From NCBI GenBank assembly GCA_044226285.1, contig JBGAHI010000004.1, positions 154,731 through 218,730 of the forward strand: 64,000 nt of DNA, given 5' to 3'. Numbering within the stretch: position 1 is the first letter of the stretch; each line of letters begins with the position of its first letter. This DNA is from Chitinophagales bacterium. GTDB taxonomy: Bacteria; Bacteroidota; Bacteroidia; Chitinophagales; LD1. The position numbers were made by a program, and so were the translations under genes. The notes under the pieces were generated by a model. The model saw only the letters and a program-made list of their open reading frames with translations. It had not been told where the DNA came from and did no database searches. This document shows positions 1-64,000 of the stretch, in pieces.

Positions 1-3000
1 CAAAATAAGCACCTGCAACTAATCCGGAAATACTGTTTGTGGTAGCATTATTACTCCACAAATATGTATATGGAGATGTTCCTCCACTTACAGTTGCAGT
101 TGCAGTTCCATCAGCAGCACCATTACATGTTGCATCGGTTTTAGATAATACTACAGTTAATGCTTGAGTAGGTTCAGTAACTGTATGCGTCAAGAATTTC
201 TGACATCCGTTAGCATCTGTAACAGTAACTGCATAATTTCCACCCACTAGATTAGATAAATCCTCTGAAGTATCTGAGGTGTTCCAAACAAAAGTGTATT
301 GAGGCACTCCTCCACTAACGGTGATGTCAATATATCCGGAAGAATCCCCCTTACAGAGTACATTGCTTGATTGTGCCAATGTAACAAATAATGGTAGTGG
401 CTGTGTAATAGTAGCACCTGCATTACCGGTACATCCTTTACTATCAGTAATTGCAACATTATAAGTACCTGCGTTTACATTCGTTAAGTCTTCGTTTGTT
501 GAACCATTTGTCCATAAATAAGTATATGGAGATGTTCCCCCTTGAGTGGTAATATAAATTCCACCCGTACCAATTCCTGAGCAAGCAACGTTTTTAATTG
601 AATCTATAACGACAGATACCTGAGCCGGCTGAGAAATTGATACCGGTAAGTACTCTGTACAACCTTTAGAATCACGAAGAGTGATAGTGTAATTTCCAGA
701 TGTTAATCCGGTGAAAGAAGATAAAGGTTGGAAAATGAAACCATCAATAGAATATGAGTATGGCGCAATTCCTCCTGTAAGGCTTACATAAATAGCGCCA
801 TCGCTTCCACCAAAGCAACTTACGTTTTTCGATGAATCGAGATTAGCAGAAACTATATAGGAGTTGCCTATAGTAATAGAAGATGTTGCCTTACAGCCTT
901 TACTATCAGTTACTTCAACAGTATATGTTCCCGCAGAAAGTCCTGAGAAAACATTGTTAGGTTGAGAAGGCCCGTTATTTAAAGTATAAGAATAGTTTGC
1001 AGTTCCTCCGGTTGGTGTTGCTGTAATGCTACCATCAAAAACACTTGTACAACTCGCATCTTGCTTAACAGTTGCCAACGTTAATAAAGCTGGCTCCGTA
1101 ATTACAAAAGGGTTACCAACATAAGGTCTTGAACATAAACTATCGTCTTGAACAACGATATTATAATTCCCAGCAGTTAAGCCAGAGAATGTCCCACTTA
1201 TTTGATAGGATCCTCCATTATTGCTAGAGAAAGTAACATTCCCATTTGTGCTACTTGCGGCAACATTAATAGTGCCATCATTACCACCAAAGCAAGAAAC
1301 ATTAGTTGATGTTACAGAAGCAATAGTAGGAAGGGGTAGAATCAGTACTTGTGCATAAGTGGTCATTTCAAGCGAACAAATACCTGATATTACTCGTCTT
1401 CTATATTCTGTTGTAACAGATGTTACTCCCGGATCGTAGTTAACCCCATTATTCACACCTGGAGCTGGAGTCCATGTAGCGCCACCATTTGTACTAATTT
1501 CCCATACATAAGTATAAGAACCTGTTCCTCCACCCGGAGGACTTGCAGTAATAACTGCAGGATCACCTGACTGACAGAATCGTTGATAAATATTAGTAAC
1601 AATAAAGTTTGCAACGATTGCAGGTGTAACTTGTACAGAAATAACATTACTTGTACTTGAACATGGTGGAGAAGATATATTCCTTCTGTAATAAACGGTT
1701 GTCCCTGTTGGAGGCGGATCAAAATTTTGACTATTAGCGCCAAAGATATCCGTCCAAGAACCTACTCCATCCGGACTACTCTGCCATTGGTAAACATTTG
1801 ATGCGCCACCAGTAGGAACGGTTCCTGATAAAAGAGTCGGATCGCCATAATCGCAAAGTGTCTGATTTCCGGAAATCACATTATTTGTAATAGGCGTAAC
1901 CGATTTGACAGTTACAATGTTACTGTAACTTGCACATCCAGCAGGATTTCCTGATCCACAACTAATATCTGCTCGTCTTCTGTAGTATTTCGTTGCACCT
2001 GAAATTACAGGAGGATCATACGTTAAGGCTGCAGAGTTAGAAGCGGCTGTTCCCCAAATAATACCATCAGCACTTTCCTCCCAAGTATATACGATACAAG
2101 CTGTACCAGTGGAAGCAGGACCGCCAATTAAAACAGGATCAAAAGTTCCGCAAAACGATTGATCTGCAGCGATAGCTGGCGTTGCCAATGGAGAGCTGAT
2201 AGTTACAACTACGTTATTAGAAAAAGCAGTTGCACCGCTTGTGCATGCAGTTGCTTTTCTTCTGAAATAAGTTGTTGTTGTAACAACAGGAGGATCATAA
2301 TCTTTGCTGTTTGCACCCGGAATATTTGTAAATGTTATTCCATCAGGAGAAGATTGCCACTGATAGATAGTGTATGGATCACCCGTTGCTAAAGCAGTAT
2401 TGTTCAATGTAGATGGATCACCAGATCCACAGAAACTTTGATTGGAGCCAATATTTCCGCCTAGTATACCTTCATACCACCATTTAATTCTTACTCCATA
2501 AGAAAATGTACCGCAACTTTGAACAGGATAATCTGTCCATACACAAGGTGGCGAACTTCTAAAATTCACACTGTAATTATTGCATTGTGCATGATCATCG
2601 TCTTCTAATGAGTTTAAGAATCCACAAGAAGAAACAAAGAAACAGTTGTTACTACAATCTTTCTCAAATGCCTCAAAACGAATTAATGCAGTTGTAGTTG
2701 AATTTGGCACATTGACTTCATTTCTAATGCCAACACCAGAACCAAACAACGTTCCACCAGGGGAGCAAGAAACAAATCCATTGCTCGCTGCCGGACCGTA
2801 ATCATCTCCGGTATAAATACATTGACCTCCTGTTTCAGTAGCACCCACTTGATTATCGGTTGCCCAAACATGATAGGTGTATTCCGGATCTCCGCTTTGG
2901 TCGCTTCGGCCTTCCCATCCTAATTGATAAATCTCAATTTGGTAACTAATAGTTTGCGCATAAGAAAAACAAGTTGCTAATGCGGCTAAAAATGAAAAGA

Positions 3001-3016
3001 GTATTTTTTTTGTCAT
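1..3016 (-). CDS. Giant cell-surface adhesin, N-terminal ~1005 aa; the ORF runs off the left window edge. SprB-repeat / Ig-like-repeat protein
   Basis: Hand translation of the minus strand from the ATG at complement 3014-3016 gives MTKKILFSFLAALATCFSYAQ (signal peptide). The frame then stays open to position 1 (spot-checked at 2881-3016, 1451-1501 and 1-60). It is absent from the ORF track because no stop lies inside the window. It has about 4 repeats of Q.FCG.GDP..L....YQWQSS.DG..W..I.GA....YDPP...T.YYRR, followed by 6 or more repeats of V.C.GG.DG.I...(T)GG..PY.Y, the SprB-repeat signature. Confidence 0.8.
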   Translation of the reverse strand, partial: MTKKILFSFLAALATCFSYAQTISYQIEIYQLGWEGRSDQSGDPEYTYHVWATDNQVGATETGGQCIYTGDDYGPAASNGFVSCSPGGTLFGSGVGIRNEVNVPNSTTTALIRFEAFEKDCSNNCFFVSSCGFLNSLEDDDHAQCNNYSVNFRSSPPCVWTDYPVQSCGTFSYGVRIKWWYEGILGGNIGSNQSFCGSGDPSTLNNTALATGDPYTIYQWQSSPDGITFTNIPGANSKDYDPPVVTTTTYFRRKATACTSGATAFSNNVVVTISSPLATPAIAADQSFCGTFDPVLIGGPASTGTACIVYTWEESADGIIWGTAASNSAALTYDPPVISGATKYYRRRADISCGSGNPAGCASYSNIVTVKSVTPITNNVISGNQTLCDYGDPTLLSGTVPTGGASNVYQWQSSPDGVGSWTDIFGANSQNFDPPPTGTTVYYRRNISSPPCSSTSNVISVQVTPAIVANFIVTNIYQRFCQSGDPAVITASPPGGGTGSYTYVWEISTNGGATWTPAPGVNNGVNYDPGVTSVTTEYRRRVISGICSLEMTTYAQVLILPLPTIASVTSTNVSCFGGNDGTINVAASSTNGNVTFSSNNGGSYQISGTFSGLTAGNYNIVVQDDSLCSRPYVGNPFVITEPALLTLATVKQDASCTSVFDGSITATPTGGTANYSYTLNNGPSQPNNVFSGLSAGTYTVEVTDSKGCKATSSITIGNSYIVSANLDSSKNVSCFGGSDGAIYVSLTGGIAPYSYSIDGFIFQPLSSFTGLTSGNYTITLRDSKGCTEYLPVSISQPAQVSVVIDSIKNVACSGIGTGGIYITTQGGTSPYTYLWTNGSTNEDLTNVNAGTYNVAITDSKGCTGNAGATITQPLPLFVTLAQSSNVLCKGDSSGYIDITVSGGVPQYTFVWNTSDTSEDLSNLVGGNYAVTVTDANGCQKFLTHTVTEPTQALTVVLSKTDATCNGAADGTATATVSGGTSPYTYLWSNNATTNSISGLVAGAYF

Positions 3017-3132
3017 AAATGAAACTTTTTTTTCAGGGTAACGTATTTAGTAAATTTAATAGTTTTTTGCAAAAAGTCAAATTTGGCAGATATACATTAT
3101 TAAAATCGTGAATATTAAGACCCAAAGTGGGC

Positions 3133-5646
3133 TTATTCTTGTAGATAAACACGCTTTACTCTTCCTCCAACGCCTGTAAGTATTTCGTATGGGATTGTAC
3201 CTATGGCTTTAGCTAAGCTTTGAACCGTTGGATCAGATCCAAAAACAATTACCTCATCTCCTTCTTCTACATTACTAATATCTGTTACATCCAACATGGT
3301 CATATCCATACAAATATTACCAATTACTGGCGCTAATTTGCCGTTAATGCGCATAGAACCTGCTCCATTACTCAATCTCCGACTCAATCCATCGGCATAA
3401 CCAATGCCTATGGTAGCAATCGTTTTCGGCTGATTCACTACACCAATTCTGCCGTAACCTACACTTTCACCAACTTCCACTTTTTTGATTTGGGAAATCG
3501 TTGTTTTGAGCGTGCTTACCGGCAATAATTTATTTTGAATAACATTCGATGAATCAACACCATATAATCCAACTCCTAAGCGTACCATATCGTACTGATA
3601 TTTTGCATGGCGGGTTATCCCCGTTGAGTTCAAACAATGGCGGATAATTTTATAATCAAACTGGCGAATTACTTTACTTGAAGCACGTTCGAAAATTTCA
3701 ACTTGTTGATCCGTAAACGCATCCAACGATTGATCCTCACTGGCAGCTAAATGTGTAAATACCGATGCGATTTTAATAGCGGGATGTTGTGCGATTTTTT
3801 CCAAAGCTACGTCTAATTCAGATTCTGTAAAACCTAGTCTGTTCATCCCCGTTTCAATCTCTAAATGAATGCGAACATCTTCCACCCCATTTTCCTTCAC
3901 AGCCAAAATAAATTCATCCAATAACCGCAAAGAATAAATATCGGGCTCTAACTTAAAACTGAAAATCTGATCAAAGGCCGCCTCTTCCGGATTCATTACC
4001 ATAATCGGCAACACAATTCCGTTTTTCCGAAGTTCAACGCCTTCATCTGCATAGGCCACCGCCAAATAATCGACATTGTTGAATTGCAGAATATTCGCAA
4101 TTTCAAAACTTCCGCTACCATACGAAAAGGCTTTAACCATAGCCATTACACGTGTTTGTGGCTTCAAAAAACCTTGATATACTTTTAAGTTCTGAATCAG
4201 GGCATTCAAATTGATTTCCATTACCGTGCGGTGCGATTTGCGCTCCAAAATTTTGAGAATACGCTCGAATTCAAATATTCTCGCTCCTTTCAACAAAATG
4301 GTTTCATTCCGGAACCAATCGCCTGAGACCGTACGCAATAATTCATCGGTAGTTTCGAAAAAGAAAAGCTCTTTCACACCAGCTTCTTCGAAATATTTTT
4401 TCTGGCGAATAATATTTTTCCCTACACCAATCAACCGATCTACATGCTGCTCTTTCAGCATAGTGGCCACCAATTGATACAAATCCGGATCGTTCCTGCC
4501 GCTTTGGTGAACATCCGAAAGAATGATGGTGCGTTTTGTGTGTTGATGCTGCTGACTTAAAAAATCCAATGCAATGCGTATCGATTCTAAATCGGAATTA
4601 TACGCATCGTTAATCACCGTGCAATTATTCACCGCCTCTTTCATTTCCAAACGCATCGCCACACCCACCAAGCGATCCATACGCGCTCGAATCACATCCA
4701 TGCCTACGCCCAATACCAACATCACACATACGCAATGAATGGCATTTTCCACCGAAGCTTTATCGGAAAACGGAATCTCAAAATCGAACTCTTTTTCCTG
4801 ATATAAAGCCGATATAAACGACTTATTATTCTTCTGTAAAATCGACACTACACGAAAATCGGAATCGGCATGGCTCGACCACGAAAAGGTTTTCAGTTTC
4901 TGCGAATCATCAATGGCTTTGTTGAACGAATTGATTTCGCCAATCGCATTATTGATGTCGCCATGATCTTTGCAATACACTATAATTTCCGCACCAGCAA
5001 AGAGTTTCAGCTTTTCCTTCGTTTTGTGTTTGGCATTCAAAAAACCTTCAGAATGCGCCTCACCAATATTTGTAATCAAACCAATTGTTGGCTGAATCAC
5101 TTTTTGTAAACGCAACATTTCATCGGGTTCAGAAATCCCGGCTTCAAACAAACCGAGTGTGTTATCGGCCGTCATATTCCATACCGAAATCGGCACACCA
5201 ATTTGCGAATTAAAACTTTTCGGATTGCGGACAATGTTGAAATCCTCGTTCAGCAATTGATACAGCCATTCCTTACAAATGGTTTTGCCATTGCTGCCGG
5301 TAATGCCCACCACCGGATACGTAAATTGTTTACGGTGCAATGTGGCCATTTTTTGCAAAGCCAGAATGGTGTCCTTCACCACAATAAAATTGGCTTGTGC
5401 GTATTTCGCCACAACGGTTTCATCCGTTACCACAAAATTGCGAACGCCCTGTTCAATCAAATACGGAATGAATGTATGTCCGTCTTGTCGTTTGCTTTTT
5501 ATAGCAAAGAACAGCGCATGGTTAGCATGCCGTAACTTCCGACTGTCGGTAAGCAGGTATGAGACAATGGCATCAGCATCAAAGCGGGGGTAAAATTCTC
5601 CTCCACACATCTGCGCCAATTTTGAAATAGGGTATTGCGTATGCAC
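3133..5646 (-). CDS. murF/alr: Bifunctional UDP-N-acetylmuramoyl-tripeptide--D-alanyl-D-alanine ligase / alanine racemase (MurF-Alr fusion)
   Basis: The N-terminal half has the Mur ligase motifs LLTDSRKL and GITGSNGKT. The C-terminal half has the alanine racemase PLP-lysine context MVKAFSYGSG and YADG. The ORF is open up to 5772, but that extension is hydrophobic and non-homologous in appearance. I placed the start at the GTG at complement 5644-5646 (MHTQYPISKLAQMCGGEF); an ATG at 5679 is the alternative. Confidence 0.85.
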   Translation of the reverse strand: MHTQYPISKLAQMCGGEFYPRFDADAIVSYLLTDSRKLRHANHALFFAIKSKRQDGHTFIPYLIEQGVRNFVVTDETVVAKYAQANFIVVKDTILALQKMATLHRKQFTYPVVGITGSNGKTICKEWLYQLLNEDFNIVRNPKSFNSQIGVPISVWNMTADNTLGLFEAGISEPDEMLRLQKVIQPTIGLITNIGEAHSEGFLNAKHKTKEKLKLFAGAEIIVYCKDHGDINNAIGEINSFNKAIDDSQKLKTFSWSSHADSDFRVVSILQKNNKSFISALYQEKEFDFEIPFSDKASVENAIHCVCVMLVLGVGMDVIRARMDRLVGVAMRLEMKEAVNNCTVINDAYNSDLESIRIALDFLSQQHQHTKRTIILSDVHQSGRNDPDLYQLVATMLKEQHVDRLIGVGKNIIRQKKYFEEAGVKELFFFETTDELLRTVSGDWFRNETILLKGARIFEFERILKILERKSHRTVMEINLNALIQNLKVYQGFLKPQTRVMAMVKAFSYGSGSFEIANILQFNNVDYLAVAYADEGVELRKNGIVLPIMVMNPEEAAFDQIFSFKLEPDIYSLRLLDEFILAVKENGVEDVRIHLEIETGMNRLGFTESELDVALEKIAQHPAIKIASVFTHLAASEDQSLDAFTDQQVEIFERASSKVIRQFDYKIIRHCLNSTGITRHAKYQYDMVRLGVGLYGVDSSNVIQNKLLPVSTLKTTISQIKKVEVGESVGYGRIGVVNQPKTIATIGIGYADGLSRRLSNGAGSMRINGKLAPVIGNICMDMTMLDVTDISNVEEGDEVIVFGSDPTVQSLAKAIGTIPYEILTGVGGRVKRVYLQE

Positions 5647-5824
5647 GCTACAAGGTAAGGAAAAAAAACAAAAAAACATAACATTAACACTTGCCGGCCG
5701 TGTGCCGCTAAGAAGCCGCACCGGGTGTTGCGTTGCAATCTCCGCCAATGGGAATTGGCGTAGGATTTTCACTTCACCCCCTCACGGAGGCATTGAGGTT
5801 AAACTGAATTAGGCGCCCTAAAAA

Positions 5825-5963
5825 ATGGTTCGGCAAGGATGCCGACCATAGACAAACTTCTACCAAGATGATTTTTGAGCCTCTAGCTGCTAGCTTTTAG
5901 GTATTAGAGGCTAAAGCAGACTAAACTTTAAGTGCATACATGGTCGGCATCCCTGCCGACCAT
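5825..5963. repeat. REP/MITE-like intergenic element: two inverted copies of a 24-25 nt hairpin flanking a central hairpin
   Basis: ATGGTTCGGCAAGGATGCCGACCAT (5825-5849) and ATGGTCGGCATCCCTGCCGACCAT (5940-5963) are near reverse complements of each other, and each is itself a 10-bp stem-loop. A central stem pairs AGCCTCTA (5878-5885) with TAGAGGCT (5905-5912). A degenerate third copy, ATGGTTCGGCAAGGAT, lies at 6130-6145 with the same A-rich, cgccc-containing left flank. Confidence 0.5.
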
Positions 5964-6063
5964 CATCAAAGTAGTTCAAAAGATTCCCGTTTTCACGGTC
6001 ATTACGATGAATGCATATTTTGCCAATAATCCGAAATGCCGCGTGCGGATGGAAGTGAAAATC

Positions 6064-6091
6064 CTTTATCCCGCTTCAGAGTGGGATAAAG
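6064..6091 (-). terminator. Possible weak intrinsic terminator downstream of dus
   Basis: A 9-bp stem pairs CTTTATCCC with GGGATAAAG around a 10-nt loop. On the minus strand it is followed by GATTTTCA. The T-run is short, so confidence is low. Confidence 0.3.
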
Positions 6092-6193
6092 ATTGCAACG
6101 AACAGCCGGTAACACGCCCAAAAAAACAAATGGTTCGGCAAGGATAGCGAATTGAGTTTCTTCACTTCTAAAGGCGAGTAGCTAAAGGCTTCT

Positions 6194-7231
6194 TCACCCA
6201 TCCACACCCTGATATTCCGTTGGTGTATTCGCTTTAGCGTAGATATTTTCTTTGTCTTTGTAATGGAAAAAAATCTCATCCAAAATCGACTCAATCTCTT
6301 TCGGGTCCATGCTTTCCACCAAGCGCATCCGGTAGGCTTTAATATTTTCCAGGCCTTTAAAATACGGACCGTAATGTCTGCGCATTTCTAAAATGCCTAA
6401 GGTCTGATTCTTCCATTGAATGGAGCGCTGTAAATGCTCCTTGGCCACAGCAACGCGCTCTTCTAAAGTAGGAGGCGCTAATTTTTGTCCGGTTTTCAGG
6501 TAATGTTTCACTTCGCGGAAAATCCACGGATACCCAATAGCTGCGCGGCCAATCATCACTCCATCAGCACCGTATTGCTCGAGCATGGTTTTCGCATCTT
6601 CCCCATTCATTACATCTCCATTTCCAAAAACAGGTATACGCAAACGCGGATTTTCTTTCACTTTGGCAATCCAAGTCCAATCGGCCTTGCCGGTGTACAT
6701 TTGGTGCTTGGTGCGGCAGTGAATGGAAATAGCGTGTATGCCCACATCTTGCAAGCGCTCTGCTACTTCCACAATTTTAATAGAATTCGCATCCCAACCA
6801 ATACGTGTTTTTACGGTAACCGGCAATTTGGTGGCTTTTACGATGGCTTCTGTGAGTTTCACCATTTTATCGATATCGCGCAAAACGCCTGAACCGGCAT
6901 TTTTGCACACTACATTTTTCACCGGACAGCCATAATTAATATCCAACAATTCGGGTTTGGCGGCTTCAACAATTTCAGCCGAGCGGGTCATGGCCTCTAT
7001 TTCACCGCCAAATATTTGGATACCCACCGGGCGTTCATCCTCAAAAATATCGAGCTTTTTCAAGCTTTTATCGGCATCGCGAATCAACCCATCTGAGGAA
7101 ATAAACTCGGTATACAGCATATCGGCCCCGTTCTTCTTACATAAATGACGGAAAGGCGGATCGCTCACATCCTCCATGGGCGCCAACAATAAAGGGTTCT
7201 CCCCCAAATCGATATGTGCTATTTTAGCCAT
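6194..7231 (-). CDS. dusB: tRNA-dihydrouridine synthase
   Basis: The N-terminus reads LLLAPMEDVSDPPFR, the catalytic Cys context is NYGCPVKNV, and the length and TIM-barrel pattern are typical of the Dus family. Confidence 0.85.
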   Translation of the reverse strand: MAKIAHIDLGENPLLLAPMEDVSDPPFRHLCKKNGADMLYTEFISSDGLIRDADKSLKKLDIFEDERPVGIQIFGGEIEAMTRSAEIVEAAKPELLDINYGCPVKNVVCKNAGSGVLRDIDKMVKLTEAIVKATKLPVTVKTRIGWDANSIKIVEVAERLQDVGIHAISIHCRTKHQMYTGKADWTWIAKVKENPRLRIPVFGNGDVMNGEDAKTMLEQYGADGVMIGRAAIGYPWIFREVKHYLKTGQKLAPPTLEERVAVAKEHLQRSIQWKNQTLGILEMRRHYGPYFKGLENIKAYRMRLVESMDPKEIESILDEIFFHYKDKENIYAKANTPTEYQGVDG

Positions 7232-7321
7232 TGGCGCAAAAGTAATCCATCTGTTGATATATTTTTCAGAAAATCGAGCCGCTGAATTTGTGTTTCGAAT
7301 AATTTCTTAGGTTTGTAAGGC

Positions 7322-8248
7322 ATGAATTCAATCGGCCATAACAGACCACATCCATTTTTGCAGTTGGCGATACTGTTCGGTTTGGTGACCATGTGTCTTT
7401 TTCTTTGTCTTTTTATTGTGAAGTTCAGTTTGCATCCCCTGTTTGGCATTGCCGATCCTGACGTGTTTATCACTTCGCTTACCCTTCAGAAACAACATAC
7501 CTACGCTGCTCTTTTTATGCAGTCGTTGGCGTCAACTTGGGGTATGTTTTTGTTGCCGTCCATTATTTTCACACAAGTGATGCGCTACGATGTTGGGGAG
7601 TTTTTCAAAGTCAATCGTTGGCCATCGTTCATCAACATCCTCACGGCTACATTCATTATTGCCTGCGGCATTGTTTTCGTAAATTTTATTGTGGAGCTCA
7701 ATAAGCAAATTCCTTTGCCGAGCGCCCTTTCATCCTTACGCGATACGCAAGGCAATGCCGATGAACTGATTCTTTCTTTCTTTTCTGAAAACTCGAACAC
7801 GCACTTTTTCGTTTTAGTATTGGCATTAGCTGTTCTTCCGGCTATAGCTGAAGAGTTATTTTTTAGAGGTGTGATTCAAAACATGTTGCAAAAATCGGGT
7901 ATGACGGCCATGGCATCTATTGTTGTTACGGGGCTATCGTTCAGTGTTATGCACTTGGAATTCGATAATTTTGTGGCCATCTGGATGATGGGCATTGTGT
8001 TGGGTTGGCTGTATTACTATTCGCAAAATTTATGGGTGAGTATCATTGCGCATTTTCTGAATAATTTCAGCATGATTGCATTGAAGTTTGCCTTTTTCAA
8101 CGGAGTTACCCCTACCGATATGAGCGAAACAACAAACCCTCCAGTGCTTTTATCGTTGGCATGTGGAATTATCATGGTGGTTTTATTAATTTGGTTTCGC
8201 AATCGGAATCAAAATGCCATTTCGTTATCCGATTCTATTGATTTATAA
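7322..8248 (+). CDS. CPBP family intramembrane glutamic endopeptidase (CAAX protease/Abi family)
   Basis: Polytopic membrane protein with the EELFFRG motif and the downstream SVMH and IIAHFLNNF histidine motifs. Confidence 0.75.
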   Translation: MNSIGHNRPHPFLQLAILFGLVTMCLFLCLFIVKFSLHPLFGIADPDVFITSLTLQKQHTYAALFMQSLASTWGMFLLPSIIFTQVMRYDVGEFFKVNRWPSFINILTATFIIACGIVFVNFIVELNKQIPLPSALSSLRDTQGNADELILSFFSENSNTHFFVLVLALAVLPAIAEELFFRGVIQNMLQKSGMTAMASIVVTGLSFSVMHLEFDNFVAIWMMGIVLGWLYYYSQNLWVSIIAHFLNNFSMIALKFAFFNGVTPTDMSETTNPPVLLSLACGIIMVVLLIWFRNRNQNAISLSDSIDL

Positions 8249-8273
8249 CCTATTGTTCGATTAACAGCACACT

Positions 8274-9176
8274 ATGAAAACATTTGCCATTAGAGCCGCT
8301 TCAGGATTATCGTTAGGCATCCTAATTATTTTCGGAATTCTTTGGAGTAAGTGGTTTTATCTGCCATTAATTCTAATCATTACTGTAGGTGGATTGTGGG
8401 AGTTTTATACCCTTTCTTCTATTGCGCACAAAGACGATGGCAAATACGCCAAACGCTATAAATACTTAGCCATCAGCTTTGCCGTAATTATTCAACTGCT
8501 TTCGTTTTTGATGAACCATCGCTATAGTTTTATCGATATCTCGTATGTGTTTCCGGTGTTTCTGTTTACGTTTTTCATCATCGAATTATATGCAAAATCA
8601 GAAAATCCATTTGAGAACATTGCATGGAATGTAGTTGGTCTCGTGTACATCCTCTTACCGGTATTGATTTTGAACAAATTGTACTTCGACAAAGGGAAGT
8701 TATTTGTTCTCGCTATATTATTCATTTCGTGGTTCTACGACTCGTGGTGTTATATTTTCGGATCTTTGATTGGGAGAACGAAACTATTTGAGCGTGTTTC
8801 ACCTAAGAAAACCATCGAAGGTTTAGCGGGAGGCTTAATTGTAACACTTACCCTTGCCTATTTTTACCCGGTTATTCTTTCATGGGTAGCCAAAGAACTA
8901 CCAACGTTCATCATTTATGCGCCTACCTATACCAGTTGGCAATGGGTGTTTATTGCCTTGGTGGCTACAATTGCCTGCACCTATGGAGATTTAGCGGAAT
9001 CGCTCTTAAAAAGAAGCGTAAATGTAAAAGACTCGGGCAACGTAATGCCGGGGCATGGCGGCTTTTTGGACCGTTTGGATGCTATCATTCTGAGCGTGCC
9101 TTTTATTGCTTTAGCGGCTTGGTTAGCCGACCAGTTTCAACAAATCAAGCTTTTACTCGATTTTCTTCAAAGTTGA
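8274..9176 (+). CDS. cdsA: Phosphatidate cytidylyltransferase
   Basis: Carries the C-terminal CdsA signature GDLAESLLKRSVNVKDSGNVMPGHGGFLDRLD and is polytopic. Confidence 0.9.
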   Translation: MKTFAIRAASGLSLGILIIFGILWSKWFYLPLILIITVGGLWEFYTLSSIAHKDDGKYAKRYKYLAISFAVIIQLLSFLMNHRYSFIDISYVFPVFLFTFFIIELYAKSENPFENIAWNVVGLVYILLPVLILNKLYFDKGKLFVLAILFISWFYDSWCYIFGSLIGRTKLFERVSPKKTIEGLAGGLIVTLTLAYFYPVILSWVAKELPTFIIYAPTYTSWQWVFIALVATIACTYGDLAESLLKRSVNVKDSGNVMPGHGGFLDRLDAIILSVPFIALAAWLADQFQQIKLLLDFLQS

Positions 9177-9203
9177 TTGCATTAAGAATAAAGTGTATCT
9201 TTG
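9174..9203 (+). promoter_or_regulatory. Candidate Bacteroidota sigma-A promoter for psd (-33 TTG, -7 TATCTTTG)
   Basis: TATCTTTG (9196-9203) matches the TAnnTTTG -7 consensus. A TTG at 9174-9176 lies 19 nt upstream, and the ATG at 9222 lies 19 nt downstream. Confidence 0.35.
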
Positions 9204-9221
9204 CAGGCTGACTTATAATAT

Positions 9222-9896
9222 ATGAATGTAAAAAAGGTATATATCCACAAAGAAGGGCATACGTTTATTCTTGCCGTGGGGCTCCTCTTGTTACTCATCA
9301 ATCTTCCTATTGCTTGGATTGCCCATAGCGCTTTTTTCTCGGTGATTTTAGCGTTAGTTTCCTCGTTTTTCCTCTTTATTGTTGTTTACTTTTTTCGAAT
9401 TCCCGAGCGAGAAATGTATATCCATGACGGAAAAATTATTGCTCCGGCTGATGGAAAAGTAGTTGTGATTGAACAAGTGCACGAGAACGAGTATTTCAAA
9501 GATAACCGTATTCAGGTTTCTATTTTTATGTCGCCTACTAACGTACACGTGAACAGAAGTCCAATTGCCGGAGTAGTGAAATACCAAAAGTATCACCCTG
9601 GACAATACTTAGTGGCTTGGCACCCAAAATCATCCGAGAAAAACGAACGCAACACTGTTGTTATTGAAAACGACAATGTAGAAATTTTGGTTCGCCAGAT
9701 TGCAGGCAAATTGGCTCGAAAAATTCGTTACTACGTAGAAGAAGGCGATCAGTTATTGCAAGCCAACGAATTTGGATTTATTAAATTCGGTTCTCGTGTG
9801 GATTTATTTTTGCCGATTGGTACTGAAATCAACGTAGATTTAAAACAAAAGGTTAAAGGCGGAATCACCGTTATCGGAACCTTACCAAAATCATAA
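9222..9896 (+). CDS. psd: Phosphatidylserine decarboxylase proenzyme
   Basis: Short-form Psd of 224 aa with an N-terminal TM segment and the FGSRVDL self-cleavage (G-S) motif near the C-terminus. It lies directly downstream of cdsA. Confidence 0.85.
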   Translation: MNVKKVYIHKEGHTFILAVGLLLLLINLPIAWIAHSAFFSVILALVSSFFLFIVVYFFRIPEREMYIHDGKIIAPADGKVVVIEQVHENEYFKDNRIQVSIFMSPTNVHVNRSPIAGVVKYQKYHPGQYLVAWHPKSSEKNERNTVVIENDNVEILVRQIAGKLARKIRYYVEEGDQLLQANEFGFIKFGSRVDLFLPIGTEINVDLKQKVKGGITVIGTLPKS

Positions 9897-9939
9897 TCCT
9901 TAATTTTGTGAAAAGCTATATTCGCCCCGAGTTATTCTA

Positions 9940-9947
9940 TAACTTTG
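9940..9947 (+). promoter_or_regulatory. Candidate -7 box (TAACTTTG) upstream of the Cys-rich gene
   Basis: Matches TAnnTTTG 39 nt upstream of the ATG at 9986. No clean -33 element was seen. Confidence 0.25.
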
Positions 9948-9985
9948 GCTTCGGATTTGATATATCTAAATAAAAAACAAACACA

Positions 9986-10363
9986 ATGAAAAAGGGAATC
10001 GCAACTATTATTGCATCGTTATTAATATTAACTATTGCATTTGCAAAGCAAGAAACCGCAAAACCGGCTTGTTGTAAGGACAAAACAACTGCTCAATGCC
10101 AAAAAGAACACGGAAAAGATTGCTGTAAAGGCAAACCGGCTGCAGAATGCAAACATTCAGACGGTAAAGCTTGTGCTAAATCTGCCGATGGAAAAGCTTG
10201 TTGCAAAGCAGGCGAGCATGCTTCAGCAGAAGCTAAACCGGCCTGTTGCCAAGGTAAACCGGCTGCAGAATGCAAACACAGCGAAGGAAAAGCTTGTGCT
10301 AAATCTGCAGATGGCAAACCATGTTGCAAAGCAGGCGAACACAAAGAGGAGCCGAAGAAATAA
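9986..10363 (+). CDS. Secreted Cys/Lys/His-rich tandem-repeat protein (possible metal-binding protein)
   Basis: Signal peptide MKKGIATIIASLLILTIAFA, followed by about 104 residues with 15 Cys (five CC pairs) and 5 His. The unit GKPAAECKHS.GKACAKSADGK.CCKAGEH occurs twice with a 126-nt period. Confidence 0.7.
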   Translation: MKKGIATIIASLLILTIAFAKQETAKPACCKDKTTAQCQKEHGKDCCKGKPAAECKHSDGKACAKSADGKACCKAGEHASAEAKPACCQGKPAAECKHSEGKACAKSADGKPCCKAGEHKEEPKK

Positions 10364-10380
10364 CGCATAAATGGACTCAT

Positions 10381-10413
10381 AAAAAAAGGCTGCTCTTTCG
10401 GGCAGCCTTTTTT
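10381..10413. terminator. Bidirectional intrinsic terminator between convergent genes
   Basis: A7, then GGCTGCTC-TTTC-GGGCAGCC (8-bp stem, 4-nt loop), then T6. It sits between the stops at 10363 (+) and 10431 (-). Confidence 0.75.
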
Positions 10414-10430
10414 ATGCCAAAGAATTGAGA

Positions 10431-11393
10431 TTAGCTGATTTCAATTTGGCGAACTACTTTCTGTAAAATTTCAAACACGGTCTCTGCCATTACATTTTCA
10501 GAGTCGAGGGTAGGATTCACCTCGGTAAATTCTAAACAACACACCCGCTCATTCTGCACAAAATCAAGGATAATATCGGCTGCTTCTCGTTCGTTCAAAC
10601 CGCCTTTTACAGGTGTTCCTGTGCCTCTTGAAACAGTTGGGTCTAAGCAATCTACATCAAAGGAAATATAGATTTTATCGCAATGCGACAAGTACTTCAT
10701 CGCCTCACGACAAATTTTCGTAATACCTGTTTTTCGAATTTCGGTGGTTGACAACACTTTCACTTTATTCTTCTTAATTAAATAGGCCTCTTGCTCTTCA
10801 AAATCGCGCAAGGTCATAAACAGCAAATCGCGATATTCTACTTTAGGCGCGATACCACCCACATTTTTAAGCATCTCCCATAAATCGATGGTTTCATAAT
10901 CGAGATCGTTTACTTTGTTCTCGATGTTATCTTCAGCCAACGAAACAGCCAATGGCATACCATGCATATTGCCAGATGGTGTTGTAAAAGGCGTATGCAA
11001 ATCGGCATGTGCATCAATCCAAATTACTCCCACGGTTGAATCGGGGTAAGCCATGCGGATACCTGCTATAGTTCCACCGGCATTAGAATGATCTCCGGAG
11101 AGTACAATTGGAAATTTGCCGTCTTTAAGCACCTCTTTTACACCTGCACCAATGCGTTCGTACATTTTAAGTACACTTTTGATACGTTTTGCGTAACGAT
11201 TCCCCACCTCGCCATAGAGTGCAGCATTATCATCGGGCACCACCATGGCGCGATTGTTTTTGAAAAACTGGGAACGGAAATCGAGTGCTGCAATCTTTAT
11301 TGCATCAACTCCTAAACTTGCTCCTCGTGTACCTGCGCCCACCTCCGATTTAACCTCAATCAGTTTTACTGATTTAGACTTTTTAACCGCCAT
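10431..11393 (-). CDS. Arginase-family ureohydrolase (arginase / formimidoylglutamase-like)
   Basis: Carries the Mn-binding motifs SGDHSNAGG, IWIDAHADLHTP and SFDVDCLDP. Confidence 0.8.
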   Translation of the reverse strand: MAVKKSKSVKLIEVKSEVGAGTRGASLGVDAIKIAALDFRSQFFKNNRAMVVPDDNAALYGEVGNRYAKRIKSVLKMYERIGAGVKEVLKDGKFPIVLSGDHSNAGGTIAGIRMAYPDSTVGVIWIDAHADLHTPFTTPSGNMHGMPLAVSLAEDNIENKVNDLDYETIDLWEMLKNVGGIAPKVEYRDLLFMTLRDFEEQEAYLIKKNKVKVLSTTEIRKTGITKICREAMKYLSHCDKIYISFDVDCLDPTVSRGTGTPVKGGLNEREAADIILDFVQNERVCCLEFTEVNPTLDSENVMAETVFEILQKVVRQIEIS

Positions 11394-11545
11394 AAATTCT
11401 TATTTTTAAACTGCAACAGTTTGATTCACAGATTTTTGAATAAAACAAAACGCTCTAAATTGGGTTGAGCGAAAAATCTGTGGATAACCGAAGTCGTTGT
11501 TTCATTATCTTTAGTAAAAGTAAACTTTTAAAACTAAAAACCTAG

Positions 11546-13102
<1,557 letters not shown>

Positions 13103-13285
13103 TTACTCAATGTATTGTTAATATGAGGATTAGTCCGTTAAAACGGATTGTTTGTGGTATCAAATATGTTCTTAAGTACGTATAAATTAAATATGCGTGA
13201 CAAAAATCCCCTTTGAAATGCAAAAAAAATATGCAATATCGCATATCGTTTAAAAACAAGGCAAACATTGAAAACAGGAGCAATT

Positions 13286-15094
13286 ATGAGAATCGAACCA
13301 AGTTCAGAGATTCTAACCAAAGCAGATCGGCCGGAAGTTCCCGATACTAAATATTTTTTAACGAGAGATGAATTCGATAAAGCCGTTGGAAAAGATTTCA
13401 TTAAACATGCTAATCGCACTTTAGAAAAAGGGCAAATGTTTATGGTGGGGCTTTCGCACGGAAAATCGCCATCGGGTGCCTATCGATACATTTTCGAGCA
13501 TTACAGCGAATTGAAAAATCCGCAAAATATCCGCTATACCTTTGTGAACTCACCTACACTACGCCAACGGGATACAGATGGCGTAATGGATGCCCGAGAG
13601 TTTGTAAAAAAGATGTTCCGTACCGGTTTAGTTACACGAGAGCAAATCATTGGCTATAACTTCAATCGCGAAAGTTTAGAAGCTTATGCAGCTGATTTCA
13701 ATCAGTCGGTATCTAACTTTTTAAAAGAACATGAAAAAGAAGGTTTCGATTATGTGTTTTTAGCCTGTAACCCAAGTGGGCGTGTGGCGGCTATCGATAG
13801 AAACTCTAAGGCCTTCGACTCAACGGATATTGCTGTTATCGTAAATGATAGAAGAGAAAAAGAATTAACCGGAACACCCTATTTCCTTAAGTTATCCAAA
13901 CGTATTGCATTCTTAGCCACAAAGGCAGATAAAAGACGTCCGTTAGCTTGGCTCTATGCCGCAGATGCTAAGAAAAATGAAAGCCCCGGTTTCTTGCGCT
14001 ATGTACCTAACATTCAAAAACGAATGACGGTGTTTATTGACGACACAGCGCTAACTTGGCCTCAAATTGAAGTAGTGCGTGAAACTCCTTATGGGAACTC
14101 TGTAATTCGTGTAGACACTGCTAATCCGTATAATGAAAACGCAAAAGAAAAATTGCCGGTCATTATTCTTATTCACGGCTTTTTAGGCTTGAATTCGTTT
14201 GATGGATTATTGGCTACCATTCCATCCCATTTATACATCGCTGCAGCTATGCATTATGGTTCCATTCCGAACGATTTACCACCCGCTGAATACTCTCATC
14301 ACATTGCACGTAACATTAATGCTGTTGTCGATTTCTTCGGCTCAAAAGGTCATCCCGTATATATCTTCGACCATTCGATGGGCAACATTTATTTTATGAT
14401 GATTGACCGCGAATTGGATAAATATCCTGCGGTTAAAAAATATTTGAAAGGCAGAATTGGTGCTAATCCGTTTTTCGGAGAAGAGTCGAAACACGCTATA
14501 TTAGGCTTTTTAGATAATGTGATTTTGCCTGCCCTTTCGTTTGCAAAAGGTTTAGCGGCTAAGACACTCATTGTTACATTGCGTAAAATGATTCCACTCG
14601 ACACCAAATCGGGTGTACGAAGAAGAGGCATTAATCTTTCGGATTGGTTAATCAGCAAAGAAAGTTCGATGCGCGACCGAATTTGGGGTGCTGCAAAAGA
14701 ACGTATTTTGTATTTGATGACCAATATGGATTCGTTGCCGCATTTGAACCGTATTCCTATTGAGCGTGCCTTGAATCGCTTACCGGCTAAGGTGTTTGCC
14801 ATTCAAACGCATTCGGCATTAGAGCAAAGTATTGCCTTCGACAAACAAATCGGTTTATTGAATATTCCTAAGCGCAATATTCCTGTGTTGATTCTGAAAA
14901 GCGAACGCGATGGTGTTGCCCGATTTGTGCCTCGCATGTATCAAGGTAAAAACGTTGAAGTGATTGATGTAACGAATGAACAAGAACACGATTTGTTCCG
15001 CGAACACTTATACCACATGGTAAATCCGGAACGAACGTCTGAGATTATCGACAACTTTATCCAACGCACACAAAGCCAAGAATCGGAACAATAG
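13286..15094 (+). CDS. Two-domain protein: N-terminal 6-phosphogluconolactonase/glucosamine-6-P isomerase-like domain fused to a C-terminal alpha/beta hydrolase
   Basis: The N-terminal part has MVGLSHGKSPSGAYRYI (like the LsGG.tP motif of the SugarP isomerase/Pgl family). The C-terminal part has LIHGFLGLNSFDG and the nucleophile elbow FDHSMGN. The track ORF starts at a TTG at 13268; the ATG at 13286 is preferred. Confidence 0.6.
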   Translation: MRIEPSSEILTKADRPEVPDTKYFLTRDEFDKAVGKDFIKHANRTLEKGQMFMVGLSHGKSPSGAYRYIFEHYSELKNPQNIRYTFVNSPTLRQRDTDGVMDAREFVKKMFRTGLVTREQIIGYNFNRESLEAYAADFNQSVSNFLKEHEKEGFDYVFLACNPSGRVAAIDRNSKAFDSTDIAVIVNDRREKELTGTPYFLKLSKRIAFLATKADKRRPLAWLYAADAKKNESPGFLRYVPNIQKRMTVFIDDTALTWPQIEVVRETPYGNSVIRVDTANPYNENAKEKLPVIILIHGFLGLNSFDGLLATIPSHLYIAAAMHYGSIPNDLPPAEYSHHIARNINAVVDFFGSKGHPVYIFDHSMGNIYFMMIDRELDKYPAVKKYLKGRIGANPFFGEESKHAILGFLDNVILPALSFAKGLAAKTLIVTLRKMIPLDTKSGVRRRGINLSDWLISKESSMRDRIWGAAKERILYLMTNMDSLPHLNRIPIERALNRLPAKVFAIQTHSALEQSIAFDKQIGLLNIPKRNIPVLILKSERDGVARFVPRMYQGKNVEVIDVTNEQEHDLFREHLYHMVNPERTSEIIDNFIQRTQSQESEQ

Positions 15095-15179
15095 CACCTC
15101 CTATTGCATTGATTTTAGTACTGTTATTTAGTTTTCTGAGGATTATTGGTTAACCTTATTCTAACCAAATCTCCAAATT

Positions 15180-15512
15180 ATGAAATATGTATTGCTCTAT
15201 GCTGCAATCATTGCCAATATATTGACCAACGTAGGATTCAATTTTTCCGCTATTTACGATAAAGAGCCGGTGAAAAAATGGGGTTTTTTAGCCATAGGTT
15301 TAGTGTTTGGATTAATCAATTCAGTATTGTTTACTGAGAGCTTAAAAAGCATACCGCTGCAGGTTGCGAGTGCTATATTTTTCTCAGTAACCATTGTGGG
15401 TTTGTTTTTGGTTTCCTATTTCTATTTCAACGAACACGTAACACCCATGCGTATTGCAGGCGTTTTTGTGATTACCTTAGGCGTAATTATGGTTTCGTTG
15501 GAAAGAGTTTAA
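15180..15512 (+). CDS. Small 4-TM membrane protein, SMR/DMT-like
   Basis: It is 110 aa with four hydrophobic helices, the size and topology of SMR or ArnE/F-type proteins. The conserved TM1 Glu of EmrE is not evident, so the function is uncertain. Confidence 0.45.
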   Translation: MKYVLLYAAIIANILTNVGFNFSAIYDKEPVKKWGFLAIGLVFGLINSVLFTESLKSIPLQVASAIFFSVTIVGLFLVSYFYFNEHVTPMRIAGVFVITLGVIMVSLERV

Positions 15513-15518
15513 AACCAA

Positions 15519-17531
15519 TTACTCTGTTTTGAGAAACGGTTTCACATATTTATTGGTTGCCGTTTCCACTGCAACAGTATAGGCTCCACTTGGCCATCCG
15601 GAAACAAATATTGCCTTGGTATTAGACGAACCAATGAATACTTTTTCTTCATACACCATTTGTCCAAACATATTAGAAACATGAATTGTGGCTTGTTGAT
15701 TTTGGATGGCCGATAAATCGATGTTTAATTTGTCGGATGAAGGATTTGGATAGATTTTCAACGCATCGTTCGCGGCAATTTCTTTTACCCCTGTTGTTGT
15801 AGCGCTATCCACTCCCCAAGCATATTCAATGGTGGTAGTATCGAAATTAATTTTCGAATAATACACATATTGATTCGGTTGAGCTACAGTATCCAAATAC
15901 CAACGTTCTTGGTATGTTGCTTGGTCTACCTTGGCTTGAAACTGGGTAAATGTGCCATACATAGCCGAGTCACCCACAATAATCACCCAAGTTTGGCCTT
16001 TATCCATATAACATGCGGCAACGTTATTGATGCTGTCTAAACAATGTCTGCGAACAGCCACATACTGATTGGCTTGACGACCCAACAACCACATACTGTC
16101 TTGTTTAACTTCATCGAAATCGGCTGTATTAAAATGCAATGCCACCTCCGGATTTTTAGAAGGAAGTATGGGCGATTTAAACTCAGGGCGATACATGAGT
16201 AAAGCTACATTGTGTTTTTGTCCAACGTAAGGAAGATTATCGTTTAAATTAGAAGCCGACCGTGCATCCCAGTTTTGTTTCACTTGGCCACTAGCCGTGA
16301 ACACCGCAGTAGTGCCTATATTGGCAACACAAGGAAATTGCTGATAGCCTAATTTACCTTTCCAAAAATCTTTAACGGACGAAAGTGTTATGGATTTGTG
16401 TTTGAAAATTACGGCATCTTCATTACAAATCACTGTACTTTTTGATGCAACTGTGAGTTGTTGTGCCAATGACGAAATGGTAGAAGAATCGAACTGCGAA
16501 AACGCTGCAAAAGGAGCGAAATCTACATGCTTCCAAAGATTGGAATCGATGAGCAATTGGCCTGTTGTTCCTGCAACACGTGGATCGAAGTATCCACCAA
16601 AGCTCCATTGGAAAATTGTTCTATCTAAATAGGATTGGCCGCTATTCAACACAAAACTAGTGTCGAGGGTATGGCCAATATGGTATGTGATATCCAGTTC
16701 CGATTTCCATGAATCTATAATTGAATCTACAGGGAGTGAAGATGAGGCTAAAAAGCCCCCAGCATGTGAAGCACCTGTTGGGGCTAACCCGAAACCGGTT
16801 AACAAATAGATAAGATTATTATGATTTTGATCGTACGCATTTTCATACTTTCCGAAGTAGTTTCTTCCGGCTGTTGGAAAGAATACACCTTGATCGTTAG
16901 TGATCATTAATAATTCTTTCAGTAAACGTTGAGATGCAAGTGTAGCTAATGCTTTAATTTCTGTGTCTTGTGCAAAATCAGCAAGGTTCAATAATCCGCT
17001 TAAGCAATATGGGGAATAAACAGAGCTAAAAAATTCGTAAAAACCATAGTTAACTTTGAGACGTAAATAGTGTCGCAAACGGTTGTCGAGATTGGCATCA
17101 ATTGCTTTACCATACTTCTCATGCAAAATCCAATCCGATGACATCCATTGAATCATGTGGTTTTCCGACCAATAACCATGCAATGTATCGCCTTTGGTCA
17201 TCCAAAATGGAATGGAATCCAAAGCCGGCAGAATTAAACTATTGTATTGTCCGGAACTTAAACATAAAATACGCACTAGCTGTACAATGTCGAAGTCAAC
17301 TGTGCCTGTTCTTCTGATATCGCTAACCATTTGGTGCAATGTTGCTGAGTCGACAGGAACGCCCATATAGGCTTGAATGGTAATTGTATGCCGTGAAAAA
17401 TTAGACAACGAATGATTAATGTAATCGGTTCTGCGTTGTTCGTAAACGGGATTATTCGCAAAAGATGAAAACGAAAACATTGAAACGAAGAACAATAAGC
17501 CCAATGAGAGCTGTTGGGTAGACATACGCAT
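15519..17531 (-). CDS. Secreted protein with T9SS C-terminal sorting domain; uncharacterised ENH-motif catalytic-looking domain
   Basis: The likely start is MRMSTQQLSLGLLFFVSMFSFSSFA (signal peptide). The C-terminal ~80 aa (LKIYPNPSSDKLNIDL...YTVAVET...KPFLKTE) fits a Por/T9SS type A tail. The core shares YWSENH...GFYEFFSSVYSPY with the lipoprotein at 28141-29784. Confidence 0.7.
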   Translation of the reverse strand: MRMSTQQLSLGLLFFVSMFSFSSFANNPVYEQRRTDYINHSLSNFSRHTITIQAYMGVPVDSATLHQMVSDIRRTGTVDFDIVQLVRILCLSSGQYNSLILPALDSIPFWMTKGDTLHGYWSENHMIQWMSSDWILHEKYGKAIDANLDNRLRHYLRLKVNYGFYEFFSSVYSPYCLSGLLNLADFAQDTEIKALATLASQRLLKELLMITNDQGVFFPTAGRNYFGKYENAYDQNHNNLIYLLTGFGLAPTGASHAGGFLASSSLPVDSIIDSWKSELDITYHIGHTLDTSFVLNSGQSYLDRTIFQWSFGGYFDPRVAGTTGQLLIDSNLWKHVDFAPFAAFSQFDSSTISSLAQQLTVASKSTVICNEDAVIFKHKSITLSSVKDFWKGKLGYQQFPCVANIGTTAVFTASGQVKQNWDARSASNLNDNLPYVGQKHNVALLMYRPEFKSPILPSKNPEVALHFNTADFDEVKQDSMWLLGRQANQYVAVRRHCLDSINNVAACYMDKGQTWVIIVGDSAMYGTFTQFQAKVDQATYQERWYLDTVAQPNQYVYYSKINFDTTTIEYAWGVDSATTTGVKEIAANDALKIYPNPSSDKLNIDLSAIQNQQATIHVSNMFGQMVYEEKVFIGSSNTKAIFVSGWPSGAYTVAVETATNKYVKPFLKTE

Positions 17532-17677
17532 GATAATGGTTGATTTTGAATTCAATATAAATAATAAAAACAATTGGTTTCTCTTATTAGACGACAAAAT
17601 GGTTAACGTCCATTTGTTTCCAATAAAAATTGTAAGTTCGATTTAACACTTTCATTAACGCAACCACAACCATTGGT

Positions 17678-19873
17678 ATGAAACACAAAATTCTTTTTTG
17701 TATTTGCTCCTTTTTATCGTTGATTGCTTTCGGGCAAAAAGACTTTTCACAGTATGTGAATCCATTTATTGGAACTGGCGGACACGGGCATACTTTCCCT
17801 GGGCCAACGGTTCCATTTGGCATGGTGCAATTGAGTCCGGATACACGATTAAAAGGCTGGGATGGTTGCTCAGGATATCATTACTCCGACAAAGTGATTT
17901 ATGGCTTTTCGCATACCCATTTGAGCGGAACCGGTTGTAGCGACTATGGTGATATCTTGTTGATGCCTACTGTTGGTAAACCAAAATTCGGGCATAAAAA
18001 TTATTCTTCTGCCTTCAAAAAAGAAAATGAAAAATCAAGTGCTGGATACTACTCTGTGTTTTTAGAAAAGCCGAAAGTAAAAGTAGAGCTAACCGCCACA
18101 ACTCGAACAGGTTTGCACAGATATACTTTCCCGAAATCTTCATCCGCCAATATCATTCTTGATCTTACACACCGCGATATGGTGAAGCACGGAGAGCTGA
18201 ATATTGTTGGTAATAATGAAATCAATGGTAAACGCATCAGTACGGCTTGGGCTAATAATCAAATGTTGTTTTATGTCATTCAGTTTTCAAAACCCTTTGT
18301 ACGGTCGGGTATTGTAAAGGCCAATGTGGCGAATGAAAGTTTGAAACATGATACCGGTAGTTTACTGAAAGCCTTTGTGAGCTTTAATACAGAAGAAGGT
18401 GAGGTAATTTATGCACGCGTAGGTATATCGGCTGTGAGTATTGAAAATGCAAGGAAAAATCTTGAACAAGAACAGCCTGATTTCAATTTTGAAAAAGTAA
18501 AAAGCAATGCTGTTTATGCATGGAATAATGAGTTAAATAAAATTGACATTGAATCGACTGACGAAGCATCGAAACAAAAATTTTACACAGCATTGTATCA
18601 TTGTATGATTTCACCTAACATGTATATGGATGTAGATGGAAGTTACCGTGGGCGAGACTTTCAGGTGCATCAAACGCCATCGTTCAATTACTACACAGTG
18701 TTTTCGTTGTGGGATACGTATAGAGCACTACATCCATTGCTAACGCTAATTGATAAAGAACGAACCTCGGATTTCATTAACACGTTTATAAAGCAATATG
18801 AAGAAGGTGGCCGGTTGCCGGTTTGGGAGCTTTCGAGTTGTGAAACTGACTGTATGATAGGTTACCATGCCATTCCTGTAATTGCAGAGGCGTTCATGAA
18901 AGATGTAAAAAACTTCAATCAGGAAAAGGCATACGCGGCCATGAAAAATAGTGCCATGGAAGACCGAAACGGTTTGCGCAGCTATAAAGAAAATGGATAT
19001 ATCAAGTTTATGGGTGAAGGACAGAACGTTTCACGCACTTTAGAATATGCTTATGATGATTGGTGTATAGCGATGGTTGCAAAGAAAATGGGTAAAACAG
19101 AAGATTATAATTACTTCATTAAACGAGCATTGAACTATAAAAATTTGTTTGACCCTTCTACCGGTTTTATGCGACCGAAACAAGATGTATTTATGTCGCC
19201 TTTCGACCCCTACCGCGTAGATCACAATTACACTGAAGGAAATGCTTGGCAATATTCGTTTTATGTACCACAAGACTTGAGTGGACAGATGACCTTATTA
19301 GGAGGAAAAGAAAAGTTAGTTGCGTTTTTAGATTCGTTGTTCACCACGTCATCAAAACTTACCGGACACTCACCACCCGACATTACCGGCATGATTGGTC
19401 AGTATGTACATGGGAACGAACCTAGTCATCAAATTGCCTATGAATATAACTATGCAGGTCAACCATGGAAAACACAAGCCATGACGCGTAGAATAATGAA
19501 TGAAATGTATCATGCAGCACCGGATGGTTTAGCCGGCAACGAAGATTGCGGACAAATGAGTGCTTGGTATGTGATGAGCGCATTAGGCTTTTATGCAGTT
19601 TGCCCGGGTGGTAGCCAATATGCCATTGGTTCTCCGATTTTTTCGACTGCTACCATTCGATTGGAAAACCAAAAGCAGTTCACTGTGAAAACGATTGGCA
19701 GTGGGGCTTATATCCAATCGGCACAATTGAATGGGAAGCCATATAATAAAAGTTATCTGGAATATAGTGATATTAATAGTGGGGGAGTAATCGAATTTAC
19801 GATGGGAAGCGAACCCAATAAAAACTGGGGAAGCGGTGTTTCGGAAGTTCCGGTAACAAAAATTGGGGAATGA
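17678..19873 (+). CDS. GH92 family alpha-mannosidase
   Basis: Signal peptide plus FIGTGGHGHTFPGPTVPFGMVQLSPDT and GNEPSHQIAYEYNYAGQPWKTQ, both hallmark GH92 blocks. Confidence 0.9.
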   Translation: MKHKILFCICSFLSLIAFGQKDFSQYVNPFIGTGGHGHTFPGPTVPFGMVQLSPDTRLKGWDGCSGYHYSDKVIYGFSHTHLSGTGCSDYGDILLMPTVGKPKFGHKNYSSAFKKENEKSSAGYYSVFLEKPKVKVELTATTRTGLHRYTFPKSSSANIILDLTHRDMVKHGELNIVGNNEINGKRISTAWANNQMLFYVIQFSKPFVRSGIVKANVANESLKHDTGSLLKAFVSFNTEEGEVIYARVGISAVSIENARKNLEQEQPDFNFEKVKSNAVYAWNNELNKIDIESTDEASKQKFYTALYHCMISPNMYMDVDGSYRGRDFQVHQTPSFNYYTVFSLWDTYRALHPLLTLIDKERTSDFINTFIKQYEEGGRLPVWELSSCETDCMIGYHAIPVIAEAFMKDVKNFNQEKAYAAMKNSAMEDRNGLRSYKENGYIKFMGEGQNVSRTLEYAYDDWCIAMVAKKMGKTEDYNYFIKRALNYKNLFDPSTGFMRPKQDVFMSPFDPYRVDHNYTEGNAWQYSFYVPQDLSGQMTLLGGKEKLVAFLDSLFTTSSKLTGHSPPDITGMIGQYVHGNEPSHQIAYEYNYAGQPWKTQAMTRRIMNEMYHAAPDGLAGNEDCGQMSAWYVMSALGFYAVCPGGSQYAIGSPIFSTATIRLENQKQFTVKTIGSGAYIQSAQLNGKPYNKSYLEYSDINSGGVIEFTMGSEPNKNWGSGVSEVPVTKIGE

Positions 19874-19977
19874 TAAGCCTCGCCTTTACTTAGTCCTGAA
19901 ACAAGTTCTTGCCTTTTAGTTTTTTAGATAAAAAAGATATATTTAATTTATTATATACATTCAACAGTTTAAATAAT

Positions 19978-20190
19978 ATGAAAAACTTAAAATACACCTT
20001 ATCGGTACTTTTATCGTTTGGCCTTTCTGCTTTTGCAGTTGCACAAGGAACATTATCTTCTACTAGTAGTGGTGGTGGCGGTGCCCCAATCGATGGAGGC
20101 ATCACCCTTTTAGTGGGTGGTATTGCCGGCTATGGAGTGAAAAAACTAAGAGACAATCACAAAAAAGTAACTGCACAAAAAGAAGTTTAA
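19978..20190 (+). CDS. 70-aa secreted mini-protein with a PEP-CTERM-like tail (P-I-D, Gly-rich TM, basic cluster)
   Basis: MKNLKYTLSVLLSFGLSAFAVAQ (signal peptide), GTLSSTSSGGGGA, PID, GGITLLVGGIAGYGV (TM), KKLRDNHKK. It lies immediately upstream of an exosortase-family gene. The track ORF begins earlier at 19909. Confidence 0.55.
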   Translation: MKNLKYTLSVLLSFGLSAFAVAQGTLSSTSSGGGGAPIDGGITLLVGGIAGYGVKKLRDNHKKVTAQKEV

Positions 20191-20222
20191 TTCCTTTTAT
20201 TTTTCGCACAATTTAGTTTCAA

Positions 20223-20762
20223 ATGCCTGCAAGAAAACATCTGTTTTCCATTGAGGAATTGTCGTTTTTTTTAAAGGTGTTTTTTGTTTATGGATGCTGG
20301 AAAGCACTACACGCTTACCTTTGGAGAACCACAGAAAGCATGTATGCATGGCAAGCCCAATTGGAAGGTTATGGTGGGCTTTATGCGACTCTTACTTGTA
20401 CTATTCTAAAGCTATTGGGCTTTCCGGCCTATGCCGTTGGCACAACCATTAACATCACTCCACTACACAGCACCTGGGTTGCAGAACATTGTTTAGCGAT
20501 ACCTGCAATGTTTGTTTTCGGATTTTCGATGTTGTTGTTTAAGGGCAAAGCAAAAGATAAAGCTTGGTTTATTCCATTAGGCATATTCGTTATTTTTCTA
20601 CTTAATCTTTTTCGGTTGGTTTCCCTCTCCATATTGATGACTCAATTATCGGAAACCACTTACCAAGTTTACCATCGTTACGTATTCTTAGTCATTACTT
20701 ATGGTGCTATTTTATGGATGGTGTTTTGGTGGATGGACAGAGTAATGAAAGAGGCTGAATAG
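20223..20762 (+). CDS. Exosortase/archaeosortase family protein (short, XrtF-sized)
   Basis: It is 179 aa and polytopic. Candidate catalytic residues appear in family-typical contexts and order: Cys in AEHCLAIPAM, Arg in LLNLFRLVS and His in VYHRYVF. Subtype was not determined. Confidence 0.6.
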   Translation: MPARKHLFSIEELSFFLKVFFVYGCWKALHAYLWRTTESMYAWQAQLEGYGGLYATLTCTILKLLGFPAYAVGTTINITPLHSTWVAEHCLAIPAMFVFGFSMLLFKGKAKDKAWFIPLGIFVIFLLNLFRLVSLSILMTQLSETTYQVYHRYVFLVITYGAILWMVFWWMDRVMKEAE

Positions 20763-20776
20763 GAGCGCCAGAGCAT

Positions 20777-22594
20777 TTAATAATTTTGGTGTAACGTCAG
20801 ATACTGCTTCATCTTTTTTCGCAATATCTCCACATAATTGACATCCGTTTGATCCAACAAATTGTTTTCCTCGTTTGGATCTTTGCGCACATCAAACAAC
20901 TCTTCTTTTCTACTCACCGTATTAAAGTAATAGATGAAAAGCTTATTGCCATAATGATGTATCATTGCATAATCATTACTTACTGAGTGAAACGTAAATT
21001 CCAGAAACGAATCACGTAGCAATGATGTTCCTTCCCAAGTACTTGGTATCGGCAATCCTAAGCGATCAATAACTGTAGGCGCAATATCAGACTGCTCAGC
21101 AACATCACGTTTATTGTAGTGAACAGAAGTATCTGTATCGTAAATTAAAATTGGAATACGAATTTCTTCAGCATATACATTTTTTACATGTCCATAGGTG
21201 TTCCTCTCCCCTAAAGACTCCCCATGATCGGCAGTAATCACCACAATGCTATTTTCTAAGTAACCTTTTGCTTTTAGTTCCTGAAATATCTTCTCGATAG
21301 TTTGATCGGCAGCATACACTCCATTATCGTAATTATTTCGATATGGAACGGGCTCCCATTCTATAGAAGTGGGTTTCCATTTAATAAATTCTGGATGTTT
21401 TATTCCGGCATAATGTACCGACATTAAATGCAAGTAAAAAAATGCCGATGTGTCTTTATAGTGTTTAATTTTATTCAAACCTTCAAATAGTAAATTATCA
21501 TCGCAAACATATTTTTCAGAATATCTTCCATCGAAATACAAATCAATATCCTTCCCATAAAAATACTGCATATCGTACCAATTGGCATGATCGCCTGAAA
21601 GAATATAATTGACTTGATAGCCCTGATCTTTCAACACTTCTGATAGAGAATAATTCTGATACGCCAAATTATAAGCCGGCTTCGAACGTAGAATACTCAA
21701 TATACCCGGAAACGAAGCAGATGAAGTAGAAAAGGCATAATCTATCTTTTGCAATTTCTTTTCATCGTAGAGTTGTTGTAAGAATGGTGAAGTTTTACGG
21801 GAATAACCGTAAAGGCTCAACTCGTCTGCCCGCAAGGCATCCACTATAATCAGAATAACATTCTTTTTGTTGAATTGTACCTGTTTGGGGTAATTCGCTC
21901 GAACAGCAGCTGGTTCTTTATAGTTAGCAAAATGAAACATGCCCATGTATTGTGTCTCACCAAATATCATTGTTGCAATGGGTTCGTGGGCCCCTTGCAA
22001 GCGCTGTAATGGTGTTGCCCGGATATACATCACAACGAGCGCTACTAAAAAAACAGCAAACAATAAGAGGTCTGTTCTTTTGCTCTCTTTATTGGTTTCA
22101 GTATATATACTTACTGATTTTCGTATATATTCTTTCAGTGCAGCATTGCTGTGTGGCAATAGGGTATAGATAAAGCGGGCCAATACTAGCATAAGTATTA
22201 ATAAGCAAATACCTACAACCCAAGCAACATTTTGATGAATGCCTGCGAGTGCTAAAACAGCATTAAAGCTTTTTAAATGGCTATACAATACTTTAAAAGG
22301 CAAGACTCCCACGCCTTGTTTCTTTCCCATTAGCACTATGCAATAAAAGATACTCAAGAAGAAAACGAAAAACGACCAAAGTAAAGCATAGAGTGTATTT
22401 AAAACAGCTTTAAGTTTGTTGGAAGAAAGATAAGTGGTTGCCAAACCGAGCACCAATAAAACAAACATCCCCGATGAGATTACCATCAAATGATAGATGA
22501 TAATTTTATAGTAGAACCAATACCTGAATTTGTAATAGAGGATAAACAAGAAAGCCAACAAGTAAACAGATATTATAAAGCGTAAAAATCTCAT
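20777..22594 (-). CDS. Membrane-anchored sulfatase-fold transferase (LTA synthase / phosphoethanolamine transferase family)
   Basis: An N-terminal region of about 5 TM segments is followed by an alkaline-phosphatase-superfamily domain with IIVDALRADELSLYGY and ITADHGESLGE. Confidence 0.7.
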   Translation of the reverse strand: MRFLRFIISVYLLAFLFILYYKFRYWFYYKIIIYHLMVISSGMFVLLVLGLATTYLSSNKLKAVLNTLYALLWSFFVFFLSIFYCIVLMGKKQGVGVLPFKVLYSHLKSFNAVLALAGIHQNVAWVVGICLLILMLVLARFIYTLLPHSNAALKEYIRKSVSIYTETNKESKRTDLLLFAVFLVALVVMYIRATPLQRLQGAHEPIATMIFGETQYMGMFHFANYKEPAAVRANYPKQVQFNKKNVILIIVDALRADELSLYGYSRKTSPFLQQLYDEKKLQKIDYAFSTSSASFPGILSILRSKPAYNLAYQNYSLSEVLKDQGYQVNYILSGDHANWYDMQYFYGKDIDLYFDGRYSEKYVCDDNLLFEGLNKIKHYKDTSAFFYLHLMSVHYAGIKHPEFIKWKPTSIEWEPVPYRNNYDNGVYAADQTIEKIFQELKAKGYLENSIVVITADHGESLGERNTYGHVKNVYAEEIRIPILIYDTDTSVHYNKRDVAEQSDIAPTVIDRLGLPIPSTWEGTSLLRDSFLEFTFHSVSNDYAMIHHYGNKLFIYYFNTVSRKEELFDVRKDPNEENNLLDQTDVNYVEILRKKMKQYLTLHQNY

Positions 22595-22681
22595 ATTGTT
22601 AGTGTTGGTACGTAATAGTAGGGAAATTTAGGCAAAGCTATTGAGCTTTTTGTGATACACAAGTCGCCAACTTTCTTGAAT

Positions 22682-23707
22682 CTATTTTACCCAATTTTCT
22701 TTACCGGCATACTCTTTTTTATAAATCTCCAATAGAATCAAAAAGTATGAAATTAAAAGCGGACCGAAAATAATTCCGATAAAGCCAAACAGATCCAGCC
22801 CTACTATCACTCCAAAAAAAGTAATAAGTGGATGAGTATCTCCTAATTTCTTCTGTACCATAAAACGAAATACATTATCGACATTCGTGATTACAAGTGC
22901 CCCATACAGAAAAAGACCAATACCCTGCCAATGCAAACCATTGAAATATAAATACACACTCAACGGCACCCATATAATAAGTGTTCCTACCAATGGCAAA
23001 ATCGAAAACAACCCGGTGATTACTGCCCAGAATAGCACTTGATCCATTCCGAAAATCAAGTAGCCGATACATGCGAAAATAGCTTGTAGTGTGGCTAGCA
23101 CCGGAATACCAACGGCATTTGAAACCGTTTGTGTGTTTAGCTCACTGGCCAACAACAAAGTGTTTTCATTATGAAACGGAGAATTATCAAGCACTATTTT
23201 TTCCATCACCTTGCCTTCCATCAACATAAAATACAACACAAAATAAAGAACAGCCACTTGTGTTACCGAATTCAATGCGCCCGATAAAATAGTAGGAATA
23301 ATTCGTGCACCGGTTTCTGTAAGTTTTTGAATGGTATCGTTCGACAATATATCTATTCCAAAACGTTGACTTATCTCAGCACTATATTGCTGGAGAATGG
23401 TTAGAAATTCTTTATAGTGTTCTACCAAATAACCCACTTTGGAAGACAGCATCATTGTGGTAAGTCCAACAGGCAAGATTAACAAAAGTATAGATGCCAA
23501 CATCAACAGAACAACCACCAATGTTTTGTTCCAGCGCTTTTGCTCTTGTAGAAACAGCATGGGCTTACGCAGTAAAATGTACATGGTTAGCGCCCCTAAG
23601 AACGAACTGATAAAATCCTTCATCCAATAAAACAGCAATGCACCCATAAGGGTAAGGAAAAACAAAAAATAGGCTTGTTTGATTTTTTGGTTTGGGATTT
23701 GGTGCAT
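22682..23707 (-). CDS. AI-2E family transporter (PerM/UPF0118)
   Basis: An 8-TM pattern and the C-terminal block LGDTHPLITFFGVIVGLDLFGFIGIIFGPLL are typical of the family. Confidence 0.75.
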   Translation of the reverse strand: MHQIPNQKIKQAYFLFFLTLMGALLFYWMKDFISSFLGALTMYILLRKPMLFLQEQKRWNKTLVVVLLMLASILLLILPVGLTTMMLSSKVGYLVEHYKEFLTILQQYSAEISQRFGIDILSNDTIQKLTETGARIIPTILSGALNSVTQVAVLYFVLYFMLMEGKVMEKIVLDNSPFHNENTLLLASELNTQTVSNAVGIPVLATLQAIFACIGYLIFGMDQVLFWAVITGLFSILPLVGTLIIWVPLSVYLYFNGLHWQGIGLFLYGALVITNVDNVFRFMVQKKLGDTHPLITFFGVIVGLDLFGFIGIIFGPLLISYFLILLEIYKKEYAGKENWVK

Positions 23708-23754
23708 AGTTGTGCTGTTAGCGGTTTACTAAAAATACAATTATTTCGTTGCGA

Positions 23755-24459
23755 CTATAACTCAAAATTTTTCAAATCGCCTTTGTAACTCGCACCAACG
23801 GGAACCGCAGCATCGTTGATAAGATGAACTTGAATAGGATCAACCGCTTTAACCTTTATGTTATTTACTATAAACGAGCGATGTACTCTAGTAAACATCT
23901 TATTCGGTAAGTCTTCAAGTAATTTTGTAAGTGGACAGTAAATATCAATGTGTGTTTTATCGGCTAAATATATAAACGTGTTATTCCCTTTTGCTTCACA
24001 ATAATGAATATCCTCTAATTTCACTTTTATCACTCGCTTTCCTTGTTTCAGAGAAATAAACCTTTTGTTCTCGGGTGATGGTGTAGACTCATTTGCAGTA
24101 TTTTCTGTAAGATGTAGCTTCTGAATAGCCTTCAAAAAACGCTCAAATGAAACCGGCTTCAACAAATAGTCCAAAACATTAAGCTCAAAAGCTTCAACTG
24201 CATGCTCAGAATAGGCTGTAACGAATATTACTTTTGTATGGCTCGGTATAGTTTTAGCTAAACTTAAACCCGACAATAATGGCATGTTTATGTCTAACAG
24301 CATTAAATCGAAATGAGATTGATTTAATAAACTTAGCGCTTCTACAGCATCTTTTGCATCTACTATAGTTTCAAAAAAAAGAGATTGCTCACACAAGGAG
24401 CGCATTATTTTGCGTTGAATAGGCTCGTCATCTACAATCAATACGCTAAAAGTCTTCAT
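23755..24459 (-). CDS. LytTR-family two-component response regulator
   Basis: REC domain (LIVDDE...DLMLLDINMP) plus a C-terminal LytTR DNA-binding domain (FTRVHRSFIVN). It overlaps the upstream kinase gene by 4 nt. Confidence 0.9.
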   Translation of the reverse strand: MKTFSVLIVDDEPIQRKIMRSLCEQSLFFETIVDAKDAVEALSLLNQSHFDLMLLDINMPLLSGLSLAKTIPSHTKVIFVTAYSEHAVEAFELNVLDYLLKPVSFERFLKAIQKLHLTENTANESTPSPENKRFISLKQGKRVIKVKLEDIHYCEAKGNNTFIYLADKTHIDIYCPLTKLLEDLPNKMFTRVHRSFIVNNIKVKAVDPIQVHLINDAAVPVGASYKGDLKNFEL

Positions 24460-25499
24460 TGCTGTTTCAATTTCATTCTTAAAGAAACCGAATATTTTCC
24501 GTTTTTAGTTTCTGTTAGCAAACTATAATGATCTTCCCCCATTAACGATAATCGGCTTGTTACGTTTTTTAAACCCATACCTTCGTATTTATCGTACACT
24601 ACTCTTTGATTATTCGGATAAGTATTCTCTAAAAAGAATACTAAATCGTTATCTACAACTTCCATATAACCATTAATTTCAATGAGCTGTGAAGCTATTG
24701 TATTGCTATGTTTGAATGCGTTTTCGAACAACACAATTAATACTGACGGCATAACAAAAAGCTGGCTAGGTATATGCTCCGGAAATGAAAAATGGAAGGA
24801 AAGATTTTCGCCATATCTAATTTTCTCTAGTGCTATATAATCTTTCAGGTAATCCACTTCTGTTTTCAATGCAATATAAGAAGCCTCTGAATTGTAAATT
24901 TGATGTCGTAAAATATTCGATAATCGAATCATTAATTCCGGCAATTCATTCGATTTTTCTAATGCTAAACCATAGAAATTATTCAAGGTGTTAAACAGGA
25001 AGTGTGGGTGGATTTGAGAACGCAAAAAATATTCCTTTTGATTCAACAGCTCCTGTTTTTGTGCAATTTCTGATGCGAGAGTTAGATATGCATTTCGTGC
25101 AATCTTTAAAGCAAGTGTAAATGCCGCTAAGAAAATGTAAAAAGGCAAGAAATTTTGAAGCGAAATCGTCCTTCCTTGGTCATTTGAAACATTGTATAGC
25201 AGTGCATTGGCTTGCGTGGCACATAGCAGTATGACTACAAATACTAAAAGTGAAAACAGATATTTTTCCCGAGGAACAAAAAAGCCATATGCAAAATAAA
25301 GGGTGGTATTGATATAGATGAAATAAATAGCCAAAGTGCCAAAATAATTAGCTAAAATATAATGCCAAGAATACCCTGCTCCTACCCAACCCAAACTAAA
25401 TGAAAAAGCTAAAACAGCCCAAAAAAACGCATGTAGAAACATACGCTTTTTCAGCAACTTTATAAGTATTTCATTACGCACTTTTCTTATATTTAGCAA
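24456..25499 (-). CDS. Sensor histidine kinase, LytS/His_kinase (PF06580-type)
   Basis: N-terminal TM helices, a phospho-acceptor block QIHPHFLFNTLNN, and a C-terminal HATPase-like region. Confidence 0.85.
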   Translation of the reverse strand: MLNIRKVRNEILIKLLKKRMFLHAFFWAVLAFSFSLGWVGAGYSWHYILANYFGTLAIYFIYINTTLYFAYGFFVPREKYLFSLLVFVVILLCATQANALLYNVSNDQGRTISLQNFLPFYIFLAAFTLALKIARNAYLTLASEIAQKQELLNQKEYFLRSQIHPHFLFNTLNNFYGLALEKSNELPELMIRLSNILRHQIYNSEASYIALKTEVDYLKDYIALEKIRYGENLSFHFSFPEHIPSQLFVMPSVLIVLFENAFKHSNTIASQLIEINGYMEVVDNDLVFFLENTYPNNQRVVYDKYEGMGLKNVTSRLSLMGEDHYSLLTETKNGKYSVSLRMKLKQQ

Positions 25500-25501
25500 G
25501 T

Positions 25502-26125
25502 TTACTTAATTCTGTAAACGAATCCTAAACTCACATAGGCTTTGTAGGTAGGCAATCCTACATTAAAGAATTTGCTTAACGGATTATCATCGGCAATTCC
25601 TCTATTCGACATTTGGAGCGCAGCCTCTAATCCATACTGTTGCTTTTTGCCCAAAAAACCACCCAACTTATACCTTGTGCCGAAATCAAAGGTGTTAATG
25701 GTATAGTTCCAGTCTAAATCAATTCCCTCTTTTGCGTTTTTTATATTGCCTTTATTATTCAGCATTTGGTAGCCTATGTATGGGGCGAAGCCAACATAAA
25801 ACGAACTTTTCTTAAATGGTACAACCTCTATATTTAAAAGCGCATTGAGTCTAAATTCTGAAGATCTTGCTTTTTGAATGTTATTACTAGGAAACCATTC
25901 CTTCTCAACAATGTAAAAGTTATTAAGTTGAACCGATGGCCCTAACCGAACCCACTTATTACTAAATGGATAATAGTTTGCATTCAATTCATAACCTAAG
26001 TTATAAAACTCAGGAATACAAAAACCCGCTTGTACTGTCCATTTGGGGTTTATTTTTTCAAATGTTTTTACCGGTTTCTGTGCCATTATTAACACAGGAA
26101 AGAATATTAGAATTAGCCTTTTCAT
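25502..26125 (-). CDS. Putative outer-membrane beta-barrel protein
   Basis: Signal peptide MKRLILIFFPVLIMAQ and alternating aromatic/polar beta-strand patterning. It is in an operon with the two-component system. The start was chosen at the internal Met at 26125. Confidence 0.4.
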   Translation of the reverse strand: MKRLILIFFPVLIMAQKPVKTFEKINPKWTVQAGFCIPEFYNLGYELNANYYPFSNKWVRLGPSVQLNNFYIVEKEWFPSNNIQKARSSEFRLNALLNIEVVPFKKSSFYVGFAPYIGYQMLNNKGNIKNAKEGIDLDWNYTINTFDFGTRYKLGGFLGKKQQYGLEAALQMSNRGIADDNPLSKFFNVGLPTYKAYVSLGFVYRIK

Positions 26126-26135
26126 TTCTCTTTTT

Positions 26136-26954
26136 TTAATTGTTAAACACAAATTGAATTCCGTCTCTAAAAGTTGGATAAGGGTCTGTACCGTGTTGCT
26201 CAGGGTACAATGAAAAGCCGACTTTTAGATTTGGATAGTTCCTGTTTTTTAATCGCTTATAAAATTCTTGGTGCATGGCAGGCGAACTACCTACATAAGT
26301 TCCGCTTCCTATAAAAAGCTTTACAGGCAAATCGGTCACTTGGGTAGCTGCTATTTTTTCTTTTTCAAAAATGTAATTGTCTAGCCCAAGTCCTATGCTA
26401 CAGCTAGCTGCTATGCACTTTTTAAATAAGGGATGGGTAGCATTATCTAACAAAGAATAAAGTGTAAATATTCCTCCTAATGAATGTCCAAAAAGAACAC
26501 GATTGGCAGTATCGCATTCGTATTTTCCATCCACTTTTGGCAACAATTCGGTTTTCATAAATTGAAAAAAATTTTCGCCAGCAGCATTAGCATCTACCCC
26601 ATCTCCAGGGTATTGTAAATCTACCGACCTAGCATATACTCCATCGCCCTTTTTATAATCCAGCGACACCATTAAACATTTTGGTATTTTCCCGCTTCCG
26701 CTTAAATCGCTGATGACCTCTCCGGCCATATCTTTCCACCAGAAACCATCTAGCACATATATCACCGGCACAGGTGTAGAAGGGAATTGCTTGTCAGGAT
26801 AAAACACTGTCATAGTATACGTTGTGCCTGTATTGGAAGAAGTAATGTCCCAACTTTCAGTAATACCTTTTGTTGCAAGTTTGTCTTTCTTGCAAGATTG
26901 CAGACCAATGAATAAAAGGAATATACTCGTTATTGCAATCGTATGTTTTTTCAT
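26136..26954 (-). CDS. Lipoprotein alpha/beta-hydrolase (putative esterase)
   Basis: Lipobox LFIGLQSC, nucleophile elbow GHSLGG, esterase-like length. The start was chosen at MKKHTIAI. Confidence 0.65.
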   Translation of the reverse strand: MKKHTIAITSIFLLFIGLQSCKKDKLATKGITESWDITSSNTGTTYTMTVFYPDKQFPSTPVPVIYVLDGFWWKDMAGEVISDLSGSGKIPKCLMVSLDYKKGDGVYARSVDLQYPGDGVDANAAGENFFQFMKTELLPKVDGKYECDTANRVLFGHSLGGIFTLYSLLDNATHPLFKKCIAASCSIGLGLDNYIFEKEKIAATQVTDLPVKLFIGSGTYVGSSPAMHQEFYKRLKNRNYPNLKVGFSLYPEQHGTDPYPTFRDGIQFVFNN

Positions 26955-27134
26955 ATTATCAAGTTTGTTGTACAAAGATAAACAGGGTAATTGTTCTATT
27001 TGAAGCGCATGACAAATCAGCCGATAAACGGGATATAAAGAGTGGTATTCGGGATAAACAACTATTTGAAGTGTATTTGCGCCCTATCAAGCACAACAAA
27101 AGCAATTAAATTGATTAAAGAAAAATACTTTAAT

Positions 27135-27830
27135 TCACAACACCGGAATCTTCGTTTCCAACCGTAATTGCAAATCATCAATCACCTTTTTACGCCAAGC
27201 TTCGCTGCCAACAGTTTCGTTGAAGGAGGCTTTGTAGGCTTCAATATCAAAGGTTTCCAAATTCATTTTCACGGTTTTGAAAATGTGATATGCCTTTTCT
27301 CCGGGAACATGAATATGATGCAATCCTCCGCTGTATGCCAGCACCATTTGCCCGTGATGTAAGCCTTGCAACACATCAGCTATACCGCCACGTACAGTCA
27401 TCTTTTGTCCGTTCACATCCAAACCGTTGGCACGTTTCATTCGTCCTTCCGGAATAATCGCAATCACCGAATCTTCATAAATCGAATCCATAAATTGTTG
27501 CCAACTCTCGTCCCGTTTGCGGGTTATAGCAACCATACCCGGACTGAATAACTTATACAAAGCGCCTACAAACGGACGATCGAGGGTTTTATCGGCACCG
27601 GGAGCCACCATTCTTCGCGATAATCTTCTCAAGAATTTTATCGGCAAAAAACCTAAGTATAAAGGCTCAAGTAATGAAGTATGATTCAACAAAACAATCA
27701 GCCGAATTTCTTTCCAATTCACATTTTTACCTCCGTTCGGCCAACCAATTTCAAATCGAAACAATAGGCGCGAAACGCCTTTAATTAAAAGGAGTGCTAA
27801 AAAACTGATGTAGCTTCTAAAGGTATCCAC
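27135..27830 (-). CDS. Lysophospholipid acyltransferase (PlsC/LPLAT) family protein
   Basis: LLNHTSLLEP (an HX4D-type motif with E in place of D) and IIPEGRMKR (PEGTR-like block). Confidence 0.6.
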   Translation of the reverse strand: MDTFRSYISFLALLLIKGVSRLLFRFEIGWPNGGKNVNWKEIRLIVLLNHTSLLEPLYLGFLPIKFLRRLSRRMVAPGADKTLDRPFVGALYKLFSPGMVAITRKRDESWQQFMDSIYEDSVIAIIPEGRMKRANGLDVNGQKMTVRGGIADVLQGLHHGQMVLAYSGGLHHIHVPGEKAYHIFKTVKMNLETFDIEAYKASFNETVGSEAWRKKVIDDLQLRLETKIPVL

Positions 27831-27908
27831 GGCTTTGTTTTGGAGAGGAAAGAAAACGATTTAATCTTGAAAAATTCAAAAAATTCTTCGAATGCATTAG
27901 AAATAACT

Positions 27909-28130
27909 TTATTCAATTTTCCGTTTCCACAAAAAACCAATGTAAAACGACACCAAAAAGAACACAAAATGCATTCCGCCTCTGATGTATAAAAAGCTTG
28001 GCGACATGGCTGTATTCAGAAATGGAACCGTTACATTATACCAAGCGAAATACCAACTGGCACCGGCTGTTACAAAAAATGCACCGGATAAAAACTTGCA
28101 TACGTCTTTCCAAAATTCGATTCTGTTCAT
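27909..28130 (-). CDS. Small hypothetical 2-TM membrane protein
   Basis: A 73-aa ORF with two clear hydrophobic helices, packed tightly upstream of the 28141-29784 gene's stop. No recognisable motif. Confidence 0.35.
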   Translation of the reverse strand: MNRIEFWKDVCKFLSGAFFVTAGASWYFAWYNVTVPFLNTAMSPSFLYIRGGMHFVFFLVSFYIGFLWKRKIE

Positions 28131-28140
28131 AGTAAGGAGT

Positions 28141-29784
28141 TTACATTTGTTTCAATCTAGCCGACCATTTCACAAAACGCCTATCCATTTTTTTTCCATT
28201 GACTGATTGTATAATCCATTTGGTTTTAGGAGCACACAAATTATAATTCAAAATGTCTCCGTTAGTATAAACAAACTTTTGGCTTTGCTTTTGCTTTTTG
28301 TTTTGCTCAATGGTTTGCTGTAAGCGCATTTGTGCAGATAGATTGTCGTTATCTACAACGTATATCAATCCCATTTTTTTTGTAGAGTAAGTAAGCACAT
28401 GAAACGATTGATCGTTTGTGTACGGCTCGAAAATCTTCCAATGCCCACTACTATCTTTTGCTGGATACTGCTCCGGAATGGATACTGCATGTGCTGCAAC
28501 ACCAAAATTGCGATATACACCCGTCATCTTCCAATTCGGTCGTTTCCCTTTTCCATCGATATGAAAACAACTGTCGATGTTTTGCACACCATCATTCAAA
28601 AATAAAGTGATAGGGCGTGGGGCTTGTTGCGAAAGCATAGTATACATCGACCCTCCGGCTCCAATCAAGAATTTTTCGCAACCGCTATAAACCTCTCCGG
28701 GTGCACGTTTCCCATGTCCGTATTGCACCATATAATTTTCCTTCTTGTGCAACATCAAATGAGCGGTTGCCTCAGGTATACGATAATCACTCAACAAAGC
28801 TATCAAACAATGATGGTAATGATGATTTGTAGGCATCATCGATGCATCTATTTGCTTTTCCTTCGACAACAACATCTTTACAATATCAGATATAGGATCT
28901 GATGTAAATGTTCTTCTTTTTACACGTTCATAACGTCTTCTAAATGGCGGATAACGTTTGAGTTCCAAGCTTCCGTAAGCATATTTCAACATCACTTCAT
29001 CCAACACAGCAGTACATTTTGCTTTCACTTGTGCAGTATGACAAAAAGTGTGAAACGTTAGCAAAGCCGTTATTGAATATCCTGAATAGGGATCGGCATT
29101 AAATTCAAAAAACCCTTTTTCTAATTTCTGATTCAACAAAGCCATCCACCAGGCATTCAAGCCGTTTCGCTCATTGTCGTATAGCCAAGAAGTGTCGCCA
29201 TGTTCGTGCAACCATTGATTTTTCAGGTAACGCGAAGTTTCACCCATCAAAATATGATTTTCTGTTTCGCGCATCATGCCTAAGCTGCCGGGGGTTATTT
29301 GATGAGGTTTATTTCCTGAATGGGTCAATAAATGATTCAATAAATTATCGTAAGCCGGTGCCGTTAACTTCTCTCTATCATTGCCATATAGCTGCAAAAT
29401 CCATTGCAAAGGCACTTCCGAAAAGTCGTAATCGCCATGTTTGTTCAATGCCCAATCCGTTCCATTTTTGCCCCATGGAGTTTTACCCACTAAATATTCA
29501 TTCACTTCATTATTCGCATTCCCTTTCATCAATTTAGCAATCATTACGCGTGGTGCAGAGACTTTTCCTTCGGAATGCCAATCGGGAATGGGTTGATTTG
29601 CCCAGTGGTTAATTATAAAATGATGCGAATAATCGGGCAATTGTCTCTCTTTGCTCACAACTCCATCCGACCTGTAATGCTTGTCGGGTCGAACTTTCCA
29701 AGTATTGCTAAAATAATATCCGCACGATTGTAGCGTAAGTGTCGCTATAAGAACAATCAAAAACTGAAAAGAATACTTTGTCAT
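28141..29784 (-). CDS. Hypothetical lipoprotein, ENH-motif family (distant paralogue of 15519-17531)
   Basis: Lipobox TLTLQSCGYY. It shares RETENH...GFFEFNADPYSGY and flanking blocks with the T9SS protein at 15519-17531. Confidence 0.6.
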   Translation of the reverse strand: MTKYSFQFLIVLIATLTLQSCGYYFSNTWKVRPDKHYRSDGVVSKERQLPDYSHHFIINHWANQPIPDWHSEGKVSAPRVMIAKLMKGNANNEVNEYLVGKTPWGKNGTDWALNKHGDYDFSEVPLQWILQLYGNDREKLTAPAYDNLLNHLLTHSGNKPHQITPGSLGMMRETENHILMGETSRYLKNQWLHEHGDTSWLYDNERNGLNAWWMALLNQKLEKGFFEFNADPYSGYSITALLTFHTFCHTAQVKAKCTAVLDEVMLKYAYGSLELKRYPPFRRRYERVKRRTFTSDPISDIVKMLLSKEKQIDASMMPTNHHYHHCLIALLSDYRIPEATAHLMLHKKENYMVQYGHGKRAPGEVYSGCEKFLIGAGGSMYTMLSQQAPRPITLFLNDGVQNIDSCFHIDGKGKRPNWKMTGVYRNFGVAAHAVSIPEQYPAKDSSGHWKIFEPYTNDQSFHVLTYSTKKMGLIYVVDNDNLSAQMRLQQTIEQNKKQKQSQKFVYTNGDILNYNLCAPKTKWIIQSVNGKKMDRRFVKWSARLKQM

Positions 29785-29843
29785 TTTTATTTAAAATAGT
29801 GATTCACTGTTAATACTCATTGTAAATTATTTATTTTTCGGAC

Positions 29844-32303
29844 ATGAATAGCACAATCGTTTTAAAATTTGGCGGTACTTCTGTGGGTTCCGCAACACGT
29901 ATCAAGGCATTACCTGAAATTATCAAACCTTATACAAAAAGCTACAAGCAAGTAATTATAGTATGTTCAGCCATGTCGAAAGTAACCGACTTGCTGATTA
30001 AAGCCGGAGAAGAGGCGTCTGTTCACAATCCAGCATACAAAAAAACAGTATCGGATATTAAAGCCAAGCATAACGAAGCTATCCGTGACCTCTTCAAGCA
30101 AAGCAAAATCACCAGCAAAAAAGTGGAAGATATGCTCGCTGAATTAGAGAAAATCTACGAAGGCATTTTCCTCATCAATGAATTTTCGTTGCGTTCTCGT
30201 GATTTAGTGACGAGCTTTGGCGAACGACTTTCCTGCACTATCGTCAACGAATATTTCAACACAAGTAAAATCAGTTCTTCGTTCTGTGATGCCCGTCAAA
30301 TCATCAAGACAGACTCATCGTTCAGTGAAGCGAAGGTTGATTTCCCGGCTACAAACAAAGCCATTCGCGAGTATTACAGTAAACAAGGTGCAGTGGTTGT
30401 GACTACCGGTTTCATTGCATCCGACAAAAATGGCATTACCACTACGCTAGGTCGTGGTGGGAGCGATTACACCGCAGCCATTGTGGGAGCAGCCATTGGC
30501 GCTGATGAAATTCAAATTTGGACAGATGTGAATGGGGTAATGAGTGCAGATCCAAACAAAGTGAAAAACGCCATTACCCTCGATAGCATGACTTATAACG
30601 AAGCCATGGAAATGTGCTATTTCGGAGCGAAAGTCATTCACCCGCCAACAATAGTACCTGCACTGGAGAAGAATATTCCGTTACGTATAAAAAACTCGTT
30701 TCACCCTGAACAAGCAGGCACCTTTATTTCGAAGAAAGCCGCAAAAAGCGACCATACTGTAAAAGGAATTACATCCATTGAGCAAGTGCATTTATTGACA
30801 CTGCAAGGTTCCGGCATGGTAGGTGTAGCAGGTATTTCAGCGCGCTTATTTTCGGCTTTAGCGATTGAAAAAGTGAATGTAATTCTCATCACACAAGCCT
30901 CTTCGGAACACAATATTTCTTTTGCTGTGAAACCGAACGATTCTTTGCGTTCTAAACAAGCAATCGAAAATGCGTTTGCGTTAGAAATTAAAACAAAATT
31001 GATTGAGCCGGTGGCCATTCAAGCCGACCTATCGATTCTAGCGGTAATTGGCGAGAACATGAAAAATACGGCAGGGGTATCTGGACGTTTATTTCAAACC
31101 CTTGGGAAGAATGGTGTGAGCGTAATTGCAGCAGCACAAGGTTCTTCCGAATTAAACATTTCAGTAGTAGTAAAACAACCACAATTAGCGAAGGCATTGA
31201 ATTCTGTGCATGATGCATTTTTCTTATCGCAATACAAAACAGTGAACGTGTTTGTTGCTGGTGTTGGTCTCATTGGTTCAAAACTGATTGAGCAAATGAA
31301 CGCGAGTAATGATTTCTTGAAAAAACAACACGGCATCGCCTTGAATATCGCAGGTTTTGCGGATAGTAAAAGCATGTTGGTGTCCGACAAAAAAATAAAC
31401 GTTCAAAACGCTAAGAAAATTTTGAGCGAACAAGGTGAAAAGCTGAACGAACAAAAATTTGCAGAAAAGATGTTTGCGATGTCGCTCTCCAACAGCGTGT
31501 TTGTGGACTGTACCGGCAACGACACTTGGTCGAAACATTACGCTACTATTTTAGCGAACAGTATCAGTATTGTAACCCCGAACAAAACCGCCAATTCATC
31601 CACTCAAGCTTACTACAACTTATTGAAACAAACGGCCACGAAACACAATGTGAAGTTTCTTTATGAAACCAACGTGGGTGCAGGTTTACCGGTGATTAAC
31701 ACACTCAACAATTTGTTAGTGAGTGGCGATAAAATCATCAAAATTGAAGCTATACTTTCGGGAACACTGTCCTTTATTTTCAACTCGTTTAATTCGAAAA
31801 CGCCATTCAGCGATATCGTGAAAATGGCAAAAGAAAAAGGGTACACAGAACCTGATCCACGTGACGATTTGAGTGGCAAAGATTTCGCCAGAAAACTATT
31901 GATTCTAGCCCGTGAATGTGGCGCTAATACAGAATTAAAGAACATCAACATCGAATCTATTTTACCTACACCTTGCGTAAAAGCGAAATCGGTGGATGAT
32001 TTTTTCAAAGTACTGAAAACGTTTGATGTCCATTTTGCCGACATGGTTTCTAAAGCTGAAAAAGCAGGCAAGGTATTGCGAATGGTAGGGGTTTATGAAA
32101 ACGGGAAAGGCGCCATTAAATTATTAGCTGTTGATGCTGCTCATCCGTTCTATAATTTATCGGGCAGTGATAATATTGTTTCGTTTACTACAGAGCGCTA
32201 TAAAGAAAGACCTCTTGTTATCAAAGGACCGGGAGCTGGAGCAGAAGTAACAGCCGCTGGGGTTTTAGCCGATATCATTACTGTATCAAACTACTTAGTA
32301 TAA
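29844..32303 (+). CDS. thrA: Bifunctional aspartokinase / homoserine dehydrogenase
   Basis: LKFGGTSVG kinase N-terminus, ACT region, and a C-terminal homoserine dehydrogenase domain (GPGAGAEVTAAGVLADI). It is 819 aa and is followed by thrB and thrC. Confidence 0.95.
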   Translation: MNSTIVLKFGGTSVGSATRIKALPEIIKPYTKSYKQVIIVCSAMSKVTDLLIKAGEEASVHNPAYKKTVSDIKAKHNEAIRDLFKQSKITSKKVEDMLAELEKIYEGIFLINEFSLRSRDLVTSFGERLSCTIVNEYFNTSKISSSFCDARQIIKTDSSFSEAKVDFPATNKAIREYYSKQGAVVVTTGFIASDKNGITTTLGRGGSDYTAAIVGAAIGADEIQIWTDVNGVMSADPNKVKNAITLDSMTYNEAMEMCYFGAKVIHPPTIVPALEKNIPLRIKNSFHPEQAGTFISKKAAKSDHTVKGITSIEQVHLLTLQGSGMVGVAGISARLFSALAIEKVNVILITQASSEHNISFAVKPNDSLRSKQAIENAFALEIKTKLIEPVAIQADLSILAVIGENMKNTAGVSGRLFQTLGKNGVSVIAAAQGSSELNISVVVKQPQLAKALNSVHDAFFLSQYKTVNVFVAGVGLIGSKLIEQMNASNDFLKKQHGIALNIAGFADSKSMLVSDKKINVQNAKKILSEQGEKLNEQKFAEKMFAMSLSNSVFVDCTGNDTWSKHYATILANSISIVTPNKTANSSTQAYYNLLKQTATKHNVKFLYETNVGAGLPVINTLNNLLVSGDKIIKIEAILSGTLSFIFNSFNSKTPFSDIVKMAKEKGYTEPDPRDDLSGKDFARKLLILARECGANTELKNINIESILPTPCVKAKSVDDFFKVLKTFDVHFADMVSKAEKAGKVLRMVGVYENGKGAIKLLAVDAAHPFYNLSGSDNIVSFTTERYKERPLVIKGPGAGAEVTAAGVLADIITVSNYLV

Positions 32304-33229
32304 TGCAATCAATCACTGTAAAAGCGCCTGCAACGGTAGCTAATTTAGGTAGCGGATTCGACTTGATGGGCTTAGCCATTCATCAAACTGCCGATGAAGT
32401 AACGGTTACAGAGCGTGCAGATAATCAAGTAATATTGCAAGAAATTATTGGCGATGGCGGTTTGCTTCCAAGAGAAACAGCAGAAAACACTTGCACAGTT
32501 GCCATTTTATCTTTACTCAAACATTTAGGGAGCTCAAAAGGATTCGATGTAGTATTAAAAAAACATATCGCTTTCAATAGTGGCTTAGGTTCAAGTGCGT
32601 CAAGTGCAGTAGCCGGTGTATTTGCTGTGAATGAGTTGCTTGGAAAACCATTATCGAAAACTGAACTTATCCCATTTGCAGTGGATGGCGAATATGTGGC
32701 CAGCAAAGGTTTTCATGGCGATAATGTAGCACCGTGCATGTTAGGTGGCATCACATATATTCAAAGTTTGAATCCGCTTTGCATCGAACAACTTGCTTAT
32801 CCTGAAAACACATTCATTGTTGTTTTGTATCAATATGTAAAAGTATCAACGGCAGAAGCACGTTCTATTTTGCCTAAACAATACGACAAAGCTGTTGTAA
32901 TACAACAAACCGCAAGAACGGCAGCCTTGCTCACCGGCTTAAACACAAGCAACGACAAGCTCATTCAATTTGGTTTGGGTGATGAAATTGCCACACCTTA
33001 CCGAAAGCAATTGATTCCAAACTTCGATGCCCTAGAAGCAGAAGCCATGAAAAATGGAGCTGTTGGATTTAATATTTCAGGCTCAGGACCTTCTATTTTC
33101 GCCTGGTGTAACGGTGAAGAAATTGCCAACCAAGTGAAACTAGCTTGGCAAACATTCATGCAAGCTAAAGCGCAACCGTTTGAAATTTATTGTTCGCCTA
33201 TTAATAACGAAGGCGTTTCCATTTGTTGA
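32303..33229 (+). CDS. thrB: Homoserine kinase
   Basis: GHMP kinase motifs NLGSGFD and GLGSSASSAVA. Its start overlaps the thrA stop. Confidence 0.9.
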   Translation: MQSITVKAPATVANLGSGFDLMGLAIHQTADEVTVTERADNQVILQEIIGDGGLLPRETAENTCTVAILSLLKHLGSSKGFDVVLKKHIAFNSGLGSSASSAVAGVFAVNELLGKPLSKTELIPFAVDGEYVASKGFHGDNVAPCMLGGITYIQSLNPLCIEQLAYPENTFIVVLYQYVKVSTAEARSILPKQYDKAVVIQQTARTAALLTGLNTSNDKLIQFGLGDEIATPYRKQLIPNFDALEAEAMKNGAVGFNISGSGPSIFAWCNGEEIANQVKLAWQTFMQAKAQPFEIYCSPINNEGVSIC

Positions 33230-33242
33230 TTAAACCATTTTC

Positions 33243-34532
33243 ATGCAATTCTATTCTACCCGAAATTCAAATCATATTGTAAACATTGACGAGGCTATCT
33301 TAAACGGCATCGCCAACGATGGCGGGCTTTATATGCCTTCTACTTTCACTGATGTGTATGCGGAATTGGAAGGTGACGATTTACACAGTGTGGCCGAAAA
33401 CATGCTAACACCTTTTATTGGTGGCTATTTCAACACAGCAGAAATTAAAGCCATTGTGCGCGATTCGTTTGCTTTTGATGTACCTTTAGTACAATTGAAT
33501 GAACAACTATATATTGCAGAACTATTTCATGGACCAACATTAGCGTTCAAAGATTTTGGCGGAATGTTTATGGCTAATACTATGAGTAAGATCTTGCAAA
33601 GACAAGGACGTAAACTCACCATTCTTGTGGCTACTTCAGGCGATACGGGAGGTGCTGTAGCCAATGGATTTTTCGACAAAGAAAATATAGATGTTGTTAT
33701 TCTTTACCCGAAAGGGAAAGTGAGCGATTTGCAAGAGTTACAGCTCACCACGTTTGGGAAAAATATTACAGCTATAGCCGTTGACGGCACATTCGATGAT
33801 TGTCAACACCTGGTTAAAACAGCATTTGCCGATCAGGAATTGAAAGCATCTGCAAATTTATCTTCTGCAAATTCCATCAATATCGGCCGACTAATTCCGC
33901 AAATGATTTATTACGGTTATATAGCGAATAAACTGTTTAAAGAAAAAGATATTAAGCCTACAATCGTTGTCCCGAGCGGAAACTTCGGCAATATTTCGGC
34001 AGGTTTATTTGCCAAACGAATTGGTTATCCAATAGCACGTTTCATTGCAGCAACCAATGCCAACGATGTAGTGCCCGAATATTTCAATACAGGAAAATAC
34101 ACGCCACGCCCTTCTGTGCAAACCCTTTCCAATGCTATGGATGTAGGCGCACCAAGCAATATGGAACGTATCAACAACCTATTTGGAAACGATGTTTCGA
34201 AAATAAAAGATGAAATTTCAGCCTATTCTGTTTCCGATGAACAGACCAAAGCCACCATGCAATCGGTTTACGAAAAATACAACTACATTGCTGATCCACA
34301 CACTGCTGTAGGCATCCACGTGGCAGAAGAAAAAGCAAACAATGAAACCACTGTAGTAATGTCTACGGCACACCCTGCAAAATTCAAAGCAGATGTTGAG
34401 CAGATTTTAGGCATTCAACTCCCATTACCCAAACAATTGAGAGACATATTGAATAAGCCGCAGCAACTATTAAACATGGTGAATTCGTTTCCCGTTTTAA
34501 AGGATTTTTTACTCACAGCACAAAAAAAATAA
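33243..34532 (+). CDS. thrC: Threonine synthase
   Basis: PLP-lysine block FHGPTLAFKDFG, SGDTGGA and SGNFGN. Confidence 0.9.
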   Translation: MQFYSTRNSNHIVNIDEAILNGIANDGGLYMPSTFTDVYAELEGDDLHSVAENMLTPFIGGYFNTAEIKAIVRDSFAFDVPLVQLNEQLYIAELFHGPTLAFKDFGGMFMANTMSKILQRQGRKLTILVATSGDTGGAVANGFFDKENIDVVILYPKGKVSDLQELQLTTFGKNITAIAVDGTFDDCQHLVKTAFADQELKASANLSSANSINIGRLIPQMIYYGYIANKLFKEKDIKPTIVVPSGNFGNISAGLFAKRIGYPIARFIAATNANDVVPEYFNTGKYTPRPSVQTLSNAMDVGAPSNMERINNLFGNDVSKIKDEISAYSVSDEQTKATMQSVYEKYNYIADPHTAVGIHVAEEKANNETTVVMSTAHPAKFKADVEQILGIQLPLPKQLRDILNKPQQLLNMVNSFPVLKDFLLTAQKK

Positions 34533-34533
34533 C

Positions 34534-35322
34534 ATGCGATTAACCATCATTGGAGCCGGCAACCTAGGCTCATCTATTGCCAAAGGAATAGTATCGAAAG
34601 CCATATTCGCTGAAATTTGTGTAACTCGAAGAAATACTCAATCGGTGACATATCTGAAAGACAAAGGCATCAAAGTATTATCCGACAATAAAGAAGCTGC
34701 CCGCAATAGCGATGTTATTCTGTTAGCTGTGAAACCACATCAGGTTAAAGCCATTGCTGAAGAAATTGCAAACGAAGTGGGTAATGCCTTAATTATCTCA
34801 GTGATTACAGGCGTAAGTCTTTCCGAACTCAACAGTTACTTCGGCTCAACAAAACGCATTATCCGTGCTATGCCTAACACTGCCATTGCGCAATCTGAAT
34901 CGCTTACATGCATTGCCGTGAACGAAAATGTAACCGCAGACGACAAGCAACTCTCCACAACTATTTTTTCTTCGTTAGGCGAATTAGTGTTTATCGAAGA
35001 GAAATTAATGGATGCTGCTACGGTGCTTGGGGCCTGTGGAATTGCTTATGTTATGCGCTTTATGCGAGCGATGATGCAAGGGGGAATTCAAATCGGATTT
35101 GATTCAAAAACATCACTTCACATTGTAACGCAAGTATTAAAAGGAGCTGCAGTTATGCTGCAAAACGAACACTCCCATCCGGAGAGTGAAATTGATAAAG
35201 TAACAACCCCTCAAGGTTGTACCATTGCCGGATTAAACGAAATGGAACATCAAGGCTTTAGTTCTGCGCTGATAAAGGGCATCAACACTTCGTTTCAGGC
35301 CATTGACGGAATAAAAAAATAA
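34534..35322 (+). CDS. proC: Pyrroline-5-carboxylate reductase
   Basis: Rossmann N-terminus IIGAGNLGSSIA and the C-terminal block VTTPQGCTIAGL. Confidence 0.85.
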   Translation: MRLTIIGAGNLGSSIAKGIVSKAIFAEICVTRRNTQSVTYLKDKGIKVLSDNKEAARNSDVILLAVKPHQVKAIAEEIANEVGNALIISVITGVSLSELNSYFGSTKRIIRAMPNTAIAQSESLTCIAVNENVTADDKQLSTTIFSSLGELVFIEEKLMDAATVLGACGIAYVMRFMRAMMQGGIQIGFDSKTSLHIVTQVLKGAAVMLQNEHSHPESEIDKVTTPQGCTIAGLNEMEHQGFSSALIKGINTSFQAIDGIKK

Positions 35323-35324
35323 GC

Positions 35325-36035
35325 TTATTTCATGTTGTGGAACACGAATGTTACATCATCGTCCTCCTCTAATTTGTCAATCAGTTTAATTACCTCTTCC
35401 GCTTGCTCATCGGTTAGTCCTTCTTTGAAGAAGTCAGGGATTTTTTCGTAAGTCGATTCAACAATTTCAATTCCTTTCTGCTCAAGGGCTTTAGCCAAAT
35501 TTCCGTAATTAACGAAATCAGCATAGGCCAAAATCAAATCTTCTTCTACTTGCAATTCGCTCAAACCGGCATCAATCAATTCAAATTCTAATTCTTCAAT
35601 ATCATGTGTGCCTTTATTGAATTTAAACAATGCTTTCTTCTGAAAGGCATATTCAACAGAGCCACTGGTACCCATAGCTCCACCTAATTTATTGAAATAA
35701 GAACGGACATTGGCCACAGTTCGCGTTGGATTGTTTGTTGCTGTATCTACTACAATCGCCACACCGTGTGCTGCATAACCTTCGTAGGTTACCTCTTCAA
35801 AGTTTTCAGCATCTTTGGATGATGCTTTTTTGATCGCATTTTCCACACGATCTTTCGGCATATTCGCACTCTTTGCATTCTGTATCGCCTGACGCAAACG
35901 GAAATTAGTATCAATATTCGCCCCTCCTTCTTTAACCGCAATAGCGATATCCTTTCCAATTCGGGTAAAGGCTTTTGCCATTGCACCCCAGCGTTTCATT
36001 TTTCTTTCCTTACGATATTCAAATGCGCGACCCAT
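35325..36035 (-). CDS. YebC/PmpR family DNA-binding transcriptional regulator
   Basis: MGRAFEYRKERKMKRWGAMAKAFTRIGK is the conserved family N-terminus. Length is 236 aa. Confidence 0.9.
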   Translation of the reverse strand: MGRAFEYRKERKMKRWGAMAKAFTRIGKDIAIAVKEGGANIDTNFRLRQAIQNAKSANMPKDRVENAIKKASSKDAENFEEVTYEGYAAHGVAIVVDTATNNPTRTVANVRSYFNKLGGAMGTSGSVEYAFQKKALFKFNKGTHDIEELEFELIDAGLSELQVEEDLILAYADFVNYGNLAKALEQKGIEIVESTYEKIPDFFKEGLTDEQAEEVIKLIDKLEEDDDVTFVFHNMK

Positions 36036-36173
36036 AATTCAGTATTTAATTGTTTGCCAATATAAGACGAAACTAGAAAATAATAAATCTCAACGGTCTT
36101 CGTTATTGGTTTATAGTCCACAAAAAGACATATAGCCACTTTTTGGCCGGAAAATTGTTTATGTTTAGCTATA

Positions 36174-37124
36174 ATGAATAAGAGCATTGCTATTCCCGTA
36201 ATTGTTGTTTCTTGTTTAGGTATTGGATTTGCATCAGCGAAGTTGATGGAAAACCTAAAACCTAAGCCAATCAACGTTTTTCCGAAAATTGCAGAAGAAA
36301 ACAAAAACATTTGCTTTGTAAAAACGGCAGATAGTGTTACGGCAGTATTCCCACTCACCATTGCAGGCGACATGAGTTTTGCCGGAGAAGCTGTTCCGCT
36401 GAACGACCCTGAAGTTCGTGAACGTTTAGACCGAGAATTGCAAATCAACGCATATTGGCAAAGCAACACGCTGTTATCGATGAAGTTAGCCAATCGATAT
36501 TTCGATCAAATCGAAAAAATACTATTAGAAGAAGGTGTTCCGAGCGATTTTAAGTACCTACCATTGATTGAAAGCGGATTTCGCGATGTTACTTCACCTG
36601 CCGGAGCTTCAGGATTTTGGCAGTTTCTGAGTGGAACAGGAAAAAAATACGGCTTGGAAATTAATGAAGACGTGGATGAGCGCTATCATATAGAAAAATC
36701 GACTAGAGCAGCTTGTGCCTATTTAAAAGAAGCTAAGGCAAAACTGGGGAGTTGGACCTTAGCCGCAGCTAGCTACAATATGGGTATTGAAGGCATAAAT
36801 TCAAAGCTACAGAAACAGCATGTTGCCAATTACTACGACCTGTTTTTGACCCAAGAAACCTCCCGCTATGTCTTTCGTATGCTAGCCATGAAGGCAATTT
36901 TCGCCAATCCTAGAAAAGCCGGATATATGCTGGAAGATAAGGATTTGTATCAACCTTATAGCTACAAAACGATCTCCGTAGACTCTTCAATTACAGATAT
37001 AGCAAGCTTTGCAGAGGCAAATGGACTCCTTTATAAACACATTAAAATGCTGAATACTTGGATGCGCTCTACCTCCGTTCCCAATAAGGAGAAAAAGTCT
37101 TATGAAATTAAGATTTTGCAATAG
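36174..37124 (+). CDS. Lytic murein transglycosylase (SLT domain, MltD-like, no LysM)
   Basis: Membrane anchor, catalytic block LPLIESGF, AGASGFWQF and AAASYNMG. Confidence 0.75.
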   Translation: MNKSIAIPVIVVSCLGIGFASAKLMENLKPKPINVFPKIAEENKNICFVKTADSVTAVFPLTIAGDMSFAGEAVPLNDPEVRERLDRELQINAYWQSNTLLSMKLANRYFDQIEKILLEEGVPSDFKYLPLIESGFRDVTSPAGASGFWQFLSGTGKKYGLEINEDVDERYHIEKSTRAACAYLKEAKAKLGSWTLAAASYNMGIEGINSKLQKQHVANYYDLFLTQETSRYVFRMLAMKAIFANPRKAGYMLEDKDLYQPYSYKTISVDSSITDIASFAEANGLLYKHIKMLNTWMRSTSVPNKEKKSYEIKILQ

Positions 37125-37126
37125 GT

Positions 37127-37156
37127 TTTGAGAAATAAAAGGAAAAGATATATTTG
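37127..37156 (+). promoter_or_regulatory. Candidate promoter of tRNA-Phe (-33 TTTG, -7 TATATTTG)
   Basis: TTTG at 37127-37130 and TATATTTG at 37149-37156, with an 18-nt spacer. The tRNA 5' end lies 17 nt downstream. Confidence 0.45.
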
Positions 37157-37172
37157 CATTCCCAAAAGAGAT

Positions 37173-37245
37173 GGTGCGGTAGCTCAGTCGGTAGAGCAAT
37201 AGACTGAAAATCTATGTGTCGGGGGTTCGATTCCCTCCCACACCA
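37173..37245 (+). tRNA. tRNA-Phe: tRNA-Phe (anticodon GAA)
   Basis: Cloverleaf built by hand: acceptor GGTGCGG/CCACACC with one C-A mismatch, D arm GCTC-AGTCGGT-AGAGC, anticodon arm ATAGA-CTGAAAA-TCTAT, T arm GGGGG-TTCGATT-CCCTC. It aligns column for column with E. coli tRNA-Phe. CCA is not encoded. Confidence 0.9.
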
Positions 37246-37260
37246 CAACTTTCAAACAAG

Positions 37261-37292
37261 CCCTTGTGAATGAAAATTCATGAGGGTTTTTT
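37261..37292 (+). terminator. Intrinsic terminator after tRNA-Phe
   Basis: CCCTTGTGAAT-GAAA-ATTCATGAGGG (11-bp stem including two G-U pairs) followed by T6. Confidence 0.65.
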
Positions 37293-37463
37293 GTTTCCTG
37301 TTTAATATCCGATAATAACCTATAGCTCTGTATTTCAAGTATAGATTGAGTTCCAATAATTAACTTTCTAGCTAAACATTTTTTTCATGGCACTATCACA
37401 CAATGAAAACAGATATCGTTATTGGCTAAAAACAAACTCAAAATGAACTATCAGTGGAACTAA

Positions 37464-37493
37464 AAACGCCTCCTCATTTCCGAGAAGGCGTTT
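37464..37493 (-). terminator. Intrinsic terminator of the 1819-aa adhesin gene
   Basis: A 12-bp stem with one mismatch pairs AAACGCCTCCTC with GAGAAGGCGTTT around a 6-nt loop. On the minus strand it is followed by TTTTTAG, 24 nt past the stop. Confidence 0.6.
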
Positions 37494-37516
37494 CCACTAT
37501 TACAATTTAATTATGC

Positions 37517-40500
37517 TTATTTCAGCACATTCAATCGCTTACTGAAGCGTTGTCCATCGATTTTAAACGATACAATGTACGTTGCCGCAGATAAATCTTC
37601 AGTTTGAATAACATAAGTATTAAAGCCTTTCCTCAAATCAATGGTCTCCGACTTAATAAACTTGCCTGTAACTTCATAAACATCAACTATTGCAGCTTGA
37701 TCGTTTGTAATAAACAAATCAATTTTAGATCGCTCTTTTGTAGGATTCGGAATAAAATCGCCAATAGCCGTTTTTCCGTCACCCACTAACATTGCTGTAG
37801 CAATATTACTGTATTCAAAAGCAACGTTGCCAATATCAATTTGTTTTAAACGATAGTAATAGCGCACATTTTGAAGCGCAGTCTTATCGTCAAAAGTATA
37901 ATATTGGGTTATCGTTGAATTATCATTCCCTTTCACCCAGCCAATTTTCACGAAAACAGATCCATTCGTACTTCGTTCAATTTCAAATCCTGCATTATTG
38001 ATTTCAAGTGCGGTTGACCAATCAAGTCTAACGTAACTATTTTCAATAGCGGTTGCAGTAAACGCTATTAATTTTACCGGCAAACCTGCTCCCGGTGAAG
38101 AGAATCCATATCCACCCGTACCTCCTGAGAACGAAGTAATGCCATTGAATTGCGCATAAAGAACACCATTTTCAGTTAATGCCGTTGTGTTAGCATCCGT
38201 AAGTGTTACATTAGGAAATCCATTGAAACTATTGCCATCGATAAGATTGATACGTGTTGCATCGAAAGGAACACCTACCGTTTTAAACCATCTAAATGGT
38301 GTTTTAGATGTAGAAGGATATGGCGTCCATGCAGCATCACGAGCTGAAAGCGATGCTGCTTTCTCTGACGGATCGTAGAAGAATTTCACATCTACAGTTC
38401 CGGAAATACTACCCGACAACATTTCCACATTCCAATAGCGATTCATTAAATATGACCCATGCTCATAGCCCGGTTTAGTAGTGTTAATATGATCAATTGT
38501 TGAGCCCGGAATTGTAATATCCACTTTAGCCGTAAATGAATTCCCATTTTTTCGAATGGCAAATAACCAATCATCAGGATTAGTAGTAGTTGCATAATAC
38601 GTCCATCCTGCATCAGAGCATTGTTCTAATGCAGTTGTAACAGTGCTGGATGGCAAGATAACAAGCGCAGCAGCAGATTTTACTGTTACTGTTACCGATG
38701 CATCATTTGTACATGAGTAGCTATTTGTTACAGAAACCGTGTATGGTGTGGTAGTGGTCGGATTTACCGTCCCACTTGATACATTGCCAACTATTCCTGA
38801 GCTCCAAGCGTAGTTTGTTATAGTACCGCTACCGGCTATTGCTCCGGCATCTAAGAGTACATTGTCATTTGCACAAACAGTCATTGGTGTGGCTGTTGGT
38901 GAAATGACAGGCACAGAACGAATCGTAAGTGTGATTGCTGTTCGTGTAGAACTTACGCAACCTGAAGTCGTATTTCTTCCTTCTGCATAATAGGTATATG
39001 TTCCAGGAATCGGGTTCGGTCCAGTACCATCGATGGCTTCGTTAAAGAAAGTAGAAGAACTTTTCACTAAAGAACCTCCCGATGCTGCATCGTACCAGTC
39101 AATCGTTTCTCCTGCTCCAACTGTAGCCGTTAAATTTGGAACTGCCGTTCTATAACAAGCCTCCTTATCGCCACCAGATGTTGGAACAGAAGCACCTGCA
39201 CCAAATACAACTGTTACATCGGCAGTAGCAGGAGTACACACTCCATTGCTCACTGTCCATCGAAATACGTATGTTCCTCCAACAGATACTGTTGCTGTTG
39301 AACTTCCTGAAGTAGATCCACTAAATGTTGAAGTACCCGGACCAGAGAATTGTGACCATACACCTGTTCCCGGACTAGGTGTATTTCCACCTAATGCAGC
39401 GCTTGTTAATCCACAAGCTATTAATGGTGTTGTTGTAATACTTGATGTTGGAACAGCATCTACATTCACCGTTACTGTTGCACAAGTCGTGTTATTGCAT
39501 GTTCCCTCATAACGACCATAATACGTAGTAGTTGTTGTTGGGGATACAGATAAACTGTTACCAGTTCCTGCTAATGTTCCACCACATGAACCCGTATACC
39601 ATTTAATTGTTGCTCCAGTTCCACCCCCACCTCCTGTGAGTGTTAGTGAGCTGCTTGATCCATTACAAATCGTTGCAGGTGATGCTGAAGCTGAAGTTGG
39701 CGATGTAGATAATGTATTGACTGTTACTAATTGCGAAGCACAAGTAGTGGTATTACATGTACCACTGTAGCGCACATAATACGTGGTGTTACTGGTTGGA
39801 GATATAGTAATACTATTACCGGTACCTGCAGATGTTCCACCGCATGAGCCGGTGAACCACTCAACTGTTGCTCCGGTTCCTGCGCTACCTCCACTAACCG
39901 TTAACGTAGTACTTCCTCCATTACAAATTGTTGTTGTTCCTGTAATGCCGCTTGGCGCAGTAGATAATGTATTGACTGTTACTAATTGCGAAGCGCAAGA
40001 AGTGGTATTACATGTACCGTTATAGCGCACATAATACGTGGTGTTGCTGGTTGGCGATACCGTAATACTATTACCGGTTCCTGCTGATGTTCCTCCACAC
40101 GAGCCGGTGAACCACTCTGCTGTTGCTCCCGTTCCTGCACTACCTCCACTAACCGTTAACGTAGTACTTCCGCCATTACAAATTGTTGTTGTTCCCGTAA
40201 TTCCGGTTGGCGCTGTAGATAATGTATTGACTGTGACAGTTGTGGTTACACAAGCTGTATTATTACATGTACCTTCATATCGGCCATAATATGTAGTAGT
40301 TGTAGTTGGAGATACCGACAAGCTATTGCCCGTTCCTGCTAATGTTCCACCACATGAGCCGGTATACCATTTAATCACGGCCCCTGTTCCTCCTCCTCCT
40401 CCGGTAAGTGTCAACGTACTGCTTGATCCATTACAAATCGTTGCAGGTGATGCTGCCGCTGAAGTTGGATCTGTAGATAATGTATTGACTGTTATAGTAA

Positions 40501-42976
40501 CTGAGGCACAGGCTGTATTATTACATGTGCCTTCCGCTCTAACATAATATGTAGTAGTACTTGTTGGAGACACCGTTATAGAAGCACCTGTTCCCGCTAA
40601 TGTTCCGCCACAAGAACCTGTATACCACTTCCAAGCGCCACCGGTGCCTAATGAACCTCCACTTACAGTCAACGTAGTACTTCCGCCATTACAAATCGTT
40701 GTTGTTCCTGTTACACCCGTTGGCGCTGTAGATAAAGAATTTATTGTTACAGTAATCACGTTGCTCCATCGTGCGCAACCATCAATTCCGTTTATAGTTC
40801 TTCTTATATAGGTAGTTGTTGATGTTAACGTTCCCGTTTCAGTGAAACCGGTCGCATTCGTTCCTCTGTCTGTCCAACCCACACCAGCTGTTGTTTGCCC
40901 ATCGGCAGGCACCGCACACGCACCACCTGTACAACTAAACCAATTGTAGGTATAGCTTCCAGTACCTCCTGTGGATGCTGTTCCTGTAAATGCAGTAGGC
41001 GTTCCACTTCCACAGAATGTTTGGTTAGCTGAAATAGTTCCTGCAACAGGAGCAGTATAAGATGGATGAACAAGATTCGTTTGTATTGTTCCATTACTTC
41101 CACTAAACCCTGCATTGTTTCCGTTCGTTGCAGCTCCTCCACTACCCAAATTAGCCTGATACGACCCTGTTGTAACGTTGTTCTGACAAGGATTCAAGAA
41201 GAACTTTATACGACCTCCACTACCGCCAGCTCCTGCTCTATTCGGGAAATAACAACCTCCTTGAGCAGGTCCCGGATAACCTGAAGCTCCGCCTGAGCCT
41301 CCATTCGCATTAATACTTCCGGTAATAGTAGCTAAACCAAATGCCTGAATTAAAACACCTCCACCGGCTCCACCACCGGCACCACCACCACCTCCTCCTG
41401 TTTGAGGATAAGTATAGTATGTACAAACACCGCAAGCACTGTTATCTCTACATCCGGATGCTCCTGCCCATAAACTTCCTGTTACACAGCCACAATTATA
41501 AGATCCGTCACTCAGTCCACCCCCTTGTCCTCCGTTACCGCCATTAGCTCCACTTACATTTATACTTCCTGTAAGGGTAAATGCGTTTGAAGCTATTAGT
41601 GATACAGCACCGCCACCATTGCCGCCATTGCCGCCCGATGTTCCGCTTTGCCATCCGCCACCGCCACCTCCGGCACCTCCACCTCCTCCTCCGGCTGCAA
41701 TATCACTCCCTGTTGCTGTTCCGTGAGATGATCCTGCTGAACCTCCAGTACCACCACCTCCGGCTGATGGGTAGCTTCCACCACCTACGCCTTGAGATCC
41801 GTTGCCTCCGCTACCTGCTGTGTTGCCATATGCGCCTCCGCCTCCGCCTCCGCCTCCGCCAGCTCCGGATCTGAATCCATCATTACCCCCAATACAAGCA
41901 AAACCACAACCTATATTCACACAATTACCATTTCCTCCATTTGTACCTGCACCACCACCACCGGTACTTCCACCTGCACTTCCTGCACCACCACCGCCAA
42001 CTGTTCCACAACCCGATCCCGTAGCTCCACTTCCACCACTTCCACCACTTCCACCTGTACCCCCTTTCGCGGATGCATCAATTGTTCCACTTATGGTTAT
42101 ATTTGTCGCATTAATCACTAACGGACAACCTTGTGCTTCAGTGATAGTAACACCTGAGTTGAGCGTAAAATTACCGTTTATATTGTATGTTCCACCCATA
42201 ACTACATTTGAGGAAACAGTAACATTTCCTGCTCCAGCATTCGCTCGTGGTAAAACATTAATAGAACCGCTTGTTTGTTGGGTACACGTTCCATTATATG
42301 TCAACATGCGATAATAAGGATATTGCGGTGAAGTGCCACTGTTTGCTGAATAGGTAGTAGCTGTTGCTCCAGAGATATTAGACCATGTTGAATTGTCGTT
42401 TGAGCCTTGCCACTGATAGAATGGCCCCCCACCTGTTGCGGTAAAATCATTATTTGTACAGGTATAATTCACCGATACCGATGAAACTGTAGGAACAACT
42501 TGTGTGTAATTTAATAGTGCTGAATTGGCCGCACTGGGAGTAGGCGCACCGGGAGTAGGTAAAGGCAGACATGCATTTCCATTATTTACAACTACAATAT
42601 AATTATTGGTTGCATTGGTTGTAATATCGGCTGTAAAGGTCACTGAGCTCCCACTTGAACCTGCAAAAAAAGCCCAAGTGCCCCCTGCATTAGTTGATTT
42701 ATAAATGGATATTGATGGTGTGGTCCATCCGGTTCCACCGGTTGCGCTCAGGGTATACCGCGTTCCGTTCGTTGCCTGAAAATAAGTATAACCGGTGCTT
42801 GGGGGTGAAATAGATCCTGGAGAACACACATTTAGGTTGATAGCCGGAGATGCAGCTGAACCACTCGAAGCCCAACCTGCCCAACTGTTAGTAGTACACT
42901 GTGCATTGATTCTTTGTACAGAAAAGCATAGTATTGCAAAAGTAATTAGATAGTATCTAAGAGTAAAATTTTTCAT
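37517..42976 (-). CDS. Giant T9SS-secreted surface protein (~1819 aa): glycine-rich beta-helix-like head, 5 Ig-like tandem repeats, shared stalk module, T9SS C-terminal domain
   Basis: The likely start is MKNFTLRYYLITFAILCFSVQRINAQ. There is a ~285-aa Gly-rich segment, then 5 repeats of ~85 aa (ICNGGSTTLTVSGG..GTG...W(Y/F)TGSCGGT.AGTGNS..VSPT..TTYY). The C-terminus GDFIPNPTKERSKIDL...KRLNVLK fits a type A sorting tail. Confidence 0.85.
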   Translation of the reverse strand: MKNFTLRYYLITFAILCFSVQRINAQCTTNSWAGWASSGSAASPAINLNVCSPGSISPPSTGYTYFQATNGTRYTLSATGGTGWTTPSISIYKSTNAGGTWAFFAGSSGSSVTFTADITTNATNNYIVVVNNGNACLPLPTPGAPTPSAANSALLNYTQVVPTVSSVSVNYTCTNNDFTATGGGPFYQWQGSNDNSTWSNISGATATTYSANSGTSPQYPYYRMLTYNGTCTQQTSGSINVLPRANAGAGNVTVSSNVVMGGTYNINGNFTLNSGVTITEAQGCPLVINATNITISGTIDASAKGGTGGSGGSGGSGATGSGCGTVGGGGAGSAGGSTGGGGAGTNGGNGNCVNIGCGFACIGGNDGFRSGAGGGGGGGGGAYGNTAGSGGNGSQGVGGGSYPSAGGGGTGGSAGSSHGTATGSDIAAGGGGGGAGGGGGGWQSGTSGGNGGNGGGAVSLIASNAFTLTGSINVSGANGGNGGQGGGLSDGSYNCGCVTGSLWAGASGCRDNSACGVCTYYTYPQTGGGGGGAGGGAGGGVLIQAFGLATITGSINANGGSGGASGYPGPAQGGCYFPNRAGAGGSGGRIKFFLNPCQNNVTTGSYQANLGSGGAATNGNNAGFSGSNGTIQTNLVHPSYTAPVAGTISANQTFCGSGTPTAFTGTASTGGTGSYTYNWFSCTGGACAVPADGQTTAGVGWTDRGTNATGFTETGTLTSTTTYIRRTINGIDGCARWSNVITVTINSLSTAPTGVTGTTTICNGGSTTLTVSGGSLGTGGAWKWYTGSCGGTLAGTGASITVSPTSTTTYYVRAEGTCNNTACASVTITVNTLSTDPTSAAASPATICNGSSSTLTLTGGGGGTGAVIKWYTGSCGGTLAGTGNSLSVSPTTTTTYYGRYEGTCNNTACVTTTVTVNTLSTAPTGITGTTTICNGGSTTLTVSGGSAGTGATAEWFTGSCGGTSAGTGNSITVSPTSNTTYYVRYNGTCNTTSCASQLVTVNTLSTAPSGITGTTTICNGGSTTLTVSGGSAGTGATVEWFTGSCGGTSAGTGNSITISPTSNTTYYVRYSGTCNTTTCASQLVTVNTLSTSPTSASASPATICNGSSSSLTLTGGGGGTGATIKWYTGSCGGTLAGTGNSLSVSPTTTTTYYGRYEGTCNNTTCATVTVNVDAVPTSSITTTPLIACGLTSAALGGNTPSPGTGVWSQFSGPGTSTFSGSTSGSSTATVSVGGTYVFRWTVSNGVCTPATADVTVVFGAGASVPTSGGDKEACYRTAVPNLTATVGAGETIDWYDAASGGSLVKSSSTFFNEAIDGTGPNPIPGTYTYYAEGRNTTSGCVSSTRTAITLTIRSVPVISPTATPMTVCANDNVLLDAGAIAGSGTITNYAWSSGIVGNVSSGTVNPTTTTPYTVSVTNSYSCTNDASVTVTVKSAAALVILPSSTVTTALEQCSDAGWTYYATTTNPDDWLFAIRKNGNSFTAKVDITIPGSTIDHINTTKPGYEHGSYLMNRYWNVEMLSGSISGTVDVKFFYDPSEKAASLSARDAAWTPYPSTSKTPFRWFKTVGVPFDATRINLIDGNSFNGFPNVTLTDANTTALTENGVLYAQFNGITSFSGGTGGYGFSSPGAGLPVKLIAFTATAIENSYVRLDWSTALEINNAGFEIERSTNGSVFVKIGWVKGNDNSTITQYYTFDDKTALQNVRYYYRLKQIDIGNVAFEYSNIATAMLVGDGKTAIGDFIPNPTKERSKIDLFITNDQAAIVDVYEVTGKFIKSETIDLRKGFNTYVIQTEDLSAATYIVSFKIDGQRFSKRLNVLK
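39465..40745. repeat. Five tandem ~255-bp coding repeats inside the 1819-aa adhesin gene
   Basis: The protein repeats run in the order A-B-C-D-E, with C nearly identical to D and B nearly identical to E. The antisense track ORFs at 39783-40025 and 40038-40289 are near-identical to each other. Confidence 0.85.
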
Positions 42977-43075
42977 GGTGGTAGGCTTTGTTTGTTTTGA
43001 CACAAGAACTATTCCAGTTTTTTGTAGATTACTTATCATTTATGCGGAAATCGTTTACTTGCAAGATAATCATGC

Positions 43076-43083
43076 TATATTTG
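43076..43083 (+). promoter_or_regulatory. Candidate -7 box (TATATTTG) for the 43127 gene
   Basis: Matches TAnnTTTG 44 nt upstream of the ATG. Only an imperfect -33 (TTTA) is present. Confidence 0.3.
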
Positions 43084-43126
43084 AGAAATGCTGTTTATTT
43101 GTGGATAAGCCAAAATCGTATATAAA

Positions 43127-44464
43127 ATGATACAATCTAATCGTCTATTATCCAAAAAAGGATACAAAATATTGAGTGTGTTAATAGTTCTTCTAGCTAT
43201 AAATAATTATGTATTTGGAATCGGAAAAGCATCTGCTTCGGTGAATGAAACTAAGGTTCAGCTCAGCATCATGAACGGAGTCAACTATCTCATTAACAGT
43301 GCAAATCCAAAACCTGAAAAGGATGCTGCATTGGTAATCAACTACATCAATGAACATTACCATTTACACCTGCCCTATCCCACAATGGATGTTACACTCA
43401 ATAAAATTGTATTAAATTCTGAAAACCTTAGAATACTTGGAAGATGGTTCAATCCGAAATTTGTCCTTGATTCTTCGGCCTATGAAAAAAACATGCATGG
43501 ATTAGACTCCTTTATGCTTGTAAGTTTGTATTGCCAAAAATACGGACTTCCAGCTCATTTTCTTGCTGAGCTAGATAGCACAAGCAAGCTAGGCGGTTAC
43601 GAACTAACACATAGCTGTTTGCAATTTCAATGGTGTGTTAATAACGGCTGTCTGGAATTAGATTCTACAACAATAAAACTTCGTAAAAAATTAGTTCAAC
43701 GTTTATCAATTTTGCTATCTCAACAAAAAGAAAAAATTTATGATGTTGGGATAGAAGCTATTGCGGTTCATGATTTTATGAACATACCCTTGCCCGATAA
43801 ATCGAAATGGATTAAACGAATTTTAGCTTCTCAATTGGAAGATGGAGGTTGGGCTGCATTTGAAAACGACCACAACTCCTATCCTCACGCAAGTGCATTG
43901 GCTACTTGGGTACTTGTTGATTATATATTAGAACACCCATCATTGAAAGACTCTGCATCGTTGGAAAACATGACTGGCAGTGAATTGTACAGCAATTTCA
44001 ACATTTTGGCAAAAATTGATAGCAACATCCGATTTGCGGGATTAAACAGTATATTCTCTTTTCATGCAACAAGTGCAGACTCTGGTTATTATACCGGTGC
44101 CTTTTTGAAGTTTAAGGCTACTAAATCATCGTTATTAAAAAGCTATTATGCCGGAGTTAATCCTCCTTCACTTCGTGCAGCTATTAACAGCACTGATTCT
44201 TTAGCTTATCTAATTGAATACAAACATCATTTTACAGCAGGTAATAGCAATGAGTTGTTAGATACTCTTTTGGCAGAAGCTAAAACATTCCAACCTAAGG
44301 AATATGCTAATTATCTAAAGTTATTGGTTATTAAACGCATTTTGGAAGAAAAGAAGATATTCCCAAGTGAAAAAATTGTTTTGGCAAACCTTAAAAATAA
44401 AGAAGCGTATACCTCTAACGAACAAGTAAAGATTCTGGAGCTTTTCATTCGCAAAGAGGAATAG
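43127..44464 (+). CDS. Hypothetical exported protein, possibly alpha/alpha-toroid (prenyltransferase/squalene-oxidase-repeat-like)
   Basis: N-terminal signal anchor KILSVLIVLLAINNYVFG. One clear QW-type motif, SQLEDGGWAAFE, and a weaker one, SIMNGVNYLINS. Function is otherwise unrecognised. Confidence 0.5.
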   Translation: MIQSNRLLSKKGYKILSVLIVLLAINNYVFGIGKASASVNETKVQLSIMNGVNYLINSANPKPEKDAALVINYINEHYHLHLPYPTMDVTLNKIVLNSENLRILGRWFNPKFVLDSSAYEKNMHGLDSFMLVSLYCQKYGLPAHFLAELDSTSKLGGYELTHSCLQFQWCVNNGCLELDSTTIKLRKKLVQRLSILLSQQKEKIYDVGIEAIAVHDFMNIPLPDKSKWIKRILASQLEDGGWAAFENDHNSYPHASALATWVLVDYILEHPSLKDSASLENMTGSELYSNFNILAKIDSNIRFAGLNSIFSFHATSADSGYYTGAFLKFKATKSSLLKSYYAGVNPPSLRAAINSTDSLAYLIEYKHHFTAGNSNELLDTLLAEAKTFQPKEYANYLKLLVIKRILEEKKIFPSEKIVLANLKNKEAYTSNEQVKILELFIRKEE

Positions 44465-44656
44465 ACTTAAATCCTAAATACTTTATACTCTTTCTCCTAC
44501 AAAAAACACCTATCCAATTACTAACAGCCTGTAGGGGCTAATTTCTTTTATAACAATCGATAAAGCAGTTAAATCTCCACGTTAGCTTAACGCTAACATA
44601 TAGATGGAGTATAGTTTGTTTGACGAGAATCTGTTTAAAAAGGGCAGGCTAGAAAC

Positions 44657-44686
44657 AAAAGAGGTGGTCAAAAGACCACCTCTTTT
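44657..44686. terminator. Bidirectional intrinsic terminator
   Basis: AAAA-GAGGTGGTC-AAAA-GACCACCTC-TTTT is a perfect 9-bp GC-rich stem. It lies 18 nt past the stop of the 44704-48492 gene (minus strand) and downstream of the 43127-44464 gene (plus strand). Confidence 0.75.
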
Positions 44687-44703
44687 AAAAGATTATATTG
44701 TTC

Positions 44704-47700
44704 TTACTTCAGTACATTTAATCGCTTGCTAATGCGTTGATCATCTACTCGGAAGGAAACTACATAGGTAGCTGCCGATAAATCTCCTGTTTGAATGAAA
44801 TACGTATTAAATCCTTTTTTCATTTCGATACTTTCAGATTTAATAAACTTACCGGTTACCTCATAAACATCAATAACCGCTGTTTGATCTCTTGCAACAA
44901 ATAAATCTATAATTGCTTTTTCTTTTGCAGGATTTGGAACAAAATCGCCTACAGCAGTTTTCCCTTCGCTGATGATGGTCGCTGTAATAATATTACTGTA
45001 TTCAAAAGCTACATTTCCATTGTCGATTTGTTTCAATCGATAGTAGTAACGAATATTCGGTTGAGCAGTTTTGTCATCATACACATATTCTTGTCGTACT
45101 GTAGAGTTATCATGCCCTTGAACCCAAGCAATTTTAGTGAATTCGGTACCGTTTGTACTACGTTCTACCTCAAATCCTGCATTGTTCAATTCCAATGCTG
45201 TAGACCAATCTAATCGTATATAACTATTCTCGATGGCCGTTGCTGTGAAATCAATCAACTTAACAGGCAAACCAGTTCCCGGAGAAGAGAAACCATATCC
45301 GCCCGTTCCTCCTGAAAATGATGTGATACCATTAAATTGTGCGTAAGTAACTCCGTTTTCTGTTCCTGAAGCACTTTCAGTTAAAGTGATATTCGAAAAG
45401 TTATTGAAACTATTTCCATCGATAGAACTGATTACTGATGCAAAAGATGAACCCACCGTTTTAAACCATCTAAATGCTGTTTTAGAGGCTGTTGCTGAAT
45501 ATGGTGCCCATGCTGCATCTCTTGCATTTAATGCCGCTGTTTTCTCAGCCGGATCATAGAAGAATTTCACATCCACTGATGTTGAAATTGAACCACTTGT
45601 AACATTCACATCCCAATAGCGTTTCATCAAATATGACCCATGCTCATATCCGGCTTTTGAAGTATTAATATGATCTATTGTGCTACCTGCTACTGTAATA
45701 TCTACTTGTGCAGTGAACGAATTCCCATTTTTGCGAATAGCAAACGTCCAATCGTCAGGGGAAGAAGCCTTAGCATAATATGTCCATCCGCCATCAGTAC
45801 ATTGCTCTACTAAGGTGGTTACAGAACTTGTTGGCAAGACCACTAAAGCAGCTGCACTTTTAACAGTTACAGTTGTAGAGGCATCATTCGTACATGAATA
45901 GCTATTTTGAACTGTAACAGTATATATAGTAGTAGTTGTAGGATTTACAGTACCGCTTGCTACGGCACCTAATCCAGAACTCCATGCATAAGAGGTAATT
46001 GTTCCTGCCCCTGCTGTTGCGTTCGCATCTAATAGTACATTATCGCCAGAACATGCAGTATTTGGAGTTGCAGTTGGGGAAATAACAGGTACTGCACGGA
46101 TAGTAAGTGTAACAGCCACTCGCGTTGGACTTATACAACCAGAGGTAGTGTTTCTTCCTTCGGCATAATAAGTATAAGTACCGGGGAGTGGATTAGGGCC
46201 AGAGCCATCCGTTACTTCATTAAACGCAAGCGAACCTGTTTTTACCAATGTTCCGCCTGATGAAGCATCATACCAATCTGCAGTTTCGCCTGCCCCAACT
46301 GTTACCGTTAAATTTGGAACTGAGGCTTTATAACAAGCCTCTTTATTTCCGCCCGATGTCGGTACTGTTGCGCTAGAATTGTTAGTTAACACTACATCAT
46401 CCGTAGAGGCTGTACATGCTCCATTAGTAATTGTCCAACGCAATGTTGCTGATGTGCCTAGTGTAACACCTGATACTCCGGAATTGTTAGCAGATGGTGT
46501 AGTGATTGTAGCCGAACCACTCACTAAAGACCAAGATCCTGTTCCTATTACAGGCGAATTACCGGCCAATGTAAAGGAAGAGTTATTACAATTAGATTGG
46601 TCGGTTCCTGCGGCAGCTGTTGTAGGAACAGCATCACCACCTACCGTTACACTTGCTTCTACTGCAGGGCTACATGTGCCCGTTACGCGTGCATAATAGG
46701 TGCCCGGTCCCGCTGTTAATGTGGTTCCTGTGCCTAAGTTTGTGCCCGTTCCGCCTGAACCTGTCCACCACGTTACTGTGGCGCCAGCTCCGGCTACGCC
46801 ATTCGCTGTTAATGTTGTTGTAGCATTCGCACATATTGGACTTGCTGCTGCGGTAGCTGACGTAATCGCAGGGATTGCTGTTGAACCTACCGTTACACTT
46901 GCTTCTACTGCAGGGCTACATGTCCCAGTTACTCGAGCATAATACGTACCCGGTGGTCGATTTGTTAATGTGGTTCCTGTGCCTAAGTTTGTGCCCGTTC
47001 CTCCTGAACCTGTCCACCACGTTACTGTGGCGCCAGCTCCGGCTACGCCATTCGCGGTTAATGTTGTTGTAGCATTCGCACATATTGGACTTGCCGCTGC
47101 CGTAGCTGAGGTAATGGCAGGTATCGCATTAACCGTTACCGTATTAGTCGCACAAGCTCCTGCAGAACAAGATGTTCCAGTGCCGGGGTTATACCTGGCA
47201 TAATATGTAGTTGTAGTTGATGGAGCCGTAATAGTAGCTGCAACAGTAGTTGAGCCGGCTCCAGGCGAAGACGTGGCGACAAGCGTACCCCCACAACTTC
47301 CACTGTAAAATTGAACTGTTCCATTCATATTTACGGCTGTTGGAAAATTGGCGGTTAGCGTTATTGTTGCAGGAACTGCATTGGCGCAATAACTTGTTGA
47401 ACTAATAGAAAGAGATGAAGGATCTTCGTTCCAGCGGTTGGTTATTGTAGCGGTTGAGCCTGTTACATCGCATCCATTGTTTACTACTCGGTATCTTGTT
47501 CTATCGGGATCTCCATTACTCGTACCCACTTTTTTAGGGAAACAACAAGTACCAGAGGAGGTGCCGCTAACCCAAGCATTCCAAGCACCATTATTGCTAC
47601 CCCAATCCCAATTTACCGTTCCGCTTGCTGTTCCACTTGCAGTTACTGCTGTGGTGAAATCCCCAGAAGAATTACAAAAATTTACTGCTGTTGTAGAAAT

Positions 47701-48492
47701 AGTACCCACTGTTGGAGTTGTATGCTTATAGGTCAAAACAGTAGATGTTGTACTCCATGTACAACTGCTTCTGTTAGCGTAAACACGAATTGTTGGGGCA
47801 GTAGTTCCTGAAAACCACGCTGACTGATTAGAGGAAAATGAACTTGATGTCGCACCTGCACCACCAGAAATAACAGCAGCAGACCAAGCGCTTGATTGCG
47901 AACCATTTGTTACTGTAAAATCATACCAAACATTTGCTGCAAGGACAACATCCCTATATTGCCCTGATGCAACACCTAATGTTGATGCAGAACAACCAGA
48001 CGGAACAGAACCTGCTGCACCAGTACTTCCCAACTGACCTCCAGAAAGAGCAGTTGTTGGTAGCGCAAAGGTGTATGATTGAGTACAATTATCGGTTCCT
48101 CCACATCCGGTATGTCTAAAATTCCCAACATTAATACCGTTTGCATATATTGTAACACTTCCGGTACTATTCCAGTCATCTCCATCCCTATCTTGCACTA
48201 CAATAGTATAGTTACCACACATCCAAGGCATTGTTCCCAATGCTCTACCTGTAACCGAATAAGCAGTGTTTGCTCCATTATAACATTGTGAAGGATCGCA
48301 GAACCAACCAATAACGCTCTTTCCATTGGGATCTGTTAAATAAAACTGATTTTCACCAGACCAGCTGGGCCAATTAATATCTGCTGTAAACGTAACTTGA
48401 GCGTTTATAGCTTTCAACCCAAATAGCACGAACAGTATAGTCAATATAAGTACATTCCTGTTTCTATTAAATTTCGAGTAATTCTTTTCCAT
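44704..48492 (-). CDS. Giant T9SS-secreted surface protein (~1262 aa), paralogue of 37517-42976 with a different N-terminal head
   Basis: The likely start is [32 protein letters not shown]. The C-terminal ~640 aa (from GGDAVPTT to KRLNVLK) aligns residue for residue with the other giant protein. It has two near-identical 83-aa repeats and a T9SS tail. Confidence 0.85.
46640..47130. repeat. Two tandem 249-bp near-identical coding repeats in the 1262-aa adhesin gene
   Basis: [54 protein letters not shown]...[20 protein letters not shown] occurs twice. The nucleotide copies differ at only a few positions (compare 46721-46880 with 46970-47130). Confidence 0.85.
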
Positions 48493-48818
48493 GCCTAAAA
48501 ATGTTAATAAGTTCACTAAAGTAGGAATTATTTGTCAAAAAGCGTGCCTTTTATGTTTAAAAAATAAGTTGCAACCATATAACATTGTATATCAATGAGT
48601 TAAATTTGAAAAAATGAAAACAAGTTAGTAAAAATGAATGAGATTGTAGACTTTTAAGAACAGCGTTTTTTACTAAAAAGTACAGTTTTATTAGATAGTG
48701 GATAATACCGTTTAGCTACTTCATACTTTTTCTGCTATAAAATTTGGTTGATATGATACGAATTAATCGGTAGAGAAAAAAAAGTATGGCTGAATTTTAC
48801 ATTTGAAAAAGATTAAAC

Positions 48819-49253
48819 TTGCAGATAAAAAAGCCAAGATATAAACGAGAAATAAATGAGGTGTTAGAGAGAAAGCCAATCAAAGTTGTGAAACCCGGTA
48901 GCAGTAACACTAGAGAGTATATGCAGGAGGTATGGATATACAGGCATTTGATTGTAGTGTTTGCCAAACAGGAATTTAAATTGCAATTTGTGTAGACAAA
49001 ACTGAACCTCTTTTGGTTGGCACTTCGCCCACTTATGGTTTTAGCGCTGTTCTCTTTTATTTTTGATCTTGTAATTCGTTTTCCAGGGTTAGAACACCCT
49101 TATCCGCTATTTGCATTTTCTAGACTAATCATTTGGAACAATTTTAGTTTCATGTTCAATAGCGTAGGGTCAGTGTTGATTACCAATCATCCTTTGATTA
49201 AAAAGGTGTTTTTCCCACATGTTATTATTATATTCGCAAAATTGCTGAATTAG
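48819..49253 (+). pseudogene. Disrupted and truncated ABC-2 (Wzm-type) permease gene
   Basis: The frame reads ...REYMQEVWIYRHLIVVFAKQEFKLQFV*TKLNLFWLALRPLMVLALFSFIF...FFPHVIIIFAKLLN*. An in-frame TAG at 48993-48995 sits in the position of the conserved Y-K-Q-T block. The ORF ends after roughly 140 aa, against 278 aa in the intact paralogue immediately downstream, which it aligns to. Confidence 0.65.
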
Positions 49254-49411
49254 CTACTATTTATGTCGTTCGTTTTTATATGAAAAAGAAGACTGGGAAA
49301 CCAAGCGGTCATGGTATGAAAAACAATTTGCTTGGGACTATTATGAATGTGATGAAGTTGGTATAAGGCAACTGTTTTTCTTTCCTTTCTTTTAAAAGTA
49401 TTTTTTTGTCT

Positions 49412-50248
49412 ATGAATGAGGAGTCGAACCATCCAAAACCAGTTCAAATAATAACAGCTGATCCATTCACTTTAGCACAATATTGGAAGCTAATGAAAAA
49501 GCATCGTAGTTTGATTTGGGTATTTGCACTGCAAGAAATCAGAACTATGTATGCGCAAACATACTTAGGCATCGTTTGGGCTGTGGTTCGTCCGTTGGTT
49601 TCGCTTATAATTTTCACGATTATTTTTAGTTACTTTCTAAAGGTGAAAACAGCTACACCCTATTATCTGTTCGCTTTTACAGGGATGATTGCATGGAATC
49701 TGTTCTCTCAATTAACTACTCAAGCTTCTTCGGCCATACTTCAAAAACAATATCTTATACGAAAACTATTTTTCCCAAAAATGGTGCTTTTTCTTTCAAA
49801 AGTCATCATTGTTTTAATAGAATTTGGGGTATCGCTCTCCCTTTTACTGGTATTTCTACTTTTTGACAATGTGCCATTTGGTATACATCTCTTGGCTTTA
49901 CCTGCATTTTTATTGTTAGACATTATTTTAGGTTTAACTATTGCATTGTGGATGAGCTCATTTACCATTCGTTTTAGAGATTTAAACCAACTATTACCCA
50001 CTATTATTGGAATTGGTATTTGGGTAACGCCAGTGTTCTTTCCGTCAACAATTATTCCGGAGAAATACAACTTCTTTGTATTCGCTAATCCCATGGGAGG
50101 GATAATAAAGGGTTTCCGATATGCACTTTTAGGCGAACCATTCCCGGAACTTGCCTATTGGTGGGCAATTCTTGTTGTTATTGTGTTGTTTTTTGTAGGT
50201 GTTTGGTATTTTATCCAAAAAGAAGACAATATCGTTGACTATGTATAG
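49412..50248 (+). CDS. ABC-2 type transporter permease (Wzm/TagG/KpsM-like polysaccharide exporter subunit)
   Basis: LIWVFALQEIRTMYAQTYLGIVWAVVRPL is the typical ABC-2 N-terminal block, and there are 6 TM helices. The ATG at 49412 is preferred over the TTG at 49406. No ATPase gene is adjacent. Confidence 0.8.
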   Translation: MNEESNHPKPVQIITADPFTLAQYWKLMKKHRSLIWVFALQEIRTMYAQTYLGIVWAVVRPLVSLIIFTIIFSYFLKVKTATPYYLFAFTGMIAWNLFSQLTTQASSAILQKQYLIRKLFFPKMVLFLSKVIIVLIEFGVSLSLLLVFLLFDNVPFGIHLLALPAFLLLDIILGLTIALWMSSFTIRFRDLNQLLPTIIGIGIWVTPVFFPSTIIPEKYNFFVFANPMGGIIKGFRYALLGEPFPELAYWWAILVVIVLFFVGVWYFIQKEDNIVDYV

Positions 50249-50311
50249 TTTTTGTATTACTCAGAATCATTTACCGGTAAGCTTAATGGCTAGAAACAAT
50301 GTCTCAATCCT

Positions 50312-51193
50312 ATGCAAGTAGAATACCAAATCGGAGATCAAACTATCTTCCTAAACCTAAAAGGTGAGGTAGTACAAGGTGAAGAAAAAACTCTTCTTCA
50401 GGATGACGATAATTTATTGGCACATACCCCATCGGGAGAAACCGGATTTATTGTCGCTCCTTTTTTAACTGCTAAAGAGTTTGATAGTATTTATTCGGGA
50501 ATAACGTCAATGGTAAAGGCTTTGATTCGAAAAGTAAAAGGGGAAATAGATGATGATTTTTGTCTTGAACATTATCACCACTATGTAACAGATAGTGAAC
50601 ACTTACAAATAGCAAAACTAATACAGTATGGATGGAATGTAAGTGAATTCCCTATCGATTTTAGAAAAGTGGAGGAGCGAATTTCTACCATTATTGGAAT
50701 TGATGTTACCGCTGAGGCTCACCACTTAAACCCTGAATCGTTTATATCAGGATTATATGCGAACGACAAAAAAGTACAAATCTTTAACTTAAGGATAGTG
50801 AGACCCCAAAAACTACTCGACAGTAATCCGCCACACCGAGATGTATGGATTGATCGATTGAGAAATGCTATAAATATTTATTGCCCTATTTGTGGAAGCA
50901 CAGCTAAGAGTTCGCTTCCGCTCATTCCTTATAGTCATCATTTCAAAGAATCGGAAATCGAAAGAACTTCTAATGGAGCAACCCTAAACGGCACAAGTTA
51001 TTCTGTTCCATGTGTTACACTTTTACAAGGTAAGCCGCCACATCTAATACGACCTAATCCAAAACAAAATGAACTATTACTTTTTTCTCCATATCTAATT
51101 CATGGAGGTGGTTATAACTTTGAGGAAGAAGTAACCAGAGTTTCGCTTGAGATTAGGTTTTGGCGTTCGCCTGATATCTTACAACCCAAGTGA
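50312..51193 (+). CDS. Fe(II)/2-oxoglutarate oxygenase, PhyH-like
   Basis: H-x-D in PPHRDVW, SLPLIPYSHHF (like the vipGSH block), a distal His in YLIHGGGYN and Arg in RVSLEIRF. Confidence 0.6.
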   Translation: MQVEYQIGDQTIFLNLKGEVVQGEEKTLLQDDDNLLAHTPSGETGFIVAPFLTAKEFDSIYSGITSMVKALIRKVKGEIDDDFCLEHYHHYVTDSEHLQIAKLIQYGWNVSEFPIDFRKVEERISTIIGIDVTAEAHHLNPESFISGLYANDKKVQIFNLRIVRPQKLLDSNPPHRDVWIDRLRNAINIYCPICGSTAKSSLPLIPYSHHFKESEIERTSNGATLNGTSYSVPCVTLLQGKPPHLIRPNPKQNELLLFSPYLIHGGGYNFEEEVTRVSLEIRFWRSPDILQPK

Positions 51194-52126
51194 CGCACGC
51201 ACCTTATATCGGCCTTGATGCAGTAGTTTTCGTTGTGCTTTAAACAAAGAAAAATACAGGTACCCATAGATTACCAATACTACCAATACACTAAAGTTTA
51301 CCATTGCCAAAAAAAAATTGGTGTAGCAGCTGGAAGTATAATTCACAATATTTATAACTGCGCCAGTAAAGAGTATGAACAGCATAGAAGACGGAAGTAC
51401 AAATTGCCTTACTTTTTTTGACGAATATGTATATATCAGTTTTAATGCCCAAAGCCCTTGAATAATTAGTTGATGACCGGAAACCCCTGCATATCGGCTA
51501 TTGTGGGAAACAGAAACCCAATCTGTAGTATTAGCATGTGCATGTGCAATTCCGTCAATAAACACAATAGGGGGAAGAGATGAAGAAGTGTTGAATAACG
51601 CTCTTTTAAAAAGTCGAAATGGACTTCCCTGCATTGATGTTCCTAGGCATAAATGAAAGGCATGAAGTGCCATCCGACTGGCTACATTTCGCCAAAAGGA
51701 ATGCTTTCGGAGGACCGGGGTACCATAAATAATATCAGCATCTTGGAATTGTTGTTTCTCGATAAGCTTAGGGATATCTGAAGGAGAAAACTGAAGATCG
51801 TCATCTAATGTAATTATGAACTCCCCTTGTGCATGTTGAATACCACAAAAAATGGCAGTATGTTGACCTACGTTTGTTTGAAGCCGAACTGCTTTTATGT
51901 TTCCAATAGTTTTTGAAATGGTTTGAATATTCTCCCATGTATTGTCTGGGCTAGCATCGTCAACGATTATGATTTCAAAAGAATTTGTTGTCCGTGAAAG
52001 AACATCATAGACTTGTTGGTAGATACTATTCACAACGCATCCACTTTTGTATGCAGGTATAATTACAGAATATCCAATTATAGAATGGTGAAGCATTGTG
52101 TTAAAACACTTGATTTTATATAGCAA
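51179..52126 (-). CDS. GT2 polyprenyl-phosphate glycosyltransferase (ArnC/GtrB/DPM1-like)
   Basis: YSVIIPAYK...EIIIVDDASPDNT...ITLDDDLQ followed by two C-terminal TM helices, the architecture of undecaprenyl-phosphate sugar transferases. An alternative start (MLHHSII) lies at 52096. Confidence 0.75.
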   Translation of the reverse strand: MLYKIKCFNTMLHHSIIGYSVIIPAYKSGCVVNSIYQQVYDVLSRTTNSFEIIIVDDASPDNTWENIQTISKTIGNIKAVRLQTNVGQHTAIFCGIQHAQGEFIITLDDDLQFSPSDIPKLIEKQQFQDADIIYGTPVLRKHSFWRNVASRMALHAFHLCLGTSMQGSPFRLFKRALFNTSSSLPPIVFIDGIAHAHANTTDWVSVSHNSRYAGVSGHQLIIQGLWALKLIYTYSSKKVRQFVLPSSMLFILFTGAVINIVNYTSSCYTNFFLAMVNFSVLVVLVIYGYLYFSLFKAQRKLLHQGRYKVRASLGL

Positions 52127-52285
52127 AGAATATTTTAGCAGAGTATGCTTTGATAACCATTTAAGATAATAACATCAAGTAATCCTATCCGTATTTACAT
52201 ATCTTTAAGTTTAAAAAGCGAGACGTCACCCTGTCAACTATTTTTATTACCACATTTTCTTTACTTTTATCAAAAGTACATTTAA

Positions 52286-52996
52286 ATGATAATCTTCTCA
52301 ACTTTTGAAAGTAATTACTTTAAGTTAAACGTAGGAAGAGCTGTTTGTGATGCGCCAACCGATGTACTTGACATCATAAAAGAAGCTAAGAAAAAACAGT
52401 TTAATATCGTGCGTATCGAGTCGAAGTATAAAATCGATATGGAAGAATTATTCTACATCAGAACAATTAACGACTACAAACACAGTTACAAAACATCCGA
52501 TAATCCAATTGGACTGAATGTTAGAAAAATTCAAACAGAAGAAGATGCTATTTTTTTTGAAAAGGAGCTATACAACAATTATTTAGGCGATAGTTTAGGT
52601 TACATTAATCACCCTTCAGTGAGAGCCAAATATCCTTATTTAAACAAAGAATTAGAAGCTAAATGTTATGCCTCTTTCTTTCGAACCAACTTTACGCCCT
52701 CTAATGACAACAAAGGCACACTTCTCTTTTCACAAAATGAAGACTGTGTTGGCGGGTATATCTACGAAATTGTTGGCGATGGTGTTTATACTTCTGTTGC
52801 TTTTGTATTAGAAAAGTATAGAAAATCCGGCTTTTTTAAACAGTTTCATTTATACAGAGAAAACCTCTTTTTCGGAATGGGTATAAAGTACGGCTTTCAC
52901 GGTGGAAGAAGCGACAATATTTCTGTGAACAACTTTTATCTAGAAGAAGGCTATGAAATTATTGAACAAAGGCATATCTATGTTATGGCTCTCTAA
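52286..52996 (+). CDS. GNAT-like N-acetyltransferase (WecD/TDP-fucosamine acetyltransferase-like)
   Basis: The N-terminal FESNYFKLNVGR resembles the WecD W-x-x-x-FF-G-x-N start. The C-terminal half has a GNAT-like VAFVLEKYRKSGFFKQF block. The assignment is tentative. Confidence 0.45.
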   Translation: MIIFSTFESNYFKLNVGRAVCDAPTDVLDIIKEAKKKQFNIVRIESKYKIDMEELFYIRTINDYKHSYKTSDNPIGLNVRKIQTEEDAIFFEKELYNNYLGDSLGYINHPSVRAKYPYLNKELEAKCYASFFRTNFTPSNDNKGTLLFSQNEDCVGGYIYEIVGDGVYTSVAFVLEKYRKSGFFKQFHLYRENLFFGMGIKYGFHGGRSDNISVNNFYLEEGYEIIEQRHIYVMAL

Positions 52997-53082
52997 AAAA
53001 AATGGCATAAGATTACTATTAACGCTATTATTGATAAACAACATAACTTAGCGCTATTTAGCATAACTAAATTTCAAATGAA

Positions 53083-53814
53083 ATGAATCCAAAAGAACCT
53101 TTTTTTTACATTACAAAAAAGTGGTATACCGGCTCTGCACCTGCATTTTACAACAATAGTGAATTCCCTTTGACTAAACTCTTGGAGGATAATGCATCGA
53201 TAATCATTGAAGAGATTACACATTTTTACCAGACAAAACCTGAGCAATTAACTACTAATTTTGTACCCTACAATGTAGATGTAAAAGGATGGGATACGAT
53301 GGTATTATACTCGTCAGGCATTCTAAATAAACATTTTTTGCCTTTTTTACCAAAGACATGGGCACTAATAAAAGATTACCCTGGCTTGAGTTTGGCAATG
53401 GTATCTGTTCTTAAACCTGGGGTCAGGCTTAAGGCTCATTTTGGAGATACAGATGCGATGGTTCGAAATCATTTGGGTGTTGTAATTCCAGAACCTTACC
53501 CTAAAGTTGGAATGCGCATAAAAGCAGAGGAAAGGGCATGGGAAGTGGGTAAAGTATTGTCTTTTTGTGTTGTTAATAGGCATTACGCATGGAATTACTC
53601 TGATAAACCTCGTTTAATCTTAATGGTAGACTTTATTAAACCAGAGTTCCTTCACCGTAAAAAAGAAATAGAGGGGAAAATATTAGCTGCCGAAGGCATG
53701 AAACTTTTCGCCACCAAATTTCCCATAACAAAAAAGCTACCAAGATGGGTAACCATGTTTCTTTTGAATGTATTGGGGGTAGTCGCAAATTGGTATGTGA
53801 AGTTTTTTAAGTAA
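53083..53814 (+). CDS. Aspartyl/asparaginyl beta-hydroxylase family Fe(II)/2OG oxygenase (LpxO-like) with C-terminal TM helix
   Basis: LKPGVRLKAHFGDTDAMVRNHLGVVIPE matches the H.G...R.HL.L..P core of PF05118. The C-terminal hydrophobic segment is WVTMFLLNVLGVVANWYV. Confidence 0.7.
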   Translation: MNPKEPFFYITKKWYTGSAPAFYNNSEFPLTKLLEDNASIIIEEITHFYQTKPEQLTTNFVPYNVDVKGWDTMVLYSSGILNKHFLPFLPKTWALIKDYPGLSLAMVSVLKPGVRLKAHFGDTDAMVRNHLGVVIPEPYPKVGMRIKAEERAWEVGKVLSFCVVNRHYAWNYSDKPRLILMVDFIKPEFLHRKKEIEGKILAAEGMKLFATKFPITKKLPRWVTMFLLNVLGVVANWYVKFFK

Positions 53815-53818
53815 TATG

Positions 53819-55792
53819 TTATTTTGACTCCTTCGACACCATTATAAACCTGCCAAGTGTATCGAAATGGGTATAAGTATCGGCTAGATATGGTGGGATA
53901 CAGTAGTCCTTATACAAAGTATCGAGCAATAAATAATTAGGCTGTAGTTTTTGTATCATAGTAAGTACAACCTCCTTTTCGTTTTGCGCATTTTGAAAGC
54001 TATTGTAAAGATTACTTCGCTTAAAAAAAGTAAGACGAGGCAAGTCGCCATTTCCTGAAAAAGTATCCAAAGGAATCGTATTTAACCGATGAAATTCTGC
54101 GCCTGTTAGATAAGCTCTTAAATACGGTAGATGAGCCATAAAAATAGACTCTTGATACTTAAACTTGCAACTATCCGAAACCACAATACCAATATCGACT
54201 ATGTCGTTCTTTGATAACAATTGACGCCACTTTATAGCCTCCCCTTTACTCACTTGACTGCGATTTTTCCACTCGTCATCATAGCCTAAACTAAACCGCA
54301 TAAACCCCTTAATCCCATCATTATTGTTAACTTGTAAATACCTCTCGTATATTGCAACTATACTCATACCTACCAAAAATAATGCTCCGTAACGCATGAA
54401 AGATTTCTTGTTAAAAGCAGTAATAAAAAGACCTACGGAGCCAATAGGGGCTAAAAATGCAATCAAATAAATGGCCCAAATCTGCCTGCTATCTCCGCCT
54501 AAATGTGAATAAACAAGAGAGAAAACCAAAATTGCACTACACAATAATGCTAATTGTATACACACAAAAAAAGGAGACAACGAGTCTTTCTTCCAGCCAT
54601 AAAGACCGTATAAAAAAGGGATAAAAAACACTAAGGATGCAGTAGTGAGCAATATCTGTCGCACAACAATCTGCATAAAGGAGTAAGAAAATAAACTATT
54701 AGAAACTATTGCGTAGTTCCGTCCGTCTATTTGACTGTATATATATGGACTAATCGAAAAAAACAATGCGAAAAGCAACTGGGGGTACGTTAGTGGAATA
54801 TAAATAACTAACCCTCTCTTATTACTGGTAATAATTTTGATTCCGATAAGCCCTATCATCATAATGGGCATTATTAATGCAACAGACGGATGCCACACAG
54901 AAACCAATCCCAAGCCTACTAAACCGATAAAGTACAGCTCATTCAAAATGATGATATAGAAAAGTAACACGGAAACGGCTAATACTAAAAAAGTCGGGCA
55001 GTTAAAAAGAGTATCCTCTACACAAGCAGATTCCATTTTTCCGATACTGCTAAAGGCGGGTATAAACTGAAGACCTGCATACATAAAAACAAATACAGCT
55101 AAAGAAAATACCAAACCCGTTCGAGCGCCTAAAGTTGTTGTCGACATGACGCCTATCAATAAAAAAACAAATAATTGATGAAAAATAACTTTATAGACAA
55201 TCACATAGCTGTAATAGGGCATGACCCCAAAATAATAGCTATATAACCCGGCAAACCAAGCATCTGCAAAATGATGAAACCCTCTATTTTGGTCATTTTG
55301 AAACATAAATCGAGAAGTTTCTGCTATCCCTCTTTTATAAAACTCATATCCAAAACCTCCAGAGTTGGCATAATCCCAATTTCCGACTCTTATATTGTTT
55401 CCAACACGCAAATCTGCCCAGTTCATCTCAAACACTAATAAGGCTAATGATAAACCTATCGCTACTACCCATTGCATGGTAGGAATAGCTTTAATATCAC
55501 TCCATATTCCCTTTGGTTTTAACTGCCATAAGAAGGGTAAGAAAAACACAAAAGGAAGCAACATGGTATGCAACCCTGCATGAAAAATAGCCACAAGAGC
55601 AGTGCCTACTATGGCTCCCATAGCCATACGAGCACTCACATTACCCCAAGGTGTAGAAAGGCGGGGCGTAAAGAAAGAGCCTAGAAGATAAATGAAAGGA
55701 AAACTAAAAAATACAGCTAAAAAAATAGTAGGTTGAAAAGGCGAAAATAGGTCTTTCATAGGAGCAAAAATAACAGAGATAATCAAAATCAT
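53819..55792 (-). CDS. Large polytopic membrane protein with a C-terminal soluble domain (GT-C-like architecture; function unknown)
   Basis: Roughly 12-14 predicted TM helices over ~480 aa, then a ~170-aa hydrophilic domain. I recognise no catalytic motif. An alternative start (MKDLFSPF) lies at 55759. Confidence 0.5.
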   Translation of the reverse strand: MILIISVIFAPMKDLFSPFQPTIFLAVFFSFPFIYLLGSFFTPRLSTPWGNVSARMAMGAIVGTALVAIFHAGLHTMLLPFVFFLPFLWQLKPKGIWSDIKAIPTMQWVVAIGLSLALLVFEMNWADLRVGNNIRVGNWDYANSGGFGYEFYKRGIAETSRFMFQNDQNRGFHHFADAWFAGLYSYYFGVMPYYSYVIVYKVIFHQLFVFLLIGVMSTTTLGARTGLVFSLAVFVFMYAGLQFIPAFSSIGKMESACVEDTLFNCPTFLVLAVSVLLFYIIILNELYFIGLVGLGLVSVWHPSVALIMPIMMIGLIGIKIITSNKRGLVIYIPLTYPQLLFALFFSISPYIYSQIDGRNYAIVSNSLFSYSFMQIVVRQILLTTASLVFFIPFLYGLYGWKKDSLSPFFVCIQLALLCSAILVFSLVYSHLGGDSRQIWAIYLIAFLAPIGSVGLFITAFNKKSFMRYGALFLVGMSIVAIYERYLQVNNNDGIKGFMRFSLGYDDEWKNRSQVSKGEAIKWRQLLSKNDIVDIGIVVSDSCKFKYQESIFMAHLPYLRAYLTGAEFHRLNTIPLDTFSGNGDLPRLTFFKRSNLYNSFQNAQNEKEVVLTMIQKLQPNYLLLDTLYKDYCIPPYLADTYTHFDTLGRFIMVSKESK

Positions 55793-56035
55793 GCTTACTT
55801 CTGCTTTTTTGTTCAGCTGCTTGGCTTAAAAAAATGTTGCTAATAACTATTGTTTACGGGTTACAGAAGTTGCAATTTGAAACTTGCTATTACTTGTAAA
55901 AAAATGATAATTTGCAACGCTATGGAACTAAATATTGGCATAAGTTAAGCCGGCTTTTTACTAGCTGCATAGCCTAGTGTTTTTAATTTAAAAACTAGCA
56001 CAAATAGCATTGCATATCAGTTAAATGAACTAATT

Positions 56036-57106
56036 ATGAATAACCCTATTAAAAAGTCAAAAACAATACTGCTCGTATTTTTTTCAATATTGCTTGTAGT
56101 ATTTCTGACTGGAGAGATAGGGTTACGGCTAAAGGGATTTAAAATGATGAGACTCACCACCCAACCCAGAAGCCTCTTAACTGCTGATTCTGTTTCTGGA
56201 TGGAAACTAACTGAAGGAACATACACTATATGTTTTAATGACTCCAATTCTTTTTTTGTTGCCACTGTAAATCAAAAAGGGGATCGAATAACTTCTATGA
56301 ATGCGCAAAGCTATGATACGGGCAAAGTAACTACTATACAAATTTACGGTTGTTCTTGCACTTTTGGATTCTCGGTACCAGATAGTTCTACGCAAAGTTT
56401 TATATTACAAAGTAAACTTCCTAATTGTCGGATCCAAAATAAAGGAGTACCTGGATATGGACTTGCGCAAATGTTTTTGCATTTACAACAAGTGGTATCT
56501 AGCGGTGACACTCCTCAAGTAGCCGTTTTTAATTACGCAAATTTTCAAGAAAGACGAACGGCTCTTAGTACTGAATGGGGCAGTGTTATTTCCCTTTTAG
56601 TTGAAGCTGAACCGTCCGATAAAAAAGGCGCCAACAAATCAGGTAGACTTACGCTACCATACTATGATATAAAGCAAGATTCGCTTTGGTTACACTACTC
56701 TGATTTTAGTGAGTTAGAGCATCTTTGTCCGCTCGTAAATTACTCCTCTTTACTATTGCTTTCAAACATACAATATGTACAATATAAAGACCAAGAAAAA
56801 ACAAACGCTTTTCATGAAACAGCAACTAAAACAGCTTTTGAAATCATGAAGTATTGTAAAAGCCATAGAATTACACCAATTTTTGCAAGCTTAACAGAAT
56901 CAGAAGACAGTTCACAAATAGATGATATTTCATTAAAACTCAAGCAATCAGGGTATTTAACGCTTAATTACGGCATTACTTTTGATGACAATAGATATAA
57001 TAAACCATTATCAAGAGATAAATCACATCCTAATTCAACAGCACACGCAGTTTATGCCGATAAACTATACGCTTACCTAATGGAAAAAAAATTAATCCTT
57101 AAATAA
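56036..57106 (+). CDS. Membrane-anchored SGNH/GDSL-type hydrolase or acyltransferase
   Basis: N-terminal TM helix, block I-like IYGCSCTFG, and block V-like DKSHPNSTAH (D-x-x-H). Confidence 0.5.
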   Translation: MNNPIKKSKTILLVFFSILLVVFLTGEIGLRLKGFKMMRLTTQPRSLLTADSVSGWKLTEGTYTICFNDSNSFFVATVNQKGDRITSMNAQSYDTGKVTTIQIYGCSCTFGFSVPDSSTQSFILQSKLPNCRIQNKGVPGYGLAQMFLHLQQVVSSGDTPQVAVFNYANFQERRTALSTEWGSVISLLVEAEPSDKKGANKSGRLTLPYYDIKQDSLWLHYSDFSELEHLCPLVNYSSLLLLSNIQYVQYKDQEKTNAFHETATKTAFEIMKYCKSHRITPIFASLTESEDSSQIDDISLKLKQSGYLTLNYGITFDDNRYNKPLSRDKSHPNSTAHAVYADKLYAYLMEKKLILK

Positions 57107-57159
57107 CACGCACATTTTTTTTGAAAAGATTTTGTTTTAAAAAAAATCCATGTTTACAA

Positions 57160-59601
57160 ATGACCACATTAGCTATTCTTAAAAAAAAAATGGTCCTACA
57201 TATAAAAAAAATGTGGTGGCTATTTACTTTTTTATGCGTTTGGGTGTGTATAGCTTCTTACCCTACTCAGCTAACGCATAAAGTTAACATAAATCAATCC
57301 GATGCTTTAGAATACCAGGTTTGTGCATACAACTTAGTGAAGTATGGAGTATTCCCAAAACTTAAAGTACATGGTCAACTTTCTGACTATGCTATTGATA
57401 GCAATACCAATATGCCACTTAGTAGCAGAATCTTTACAGCGCTTATTTTAAAACACCCCCCAATAGATGATTTTTCAAAACCCCCTCTCTATTCCTTGCT
57501 ACTTGCATTGGTCTACTTTCTAGCAGGCACAAATTTTAACAATGCCGTTTTTTTCCAACTGATTTTAGTATCGCTTACTACCGCATTACAACCATATCTA
57601 GGTTGGCGCTTAATGGGAAAAAAGGGCGTTGTTATAGGAATCATTTCTGCTTACTTTTATTTTCAAAGTTCCATAGACGAAATCCATCTCCTCTACCCCC
57701 ACTTTTTAGTGCAACTTATTTTATTAGTAGTTATTATAATTAACGAAAACCAACACCCCAAAAGATGGCAAATACTACTTACTGGATTTCTCTTAGGATG
57801 CTGTGTACTAACCAATGGAAATACGATTTTTATTCCATTCATGTATTTTTTATATCAATTGCTCCTTTACATTAAAAAGAAGATTTCAGGTGAATTTTTC
57901 CAGGGGTGGTTTGTTTTTTTATGTGTATTAGCGCCCTGGGTAGTTTTCGCCAATTTAGAATTATCAAAAACGAAAAATGAGCGAACGATTTGGAAACAGA
58001 ATCTGTGGAAGGGTGTAACTATTGAAAAATATAACACTACCTTTTTACTTGATAAAAGCCACCCCACCTTACAAGACAGTATTATTATTTTGAATTGTGT
58101 AAGAAACTTGTACAGTAAATTTGGAGAAGATGGATTTGTACTTATTTCAAAACAACCTTTTGGCGATGAAATATTAGGCACCCACAATGAATTTTGTGAA
58201 GATGGAAGATACCACCCTGAATGGAGATTCTTATCCAACTCCTACCACAACCGTCAAAACACAGGTCGTTCTACTCTCGTAAAAATTATTCTATTTTATA
58301 AGGACAACCCCTCTTTTATTTTAAAAAACATAACCGGTAAATTTTCAGGGACTACCAGTGGGTATTCCTTCTTATATTATCTTTCGGGGATATTTCTCTT
58401 ACTAATTCCCCTTTACAACAAGCTTCAAAAGTATTCCTTTTTGGGAGTAGCAGCAGTTATTTTGAGCGCTTATTTTTTATTGCCTTTTGAGTATTATATC
58501 GTTCTTTTTTTAGTAGGAATAGTAGCAGGGAATCTCTTTGTTTTTAGTGGAAAATACGAAATGGATATATCTCCTATCTGGATTTTTGCAATTACTAATA
58601 CTGTGTTTATTACTATATTTTTTTTGGGGGAAGCAAGATATGTAGCCATTCTAAATCAATTTATACTTATTATTTTGTTTGCATTAACTGCAATTTTTAT
58701 AAAACCTTTTTTTGTGCATGATTTTAGTTTTTATAAAACCAAAGGGGCTTTGCTTTATAAAAAATACATTCCGAAATTTAGGCTTTTTGAAGTAGTACTT
58801 ATGTCGGGTTATTTTATAGTAGCCTTTGCATTTGCGAATGATGCAATTGTAGTATCTAAAGTACTTACATCCATGGTTTATTACTTTGCAATCTTGTGCT
58901 ATATCGCATCGGTATACATGTTAAATTCATTTGCTGATTATGATTTAGATAAAGTTAATCCTCGCTTACAATATTTGAGCAGCTTTAAAAAAACGAGTTA
59001 TTTGTTGTGGACAGTTATTTTCTTATTACTGAGCTTATGTATTACTTTTTTCCTTAACAGAAAAATTGCCGTTTTTTTTTCCTTTTCGTACCTCTTATGG
59101 TATTTGTATTATTGCCCCCCTTTCCGGTATAAAAACTCGATATTAATTGGAACAGTTATCCATTTTGTTTCGGGCATATTACATTTTCAAATCGGATTTG
59201 AAGTTGCACAAACCGCAGGCTATTTATCCTTTATGATTTCTTTGTTTTTTGCGACACTACTCAGTATGGGGCATTTAAACCACGAGCTGCTCGATTTAGA
59301 TGCAGACCAAAAGTTTGGCATTAAAAACACTGCCATTACCTTTGGCAGAAAAAATGTTATTTGCCTCTTCTACGCACTATTTTTTCTTTCGCAAATATAC
59401 CTGTTGCTTATGTTCAAATGGAAATTTATTGACAAGTATGAACTAATACCGTTTCTTTATTTGCCGGTTATTGCTACCCTTTTTGTTGTGGGGGAAAAGC
59501 AAAAGCTCTTGCAACCGAAATACATTCAAAAATTATTCAGAATACTTTTGCTCATCAGTTCGATAGTACTCATCGCGCTAAAACTTATTGCTGTTCAATA
59601 G
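57160..59601 (+). CDS. Fusion protein: ArnT/PMT_2-type GT-C glycosyltransferase domain plus C-terminal UbiA-family prenyl/phosphoribosyl transferase domain
   Basis: The N-terminal part has the first-loop acidic motif DALEYQVCAYNLVKYG and SKPPLYSLLLALVYFLAG (the KPPL block of the ArnT family). The C-terminal part has NSFADYDLD (NxxxDxxxD) and LDLDADQKFGIKNTAITFG (second Asp-rich UbiA motif). The start is ambiguous: TTG 57121, or ATG at 57160, 57190 or 57211. Confidence 0.7.
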   Translation: MTTLAILKKKMVLHIKKMWWLFTFLCVWVCIASYPTQLTHKVNINQSDALEYQVCAYNLVKYGVFPKLKVHGQLSDYAIDSNTNMPLSSRIFTALILKHPPIDDFSKPPLYSLLLALVYFLAGTNFNNAVFFQLILVSLTTALQPYLGWRLMGKKGVVIGIISAYFYFQSSIDEIHLLYPHFLVQLILLVVIIINENQHPKRWQILLTGFLLGCCVLTNGNTIFIPFMYFLYQLLLYIKKKISGEFFQGWFVFLCVLAPWVVFANLELSKTKNERTIWKQNLWKGVTIEKYNTTFLLDKSHPTLQDSIIILNCVRNLYSKFGEDGFVLISKQPFGDEILGTHNEFCEDGRYHPEWRFLSNSYHNRQNTGRSTLVKIILFYKDNPSFILKNITGKFSGTTSGYSFLYYLSGIFLLLIPLYNKLQKYSFLGVAAVILSAYFLLPFEYYIVLFLVGIVAGNLFVFSGKYEMDISPIWIFAITNTVFITIFFLGEARYVAILNQFILIILFALTAIFIKPFFVHDFSFYKTKGALLYKKYIPKFRLFEVVLMSGYFIVAFAFANDAIVVSKVLTSMVYYFAILCYIASVYMLNSFADYDLDKVNPRLQYLSSFKKTSYLLWTVIFLLLSLCITFFLNRKIAVFFSFSYLLWYLYYCPPFRYKNSILIGTVIHFVSGILHFQIGFEVAQTAGYLSFMISLFFATLLSMGHLNHELLDLDADQKFGIKNTAITFGRKNVICLFYALFFLSQIYLLLMFKWKFIDKYELIPFLYLPVIATLFVVGEKQKLLQPKYIQKLFRILLLISSIVLIALKLIAVQ

Positions 59602-60433
59602 GTTTTGTACACTGCAAAACGCAGTAATCAATAATCCCTTTTTCGACAAGTAATTTTAACGACACACAGGCCTTATAATGATTATACAACAGTTCACTAT
59701 CTTCTTTTTTGATTTGTTCCATTTTCGTTAATGCACCATAATATGATTTTTCGATACCGGGCATAACAAAATTGAGAATGGAGGTTACTTCGATATTATC
59801 GAATCCTGCTTTTAATAATCTCTTCGCAGGCAGATCGATATAATGATTGACCGCCCATCCTTGCTGAAAAGCATTAAGGGCTGACATTGTTTCGGCATCC
59901 GTAGGTTTCAAAACTTCTATATAATCGATTATGAGCAACTTCCCTCCTGGTTTTAACACTCTAAACATTTCGACAAGAAATTGTTCCTTCGATTCAGAGT
60001 GACACATACTCTCAATCGCATAGGCAACATCTACACTATTGCTTTCCAGCGAAGTATTGGTATAGTCTTCTTCTAAAAAAACAATGTTGTTCAGCGGTTT
60101 TGCTTTTTGTTGTGCAAATGCAATTTGACTTCGAGAAATATTGATTCCGATGAGATGATGTTGTGGAAATTGTTCTTTCAAAAAGAACAAAGTTCCACCT
60201 ATTCCGCAACCTGCATCTACTACAGTTTGTGCATCGCTATTCCCTAAGCTCAATTGTGCGGCAATAAAGCTGTTCATTCTTAGCTTTGCTTGGTCATTAT
60301 CTTCAACTGAATCACTAAAATAACCCATGTGCATAGCTAAAGAATTAGGATTGTGTCCTTGCATAAATCGTTCTAGCCAGCATACATCATAATAGTCTAG
60401 AATTTGTTGTGTATATTTTTCTGCTTTGTTCAT
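59585..60433 (-). CDS. Class I SAM-dependent methyltransferase
   Basis: Motif I VVDAGCGIGGT and post-I/II blocks LIGINIS and LKPGGKLLIIDY. The YYD...W...F N-terminal block is as in lipid and sterol-type methyltransferases. It lies 6 nt downstream of the radical SAM gene. Confidence 0.8.
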   Translation of the reverse strand: MNKAEKYTQQILDYYDVCWLERFMQGHNPNSLAMHMGYFSDSVEDNDQAKLRMNSFIAAQLSLGNSDAQTVVDAGCGIGGTLFFLKEQFPQHHLIGINISRSQIAFAQQKAKPLNNIVFLEEDYTNTSLESNSVDVAYAIESMCHSESKEQFLVEMFRVLKPGGKLLIIDYIEVLKPTDAETMSALNAFQQGWAVNHYIDLPAKRLLKAGFDNIEVTSILNFVMPGIEKSYYGALTKMEQIKKEDSELLYNHYKACVSLKLLVEKGIIDYCVLQCTKPIEQQ

Positions 60434-60439
60434 TTTCGG

Positions 60440-62029
60440 TTATGATATTGCTGTTTGCTTTGTTGCCGTAAGCGTTAGCGAAATAATTTTTTCCTTATTC
60501 TTAACTGGATCATATTCACTTTTCAGCTTCTGCATAAAAGTAAAATTATCGCTTCCCTGTTTTATTTTCTTCGGTTTAAAGAAACGAAGAAGTTTTTCGG
60601 AATAAAACCCAAGAATTCCTATTCCTCCAATAAAGTTGAGTTTTACTTCGTGAAAACTTCGTGTATTGTATAATCGCTTAAGAATATATGTCGGGCGTAG
60701 ATAAAATGAAAATGTCATTTTTCTGTAGAGTTTTTCAACATCTTCAGTGCTTAAGCTATCAATATTAATAATAGGTGTTGATCCATAGTATTTATCCCAA
60801 TCATAGGTCAAAATTTTGTCTTCTCTAATGGTCTTATTGAATACATCATTCCCCGGGAAAGGTGTAAGTATCGAAACAGAGATGAGATCAGGATCGAGTT
60901 TTTTCAATAAGCGAATATTATCATTTACAACTTCATGCGTATCGCCTTCGTTGCCAACAATCATACATACCCTCGACTCGAGTTTTGCTTTTTTTGTCCA
61001 AAGCATTGCATTAAATACCTTCTCCACCTCAACTCCTTTTTGAATATTATCGAGAATTTTCTGGTCGAAATTTTCAACCCCATACATGATTCCCCAACAC
61101 CCTGCTTTCTTCATTAATAAAAGCATTTCTTCATCCACAATATCCACCCGTGCAAAACATTGCCATTGAACGTCTAATGGTTTTTCAATCAGCAAATTGC
61201 AAAAATCGGTAACCCGTTGTTTACTCACAGTAAACACATCATCCATTATGGCCACGTCTTTAACACCGTATTTTTCGTTTAAATATTTGAATTCGTTGTA
61301 TAAACTTTCTGCACTTCGATATGTCCACATTTTCCCAACTGTACGTCTACAAAAGCTGCACGACCAAGGGCATCCTCGACTTGTAACAATCATCATAGCC
61401 GGCAAACGTTTAAAATTTCCAATAATTGGGCGATAGGAATTTATATCAATCAAATCATAGGCCGGCATAGGTAGATCGTCTAGCGCTTTATTTCGAGAAC
61501 GCGACTTGTTTCGAATAAATTCTACAACACCATTGGTATTCTTCTTATATGCTAGTCCATTGATATTCTCGAAGGGTTGTCCCTGAAGAAGTTCAAGCAA
61601 AGTATCTTCCCCCTCTCCGATTGCCACACAATCAACCGATTCATTACTAAGTGCTTCATCGGGCACAAATGAAGCATGTGAACCCCCTAAAACAAAAACT
61701 GTATCAGGATAATAGAATTTACAGAGGGCAGCCAATCGATACGACACATTTATTGTTGGGGTAGTTGTAGTTACGCCAATCACTTTTATTGAACTAAATT
61801 TTTCAACGTAATTTTTTATAAACCAAAGCTCAAACTCTAAATCGGTATCTTTAAAATAATAATTGCAATCCACTATTTGAACGGAAAAATGGTGTTCCCT
61901 AACATATGCGGCTAATGCTGTTAACCCCAATGGGACATCTATCGTTCTTTGTCCATAGTAAATACCTTTAGGAAAAAAGAATGGTGGGTTAATCAACAAA
62001 CAATCCAATATGATTTTATCATTTTCCAT
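60440..62029 (-). CDS. B12-binding-domain radical SAM protein (class B, COG1032-type)
   Basis: CxxxCxxC cluster in SRGCPWSCSFCRR. The N-terminal ~150 aa has a Rossmann-like cobalamin-binding-domain pattern (VIGVTTTTP...VLGGSHAS). Confidence 0.8.
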   Translation of the reverse strand: MENDKIILDCLLINPPFFFPKGIYYGQRTIDVPLGLTALAAYVREHHFSVQIVDCNYYFKDTDLEFELWFIKNYVEKFSSIKVIGVTTTTPTINVSYRLAALCKFYYPDTVFVLGGSHASFVPDEALSNESVDCVAIGEGEDTLLELLQGQPFENINGLAYKKNTNGVVEFIRNKSRSRNKALDDLPMPAYDLIDINSYRPIIGNFKRLPAMMIVTSRGCPWSCSFCRRTVGKMWTYRSAESLYNEFKYLNEKYGVKDVAIMDDVFTVSKQRVTDFCNLLIEKPLDVQWQCFARVDIVDEEMLLLMKKAGCWGIMYGVENFDQKILDNIQKGVEVEKVFNAMLWTKKAKLESRVCMIVGNEGDTHEVVNDNIRLLKKLDPDLISVSILTPFPGNDVFNKTIREDKILTYDWDKYYGSTPIINIDSLSTEDVEKLYRKMTFSFYLRPTYILKRLYNTRSFHEVKLNFIGGIGILGFYSEKLLRFFKPKKIKQGSDNFTFMQKLKSEYDPVKNKEKIISLTLTATKQTAIS

Positions 62030-62222
62030 AGCTCAACATTTTAAAAATACCCATTCCAGTAGAAAAATCTTTAACCCCCTTTAATGTAATTTATCATTAC
62101 TGTTTGCTAACGCAATGTTTTTGCGCCTACAAACATTATAATCAAGCATTTGTCCCAAATATGAATTATTGTATTCACTTTATCAAACTTTTTCTTGATT
62201 TTTGCAGTGTTTACAAACACAA

Positions 62223-63098
62223 ATGAAATCAAGGGTATTTATTGACGGCTTGTTGGAAAACAAGTTACAAAAAAACGGTTTTGTTAAAATTCCTTTTTGG
62301 TCAGAAGACATTGTTGAGAAAGTACGCAATACCTTTGAGTCCGAATTCTATGAAAAGCATTCCTCCTCTAAAAAATTTAACACCACCTACGAGACGGTAA
62401 ACCTAACTTTAATTGACCGCGTTAAAGCTTATTTAGAACCTCTTTTTATAGAAAACGCAAAAAAATTATTTGCGGATATGCGACCTATTAGTGCCAGCTT
62501 TTTGGTAAAGGAGCCCGGAGTTAACTCGGAATCACCTCTCCATCAAGATGCTAGTTTTGTGGATGAACCCGAGCACTGTTCTGTATCGGTATGGGTAGCC
62601 CTTCAAGATTGCAATGCACAAAACAGTTGCTTACAGTTTATACCGGGTAGTCATAAATTATTTACGGGCATTCGATTTATTCCATATACGAATCAAACCG
62701 TTGATGAGCATAAACATCGACTAATGCCATACCTTACTCAACACACGATTAAGGCAGGAGAGGCATTTGTGTTCTACAACGCAACGTTACATGCTTCGGG
62801 AAATAATCTAAGCGATACTCCACGATTAGCGGCAGTTATGGGTTTTTACAGCGCAAGTACACTATTGAGCCTATACAAAAAGAACGAATCCAACAACCAA
62901 ATCGACAGATTTAGCATATCAGTTGAACAATTGAAACAAATCAACGATGTTTTTCTTCCAAGTGAGGAACAACGTATAGAGTCGTTAGCTTTACCTTTGA
63001 ATATAACATCGAAGGAGGTAAGCCGTTTTCTAAAAGAAGAATTCAGCTTACCGAAACGAATTTTAGCTTGGGCAAACAAATATATAAACCCTAATTAA
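62223..63098 (+). CDS. Phytanoyl-CoA dioxygenase (PhyH) family Fe(II)/2OG oxygenase
   Basis: SPLHQDASFVD (HxD), VWVALQD, LQFIPGSHK, and a distal His in ATLHASGNN. The ATG at 62223 is preferred over the TTG at 62202. Confidence 0.75.
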   Translation: MKSRVFIDGLLENKLQKNGFVKIPFWSEDIVEKVRNTFESEFYEKHSSSKKFNTTYETVNLTLIDRVKAYLEPLFIENAKKLFADMRPISASFLVKEPGVNSESPLHQDASFVDEPEHCSVSVWVALQDCNAQNSCLQFIPGSHKLFTGIRFIPYTNQTVDEHKHRLMPYLTQHTIKAGEAFVFYNATLHASGNNLSDTPRLAAVMGFYSASTLLSLYKKNESNNQIDRFSISVEQLKQINDVFLPSEEQRIESLALPLNITSKEVSRFLKEEFSLPKRILAWANKYINPN

Positions 63099-63146
63099 TG
63101 CTATATTAGTAAGCCGATTACCGGACAAAAACTTTTATGTTTTAAG

Positions 63147-64000
63147 ATGAATGGAACAAAACACATAGCACAAGTTGGCATCGAAAAACTCGGGTTTTAT
63201 TTGTTTGATTTTTTATCGGAAAGCAACATTCAGGCACTAGGTGAACTTTATTATGCTTGTTATGGTAACGACCCGTCAAACGGAATGGTCGTTTCGCATA
63301 ATCACGGAGATGCAGCATTTAATATATCCGTTAGCCATAAAATAAATGCAATTCTTGGAAAATCTATTGAATCCCAATTCCCGGATTACCGTTTTTTTCT
63401 TTCGCATTTTGCAGTTAAAAAGGCAGGAAATGAAAACAGTTTTGAACTACATCAAGACTGGTCAATTGTTGATGAATCGCAATTTAATAGCTATCAAATT
63501 TGGATTCCGTTAAAATTGAGCTATCCTGAAAATGGAGGCATGTGTTTCATACCACGAAGCCAACACTTCAATACTAATATACGATCCGGTAGTTTCGGCA
63601 TTCCGGCAATCCCTATTACTTCTGCTGTATATCCGTATCTCTCTTATGCAAGAATATTTCCCGGACAAGCTGTAGCCTTTTCGAACAACCTCCTTCATGG
63701 ATCGTTTTCAAACCCAACCGATGAAGATAGAATATCGGTTATTGTTAACATAGTTCCTAAAATGGCTGATACAACTTATTTCCATTTTAATAATAACACA
63801 CGACAAACAGAAGTTTATTCGATAGATGCAGAAACTTTGCTAACTCATTTGCCTCGTCTTGAAAAAGGAGAAATGCCCTTAAACTATGCACCTAAAGCTA
63901 TTATTGATGCTCCTAAACAAAACAATAAAGCCATTAGTTTTTCGGATGTTTTAGATTGGATAAAAACAGACAGACATGAGCTAGGATTGAAGGATAACTA
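63147..64000 (+). CDS. PhyH-like Fe(II)/2OG oxygenase; the 3' end lies beyond the window
   Basis: Hand translation from the ATG at 63147 gives MNGTKHIAQVGIEKLGFYLF...ELHQDWSIVDE (HxD)...IWIPLK...MCFIPRSQH...LLHGSFSN. The frame is open to the window edge, so it is not in the ORF track. Confidence 0.65.
   Translation, partial: MNGTKHIAQVGIEKLGFYLFDFLSESNIQALGELYYACYGNDPSNGMVVSHNHGDAAFNISVSHKINAILGKSIESQFPDYRFFLSHFAVKKAGNENSFELHQDWSIVDESQFNSYQIWIPLKLSYPENGGMCFIPRSQHFNTNIRSGSFGIPAIPITSAVYPYLSYARIFPGQAVAFSNNLLHGSFSNPTDEDRISVIVNIVPKMADTTYFHFNNNTRQTEVYSIDAETLLTHLPRLEKGEMPLNYAPKAIIDAPKQNNKAISFSDVLDWIKTDRHELGLKDN

Follow-up and report, generated by a model that had tools for sequence, protein, structure and literature searches.

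Exosortases are widespread, yet for none of the bacterial ones, to our knowledge, has a product or an acceptor been defined. A locus from an uncultured member of the Chitinophagales puts this question in a much reduced form: do a short exosortase-family gene and the 70-codon open reading frame (ORF) directly upstream of it constitute a sorting system of their own, and if so, of what kind? We examined the pair within the whole 64-kb stretch of DNA to which it belongs (hereafter the window) and in related loci from other Bacteroidota. The locus is a divergent, stripped-down version of a kind already described in databases, PID-CTERM / exosortase X, and it is probable that the two genes act as a dedicated C-terminal protein-sorting system of that type, in a divergent and minimal form. 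The features discussed below are collected in Table 1.

Table 1. Features of the locus, in coordinates of the window.
Feature	Position	Strand	Basis
GH92 enzyme gene, neighbour of the pair	17678-19873		
70-aa PID-CTERM preprotein gene (predicted dedicated substrate)	19978..20190	+	ORF call; NF046080 match; PF28310 in orthologues; purifying selection on the tail
Predicted signal peptide, residues 1-22 (M1-A22), MKNLKYTLSVLLSFGLSAFAVA	19978..20043	+	Read from sequence; hydrophobic segment 6-22
Linker, the entire 'cargo', residues 23-36 (Q23-A36), QGTLSSTSSGGGGA	20044..20085	+	Ser/Gly-rich; variable among close relatives
PID-CTERM tail: P37-I38-D39, Gly-rich TM helix G40-V54, basic cluster K55-K63 (KKLRDNHKK), VTAQKEV (V64-V70), stop codon	20086..20190	+	HMM match; conservation
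32-nt intergenic gap between small ORF and exosortase gene	20191..20222	+	Both genes on the same strand
179-aa exosortase-family intramembrane cysteine protease/transpeptidase (XrtX-like, unnamed clade; predicted)	20223..20762	+	HMM matches; invariant residues; AF2 model
605-aa membrane enzyme, alkaline-phosphatase/sulfatase superfamily, EptA-like architecture, convergent	20777..22594	-	PF00884; EptA alignment

The small ORF and its tail

The ORF list and the sequence delimit a frame of 70 amino acids that ends with its stop codon at 20190. Judged from the sequence, its start is the ATG at 19978 rather than an upstream TTG at 19909, because orthologues begin at the equivalent Met. In GenBank the product is entered as 'hypothetical protein', and its start differs between gene callers (59 vs 70 aa). 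The signal peptide consists of an n-region (MKNLK), a hydrophobic core and A-V-A at positions -3/-1, and sequence and hydropathy together reveal, behind it, the tripartite arrangement of signature motif, TM helix and basic cluster. Signal peptidase I is predicted to cut after A-V-A, which would expose Gln23. A Gln at +1 agrees with the Q-rule for Bacteroidetes signal peptides (PMC5837995), and it recurs in most family members. Between the predicted cleavage site and the tail lies a Ser/Thr/Gly linker of 14 residues, in which the Bacteroidota O-glycosylation motif (D-S/T-hydrophobic) was looked for and is not present.

A preliminary description of this DNA had proposed that the small ORF carries a sorting signal of the PEP-CTERM class with P-I-D as its motif and a very small cargo, and both points hold. 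The NCBIfam model PID_CTERM (NF046080) matches residues 37-60 of the 70 with 31.7 bits against a cut-off of 26, and Pfam PF28310 is annotated in orthologues. PID_CTERM was the only model reported; PEP-CTERM (TIGR02595) gave no match even at E<=10. The novelty that had been implied for the motif did not survive, as PID-CTERM is already curated (NF046080, PF28310), as are its enzyme, XrtX (NF046081), and the XrtX-associated membrane protein (NF046082), and 'exosortase X' is already in use as a protein name in RefSeq for some proteins. The PID-CTERM / XrtX system exists as database curation only, and a search of the literature for PID-CTERM, XrtX and XrtY found nothing relevant. Nor is the tiny cargo peculiar to this locus, as had been implied: throughout the family the PID-tail proteins are of this kind, measuring 64-103 aa and lacking a folded domain.

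The tail is under strong purifying selection, and the linker changes by indels. Among 33 of the tiny proteins P37 and D39 do not vary, conservation of G40, G41 and L45 is at least 90%, and 31 of 33 upstream tiny ORFs match PID_CTERM. The dN/dS ratio of the tail is 0.05-0.2, or else synonymous sites are saturated; a comparison of 30 tail codons between the window and one close relative (L008) gives 10 synonymous changes and 0 non-synonymous ones. The tail is identical in L008, L094 and L092, with indels in the linker, which among close relatives varies in sequence and in length (10-16 aa). The extracytoplasmic segment as a whole is of low complexity and differs in length between genomes that are 90-99% related.

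There is practically no chance that the small ORF is an accident of a G-rich stretch, or that an antisense ORF at 19890-20105 is the real gene and the exosortase stands alone. Its shortness, its low complexity, its 'hypothetical protein' label and its disputed start would each fit such a reading. However, the ORF passes a curated HMM, synonymous changes far exceed non-synonymous ones in the + frame, its position, strand and architecture are conserved in 48 loci across Bacteroidota, and its homologues number more than 4,700. For practical purposes, these findings refute the chance and antisense readings.

The exosortase-family enzyme

[quoted passage not shown] GenBank likewise names it 'exosortase/archaeosortase family protein'. 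Its candidate catalytic residues stand in the order that had been anticipated: Cys90 in AEHCLAIP (codon at 20490-20492), Arg131 in NLFRL (20613-20615) and His151 in VYHRY (20673-20675). An alignment of 23 homologues, with identities as low as 32%, shows no variation at these three positions or at N128, and the three match the Cys/Arg/His triad proposed for the exosortase family (Haft 2023 preprint). The AF2 model (pLDDT 85.6) contains 5 long helices, and hydropathy likewise gives five hydrophobic segments. Helix 92-105 has Cys90 at its start, helix 110-141 carries Arg131 in its distal third, and His151 lies close to the beginning of helix 144-178. From hydropathy, the positive-inside rule and these helices, all three residues would lie toward one membrane face, the outer one. 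The PDB yielded no relative in a sequence search with the protein, and no structural analogue when its AF2 model was compared by Foldseek. No second exosortase homologue was detected in the 64-kb window.

Among the subfamily models the best match was XrtX (NF046081), at 71.5 bits itself below the cut-off of 170, followed by XrtY (50.3) and XrtF (TIGR04128; 42.1 vs a cut-off of 90). True XrtX members score 182-241 bits (L042 and L054 are examples). XrtX was also the best match for all 23 clade members (top E=1.2e-28). On sequence grounds the enzyme is a member of an unnamed sister clade of XrtX, a separate superclade, with EHCLAIP in place of the G-[DE]-P-C-N-G active-site motif of XrtX.

The preliminary description had approached the pair by way of XrtF. 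Like XrtF, the enzyme is a short (~180 aa) Bacteroidota exosortase, XrtF is among its below-threshold matches, and some true XrtX proteins are labelled 'XrtF' by JGI, so that the pair might be pictured as an XrtF system whose cognate signal is merely undescribed. However, XrtF ranks behind both XrtX and XrtY for this protein, XrtX takes first place for every clade member, and the flanking genes encode a GH92 enzyme and a sulfatase-family enzyme rather than the XrtF-associated membrane protein, whose absence next to the pair had been noted correctly. An XrtF system is therefore very improbable here, and membership of the enzyme in XrtF is ruled out by the curated cut-offs. The two kinds of locus also differ in that a candidate substrate is adjacent in the window, whereas the substrates of XrtF are not known. 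In Flavobacterium johnsoniae, deletion of the genes for XrtF and the exosortase-F-associated protein (Fjoh_1448/1449) led to loss of surface colonisation and biofilm, a hint that this class of enzyme acts in the envelope or at the surface (PMC10936215).

With PEP-CTERM / exosortase A (XrtA/EpsH) the locus shares an enzyme of the same superfamily (PF09721) and a tripartite tail in which the motif abuts the helix. In contrast to the single small ORF of the window, PEP-CTERM systems are one-to-many, serve tens of sizeable cargo proteins and are found with EPS loci in Proteobacteria and other phyla; XrtA itself is far longer than the window enzyme and has 8 TM segments.

Pairing of the two genes across Bacteroidota

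We surveyed 87 related Bacteroidota loci, in which exosortase ORFs were located with an HMM from our enzyme alignment (A1); a motif-based pick gave only 24 of the 87. At 48 of these loci the exosortase gene is directly preceded, on its own strand, by a tiny ORF (64-96 aa) with a PID tail, typically across a gap of 0-90 nt, and the same tail pattern occurs only about seven times elsewhere in the ~1 Mb of surveyed sequence. Because the tail passes its curated HMM cut-off, because 48/87 adjacent cases stand against ~7 stray matches, and because the tail is under purifying selection, the pairing is far above chance. The conserved synteny that the preliminary description had put forward as a check is thus present. 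Adjacency of this kind has been described as the signature of one-to-one 'dedicated' systems (Haft 2023 preprint). The two genes are probably co-transcribed. A search for terminator-like sites in 19600-21000 found none, and a scan for sigma-70 promoters, a consensus unsuited to Bacteroidota, gave sites no commoner than in shuffled sequence.

In the window's own clade the pair is retained in 8 of 9 contexts; in the remaining member, L091, the 217 nt of upstream sequence that are visible contain no tail-bearing ORF. MAGs in which the locus occurs include JAEUUZ01 and CAYNMP01. Tail types sort with enzyme clades, CWPPPC-PIDGG tails going with true XrtX and Cys-free Gly/Ser/Pro linkers with the EHCLAIP clade, and a single MAG can hold two different pairs (SZAS-58, for example, with L010 and L027). 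Metagenomes, when scanned, contributed no contexts of intermediate distance, the additional loci (L092-L094) all being near-identical. L094 comes from activated sludge. At the other 39 of the 87 loci no tail-bearing ORF adjoins the exosortase gene, and a search within 1.5 kb of it found neither other tail-bearing small ORFs nor degenerate P-x-D-G-G motifs; the substrates of these enzymes are therefore either unlinked or non-existent.

Such unpaired enzymes would suit a different role for the small protein, namely that of an exosortase partner (a pseudo-substrate, a regulator or a stable subunit docking its PID-helix in the active site), with the real substrates encoded elsewhere. The conserved part of the protein is the tail, including the cytoplasmic KK[LI]RDNHKK, while the part outside the membrane is short, variable and without a folded domain. 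An extracytoplasmic 'cargo' without conserved sequence, and a cytoplasmic motif conserved beyond the needs of stop-transfer, suit a non-cargo role equally well. However, neither Pro37 nor Asp39, at the edge of the helix, varies, as would be expected of a scissile signature motif, and a true signal peptide followed by the Q-rule residue is what exported SPase I substrates have. Moreover, the relatives of the window variant that could be detected included no large PID-tail protein, and the small ORF carries the only PID-like tail in the 64-kb window. We therefore regard the partner role as unlikely, and favour the small protein as the dedicated substrate.

Like PID-CTERM / XrtX pairs, the window pair combines a P-I-D-G-G motif, helix and basic cluster with a tiny (~70 aa) substrate directly upstream of, and on the same strand as, a ~180-aa exosortase with conserved Cys/Arg/His, in a host of the phylum Bacteroidota. 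Beyond the divergence of the enzyme, three differences set it apart. Its Ser/Gly-rich linker has no CWPPPC, whereas CWPPPC is found in 120 of the 120 best family matches. The XrtX-associated membrane protein is missing, as an HMM from 24 such neighbours matches 32 loci and nothing in the 64-kb window. Finally, the gene conserved beside it encodes an EptA-like enzyme.

At 32-52% identity, the enzymes closest to that of the window come from Bacteroidota pairs that we call group A. These combine an exosortase of the EHCLAIP type with a tiny PID ORF and with a polytopic membrane protein of ~290 aa that has no annotation. The linkers are of the same Cys-free Gly/Pro/Ser type in group A and in the window. 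However, the ~290-aa partner is retained in group A, at 17 loci and also at L090 (52% identity), whereas a gene of this kind is missing within 64 kb in the window subclade (at least 64% identity). An HMM for the partner found no match in the window, a negative result that is unaffected by slight contamination of the model with an unrelated ~300-aa neighbour. The N-terminal membrane domain of the adjacent sulfatase-family enzyme was considered as a fused form of the partner and ruled out, as it too gave no HMM match.

A possible acceptor and the proposed mechanism

The convergent 605-aa protein matches PF00884 (Sulfatase) with 144.7 bits, and every NCBIfam match is far under its cut-off. The best alignment of its N-lobe is to EptA of N. 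meningitidis (4kav/5fgn, E=2e-12), and its Asp252, Ser291 and an Asp-His pair sit at the positions of EptA Glu240, Thr280 and Asp452-His453. Within +-5 kb this is the only further gene common to the window and to L001, L088 and L089. A functional tie to the pair is hypothetical, and the connection is one of synteny.

If the small protein is the dedicated substrate, as we favour, its path may be sketched as follows. Sec would export the 70-aa preprotein, and signal peptidase I would leave an N-terminal Gln23, probably cyclised to pyroglutamate as in other Bacteroidota. The Gly-rich helix would hold the short product in the inner membrane, with KKLRDNHKK in the cytoplasm. The adjacent exosortase would then recognise P-I-D at its junction with the helix, on the outer side of the inner membrane. 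Cys90, assisted by Arg131 and His151, would attack at or next to P-I-D, freeing the helix and basic tail and forming an acyl-enzyme. The latter could be resolved by water, with release of the peptide. More probably, judging from ArtA and rhombosortase, the amine of an envelope acceptor would resolve it; for ArtA, a thioester that reacts with an amine has been proposed (PMC7157517). The outcome would be a short peptide rich in Ser and Gly, ~14-17 residues long and either anchored or released.

The PGF-CTERM / archaeosortase A system, whose enzyme belongs to a family homologous to that of the window enzyme, is a further system for comparison. There the proposed thioester intermediate is resolved by the amine of lipid-bound ethanolamine, and in Methanosarcina the sortase gene lies beside genes for ethanolamine-lipid enzymes, pssA/pssD (PMC7157517), a parallel to the conserved EptA-like neighbour. 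However, pssA/pssD make the lipid headgroup, whereas an EptA-like enzyme would transfer phosphoethanolamine, and in the window the link to the pair is syntenic. The archaeosortase A system is also archaeal, and its cargo comprises a large S-layer glycoprotein and many other proteins. The PGF-CTERM motif has been examined by mutagenesis. Speculatively, and with doubt, the preprotein may be a peptide donor: the exosortase-like enzyme would ligate the pyroGlu-capped, ~15-residue Ser/Gly peptide through its new C-terminus to an amine-bearing envelope acceptor, and the EptA-like enzyme would either make that acceptor (e.g. phosphoethanolamine on a lipid or glycan) or phospho-modify the Ser-rich peptide.

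Pairs with tiny substrates are very common in Bacteroidota (>4,700 proteins), current genome annotation labels such small proteins 'hypothetical', and the curated models cover one branch only, XrtX. A second, unnamed superclade of enzymes has its own accessory gene, for the ~290-aa membrane protein, and the subclade of the window is a minimal version of it. A single adjacent substrate with a mature part of ~14 residues comes close to the simplest conceivable model of an exosortase system, and synteny with an EptA-like enzyme, the subclade's only conserved neighbour, yields a concrete, testable hypothesis about the acceptor. If the peptide-donor reading is true, the locus would represent an undescribed class of peptide-decorated envelope molecule in Bacteroidota and would provide the first defined acceptor chemistry for any bacterial exosortase.

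Identity of the two proteins

Both ORFs carry all of the elements ascribed to them in the preliminary description. The small protein begins with a signal peptide (MKNLKYTLSVLLSFGLSAFAVA; two Lys in the n-region, a hydrophobic core, A-V-A at -3/-1), continues through the linker QGTLSSTSSGGGGA to P-I-D and a Gly-rich hydrophobic segment (GGITLLVGGIAGYGV), and ends in KKLRDNHKK followed by VTAQKEV. A gap of 32 nt separates it from the 179-codon ORF, whose Cys/Arg/His set comprises Cys90 in AEHCLAIP, Arg131 in NLFRL and His151 in VYHRY.

HMM searches confirmed that the 179-aa protein is a member of the exosortase family, as it passes both the general exosortase/archaeosortase signature TIGR04178 (52.6 bits vs. 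23) and Pfam PF09721 (37.4 vs. 25.7). It stayed below the cut-off in every NCBIfam subfamily model that it matched: exosortase X (NF046081; 71.5 bits, cut-off 170), XrtY (50.3, cut-off 160) and XrtF (42.1, cut-off 90). The XrtF identity around which the pair had been framed was therefore rejected, and by its profile scores the enzyme is XrtX-like. The sole NCBIfam match of the small ORF was NF046080, "PID-CTERM protein-sorting domain" (31.7 bits vs. a curated cut-off of 26; residues 37-60), so the P-I-D tail belongs to a class of PEP-CTERM-like signal for which a curated model already exists. Orthologous small ORFs on other contigs are marked by the precomputed Pfam family PF28310 (PID_CTERM). 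Thus the initial observation stands, and so does most of its interpretation; what does not stand is the framing as XrtF and the suggestion that the motif is new. Public collections name the window proteins "exosortase/archaeosortase family protein" and "hypothetical protein", and RefSeq already uses "exosortase X" for a Hymenobacter protein. A literature search for PID-CTERM, XrtX and XrtY found no paper that mentions them; the family therefore appears to be a product of database curation without published experiments.

Relatives of the enzyme are few, with only 24 protein clusters at E<=1e-3 in a 5.8-billion-sequence collection. Cys90, Asn128, Arg131 and His151 are invariant in their alignment at identities as low as 32%, in agreement with the Cys/Arg/His triad inferred for the exosortase family by Haft. 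The protein has five hydrophobic segments, and a confident AlphaFold2 model built from the homologue alignment (pLDDT 85.6, pTM 0.77) places helices at 10-33, 37-64, 92-105, 110-141 and 144-178, with a small beta-hairpin spanning 70-85. The loop richest in basic residues, KGKAKDK (107-113), is probably cytoplasmic; if so, Cys90, Arg131 and His151 would all face the outer side of the membrane, the place expected for a motif next to a transmembrane helix. Neither a solved relative (by sequence search) nor a structural analogue of the enzyme was found in the PDB.

Coordinates of features in the window and in related loci (L numbers)
Feature	Locus	Position	Strand	Remark
Flavo-1 RNA	window	6033-6116	+	Rfam gathering-threshold match, 57 bits
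692-aa protein with T9SS Por_Secre_tail sorting domain	window	15519-17597	-	2.4 kb upstream of the pair
Small ORF, 70 codons	window	19978-20190	+	read from sequence
Exosortase-family ORF, 179 codons	window	20223-20762	+	read from sequence
LytTR response regulator, His_kinase-domain protein, 216-aa protein of no assigned family, esterase	window	23755-26975	-	
tRNA	window	37173-37245	+	Rfam gathering-threshold match
Very large ORF, 1,840 aa	window	37517-43039	-	
Very large ORF, 1,270 aa	window	44704-48516	-	
Flanks of true XrtX loci (examples)	L054	2981-5401	-	
	L056	2148-3422	+	
~290-aa polytopic protein	L013	3737-4603		L013, L016, L004, L007, L090 and 12 further loci
	L016	5097-5963		
	L004	5150-6001		
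	L007	6643-7506		
	L090	1406-1849		
Large protein before tiny PID ORF	L015	2824-5679		L015, L069, L013 and 14 further loci
	L069	2554-5616		
	L013	1-2844		

Conservation and evolution of the pairing

Across 185,579 species, each represented by one genome, a scan gave 80 loci, all from Bacteroidota or from bins labelled otherwise, and contigs found by exact protein look-up brought the set to 87. The best scan matches were two Chitinophagales MAGs, L008 (92% identity) and L009 (91%), both collinear with the window except for four window genes at 23755-26975 that have no counterpart there, a difference suggestive of insertion or deletion of a two-component module among close relatives. The proposed synteny is kept in 48 of the 87 loci, where a 64-96-aa ORF with a PID tail immediately precedes the enzyme gene in the same orientation, mostly 0-90 nt away. 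Its plan is a signal peptide, 12-35 Gly/Pro/Ser-rich residues, P-[IV]-D-G-G, a hydrophobic helix and a basic cluster; PID_CTERM matches 31 of the 33 non-redundant tiny proteins, and Pro37 and Asp39 are invariant among them. Outside this position, the same loci contain only about seven instances of the tail pattern, so adjacency to the enzyme is not due to chance. Single MAGs may hold two paralogous exosortases of the group (L010 and L027 in SZAS-58, L023 and L025 in STL-BAC30, L013 and L047 in CAYQRR01), and the two in SZAS-58 are each paired with a tiny PID-tail ORF, these ORFs differing from one another.

A phmmer search of the small protein against the full 1.84 billion representatives gave 39 matches, nearly all of 47-101 aa and aligned up to the C-terminus; the long ones matched only internally, via low-complexity repeats. 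A profile of the tiny proteins retrieved at least 4,712 proteins; all of the top 120 are 70-103 aa long, with PF28310 and with CWPPPC just before P-I-D. Tiny size is therefore the rule of the family and does not set this locus apart. One phmmer match, P0205 (155 aa), holds two whole units in a row within a single ORF, both comprising a signal peptide, a Pro/Gly linker, APID, a helix and a basic tail. It represents either a tandem duplication that is read through, or two genes that the gene caller has joined.

Over the 30 codons beginning at A-P-I-D, 10 synonymous and no non-synonymous differences separate the window from L008, and more distant pairs show synonymous saturation with pN 0.08-0.29, or dN/dS of 0.05-0.2. 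This synonymous excess indicates that the plus-strand ORF is a real gene. The linker, 10-16 residues without conserved sequence, has indels even where the enzymes are 90-92% identical (QGTLSSTSSGGGG, QSSLGSSSGGGG, QSSLSGGGSSTSGGGG). Environmental metagenomes contain near-identical copies of the locus (L092 and L093 from JGI, L094 from activated sludge), the L094 copy showing activated sludge to be a habitat of the organism. L092 and L093, with enzymes 99% identical to that of the window, have six signal-peptide differences and an identical mature part and tail. Judged from these comparisons, the constrained part of the small gene is the sorting tail, including its presumably cytoplasmic KK[LI]RDNHKK. 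A constrained tail with a variable linker would equally fit the main rival explanation, in which the small protein serves as a partner or pseudo-substrate of the enzyme instead of being its cargo. However, its export signals and the invariance of Pro and Asp at the helix boundary argue against this, and a dedicated, one-to-one sorting pair is the most economical reading; in the dedicated systems described by Haft, enzyme and target are encoded by consecutive genes.

Enzyme superclades and neighbouring genes

A neighbour-joining tree of 85 enzymes has two superclades. Superclade B contains true XrtX (L042 from Hymenobacter telluris, 241 bits; L054, 182 bits) and has targets of the CWPPPC type, the enzyme being followed almost always by a ~150-aa protein matching NF046082, "XrtX-associated membrane protein" (32 loci). 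True XrtX loci often have glyA downstream (22 loci) and a divergent Wzc-like polysaccharide tyrosine autokinase upstream (20 loci), which hints at a connection with exopolysaccharide loci like that of XrtA. Enzymes of superclade A carry the motif EHCLAIP at the active site, score just 67-94 bits against XrtX and have targets without Cys. They are usually flanked (17 loci) by a ~290-aa polytopic membrane protein without Pfam or NCBIfam match, located downstream of the enzyme or between it and the tiny PID ORF. This protein seems to be an accessory factor not yet curated, a counterpart of the XrtX-associated one. The window enzyme falls in a long-branched subclade of A (with L008/L009, L001-3, L010, L088, L089 and L092-94). 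L090, at 52% identity, retains the ~290-aa partner, which is gone at >=64% identity, and neither accessory protein was detectable anywhere in the 64-kb window.

In both superclades there are loci in which the tiny PID ORF closely follows, in the same orientation, the gene for a large protein (about 950 to >1,800 aa). These large proteins are homologous and, where tested, have T9SS C-terminal sorting domains, in L015 only below the curated cut-off. The window has no gene of this type, and its 692-aa Por_Secre_tail protein does not cluster with them.

Within ±5 kb, the window, L001, L088 and L089 share only three genes, those for the tiny protein, for the enzyme and for a convergently encoded membrane protein of 605-608 aa, their outer flanks being otherwise unrelated. 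This neighbour belongs to the alkaline-phosphatase/sulfatase superfamily (PF00884, 144.7 bits), all of its NCBIfam matches lying far under the cut-offs, and Neisseria EptA (4kav/5fgn; E about 2e-12) gives the best alignment to its catalytic N-lobe. Its Asp252, Ser291 and Asp456-His457 are conserved among its orthologues and align to EptA Glu240, Thr280 and Asp452-His453, residues with roles known from EptA structures.

A possible sorting reaction

If the two genes form a dedicated sorting pair, the small preprotein would be exported by Sec and cut by SPase I after A-V-A, exposing Gln23. Gln at +1, which is recurrent through the tiny-protein family, conforms to the Bacteroidetes "Q-rule", from which formation of pyroglutamate is expected (PMC5837995, PMC10653852). 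The C-terminal helix would keep the protein in the membrane until Cys90 attacks at, or next to, P-I-D; helix and basic tail would then be released and the thioester resolved by water or an amine. These last steps are modelled on the archaeosortase A proposal, in which the thioester is attacked by the amine of lipid-bound ethanolamine (PMC7157517). Methanosarcina artA adjoins ethanolamine-lipid enzymes (PMC7157517), which makes the conserved EptA-like gene beside the window pair suggestive, although the two are tied only by synteny within a narrow clade.

The PID-CTERM/XrtX family is thus curated but unpublished and unstudied, and the window pair is a variant of it. The tail is a bona fide PID-CTERM member, whereas the enzyme fails the XrtX definition, the small protein lacks the CWPPPC of XrtX targets, there is no accessory membrane protein, and the conserved neighbour is an EptA-like enzyme. 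Recognition of the class, and the fact that tiny substrates are its norm, make the pair less surprising; it is nonetheless attractive as a minimal model of exosortase chemistry.

Follow-up and report, generated by a model that had tools for sequence, protein, structure and literature searches.

Predicted T9SS surface proteins with an anciently diverged common tail at a locus that recombines in related genomes of an uncultured Chitinophagales bacterium

Gene content of the locus

The window analysed (64,000 nt of contig JBGAHI010000004.1) carries two large genes, A and B, which share a C-terminal tail and are bordered by a glycan gene cluster on one side and SLT-YebC on the other. The features recognized were:

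37517..43039, (-) strand: gene A, 1840 aa from the first ATG, predicted T9SS type-A cargo protein
40756..42976, (-) strand: gene A head, Cys-containing domain at the N-terminus, then a Gly-rich region of ~400 aa
39480..40753, (-) strand: gene A repeats, five tandem 255-nt units with one Ig_7 domain per unit
37517..39460, (-) strand: gene A tail module, 647 aa plus stop, six-domain order as in the B tail
~38084-38677, (-) strand: gene A copy of domain iv
~37532-37750, (-) strand: gene A type-A C-terminal sorting domain (CTD)
43127..44464, (+) strand: intervening protein, 445 aa, predicted exported, helical, no family match
44704..48516, (-) strand: gene B, 1270 aa from GTG or 1262 aa from the ATG at 48492, predicted T9SS type-A cargo
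47128..48492, (-) strand: gene B head, Cys- and Trp-rich
46639..47127, (-) strand: gene B repeats, two tandem 249-nt units, mutually 91-95% identical
46378..46635, (-) strand: B tail domain 1, PKD/K319L-like Ig domain, where A-versus-B conservation is lowest
45859..46377, (-) strand: B tail domains 2 (Ig_7) and 3 (another Ig-like domain)
45271..45858, (-) strand: B tail domain iv, ~190-aa beta-sandwich with one long helix in the AF2 model
44956..45270, (-) strand: B tail FN3-like domain (LDWST...FEVERS...YYYRLKQID)
44707..44955, (-) strand: B type-A T9SS C-terminal sorting domain (Pfam PF18962)
48776..49249, strand unassigned: ABC-2 permease remnant, between gene B and an intact ABC-2 gene

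The true start of gene A is likely Met22 at 42976, directly before a predicted signal peptide (MKNFTLRYYLITFAILCFSVQRINAQ). The coordinate 48492 of the initial annotation corresponds to the first ATG of gene B. The Ig_7 domain (PF19081) was detected above the Pfam threshold in six stretches of gene A (199 bits) and five of gene B (71 bits), and the five repeats in A and two in B counted initially were recovered. The N-terminal parts had been described as unrelated; this was true for the heads, while Ig_7-type repeats are common to both genes. No Pfam match at E ≤ 1 was found in the gene A head, the gene B head or the intervening protein.

The gene at 3016, proposed as a third giant adhesin, does encode a large protein (1912 aa), but of another class, with SprB repeats and a type-B (CHU_C-like) C-terminus, and without the A/B tail. 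For this gene, as for A and B, “adhesin” is a putative label.

For comparison we used five related metagenome contigs and three genomes of the genus. Homology to the window stops within the permease remnant, at 49240 for L031 and 49249 for L032. This remnant is 55% identical in amino acids to the L033 permease (42% for the intact copy), and delimits a glycan gene cluster that has been replaced.

A shared tail with a T9SS sorting domain

Counted from “DAVPT”, the tails of A and B are 648 and 644 aa long and collinear with six gap columns, in agreement with the ~640-aa shared end reported initially. The domain order is PKD-like Ig, Ig_7, Ig-like, the ~190-aa domain iv, FN3-like and type-A sorting domain. 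Aligned over the tail, the genes are 71% identical at the amino acid and 69% at the nucleotide level, and BLASTP over a wider region gave E = 0; the two are paralogues, as the initial annotation had stated. The identity is uneven, being 36–50% in the first ~80 residues and ~76% in the remainder, so that the earlier estimate of three-quarters fitted most of the module and was slightly high overall. The similarity is not of low complexity: 28 invariant columns were kept across 27 members of the tail family. The two DNA copies are direct repeats on the same strand, 7178–7187 nt apart (~7.2 kb in the initial annotation). In a blastn search of genes A and B against the whole 3.62-Mb genome, no copies beyond A and B were found.

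The sorting domain was recognized at the extreme C-terminus of both proteins, where the AF2 model has a terminal beta-sandwich. The Pfam family PF18962 (Por_Secre_tail, cut-off 27) scored 26.8 bits for gene A and 28.8 bits for gene B. For TIGR04183 (cut-off 23) the scores were 22.2 and 20.9 bits by NCBIfam hmmscan, and 29.6 and 24.5 bits by a six-frame genome scan. These values are borderline, at the family thresholds, yet consistent, and we classify A and B as type-A T9SS cargo; the initial annotation had likewise recognized a T9SS tail. Neither Pfam nor NCBIfam gave a SprB or type-B hit in the two genes. Both translations begin with hydrophobic N-termini ending in ...INAQ. The search for T9SS machinery was for PorU, and the genome encodes this sortase (NF033707, 1252 bits, above cut-off; C5:121955-125290); ~140 of its ORFs carry the CTD. 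Secretion and surface anchoring of A and B are predicted from these sequence features.

Domain iv was modeled by AF2 with a pLDDT of 93 and a pTM of 0.87. It had no Pfam or NCBIfam match, and Foldseek against the PDB and BFVD (viral folds) returned nothing significant; with the whole tail as query only generic Ig/FN3 strings were matched. Domain iv was present in 427 cluster representatives, nearly always 180–220 aa from the C-terminus; its invariant positions include W25, Y27, R80, W82, K133 and N168. Within the family, the FN3-like domain plus CTD is found on many proteins per genome.

Turnover of the locus in related genomes

The same locus holds one to three tail-bearing genes in the relatives. 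There the B-type tail (87–93% nucleotide identity) is joined to three unrelated heads, with breakpoints ~20 nt or less from the module start. The head of gene B is also found in L032 and L031 (93–95% nucleotide identity), and is replaced by a He_PIG head in L033 and by a PKD-array head in L034, each of these two swaps being represented by one contig (132 kb and 187 kb, respectively). Homology of the window to L033 and L034 starts at 46626 and 46651, and these breakpoints fall at the 5′ edge of B tail domain 1. Between these B-type genes with differing heads, the proteins are unrelated before “PTTAAAG” and ~90% identical beyond it. The corresponding site in a different species (G003), on a contig of 238 kb, holds one gene only, whose head is of a third kind, and in G006 a head 65% identical to that of gene A is joined to a different tail.

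The neighboring genes vary as well. The intervening 445-aa gene travels with gene A, being present in L031 and L033; a PA14-head gene is found instead in L032 and L034. Alternative gene cassettes occur at the same site, downstream of the B tail. In the relatives, heads have been replaced together with the upstream glycan genes, with the breakpoint at the 5′ edge of the tail. Internal Ig repeats have been gained and lost: gene A has five in the window, four in the L031 orthologue and three in the L033 orthologue, and gene B has two in the window, ~5 in L031 and six in L032, counts that short-read assemblies may lower by collapsing repeats.

Exchange also reaches into the tails. A 5170-nt stretch that begins 16 nt ahead of the module is 97.95% identical between L032 and L034, against 86.9% for their SLT/YebC flank. 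Sliding identity between adjacent L032 tails revealed tracts of 97–100% with perfect runs of 191 nt, and conversion tracts between adjacent tails were found in both L032 and L034. In these relatives adjacent tails swap tracts of 200–400 nt by gene conversion. The B tails of the window and L031 are 100% identical outside two replaced patches; for the divergent patch of the window copy (alignment columns 120–530) no donor was found in the window's genome. In the conversion permutation test, none of 5000 permutations reached the observed value for this pair, nor for the L032 B and PA14 tails or the L032 PA14 and Gly2 tails. Identity along one tail pair spans ~60% to 100%, and the segment trees of the tails are incongruent. 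Across the family, mosaic domain variants conflict with the phylogeny of the flanks, which is not the case for the A/B pair. The cassette-like diversification suggested in the initial annotation is in this way borne out in the relatives, by head replacement at the tail boundary, conversion tracts and alternative cassettes, but not in the pair for which it had been proposed.

All comparison loci are metagenome-assembled, from MAGs or metagenome contigs, and the locus could in principle be stable, with the apparent head swaps and mosaics arising from chimeric assemblies joined across the conserved tail. The short-read contigs of G005 do break within tails, and frameshifts inside these genes in L031 (gene B), L033 and L034 point to imperfect assembly quality. 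A 200-aa query across the L034 head/tail junction retrieved from JGI metagenome contigs only generic PKD-array proteins with ≤66% identity, and no independent copy of the junction. Misjoins are, however, possible only where sequence is shared. The breakpoints coincide with the beginning of tail domain 1, where conservation is lowest, so that a chimeric join would still presuppose a near-identical tail on each head. Further, at least ten different heads were found on tails 58–95% identical in independent NCBI, JGI, ENA and Logan assemblies, the long G003 contig carries its third head at the same site, and the conversion tracts occur in two separate assemblies. We consider a chimeric origin unlikely.

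The A and B tails as old paralogues

Synonymous sites between the A and B tails are saturated (dS ~1.6–1.8) and dN/dS is ~0.1, showing strong purifying selection on the tail. A-type and B-type tails form separate clades in every genome carrying both, with reciprocal monophyly in L031, L033 and the window. The two tail lineages predate the divergence of the compared species, and have not exchanged sequence with each other in the window genome. Near-identical DNA tracts between paralogues, present only in L032 and L034, were not found for A and B of the window.

Taken alone, the A/B data (saturated dS, low dN/dS and no tracts) fit a history of ancient tandem duplication alone, after which the heads diverged or domains were added independently; functional constraint would then explain the tail similarity, and the family would not recombine at all. 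Such a history leaves unexplained the 98%-identical cassette amid 87%-identical flanks, the wide identity range along a single tail pair, and the identity of the window and L031 B tails save for two replaced patches; as an account of the family it is quite improbable.

The initial annotation had proposed that the 1.95-kb direct repeats are active recombination substrates, mediating 7.2-kb deletion, duplication or A/B head swaps in the population. Their direct orientation, collinearity and 7.18-kb spacing would allow this, and neighboring tails of a relative do convert each other. The A and B copies themselves differ at 31% of positions, with a longest identical run of 22 nt; such a run is at or under the minimal processing segment for RecA-type recombination. 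No tract of elevated identity was seen, as 60-nt windows reach at most 85%, and the observed run was reached in 383 of 5000 permutations, which is not significant. Together with the separate A and B clades, these results speak against the proposal, and we regard ongoing recombination between the two copies as very unlikely.

Programmed antigenic variation was rejected because the genome lacks silent copies, and a polymorphic toxin because toxin and immunity signatures are absent.

The most probable reading is that A and B are old paralogues of a family of T9SS surface proteins with a type-A CTD, in an uncultured Chitinophagales bacterium, with tails too diverged to recombine at a locus that does recombine in relatives. 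Only half of what the initial annotation named as a refuting outcome, ancient and stable orthologues with no exchange, applies: the two genes are ancient and have not exchanged sequence with each other, yet the locus is unstable. In terms of mechanism, the tail may serve as a stalk plus export/anchoring unit that presents interchangeable heads. By its conservation it may also be the anchor of homology through which alleles are replaced when DNA is taken up or transferred. The turnover would then be a tail-anchored replacement, not a programmed switch.

Relation to known systems

The closest parallels are RgpA, Kgp and HagA of Porphyromonas gingivalis, which, like A and B, are T9SS type-A cargo paralogues with differing N-terminal parts and shared C-terminal modules. 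Their mosaic domain variants are unrelated to strain phylogeny, and allelic exchange plus domain rearrangement was inferred from genome comparison (Dashper et al. 2017, PMC5266723). The shared domains differ, being cleaved adhesin/DUF2436 in P. gingivalis and Ig_7, domain iv and FN3-like in the A/B family. The gingipain paralogues have near-identical DNA in common, whereas A and B are 69% identical; gingipain heads are proteases, whereas those of A and B have no Pfam match, the family being known from sequence alone.

Strings of PKD/Ig-like domains, as in the A/B tail, also make up another surface protein from the Bacteroidota, the grappling-hook protein GhpA of Aureispira (PDB 9flp and related). 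Sequence similarity links tail domain 1 to the GhpA repeats (E = 3e-14), and in Foldseek the fold of the whole tail matched fragments of GhpA. These matches are confined to generic Ig-type domains of a 5898-aa protein; the hook architecture was not found in A or B, nor a counterpart of domain iv in GhpA. The gliding adhesins SprB and RemA are likewise large, repetitive T9SS surface proteins of multigene families, but have a type-B CTD and SprB repeats, whereas A and B lack SprB repeats and their sorting domain is of type A. The Ig_7 domain bears the name “CHU_C associated”.

Polymorphic toxin, Rhs and CDI systems and phage tail-fibre exchange also combine a conserved delivery module with interchangeable ends, boundary breakpoints and inter-genome exchange. 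The polarity is reversed in the A/B family: because the T9SS signal lies at the C-terminus, so does the conserved part. The family also lacks immunity genes, orphan cassettes and toxin domains in the heads. Gene conversion alters parts of surface proteins in pilE/pilS and vlsE silent-cassette variation, as in the A/B relatives, but the A/B genome has neither silent copies nor a variable cassette bounded by high-identity repeats, and nothing pointed to frequent switching within a strain. A literature search on T9SS, Chitinophagales and adhesin returned nothing.

Significance

This is no new kind of biology, since recombination-driven mosaicism of T9SS cargo is already documented in P. gingivalis, and head and tail-patch swapping is known for other bacterial surface-protein families. 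The previously undescribed part is domain iv and its three-domain context. Domain iv, the FN3-like domain and the CTD form an uncharacterised tail in ~430 protein clusters, which can help annotation and offers a target to structural studies, domain iv being without a solved structural relative. It is conceivable, though doubtful, that domain iv is a new fold binding the surface glycan that the cell itself makes through the adjacent variable gene cluster, and that the tail doubles as a portable homology anchor, with heads and glycan clusters exchanged together between species. If so, surface sugar and surface protein would diversify co-ordinately at one hot spot. The locus provides a clean example of T9SS surface-protein diversification in uncultured, activated-sludge-type Chitinophagales, in which the export and stalk module is fixed, and heads, internal repeats and neighboring genes are swapped.

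Genes A and B

The window carries two large T9SS surface-protein genes:

37517-43039, minus strand: gene A, an ORF of 1840 aa
44704-48516, minus strand: gene B, an ORF of 1270 aa from a GTG start (first ATG at 48492)

The initial annotation had recognized this pair and its common C-terminal module (the tail), starting B at 48492; its repeat counts, five in A and two in B, correspond to tandem units of 255 nt and 249 nt, respectively. Pfam detected Ig_7 (PF19081) repeats in each protein and recognized the C-terminus of each as a type-A T9SS sorting domain. PorU is encoded in the same genome (1252 bits), as are about 140 CTD-bearing ORFs. Neither head (the variable N-terminal part before the Ig_7 repeats) matched any family, so the label "adhesin" is unproven for A and B.

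Between the two genes, the plus strand encodes at 43127-44464 an exported protein of 445 aa, helical and carrying the motif QLEDGGW, for which no family match was found. A third giant adhesin had been proposed from position 3016. A 1912-aa SprB-repeat protein is encoded there (2-3016, minus strand, running on to position 152008 of the window's contig, C5), but it lacks the A/B tail, has a type-B (CHU_C-like) T9SS C-terminus and is another cargo class.

The common tail and domain iv

Counted from the common DAVPT motif, the tails measured 648 aa (A) and 644 aa (B). They aligned with 71% protein and 69% DNA identity and only six gap columns; BLASTP of A versus B, over a region wider than the tail, gave E = 0. 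Identity was uneven, with 36–50% in the initial ~80 residues and about 76% in the rest. Low-complexity sequence as the source of this similarity is ruled out, because 28 columns were invariant over 27 family members. The DNA copies are direct repeats, as first described, spaced 7178–7187 nt apart.

Modelled with AlphaFold2 (pLDDT 83.8), the B tail had six beta domains, in the order PKD-like, Ig_7, Ig-like, domain iv (about 190 aa), FN3-like and sorting domain. In sequence, the PKD-like domain matched the repeats of GhpA, the grappling-hook protein of Aureispira (E = 3e-14). Domain iv was modelled confidently by itself (pLDDT 93.1, pTM 0.87). Searches with this model gave no significant hit in the PDB, where the best E was 0.047, or in viral models, and the domain belonged to no Pfam or NCBIfam family. 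An exhaustive search of 1.84 billion cluster representatives found it in 427, in proteins of 293–2679 aa. It ended 180–220 aa from the C-terminus in 126 of 138 complete matches, and the FN3-like domain and CTD were also detected in 121 of 140 matched proteins; therefore, the three form an obligatory unit. The invariant residues of domain iv (Trp, Tyr, Arg, Lys and Asn) would suit a putative sugar-binding site, which is a guess.

No sign of exchange between A and B

The tail repeats had been proposed as recombination substrates, which was not borne out for A and B. By Nei-Gojobori, pS was 0.66, dS about 1.6 (about 1.8 once the initial 80 codons were left out) and dN about 0.2, meaning saturated synonymous sites and a dN/dS of about 0.1. 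The longest identical DNA run was 22 nt, and no 60-nt window exceeded 85% identity. In a GENECONV-style permutation test, concordant polymorphic sites ran for at most 12 in a row between A and B, a length reached in 383 of 5000 shuffles. No further copy of either gene was found by blastn in the whole 3.62-Mb assembly, and a protein search of the genome turned up a single distant relative, and that of the final two domains only. Thus, A and B are old paralogues that purifying selection has kept and that bear no sign of having exchanged sequence, and their tails stayed in separate clades throughout the comparisons with relatives. At 31% divergence and with perfect matches this short, they would be a very poor substrate for homologous recombination.

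The same locus in relatives

With the B tail as query, close relatives were found in uncultured Chitinophagales MAGs and metagenomes, on proteins of 700–1730 aa. We compared five contigs (L031-L035) and three genus genomes, all metagenome assemblies and several with frameshifts in tail-bearing genes. All cover the same chromosomal site, bounded by a glycan/ABC-2 gene cluster on one side and SLT-YebC-ProC-ThrC on the other.

Gene order at the site
Window: ABC-2, B, 445-aa gene, A, SLT
L031 (NCBI GCA_046329565.1): as in the window; flanks 97%
L032: ABC-2, B, PA14-head gene, Gly_rich_2-head gene, SLT
L033: PMT_2/TPR gene, He_PIG-head gene with B-type tail, 458-aa gene, A, ABC-2 (inverted flank)
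L034: PMT_2/TPR gene, PKD-array-head gene with B-type tail, PA14-head gene, SLT
L035: ABC-2, "head 3" gene, methyltransferase gene (contig ends)
G003: single "head 3" gene between ABC-2 and SLT

G003 is a different species (238-kb contig), with flanking proteins 92–99% identical to those of the window. The He_PIG, PA14, Gly_rich_2 and "head 3" heads had no homologue within the window's genome. The 445-aa gene was co-inherited with gene A (L031, L033); the PA14-head gene stands in its place in L032 and L034. In L031, the gene B orthologue (3615-8130) was broken into three ORFs of 606, 109 and 770 aa. The frame changes fall within the tandem repeats, and the break is either an assembly error there or a pseudogene. 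The ABC-2/glycan cluster of L033 (15430-16266) follows gene A on its downstream side and is inverted relative to the window, suggesting an inversion or larger rearrangement with one end near the B tail.

Recombination within the family

Judged from sequence comparison, recombination in the family is shown by five lines of evidence. Heads are replaced at the tail boundary: L033 and L034 become homologous to the window at 46626 and 46651, the module start, and in L033 this homology continues unbroken for 6.6 kb at 89.6%, taking in the 445-aa gene as well as the A head. The motif PTTAAAG marks the boundary: B-tail proteins are unrelated upstream and about 90% identical beyond. L032 and L034 were 97.95% identical over 5170 nt, from 16 nt before the module through the PA14 gene, with nothing in common upstream and an SLT/YebC flank only 86.9% identical; this cassette has moved between genomes about 13% diverged.

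The tails of the adjacent B and PA14-head genes of L032 were 97–100% identical over about 400 nt, including a 191-nt perfect run, in flanking sequence of 60–75% identity. Between its PA14 and Gly_rich_2 tails, the sorting domain formed such a 97–100% tract (0 of 5000 shuffles for each pair). In segment trees, PA14 tails fell inside the B clade in one segment and far from it in others. The B tails of the window and L031 were 98–100% identical outside two replaced patches of 63–88% (alignment columns about 120–530 and 1830–2073); their A tails were 100% identical. Repeat units per genome numbered 5, 4 and 3 in A and 2, about 5 and 6 in B. A gene A head homologue (65% aa identity over 345 residues) was found on a different tail in L042, a piece of contig C57 of G006 (3475-4497), so heads also pass from one tail type to another.

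Each head swap on a B tail is supported by one long contig, and a metagenome scan found no independent copy of the L034 head/tail junction. A chimera would still imply a near-identical tail per head, because misassembly joins only within common sequence, and varied heads on conserved tails turned up independently in NCBI, JGI, ENA and Logan data. Cassette-like diversification, as initially proposed, finds support only in relatives, as head swaps and conversion tracts, and not for the A/B pair.

The L031 gene A orthologue had another signal peptide (MRNAIHKHSIIVCLLLSFSAFKGYAQ) on a near-identical mature protein (L031 10001-10100 versus window 42976-43039), pointing to an additional breakpoint at the gene's 5' end. 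As the fifth line of evidence, 48776-49249, adjoining the B head, is a leftover of another ABC-2 permease allele, inside which the homology of L031 and L032 to the window ends. Past this fragment the window and L031 have different glycan clusters, although their flanks on the opposite side are 97% identical; the fragment looks like a glycan-locus replacement breakpoint.

Proposed mode of diversification

The tail may act as an export, anchoring and stalk unit displaying interchangeable heads. As conserved sequence, it would supply homology where incoming DNA takes the place of heads and of the genes next to them, probably as allelic replacement over evolutionary time, without a programmed switch. 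The closest documented case is RgpA/Kgp/HagA of P. gingivalis, T9SS cargo with common C-terminal modules, in which domains are rearranged and alleles exchanged, giving diversity (PMC5266723). This kind of diversification is already known; the A/B family adds an uncultured lineage and an undescribed conserved domain.

Follow-up and report, generated by a model that had tools for sequence, protein, structure and literature searches.

A very rare Bacteroidota gene cluster joining a putative GT-C–UbiA fusion, an ABC exporter and many PhyH-type oxygenases

The cluster and its relatives

TarGH and Wzm–Wzt are exporters of lipid-linked polymers, and both transporter subunits of the locus analyzed here are closest to them. 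The permease has TarG 6jbh (3e-18), Wzm 6m96/6oih, and the mycobacterial galactan exporter 9qfx as its closest PDB entries, and the ATPase is closest to TarH (1e-44), then to TagH and Wzt. For the cluster as a whole, we still find no matching described pathway, as the first-pass annotation had stated. It is a very rare, previously uncharacterized Bacteroidota gene cluster.

The window, i.e., the whole 64,000-nucleotide stretch that was analyzed, contains at its right end the left two-thirds of this accessory cluster, its end cutting the locus (Table 1). Metagenome contig L011, which overlaps window 59745–64000 at 99.88% identity, carries about 9 kb more of the cluster to the right, where Pfam and NCBIfam searches annotate a Wzt/TagH-like ATPase and another six oxygenase genes. 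The order past the 555-aa double-PhyH gene is PhyH (269, 273, and 277 aa), a 413-aa TagH/Wzt-like ATPase, a 283-aa WelO5-family oxygenase, PhyH (282 and 283 aa), and a conserved 431-aa membrane protein. The ATPase, which lies just right of the window, had been reported missing because the window edge cuts the locus before its gene. The whole island, ~24 kb long, belongs to an uncultured Bacteroidota lineage and is best explained as an accessory cell-envelope cluster.

Table 1. Features of the locus within the window
Position	Strand	Feature	Basis
48819–49253	+	Degraded partial copy of the ABC-2 permease; left edge of island
49406–50248	+	TarG/Wzm-type ABC-2 permease; conserved core	Pfam ABC2_membrane 2.8e-10
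50312–51193	+	Distant PhyH-like Fe(II)/2OG oxygenase	H175-R-D...H264; TIGR04324 2.4e-6
51179–52126	-	GT2, polyprenyl-phosphate sugar synthase type (ArnC/GtrB/PgfS/PpgS-like)	Glycos_transf_2 4.7e-31, 108 bits
52286–52996	+	236-aa protein; no family found
53083–53814	+	AspH-family Fe(II)/2OG hydroxylase, hydrophobic C-terminus	Asp_Arg_Hydrox 2.9e-30, 105 bits
53819–55792	-	657-aa polytopic membrane protein; orphan
56036–57106	+	356-aa membrane-anchored protein, weakly SGNH/GDSL-like	SDR at same place in relatives
57121–59601	+	826-aa two-headed membrane enzyme, N-terminal putative GT-C and C-terminal UbiA
57121–58755	+	Fusion aa 1–545: putative divergent ArnT/PMT_2-like GT-C domain	Homologues, motifs
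58756–59601	+	Fusion C-terminal half: UbiA-superfamily prenyltransferase domain	Pfam UbiA 1.1e-16
59585–60433	-	Class I SAM methyltransferase; conserved core	Methyltransf_11/25/31 and CMAS matches
60440–62029	-	Class B radical SAM	B12-binding and Radical_SAM; C220xxxC224xxC227
62223–63098	+	PhyH-family Fe(II)/2OG oxygenase, 291 aa from ATG at 62223 (ORF start 62202 also given)	PhyH 6.6e-24, 86 bits
63147–64000	+	First half of 555-aa double-PhyH oxygenase, cut by window end	PhyH 1.5e-10, 42 bits

A syntenic core is found in five lineages (that of the window and four others, all metagenomic), with proteins 36–71% identical, and this five-lineage synteny is more than chance. The core consists of the TarGH/Wzm–Wzt-type exporter, the GT-C–UbiA fusion, the SAM methyltransferase, an optional B12 radical SAM, usually an SDR, and 9–13 PhyH-type domains. 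The co-occurrence that the first-pass annotation proposed to check is seen: along with the fusion and its methyltransferase neighbor, every related locus carries PhyH genes and the ABC-2 permease, and some carry the radical SAM. Permeases of L002, L004, and L007 share 50–55% identity with that of the window. In the relatives, the SDR has PRK06197 as its closest match, an oxidoreductase model that we take to be of a retinol-dehydrogenase-like class. The fusion family amounts to 7 protein clusters among 5.8 billion, with none in 185,579 species genomes.

A two-headed membrane enzyme

The UbiA domain in the C-terminal half of the fusion, already called from the letters, spans aa 568–768 (61 bits, gathering score 34), has invariant N602/D606/D610 and D725/D729, and is modeled at pLDDT 70–88, with Foldseek TM 0.72 to AfUbiA 4tq3/4 and DGGGPS 6m31/7bpu. 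The best NCBIfam matches are archaeal-type prenyltransferase, ChlG, and MenA, with DPPRS at only 12.9 bits. This HMM ranking favors placing the UbiA half nearer O-prenylating enzymes (archaeal prenyltransferase, ChlG, DGGGPS) than PRPP-using DPPRS.

The ArnT-like GT-C call for the N-terminal half stands only through homologues, which at full length score above the PMT_2 gathering threshold; the half itself has no Pfam match. We detected 295 homologues using phmmer, mostly stand-alone proteins of 450–560 aa. PMT_2 is matched by 25 of 36 homologues; P0013 (E 3e-43 to the GT-C half) and P0024 score 43.7 and 47 bits, the gathering score being 26.1. The half displays D61-x-x-E64-Y65...N71, K120-P-P-L-Y124, and a conserved ~130-aa loop (HNE..DG..HPEW), and both the acidic first-loop motif and the KPPxY motif are kept among homologues. 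Since its AF2 model is poor (pLDDT below 50), we infer the GT-C fold from sequence only. A crude topology analysis, which revealed a K/R-rich N-terminus and a K/R-rich linker (aa 530–552), fits a GT-C loop outside and UbiA motifs inside.

Putative tailoring enzymes and the lineage-specific cassette

The first count of four oxygenases was too low: this organism has about 11 oxygenase catalytic domains (about ten separate oxygenases). The PhyH gene at 62223, whose 291-aa product is already on record, is the first of a conserved right-arm array and carries an HQD...H...R triad. Its orthologues are 39–55% identical, and its PDB matches are PHYHD1, EvdO2, SnoN/SnoK, and MysH. The full length of the next gene was read from L011. 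HxD...H...R is kept in all oxygenases but one HQN orthogroup, which lies outside the window, and none has a signal peptide. Each paralogue shows one-to-one orthology across lineages. Judged by these residues and relationships, the 9–13 PhyH-type domains per locus are shown to be individually conserved and catalytically intact.

The methyltransferase gene is convergent with the fusion gene, with a 17-nt overlap, and has orthologues in all relatives (47–51% identity); its closest PDB entries are phosphoethanolamine N-methyltransferase 5wp5 (6e-21), RebM 3bus, MitM, and glucose O-methyltransferase 6uv6. No other gene of the cluster is as well conserved as the radical SAM, which has 70–71% identity in L004–L009 and is absent from L001–L003. 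Its best NCBIfam models are HpnJ (187 bits, cutoff 578), then BchE, ApyD, and PhpK, and it matches AprD4 (2e-18) and TokK in the PDB.

Window genes 50312–57106 form a lineage-specific cassette, at the position occupied in relatives by four PhyH genes and the SDR. The oxygenase at its left end has no Pfam match and no counterpart in relatives; it aligns by hhalign to the PhyH-array profile (89% probability, E 2.4e-6) with its triad (HRD...H) in register. The GT2 has two C-terminal hydrophobic helices in its sequence; ArnC is its best NCBIfam model (92 bits vs. a cutoff of 529), PgfS and PpgS also match, and its only counterpart among relatives is in L007 (32% identity), where the ArnC-like GT2 accompanies a transaminase (WecE-like) and an acetyltransferase (PseH-like). 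In two lineages, a module for polyprenyl-phosphate sugar synthesis adjoins the cluster. The nearest models to the AspH-family gene are the lipid acyl 2-hydroxylases OlsC (107 bits, cutoff 450) and LpxO (49 bits, cutoff 500). The 356-aa protein, with no Pfam match, has one NCBIfam match, to the NF047474 LA_2486-family SGNH (3.6e-9, 36 bits vs. a cutoff of 300). The 657-aa protein has no Pfam match and no profile relation to GT-C family A2, and finds only its own cluster among 5.8e9 proteins; a GtrC-like role would be only a guess.

HMM searches upheld the first-pass annotation for the Wzm-type permease, the ArnC/GtrB-like GT2 with its C-terminal helices, the AspH/LpxO-like oxygenase, the UbiA domain, the methyltransferase, the class B radical SAM, and two of three PhyH genes. 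The third PhyH (50312) is a distant relative, and the SGNH call is weak. A WecD-like acetyltransferase at 52286–52996 (no Pfam or NCBIfam match; single-sequence AF2 model failed, pLDDT 32) and a periplasmic-type domain in the 657-aa protein were unsupported.

Proposed product and island boundaries

Since the fusion and a teichoic-acid/O-antigen-type exporter occur with about ten separate oxygenases, the cluster probably makes a heavily oxidized, methylated surface lipid or glycan of an undescribed kind. Tentatively, with a confidence falling somewhat short of even, we propose that the UbiA half makes an envelope lipid linked to an isoprenoid or polyprenyl, which is then oxidized and methylated on the cytoplasmic side before the TarGH-like transporter flips it and the GT-C half glycosylates it. 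We infer the whole mechanism as follows. The cytoplasm-facing UbiA half would couple an isoprenoid diphosphate to an O-nucleophile, yielding either an isoprenoid lipid anchored in the membrane or a head group linked to a lipid, which soluble oxygenases, SDR, methyltransferase, and radical SAM would oxidize and methylate stepwise at the inner face. After outward flipping by the ABC exporter, the periplasm-facing GT-C half would glycosylate the lipid with a polyprenyl-phosphate sugar, or hand it on. For the lineage of the window, the sugar donor would come from the local ArnC/GtrB-like GT2, and the AspH/OlsC-like hydroxylase, SGNH-like protein, and orphan membrane protein might add decorations peculiar to this lineage. 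We predict a surface glycolipid or glycoconjugate that is polyhydroxylated and methylated. Of the earlier proposal of a hydroxylated and/or C-methylated glycolipid or lipid A/LPS-like decoration on a polyprenyl carrier, the general idea of an accessory pathway on such a carrier, leading to a heavily hydroxylated and methylated glycolipid or envelope decoration, survives, with neighborhood conservation behind it.

Hints of a lipid substrate may be read from the AspH-family gene near OlsC/LpxO, the SDR near PRK06197, the radical SAM near HpnJ, and the CMAS matches of the methyltransferase. Against it, we count that several soluble enzymes seem sugar-acting rather than lipid-acting by resemblance (EvdO2, SnoN/SnoK, the TIGR04324 "carbohydrate cluster" oxygenase, RebM, glucose O-methyltransferase, AprD4). 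The envelope-lipid reading is also weighed down by the high number of separate oxygenases (9–13), by O2-dependent oxygenases beside an O2-sensitive radical SAM in one cluster, and by three of five lineages in which no GT2 lies closer than 10 kb to the fusion gene. No enzyme of the cluster has a characterized close relative, all functional family models scoring far below cutoff. The Arn/Gtr-style frame first proposed rests mainly on non-conserved cassette genes, and no GtrA/ArnEF-type flippase is present. A classical polysaccharide is unlikely because the conserved core, in the related loci compared, has no cytoplasmic Leloir glycosyltransferase, initiating transferase, or nucleotide-sugar gene.

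At the left edge of the island, we rejected 48819–49253 as a gene: this region has no Pfam match, and two short ORFs in it match permease aa 10–49 and 60–134 (BLOSUM62 local alignment scores 52 and 132). As first noted by eye, the locus is more AT-rich, with a real but modest drop in GC to 35.1% in 48517–64000 vs. 40.2% in the remaining window.

The conserved core and its distribution

We compared gene neighbourhoods among relatives, as a first-pass annotation of this locus had suggested, and found that a core of the cluster is shared with four further metagenomic lineages (L001; L002/L003 with the P0004 contig; L004-L006; L007-L009), with one-to-one orthology and largely the same gene order. 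This core comprises the permease, an 826-aa protein in which a GT-C-like N-terminal half is fused to a UbiA half, a convergent methyltransferase, an array of PhyH genes, an ATPase, two reverse-strand PhyH genes, and a 431-aa protein. Relatives have 11 or more PhyH genes, with 13 domains in L002, and an SDR gene lies directly upstream of the fusion gene in four of the five lineages, the window lineage having none. The radical SAM (rSAM) gene is present in the window lineage and two of the four relatives. It is the best-conserved gene, with 70-71% identity between lineages vs 36-64% for other cluster proteins, yet it is missing from L001-L003. What lies on either side of the cluster varies from lineage to lineage, as one would expect of an accessory island. 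The individual gene calls in the window were mostly borne out by our ORF listing and HMM scans.

Positions of features in the window and on related metagenome contigs
Sequence	Feature	Position (strand)	Remarks
Window	879-aa Mur ligase (MurF-like) fused to complete alanine racemase	3133-5772 (-)
Window	Flavo-1 RNA motif (Rfam RF01705)	6033-6116 (+)	57 bits; upstream of MurF-Alr gene region
Window	Giant T9SS cargo protein, 1840 aa	37517-43039 (-)
Window	Giant T9SS cargo protein, 1270 aa	44704-48516 (-)
Window	Decayed permease duplicate	48819-49253	two short ORFs
Window	TarG/Wzm-like ABC-2 permease	49406-50248	HMM
Window	Putative PhyH-like oxygenase	50312-51193
Window	GT2	51179-52126	best NCBIfam model ArnC, 92 bits vs 529 cutoff; then PgfS, PpgS
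Window	AspH-family oxygenase	53083-53814	closest OlsC and LpxO
Window	826-aa fusion	57121-59601	UbiA match at aa 568-768
Window	Class I methyltransferase	59585-60433
Window	B12-binding radical SAM enzyme	60440-62029
Window	Two PhyH genes	62223-63098 and 63147 onward
L011	WelO5-family protein	8744-9595 (-)	~4.5 kb beyond window end; 123 bits; H-C-E vs halogenase HxG
L002	PhyH paralogue with HQN	2002-2925	same orthogroup as next row
L004	PhyH paralogue with HQN	17219-18145
L002/L003	683-aa T9SS-tailed protein	6956-9007	between PhyH genes and SDR; also on P0004 contig
L007	601-aa membrane protein with LMF1 (lipase-maturation-factor) domain	1234-3039 (-)	among PhyH genes

The right arm of the cluster was recovered from L011, a metagenome contig found by an exact match to the 291-aa PhyH product with an ATG start at 62223; look-ups of the exact products of the TTG-start PhyH, the rSAM, and P0001 (a protein from our homology searches) returned no record. 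L011 overlaps the window at 59745-64000 with 99.88% identity and runs 9 kb further. On it, the gene starting at 63147 encodes a 555-aa protein with two PhyH domains and is followed by PhyH genes of 269, 273, and 277 aa, a 413-aa ATPase, a WelO5-family oxygenase, two minus-strand PhyH genes, and the 431-aa membrane protein. Given this gene content, the cluster of this organism has ~11 oxygenase domains, so that the four oxygenases counted initially were too few. Likewise, the statement that there is no Wzt ATPase holds inside the window only, the ATPase gene lying on L011, 3.3 kb past the window end. In window coordinates, the full cluster is expected to span ~49.4-72.5 kb.

The fusion family is rare. 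We found seven clusters among 5.8 billion proteins (all ~800 aa, 36-43% identity) and five representatives among 1.84 billion proteins, while a scan of JGI metagenomes yielded one contig, the already known L009. The fusion alignment detected no relative among 185,579 GTDB species genomes, and the rSAM alignment detected there only a 26% Desulfosarcina match (L010). A cluster this rare, with no representative in species genomes, is invisible to culture-based studies. Known enzyme families are combined in a rare way in the conserved GT-C-UbiA fusion with its PhyH array, and no description of such a cluster was found in the literature searched.

The same organism is found elsewhere. An identical AspH-like protein, with the same order of the genes between 50312 and 57106, is present on at least 16 contigs (among them L012-L019) from several independent metagenomes (JGI 3300010348, 3300009716, and 3300025678; DRR438526/8; SRR24001351; SRR28480388). 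The lineage thus recurs in the environment, though the fusion family was not found in the GTDB set.

The fusion protein, the exporter, and the tailoring enzymes

The C-terminal half of the fusion protein matches PF01040 (UbiA) with 61.3 bits, vs a gathering score of 34.2. The residues of the NxxxDxxxD and DxxxD motifs (N602, D606, D610, D725, and D729) are invariant in all seven fusion proteins, and the AF2 model of this half (pLDDT 70-88) shows the nine-helix UbiA fold. Foldseek aligned it to AfUbiA (4tq3/4tq4) and DGGGPS (6m31/7bpu) with TM scores of 0.70-0.74, and HMMs ranked archaeal-type prenyltransferase first, followed by ChlG/BchG, DGGGPS, and MenA.

The N-terminal half has no match in Pfam, PMT_2 included, even at E up to 10. 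With phmmer, however, its 545 aa retrieved 295 homologues, most of which are stand-alone proteins 450-560 aa long, and PMT_2 is matched by 25 of the 36 that we sampled. Two of the homologues, P0013 (3e-43 to the N-domain) and P0024 (2e-32), reach 43.7 and 47 bits on this model, vs a gathering score of 26.1. In the 36 sequences, an acidic motif after TM1, in the first extracytoplasmic loop, is well conserved (D61 in 32, E/D64 in 31, Y65 in 30, and N71 in all), as is the (K/R)PPxY helix that comes next (K/R120 in 34, P122 in all, and Y124 in 32). We take the combination of D61-x-x-E64-Y65...N71 with (K/R)PPxY to be the ArnT/PMT-type GT-C signature. AF2 modeling of the fusion from seven sequences gave pLDDT <50 over most of aa 1-545, so Foldseek was uninformative on this half; a profile search with the stand-alone homologues added almost nothing new and hence provided no deeper alignment for structure prediction. 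An HMM profile of the 36 homologues found no match in the PDB. Since the AF2 model of the N-domain is unusable, we infer the GT-C fold only, from homologues and motifs, for which the indirect evidence is good. A crude analysis of charge distribution suggests that the GT-C loop would face outward and the UbiA motifs inward.

The 413-aa ATPase is closest to TagH, TarH, and Wzt (173 bits on the TagH model, 1e-44 for TarH). The nearest exporters in the PDB are 6jbh, 6m96, 6oih, and 9qfx, with E values of 1e-44 to 1e-37 for the ATPase and 3e-18 to 1e-10 for the permease. Permease and cognate TagH/Wzt-class ATPase thus make up an exporter of the Wzm-Wzt/TarGH class. These exporters of undecaprenyl-PP-linked polymers are the nearest relatives of both transporter subunits, but here no polymer synthase genes lie alongside, and the ~160-aa C-terminal extension of the ATPase has no Pfam assignment: only ABC_tran/AAA families match the protein, and the Wzt carbohydrate-binding domain PF14524 does not.

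PF05721 (PhyH) is matched by the reading frame at 62202 with 86 bits and by the gene at 63147 with 42 bits. An HxD...H triad with a distal Arg is present in 19 of 21 aligned PhyH paralogues, the remaining two having HQN. The latter form an orthogroup that is kept in two lineages and absent from the window lineage. TIGR04324 ("sporadic carbohydrate cluster 2OG-Fe(II) oxygenase") is the best NCBIfam match for most paralogues. Prompted by the WelO5 match, we considered a halogenase of the SyrB2/WelO5 type and rejected it, the triads all being HxD/E and none HxA/G; despite the halogenase name of its family, the WelO5-family protein on L011 is, from its triad, probably of the hydroxylase type. Its counterpart in L007-L009 is a fragment of 129 aa.

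The AspH-family protein matches Asp_Arg_Hydrox with 105 bits and falls short of the OlsC (107 bits vs 450) and LpxO (49 bits vs 500) equivalogs. In the rSAM, PF02310 (3e-16) and PF04055 (3e-17) are combined with an invariant GCPWSCSFC, as in class B enzymes, while the HpnJ equivalog TIGR03471 is not reached (186.7 bits vs 577.6). This O2-sensitive enzyme sits amid ~ten O2-dependent oxygenases. The system formed by LpxO/OlsC and the hopanoid enzymes HpnJ, HpnR, and HpnP resembles the cluster in that its members are nearest to the AspH-family gene (OlsC/LpxO) and to the rSAM (HpnJ); it differs in that scores here are 4-10 times under the equivalog cutoffs, the presence of the AspH gene is lineage-specific, and no squalene-hopene cyclase or lipid A genes are found here. 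Hints as to the substrate class go in both directions: some matches lean toward lipids (OlsC/LpxO, HpnJ, CMAS, and PRK06197 as the best model of the SDR), others toward sugars (EvdO2/SnoN, TIGR04324, RebM, glucose O-methyltransferase, and AprD4).

Proposed pathway and rival explanations

The UbiA domain, the TarGH/Wzm-Wzt-type exporter, and the GT-C domain are all of classes that handle polyprenyl- or isoprenoid-linked substrates. From the family assignments and the co-conservation, which were observed, we infer substrate, order of steps, and product as follows. The reading that we tentatively favour, at somewhat less than even odds, is that an isoprenoid is made at the UbiA half, tailored, flipped, and then glycosylated by the GT-C half. 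Specifically, 1) the UbiA half would make an isoprenoid lipid or a lipid-linked head group, 2) the oxygenases, SDR, methyltransferase, and rSAM would tailor this product (the soluble enzymes have no signal peptides and should therefore act in the cytoplasm), 3) the ABC transporter would flip the tailored lipid, and 4) the GT-C half would glycosylate it from a polyprenyl-phosphate sugar. In its fullest form, about which we are doubtful, this would be an undescribed pathway in which a bifunctional UbiA/GT-C enzyme and a TarGH-like flippase build and display an isoprenoid (ether) glycolipid as a new class of surface lipid, C-/O-methylated and, on its chain or head group, hydroxylated at up to a dozen positions by the dedicated Fe(II)/2OG oxygenase array, i.e., a bacterial polyol lipid with no known analogue. 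The initial interpretation, a heavily hydroxylated and/or C-methylated glycolipid or lipid A/LPS-like decoration on a polyprenyl-phosphate carrier, captured the general idea but leaned on the variable cassette; the observation behind it was real and under-stated.

Should the favoured model hold, this would be 1) the first case found of a maker of a lipid-linked substrate and an opposite-face GT-C enzyme in one polypeptide and 2) the first envelope pathway in which a conserved array of ~ten 2OG oxygenases predominates. The cluster would be a test bed for the supply of GT-C substrates, for what TarGH/Wzm-type transporters flip, and for the division of work among paralogous oxygenases. A polyhydroxylated, methylated lipid or glycan would be new surface chemistry for Bacteroidota and could serve as a biomarker lipid.

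The closest described logic is that of the three-component pentofuranose pathway, in which a UbiA-family PPPRS and a GT-C enzyme, with an optional SDR epimerase, occur in Wzm/Wzt O-antigen loci (PMC11127046). Examples are Citrobacter youngae O1/O2, with the PPPRS ORF15, the MATE protein ORF14, the GT-C enzyme ORF12/GT136, and the SDR epimerase ORF13, and the related mycobacterial DPA/arabinan route, with Rv3806c, DprE1/E2, and Emb/Aft (PMC11127046). We might be looking at a fused version of this system. Its UbiA half would act as the polyprenyl-phosphate phosphoribosyltransferase and yield polyprenyl-P-ribofuranose, to be epimerised or oxidised by the SDR of relatives and some of the oxygenases; the ABC transporter would replace the MATE/SMR flippase, and in the periplasm the GT-C half would transfer the modified pentofuranose or polymerise it. 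Both systems have UbiA-superfamily and GT-C enzymes that act on the same polyprenyl-linked substrate from opposite membrane faces (here predicted), with an adjoining SDR in relatives and an exporter of the Wzm/Wzt/galactan type in the locus; a GT2 would not be needed in the core, fitting its absence from three lineages, and the PDB matches include SnoN, a sugar epimerase of the PhyH family. However, the two enzymes are here one 800-aa protein, whose UbiA half scores 12.9 bits (E 0.038) on the DPPRS model NF008978 vs a cutoff of 207, with no match in four orthologues. Rv3806c (8j8j) is only 15th in Foldseek, after AfUbiA, DGGGPS, ApUbiA, and UBIAD1, and is missed by sequence search. Pfam identified no HAD/PAP2 5'-phosphatase and no MATE/SMR flippase among the called genes of the window, L011, and L001-L009, and the SDR is absent from the window lineage. 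Finally, the methyltransferase, the B12 rSAM, and the 9-13 Fe(II)/2OG oxygenase domains, too many for one pentose, have no counterpart there. We consider this explanation unlikely.

Rather improbable, in our estimate, is a meroterpenoid-like specialised metabolite. Here a small acceptor would receive a prenyl group from the UbiA domain and undergo oxidative tailoring by the PhyH array, SDR, methyltransferase, and rSAM, as in fungal DMOA pathways; it would leave the cell unattached through the ABC-2 pump, and the GT-C-like half would serve a structural or regulatory purpose. Within the literature searched, a phytanoyl-CoA dioxygenase and a UbiA prenyltransferase are mentioned together in a single paper, on a meroterpenoid cluster of a fungus (PMC5989830), and the only PDB match of the PhyH protein at 63147, a weak one (E 0.07), is the meroterpenoid dioxygenase TlxJ. 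DMOA-type clusters likewise have a UbiA prenyltransferase, a methyltransferase, and paralogous PhyH dioxygenases (AusE, PrhA, and TlxJ); a large set of oxygenase paralogues, each conserved on its own, is what stepwise tailoring of a scaffold typically shows, and our ATPase is also matched by DrrA-type models. Against this stand the absence from this bacterial cluster of an aromatic or polyketide acceptor gene (no polyketide synthase), an epoxidase, and a terpene cyclase, and an exporter nearer to TarGH/Wzm-Wzt than to drug pumps. Conservation of the GT-C motifs across the 36 homologues and in every fusion protein speaks for a glycosyltransferase that is catalytically active. Both the exporter and the GT-C domain suggest an envelope role, two lineages have envelope-type genes (GT2, OlsC-like hydroxylase, and sugar transaminase) at the cluster, and the fungal clusters have no envelope machinery of this kind.

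An ordinary ABC-transporter-dependent O-antigen or capsule locus, with backbone genes elsewhere and tailoring enzymes decorating an undecaprenyl-PP-linked polysaccharide before export, would account for the class of the exporter and for the prevalence of TIGR04324 among the PhyH matches. The methyltransferase could be a chain-terminating cap enzyme, and low GC with lineage-dependent flanks fits a serotype-like island. Yet the conserved core has no Leloir or other cytoplasmic glycosyltransferase, initiating transferase, or nucleotide-sugar gene in any lineage, which argues against a classical polysaccharide, and on one side the L004 cluster borders housekeeping genes. O-antigen parts are common, whereas the fusion family was not found in any of the species genomes; the carbohydrate-binding domain of Wzt was not detected in the ATPase, and no O-antigen locus with a PhyH array was found in the literature searched. 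We deem such a locus quite improbable.

Modification of a peptide or protein (RiPP-like or T9SS cargo), with hydroxylation by the oxygenases, methylation by rSAM and methyltransferase, and O-glycosylation by the PMT_2-like domain, is highly improbable: PMT_2 relatives do include protein O-mannosyltransferases, the rSAM is matched by ApyD-type and RiPP C-methyltransferase models, and a T9SS-tailed protein lies within the cluster in L002/L003 and the P0004 contig, with another adjoining the window cluster, but the T9SS proteins of window and L002 are unrelated, which led us to reject T9SS cargo as a conserved target, the intergenic gaps hold no conserved short ORF, and the UbiA domain and TarGH-type exporter would be left without a role.

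The oxygenase array is without precedent in the described systems that we compared. The earlier view that the locus matches no described pathway stands. The cluster fails the tests for membership in both the pentofuranose and the Gtr/Arn systems.

The lineage-specific cassette and its surroundings

The genes at 50312-57106 have no counterparts in relatives, which have in the same place four PhyH genes, an SDR, and sometimes a T9SS protein. The first cassette gene, called as a PhyH-like oxygenase, has no Pfam match; hhalign nevertheless relates it to the PhyH-array profile with 89% probability and HRD...H in register. The call of a WecD-like acetyltransferase for the 236-aa protein has no family support, with no HMM match at E up to 10 and an unusable AF2 model (pLDDT 32). 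The 657-aa polytopic protein has no family support and no homologue beyond its own 90% cluster; a relation to the GT-C family was considered and rejected, since hhalign found none. The SGNH assignment of the 356-aa protein is tentative, with one weak NCBIfam match (36 bits vs 300, aa 15-163) and no Pfam match.

The Gtr/Arn-style route proposed initially was correct as to the GT2, a membrane-anchored enzyme of the GtrB/ArnC type (108 bits, with C-terminal hydrophobic helices visible in the sequence), whose top models are all polyprenyl-phosphate sugar synthases. Like Gtr (GtrA/GtrB/GtrC) and Arn (ArnC/ArnEF/ArnT), the window and L007 pair an ArnC/GtrB-like GT2 with an ArnT/PMT_2-like GT-C domain. 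As a frame for the locus the route fails, on flippase and on co-conservation: no small GtrA/ArnEF flippase is present among the locus ORFs, and the GT2 lies outside the conserved core, being absent from L001-L006 and found in L007 only, ~8 kb from the fusion gene. Furthermore, scores fall short of the ArnC and ArnT equivalog models, and the GT-C domain is fused to a prenyltransferase. The ArnC-like GT2, WecE-like transaminase, and PseH-like acetyltransferase at the L007 edge form, going by their family matches, a second, independent polyprenyl-phosphate sugar module. The LMF1-domain protein of L007 is unrelated to the 657-aa orphan of the window.

The impression that the locus is AT-rich was confirmed by computation, with 35.1% GC vs 40.2% elsewhere in the window. 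At its left edge, a presumed gene proved to be a decayed, frameshifted copy of the N-terminal ~135 aa of the neighbouring permease and is probably a recombination scar of the island. Convergent 3' overlaps join fusion and methyltransferase (17 nt, 59585-59601) and oxygenase and GT2 (15 nt, 51179-51193); the former is also found in L001 and L002, at 4 nt. An Rfam scan of the locus identified no riboswitch or other RNA at the gathering score. Elsewhere, the window has the features of a Bacteroidota genome, namely four proteins with T9SS sorting domains, a GH92, a sulfatase, and the Flavo-1 RNA, which supports a Bacteroidota origin. Both giant T9SS proteins carry CHU_C-associated Ig-like repeats, with local GC up to 0.47-0.49, and in the 1270-aa protein a stretch of ~83 aa is duplicated in tandem almost perfectly.

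Follow-up and report, generated by a model that had tools for sequence, protein, structure and literature searches.

Pathways that combine a UbiA-type enzyme with a GT-C glycosyltransferase are known from pentofuranose glycosylation. Citrobacter youngae possesses a PPPRS (HAD-UbiA), a MATE flippase and a GT-C of the family GT136 (PMC11127046), and mycobacteria have DPPRS together with the Emb/Aft enzymes (PMC11127046; PMC10994848). Among UbiA enzymes, the retention of both Asp-rich motifs is a trait of those binding a prenyl diphosphate via two Mg2+ (PMC10994848; PMC4106721). A fusion of a GT-C and a UbiA domain of the kind described here was not found in the literature searched, in agreement with a first-pass annotation of this DNA, whose author was aware of none in Bacteroidota.

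The window, that is the whole stretch of 64,000 nt from a Chitinophagales bacterium (contig JBGAHI010000004.1), encodes one membrane protein that consists of an ArnT-like GT-C and a UbiA-type prenyltransferase, and this was confirmed as a genuine fusion. The ORF and its parts are as follows:

57160-59601, + strand: complete fusion ORF with ATG start, 813 aa, stop codon TAG at 59599-59601
57121, + strand: alternative TTG start leading to the same stop, 826 aa
57160-58707, + strand: N-terminal domain (aa 1-516), divergent ArnT/PMT_2-type GT-C that crosses the membrane about 12 times, with its two ends predicted to lie in the cytoplasm
57301-57315, + strand: DALEY (aa 48-52), acidic stretch of the first extracytoplasmic loop with the candidate catalytic/base residues
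57478-57492, + strand: KPPLY (aa 107-111), motif that may bind the lipid phosphate, located where the next helix meets the periplasm
57958-58365, + strand: soluble family-specific domain (aa 267-402), conserved, predicted periplasmic
58144-58233, + strand: core motif of the soluble domain, ISKQPFGDEILGTHNEFCEDGRYHPEWRFL (aa 329-358), from alignments and translation
58708-58782, + strand: linker (aa 517-541), Lys/Arg-rich, predicted cytoplasmic, aligning in all fusions with small gaps only
58783-59598, + strand: prenyltransferase domain of the UbiA superfamily (aa 542-813) with nine TM helices, AfUbiA/DGGGPS-like branch
58924-58950, + strand: first Asp-rich motif NSFADYDLD (aa 589-597) with N589, D593 and D597, cytoplasmic loop after UbiA TM2
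59269-59319, + strand: second Asp-rich region GHLNHELLDLDADQKFG (aa 704-720), cytoplasmic loop after UbiA TM6

Translation from either start codon revealed no internal stop. The same two-domain layout was found in seven fused proteins with 38-43% identity from different assemblies or samples, and full-length two-domain homologs in this identity range are located on unrelated contigs (P0002-P0005, P0027, P0028). The junction aligns among the fusions without a break, the gaps comprising one to four columns at most. Furthermore, independent assemblies (JGI, Logan, ENA) contain copies that are at least 90% identical (P0172, P0173), and the seven fusions are monophyletic in the trees of both domains with a largely congruent branching. 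Because seven homologs keep the layout with a nearly gap-free junction, the ORF is very unlikely to stem from a frameshift or misassembly. The continuous ORF and the conserved full-length homologs thus bear out the single polypeptide proposed in the first-pass annotation. Its division into two domains also stands, with slightly shifted boundaries (516 aa and 272 aa, instead of about 560 aa and about 260 aa), and all motifs named there, DALEY, KPPLY, NSFADYDLD and the second Asp-rich stretch, were located in the translation. The architecture is rare, with five clusters at 50% identity among 1.84 billion representatives.

As the search of Pfam and NCBIfam resulted in no direct match for the N-terminal half, profiles and structure prediction were needed to recognize its GT-C nature. 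The fusion protein gives no match to Pfam PMT_2 (PF13231) and stays below its gathering threshold; relatives reach 18-23 bits over the whole profile, which is below the gathering score of 26.1, and one stand-alone homolog matches PMT_2 with an E-value of 3.3e-6. Using hhalign, the domain was aligned to PMT_2 proteins with a probability of 98.7% (E 4.6e-16, 188 columns). Its sequence profile reached PF13231 proteins with an E-value of 2e-6 in a database of 5.8e9 sequences, and ArnT (5ezm) was its best match in the PDB (E 0.002). The AF2 model of the domain has a pLDDT of 81.6 and a pTM of 0.85, the second TM bundle being only moderately confident. The nine best Foldseek matches of this model are all GT-C enzymes (probability 0.84-1.00), but with E-values of 1.5e-3 and weaker and TM-scores of 0.3-0.4; ArnT ranks first, and STT3, PglB, Pmt1/2, AftB and PimE are among the top matches. 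Judged by these profile methods, the N-terminal module is a divergent ArnT/PMT_2-type GT-C, and the earlier assignment as ArnT-like agrees with the hhalign probability and with ArnT as the best PDB match of both profile and Foldseek searches.

The candidate functional residues of this module are conserved. In hhalign, DALEY coincided with D(E)RDY of PMT_2 proteins, and at least 90% of the wider family (21-sequence alignment A5) retain D48 and E51. KPPLY was placed on the 'EKPP' of ArnT by HMM alignment and on the RPPLY of PMT_2 proteins by hhalign. The fusions and the two stand-alone relatives nearest to them all have K107, P108, P109 and Y111 (alignments A1 and A2); in A5, P109 is invariant, P108 and Y111 are found in at least 90% and K107 in less than 90% of the sequences. 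An acidic residue in the loop and a basic one for the lipid phosphate, as expected for a GT-C, are both present, with functions predicted from the sequence. For the soluble domain (aa 267-402), neither a Pfam nor a PDB sequence match was obtained. In relatives of the N-terminal domain, a ConA-like lectin domain is located outside the cytoplasm, on the side of the membrane where the DxxEY loop lies, which suggests a carbohydrate as acceptor.

The C-terminal domain scored 61.4 bits with Pfam PF01040 (aa 554-755), which exceeds the gathering cut-off of 34.2 and places it in the UbiA family; the homolog P0027 likewise clears this threshold. Its AF2 model (pLDDT about 90) shows the nine-TM fold of two four-helix bundles, with Foldseek TM-scores of 0.71-0.78 to AfUbiA (4tq3-4tq6), 0.72 to 6m31/7bpu and 0.71 to 4od4. 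When the UbiA family profile was compared with the PDB, AfUbiA scored 65 bits, archaeal DGGGP synthase 55 bits and Mycobacterium tuberculosis Rv3806c (8j8j) 19 bits. The domain groups with the branch of AfUbiA and archaeal DGGGP synthase. N589, D593 and D597 align with N68, D72 and D76 of AfUbiA (PMC4106721), and the second Asp-rich region, comprising D712 and D716 together with H705, N707, H708 and E709, matches DYEFDKKAG of AfUbiA in the alignment. These Asn and Asp residues (N589/D593/D597 and D712/D716) are invariant in five aligned fusions, and the Asn and the last Asp of the first motif as well as both Asp of the second are invariant in 27 UbiA family members. The Pfam score, the invariant motifs and the Foldseek matches therefore uphold the earlier assignment as a UbiA family member with both Asp-rich motifs.

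The domain scored below the cut-off of every NCBIfam equivalog, including DGGGPS, and for this reason 'O-prenylation' is an extrapolation from DGGGP synthase and chlorophyll synthase. Weak matches to PRK12882 and PRK12883 (best E 1e-13) were obtained for 15 and 6 of the 27 members, respectively. A DGGGP synthase was considered and rejected due to the missing equivalog-level match and the absence of a GGGP synthase gene (PcrB/GGGPS) from all fetched clusters.

The topology was derived by a manual positive-inside analysis, in which aa 109-147 were taken as one crossing. Loops rich and poor in K+R follow each other in turn, apart from one that is near-neutral, and the linker contains a mean of 5.2 K+R per sequence. 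Since the loops bearing the UbiA motifs are K/R-rich, they are predicted to be cytoplasmic. The GT-C motifs are predicted to be periplasmic, and the lectin-fused relative P0103 agrees with this location of the DALEY loop. The two active sites are thus predicted on opposite faces of the membrane, which fits a scheme in which an intermediate is made inside and used outside.

The genes surrounding the fusion in the window are as follows:

49406-50248, + strand: ABC-2 type transporter permease, Wzm/TagG-like, with orthologs of 55% (L009) and 40% (L001) identity
51179-52126, - strand: GT2 glycosyltransferase, whose best model, at a sub-threshold 92 bits, is the undecaprenyl-phosphate sugar transferase of ArnC type
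53083-53814, + strand: Asp/Asn beta-hydroxylase-family protein resembling the lipid hydroxylases OlsC/LpxO, with homologs in L002 and L004
53819-55792, - strand: polytopic membrane protein of 657 aa with no detectable family, may belong to the cluster
56036-57106, + strand: membrane-anchored SGNH/GDSL-like protein directly upstream of the fusion, with a weak match to the LA_2486 family far below threshold
59585-60433, - strand: class I SAM methyltransferase, CMAS/SMT-like, convergent, overlapping the 3' end of the fusion by 17 nt
60440-62029, - strand: B12-binding radical-SAM enzyme, best models HpnJ and BchE (both sub-threshold), best PDB match AprD4
62202-63098, + strand: PhyH-family oxygenase (Fe(II)/2OG type, HxD motif) that opens a PhyH array with synteny to L008 and L009
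63147-64000, + strand: second PhyH-family oxygenase, truncated at the edge of the window, orthologous to the double-PhyH gene in L008/L009

The conserved cluster includes the ABC-2 exporter, whose permease is the probable 5' edge, the methyltransferase, the B12 radical-SAM enzyme and arrayed PhyH oxygenases (arrays with 10-12 members were found). The most constant neighbour of the UbiA clade is the SAM methyltransferase: orthologs (38-51% identity) adjoin the UbiA gene in L001, L002, L008 and L009, and in L016 this position is taken by a methyltransferase of the same Pfam profile. Orthologs of the radical-SAM enzyme in L001 and L002 are 58-63% identical. GDSL genes also flank the N-domain homologs in L004 and L005, and other fusions are directly preceded by an SDR (retinol-dehydrogenase-like or PRK06197-like). 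According to its best model, the ArnC-like GT2 is the sole candidate in the window for the formation of a polyprenyl-phosphate-sugar donor; no other recognizable glycosyltransferase or lipid-priming enzyme was found in the L008 and L009 clusters. The neighbouring enzymes resemble modifiers of lipids and isoprenoids as well as of sugars, and weak matches to oxygenases of a 'sporadic carbohydrate cluster' are found among them.

Both domains are also encoded by separate genes. In L001, they are adjacent in the order GT-C, UbiA, and in L016 they lie within the same cluster, while L015 has overlapping genes for UbiA and a PMT_2-like GT-C, in this order. Homologs of the N-terminal domain have no UbiA gene within 10 kb in L004 and L005, and the UbiA homologs of L002, L011 and L013 have no detectable N-domain relative. 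As homologs of each domain occur without the other, the two activities are separable. That UbiA genes repeatedly adjoin or overlap genes of two different GT-C subfamilies speaks for a functional connection and not for chance.

With a rough probability of 40%, the protein is a bifunctional inner-membrane enzyme whose periplasmic GT-C and cytoplasmic UbiA domain act in one exported lipid/glycan pathway. We infer the substrates of both domains, the order of the steps and the product-to-substrate relation between the domains as follows. On the cytoplasmic face, the UbiA domain would transfer the isoprenoid chain of a prenyl diphosphate to an oxygen nucleophile of an intermediate, resulting in a membrane-anchored species. 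This species could then be tailored by the CMAS/SMT-like methyltransferase, the B12 radical-SAM enzyme and the PhyH-type oxygenases, and in relatives by the SDR, before the ABC-2 transporter would carry it across the membrane. On the periplasmic side, the GT-C domain would catalyse a transfer from a polyprenyl-phosphate-linked donor to the exported lipid or glycan. In the window, this donor could derive from the ArnC-like GT2; in clusters without another glycosyltransferase, the GT-C domain would act on the UbiA-made lipid itself. The rare, undescribed fusion would mark an uncharacterised envelope lipid or glycan pathway.

The fusion might instead serve the mere co-localisation or stoichiometric assembly of two pathway enzymes without a hand-off, or the GT-C-like domain might be a non-catalytic lipid-binding or scaffolding module. 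The independent occurrence of each domain in many clusters, the absence of a PMT_2 match at threshold level, and the lack of a known counterpart for the second half of the N-terminal domain and its periplasmic domain are in favour of this. It is nevertheless rated as unlikely due to the conservation of the candidate catalytic residues (D48 and E51 in at least 90%, P109 in all of the 21 aligned sequences, K107 in the fusions and their two closest stand-alone relatives), their alignment with functional motifs of ArnT and PMT_2 proteins and the recurrent pairing with two GT-C subfamilies.

The first-pass annotation had drawn an analogy to decaprenyl-phosphoribose synthase and arabinosyltransferases. 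Accordingly, the UbiA domain would be DPPRS/PPPRS-like and form a polyprenyl-phosphate-pentose from PRPP, which after flipping would be used by the fused GT-C for pentose transfer. In this reading, the pentofuranose system of mycobacteria or Citrobacter would occur here in covalently fused form. UbiA-type PPPRS, flippase and GT-C do form such a system as individual proteins (PMC11127046), the predicted active sites on opposite faces are compatible with this reading, and in L008 and L009 no other enzyme able to make a lipid-linked donor is found. The SDR immediately upstream of other fusions could be an epimerase, sugar-tailoring-like matches occur among the neighbours (RebM-like or glucose O-methyltransferases, AprD4, EvdO2, SnoK/N), and weak matches exist to 8j8j (19 bits) and, for 4 of the 27 family members, to PRK12324. 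The latter, the NCBIfam DPPR-synthase model, however, scores only 13 bits with the domain at a cut-off of 207. The 19 bits of Rv3806c, aligned only around the first motif, contrast with 65 for AfUbiA and 55 for DGGGPS, and Foldseek places 8j8j 17th with a TM-score of 0.63 (AfUbiA: 0.71-0.78). In addition, the strictly conserved second Asp-rich motif indicates a two-Mg2+ prenyl-diphosphate pocket and not the K/R-cluster PRPP pocket (PMC10994848). The expected pathway partners were not recognized either: the Pfam/NCBIfam-assigned genes of the window, L001, L002, L008 and L009, where several genes are unassigned, include no HAD/PAP2 phosphoribose phosphatase, DprE1 or MATE/SMR flippase, and DprE2 is absent from the best matches listed for the SDR beside other fusions. 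A phosphoribosyltransferase is hence distinctly improbable. The data agree better with the alternative of the first-pass annotation, a putative link between prenylation and glycosylation within one pathway. From the earlier interpretation, the fusion and the domain identities are retained, whereas the data do not support the decaprenyl-phosphoribose analogy.

An isoprenoid natural-product cluster, in which the UbiA domain would act as prenyltransferase or terpene cyclase on a small molecule that is subsequently tailored and exported by the ABC transporter, is more doubtful still. The tailoring set would consist of oxygenases, halogenase-like enzymes, methyltransferases and the radical-SAM enzyme. 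The 10-12 PhyH oxygenases per array, the WelO5-family genes of L016 (one with a halogenase-type HxG motif), the retinol-dehydrogenase-like SDR, the SMT/CMAS-like methyltransferases, the radical-SAM enzyme with HpnJ as best model and the lack of nucleotide-sugar genes in L008 and L009 are consistent with it. A periplasm-facing GT-C, however, has no obvious role in a small-molecule pathway, and the lectin domains of N-domain relatives and the weak matches to 'sporadic carbohydrate cluster' oxygenases also speak against it, as do the ArnC-like GT2, the OlsC/LpxO-like hydroxylase and the Wzm-type ABC-2 permease of the window, which are typical of envelope glycoconjugate loci. An artificial joining of two adjacent genes by a frameshift or assembly error, for which the split neighbouring genes of L001 and L015 might be adduced, is dismissed in view of the seven fused proteins (38-43% identity) from different samples that align through the junction with small gaps only, the recurrence of the ORF at 90% identity or more in independent assemblies (JGI, Logan, ENA), the monophyly of the fused forms in both domain trees and the conserved K/R-rich linker.

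Compared with GtrB/ArnC (GT2)-flippase-GT-C systems, the window has an ArnC-like GT2 (51179-52126) near an ArnT-like domain, and the N-domain homolog of L004 has a GT2 and an LPG_synthase_TM protein in its vicinity. In contrast to these systems, the GT2 is missing from the fusion clusters L008 and L009 and no GtrA/SMR flippase was seen. We know of no system of this type with a UbiA enzyme.

With ArnT (GT83)/PMT_2 (PF13231) proteins, such as ArnT of Cupriavidus metallidurans (5ezm/5f15), the N-terminal domain shares the polytopic membrane fold, the acidic motif in the first extracytoplasmic loop, the (K/R)PP opening the next helix and an LT(K/R)G block. Unlike them, the fusion has no PMT_2 match and its relatives stay under the gathering score. 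A conserved soluble domain of 135 aa is located between the TM bundles, whereas ArnT has a C-terminal periplasmic domain, and the C-terminus of the GT-C is predicted to lie on the cytoplasmic side again and is joined there to the UbiA domain.

AfUbiA of Archaeoglobus fulgidus (4tq3-4tq6) and DGGGP synthase (6m31/7bpu) share the nine-TM UbiA fold and have N-x3-D-x3-D following TM2 and D-x3-D following TM6 as well, both in cytoplasmic loops. The identity to these enzymes is only about 18-20%; the family described here has additional specific invariant residues (H668, H705, H708, E709 and K658), and its UbiA domain is fused to, or encoded beside, a GT-C.

Common to the pentofuranose systems and this locus are a UbiA enzyme at the cytoplasmic face and a GT-C at the periplasmic face within one pathway, as well as an ABC-transporter-dependent glycan locus as the setting. 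The UbiA domain described here, however, lies outside the PRTase branch, and the phosphatase, the epimerase pair and the MATE/SMR flippase are not recognized in its clusters. By its own matches the GT-C is ArnT/PMT_2-like; that of Citrobacter youngae is assigned to GT136. Finally, the pentofuranose systems consist of separate proteins in which the UbiA part is fused to a phosphatase, whereas here it is fused to the GT-C.

An open reading frame without interruption runs on the + strand from 57121 (TTG) or 57160 (ATG) to 59601 and encodes 826 or 813 aa, respectively (ORF listing). In the first-pass annotation it was described as one continuous polypeptide, in which an ArnT-like GT-C glycosyltransferase precedes a UbiA-family transferase. 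These parts are referred to here as the N-domain (aa 1-516) and the C-domain (aa 542-813), connected by a linker (aa 517-541). The motifs quoted for this description were confirmed in place by translation, and a family-specific insert lies between them:

aa 48-52, + strand: DALEY motif
aa 107-111, + strand: KPPLY motif
57958-58365 (aa 267-402), + strand: family-specific insert, predicted periplasmic
aa 589-597, + strand: NSFADYDLD motif
aa 708-720, + strand: ...HELLDLDADQKFG motif

A search of 5.8 billion proteins resulted in four full-length homologs, which come from ENA, Logan and JGI assemblies and are 38-43% identical. Five full-length fusion clusters emerged when 1.84 billion representatives (50% identity) were searched exhaustively with an HMM, with the fused homologs P0027 and P0028 newly added. 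The GT-C/UbiA architecture is hence rare (5 clusters among 1.84e9 representatives), while both domains come from known superfamilies. In the alignment of five fusion sequences, the domain junction is spanned with small gaps at most (1-4 columns), and both UbiA motifs as well as the N-domain motifs are invariant. Copies of the fusion with at least 90% identity are present in independent assemblies. Each domain was also placed in a neighbour-joining tree, and in both trees the seven fused proteins group as a single clade whose branching order largely agrees, which is consistent with one fusion event and divergence afterwards. Due to these homologs, the junction alignment, the independent copies and the trees, a frameshift or misassembly was rejected as very unlikely on sequence grounds, and the continuous polypeptide stands.

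For the N-terminal half, no direct match was obtained in the Pfam and NCBIfam scans, and a shallow 7-sequence profile had no match in the PDB, so that its GT-C identity could be established only with a profile of 21 sequences, with hhalign and by structure prediction. Using the N-domain and two stand-alone homologs as a profile, three PF13231 (PMT_2) proteins were reached, and several relatives match PMT_2 across the whole profile below the threshold (18-23 bits vs. 26.1). The best PDB match of the 21-sequence profile is ArnT (5ezm, E 0.002), where the KPP of the N-domain falls on the E-K-P-P of ArnT and the LTKG block is aligned too. The lysine of this E-K-P-P is reportedly described in the ArnT structure paper as binding undecaprenyl-phosphate. 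Against a small PMT_2 protein set, hhalign gave a probability of 98.7% (E 4.6e-16, 188 columns) and paired DxxEY with D(E)RDY, KPPLY with RPPLY and LTKG with LTR. The AlphaFold2 model of the N-domain (pLDDT 81.6, pTM 0.85) was compared to the PDB with Foldseek, and the top nine matches are all GT-C enzymes (ArnT, STT3, PglB, Pmt1/2), with modest E-values and modest TM-scores of 0.3-0.4; AftB, PimE and Pmt4 appear slightly further down the list. As judged from these profiles and the model, the N-domain is a divergent ArnT/PMT_2-type GT-C, which bears out the first-pass assignment.

No known counterpart was found for the second TM bundle of the N-domain and its soluble insert of 135 aa. The insert is strongly conserved with the core motif ISKQPFGDEILGxHNE..DG..HPEWR, contains the invariant residues Q332, H342-N343-E344, D348-G349 and H352-P353-E354-W355-R356, and has no sequence match in Pfam or the PDB. 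It may form a site for a metal or for the acceptor. In two relatives of the N-domain, P0103 and P0144, a Laminin_G_3 domain (ConA-like lectin) is found at the N-terminus; in its placement it resembles the modules by which EmbC or GT136 enzymes bind carbohydrates. In P0103 the prediction puts this domain and the DxxEY loop together on the extracytoplasmic side, which hints at a carbohydrate acceptor.

The C-domain was assigned to UbiA by Pfam (PF01040, aa 554-755; 61.4 bits, cut-off 34.2), and together with the two invariant Asp-rich motifs this upholds its UbiA-family membership. A profile built from 27 family sequences ranks AfUbiA first among PDB entries (65 bits), followed by the M. jannaschii DGGGP synthase (55 bits), chlorophyll synthase (25 bits), ApUbiA (21 bits), the M. 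tuberculosis DPPR synthase (8j8j, 19 bits, first motif region only) and UBIAD1 (15 bits). The order obtained with Foldseek agrees with this ranking (TM-scores of 0.71-0.78 for AfUbiA and 0.72 for DGGGPS). In NCBIfam, 24 of the 27 members match the generic 'prenyltransferase' PRK12884, 22 ChlG, 15 DGGGPS and four DPPRS, and the C-domain falls in no defined equivalog family. By profiles and structural comparison, the C-domain is a member of the UbiA superfamily, from a branch in which the enzymes characterised so far transfer prenyl groups to oxygen nucleophiles. A UbiA relative of the same clade, P0088 (497 aa), represents a different fusion with a hydrophobic, Ala/Gly-rich N-terminal extension of 216 aa, for which no Pfam match was found.

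The first-pass annotation had compared the UbiA part to decaprenyl-phosphoribose synthase, whose product is used by GT-C arabinosyltransferases. Such a DPPR-synthase-like domain is improbable, and the analogy finds no support in the tests applied: the fusion reaches 13 bits against the DPPRS cut-off of 207 in NCBIfam, and 8j8j lies far behind AfUbiA by profile and is ranked only 17th by Foldseek (TM-score 0.63). The PRTase holds the pyrophosphate of PRPP by one Mg2+ and a K/R cluster, whereas classical UbiA enzymes have an acidic two-Mg2+ pocket instead (Gao et al., PMC10994848), and the strict conservation of both Asp-rich motifs fits the latter type. Furthermore, a DprE2-like identity of the SDR encoded beside the other fusions was tested and rejected; this SDR is retinol-dehydrogenase-like, with no DprE2 among the best matches listed for it.

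The prediction of the membrane topology draws on hydropathy and the positive-inside rule rather than on 3D geometry; K+R counts were taken as means of five fusions and combined with the AF2 helices. Short loops alternate between K+R-rich and K+R-poor, with the near-neutral h8-h9 as the exception and aa 109-147 counted as one crossing. The N-terminus, the linker (5.2 K+R) and the UbiA loops bearing the Asp motifs are predicted to be cytoplasmic, and the D48 loop, the KPP motif, the YPHF loop and the soluble domain (aa 267-402) periplasmic. The orientation of the UbiA domain agrees with that of AfUbiA (PMC4106721). Since the GT-C motifs would be periplasmic and the Asp-motif loops cytoplasmic, the active sites of the two domains are predicted on opposite membrane faces.

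The window belongs to a Bacteroidota genome, as indicated by T9SS C-terminal domains and CHU_C-associated Ig repeats (37517-48516), and a housekeeping block at 29844-35322 (+) with bifunctional aspartokinase/homoserine dehydrogenase, homoserine kinase, threonine synthase and pyrroline-5-carboxylate reductase marks the region as chromosomal. From about 49.4 kb on, the gene cluster around the fusion contains:

~49.4 kb, first in the cluster: ABC-2 permease
after the permease: 2OG-oxygenase-like gene
within the cluster: ArnC-like GT2
within the cluster: OlsC/LpxO-like hydroxylase
53819-55792, - strand: orphan polytopic membrane protein (657 aa)
between this membrane protein and the fusion: SGNH-like protein
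convergent with the fusion, 17-nt overlap: CMAS/SMT-like methyltransferase
after the methyltransferase: B12 radical-SAM enzyme
62202-64000: at least two PhyH oxygenases, continuing past the window end

The 657-aa protein has no Pfam or NCBIfam family and is unrelated to PMT_2 or the N-domain family by hhalign. Likewise, no Pfam family was found for the cluster-adjacent ORFs 50312-51193 (+), 52286-52996 (+) and 43127-44464 (+); the first of these weakly matches the 'sporadic carbohydrate cluster 2OG-Fe(II) oxygenase' (TIGR04324), and the last (445 aa) has a homolog in L002, a locus that has UbiA but in which no N-domain relative was found. The cluster is immediately preceded by the genes of two very large T9SS cargo proteins (1840 aa at 37517-43039, -, and 1270 aa at 44704-48516, -) with CHU_C-associated Ig-like repeats and Por_Secre_tail domains, and a Por_Secre_tail protein is also located within the L009 and JGI fusion clusters. 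The solved relatives of the neighbours include RebM-like or glucose O-methyltransferases, AprD4, EvdO2 and SnoK/N on the sugar-tailoring side, and PHYH, OlsC, HpnJ-like and retinol-dehydrogenase-like SDR proteins on the lipid/isoprenoid side. By homology, the neighbouring enzymes thus point to both kinds of chemistry.

The other fusion loci (L008, L009/L010 and one JGI contig) are syntenic. In all of them an SDR gene lies directly upstream of the fusion and the same methyltransferase gene is again convergent with it; they further hold 10-12 PhyH paralogs as well as ABC-2 and ABC ATPase genes, and no other glycosyltransferase was recognised in them. The two PhyH genes of the window are syntenic with the L008/L009 array, which is cut by the window end. 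Among the products of these PhyH-family Fe(II)/2OG oxygenase arrays (L008:1-16397; L009:1-22403) are two proteins with a double PhyH unit, about 576 and 638 aa long. The 3' overlap of fusion and methyltransferase is conserved as well (window 59585-59601, 17 nt; L008:6394-6397 and L009:12400-12403, 4 nt).

Both domains also occur as separate genes. In L001, an N-domain homolog (E 1e-29) lies directly upstream of a stand-alone UbiA gene, whose product is 44% identical to the C-domain. L016 carries the closest stand-alone relative of the N-domain and, at a distance of about 4 kb, genes for a radical-SAM enzyme, a methyltransferase and UbiA. Two WelO5-family 2OG enzymes flank the N-domain relative (L016:3023-4027 and L016:5607-6464), one with HxG (SHCGY), a motif typical of halogenases, and the other with HxE. 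In L015, a radical-SAM gene is followed by a UbiA gene overlapping a different, PMT_2-like GT-C gene, the only PMT_2-like case in Pfam among the membrane partners of UbiA in L002, L011 and L015. The N-domain occurs without UbiA in L004 and L005, and UbiA alone or with membrane partners lacking a family assignment in L002, L011 and L013. With the N-domain HMM, neither the membrane protein next to UbiA in L011 nor that in L015 is detected, and no N-domain relative was found in L002.

The best-supported reading is that the fusion is a bifunctional membrane enzyme and belongs to an uncharacterised pathway for an envelope lipid or glycoconjugate. Gene fusion is among the strongest computational signs of two activities sharing one pathway. 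For the domain identities, we put the probability at roughly 0.9. More tentative, with somewhat less than an even chance, is the mechanistic outline: a cytoplasm-facing UbiA-type prenyl transfer would make or alter a lipid-linked intermediate, the ABC-2 system would export it, and the periplasm-facing ArnT-like GT-C step would come after. The analysis establishes the domain identities, the conservation of fusion and cluster, the pairing of the split genes and a predicted placement of the active sites on opposite faces, whereas substrates and step order are inferred, and the UbiA product may serve the GT-C as donor or as acceptor. Doubtful, at present, is the wider proposal that the fusion and its split-gene relatives represent a previously unknown, UbiA-primed envelope pathway of Bacteroidota and relatives. 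In such a pathway, the UbiA-type enzyme would replace a phosphoglycosyl transferase or GtrB-like GT2 in starting the intermediate, a prenyl ether or polyprenyl-phosphate-linked unit. Heavy remodelling by the PhyH arrays, the B12 radical-SAM enzyme and the methyltransferase would precede ABC-2 export, and the covalently joined GT-C would transfer or receive the intermediate at the outer face. If true, the product would be a new class of prenylated or oxidised glycolipids or a glycan decoration that is likewise new, and the making and the use of the donor would be hard-wired into a single polypeptide.

In public sources the protein is nameless or merely a '4-hydroxybenzoate polyprenyltransferase', and two scans of GTDB species-representative genomes (alignment query and single-protein query) found no relative; no contig record matched the 826-aa form exactly. 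The fusion marks a conserved, completely uncharacterised Bacteroidota cluster that probably makes an envelope lipid or glycoconjugate of an unusual kind; the cluster encodes up to 12 PhyH oxygenases besides the ABC-2 exporter, the methyltransferase and the B12 radical-SAM enzyme. As one gene with two mutable active sites, it offers a compact and tractable entry to the product and to the hand-over of an intermediate across the membrane; it is a solid, testable lead into this pathway, for which the mechanism is a proposal.

The searched literature on a GT-C/UbiA fusion or such a cluster contained only separate-protein pentofuranose and arabinan systems. The pairing of a predicted cytoplasm-facing isoprenoid-transfer enzyme with a periplasm-facing lipid-linked-sugar transferase in one protein was found nowhere described, in line with the first-pass view that such a fusion is not known to be described in Bacteroidota. 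The UbiA/GT-C partnership exists beyond the known arabinan and pentofuranose systems, and the UbiA enzymes involved here probably use a chemistry unlike theirs. By its logic, the closest published system (PMC11127046) consists of a PPPRS, a MATE flippase and a GT136 enzyme; these are separate proteins with a UbiA enzyme of the PRTase branch, whereas the fusion is one protein with a UbiA domain assigned to another branch.
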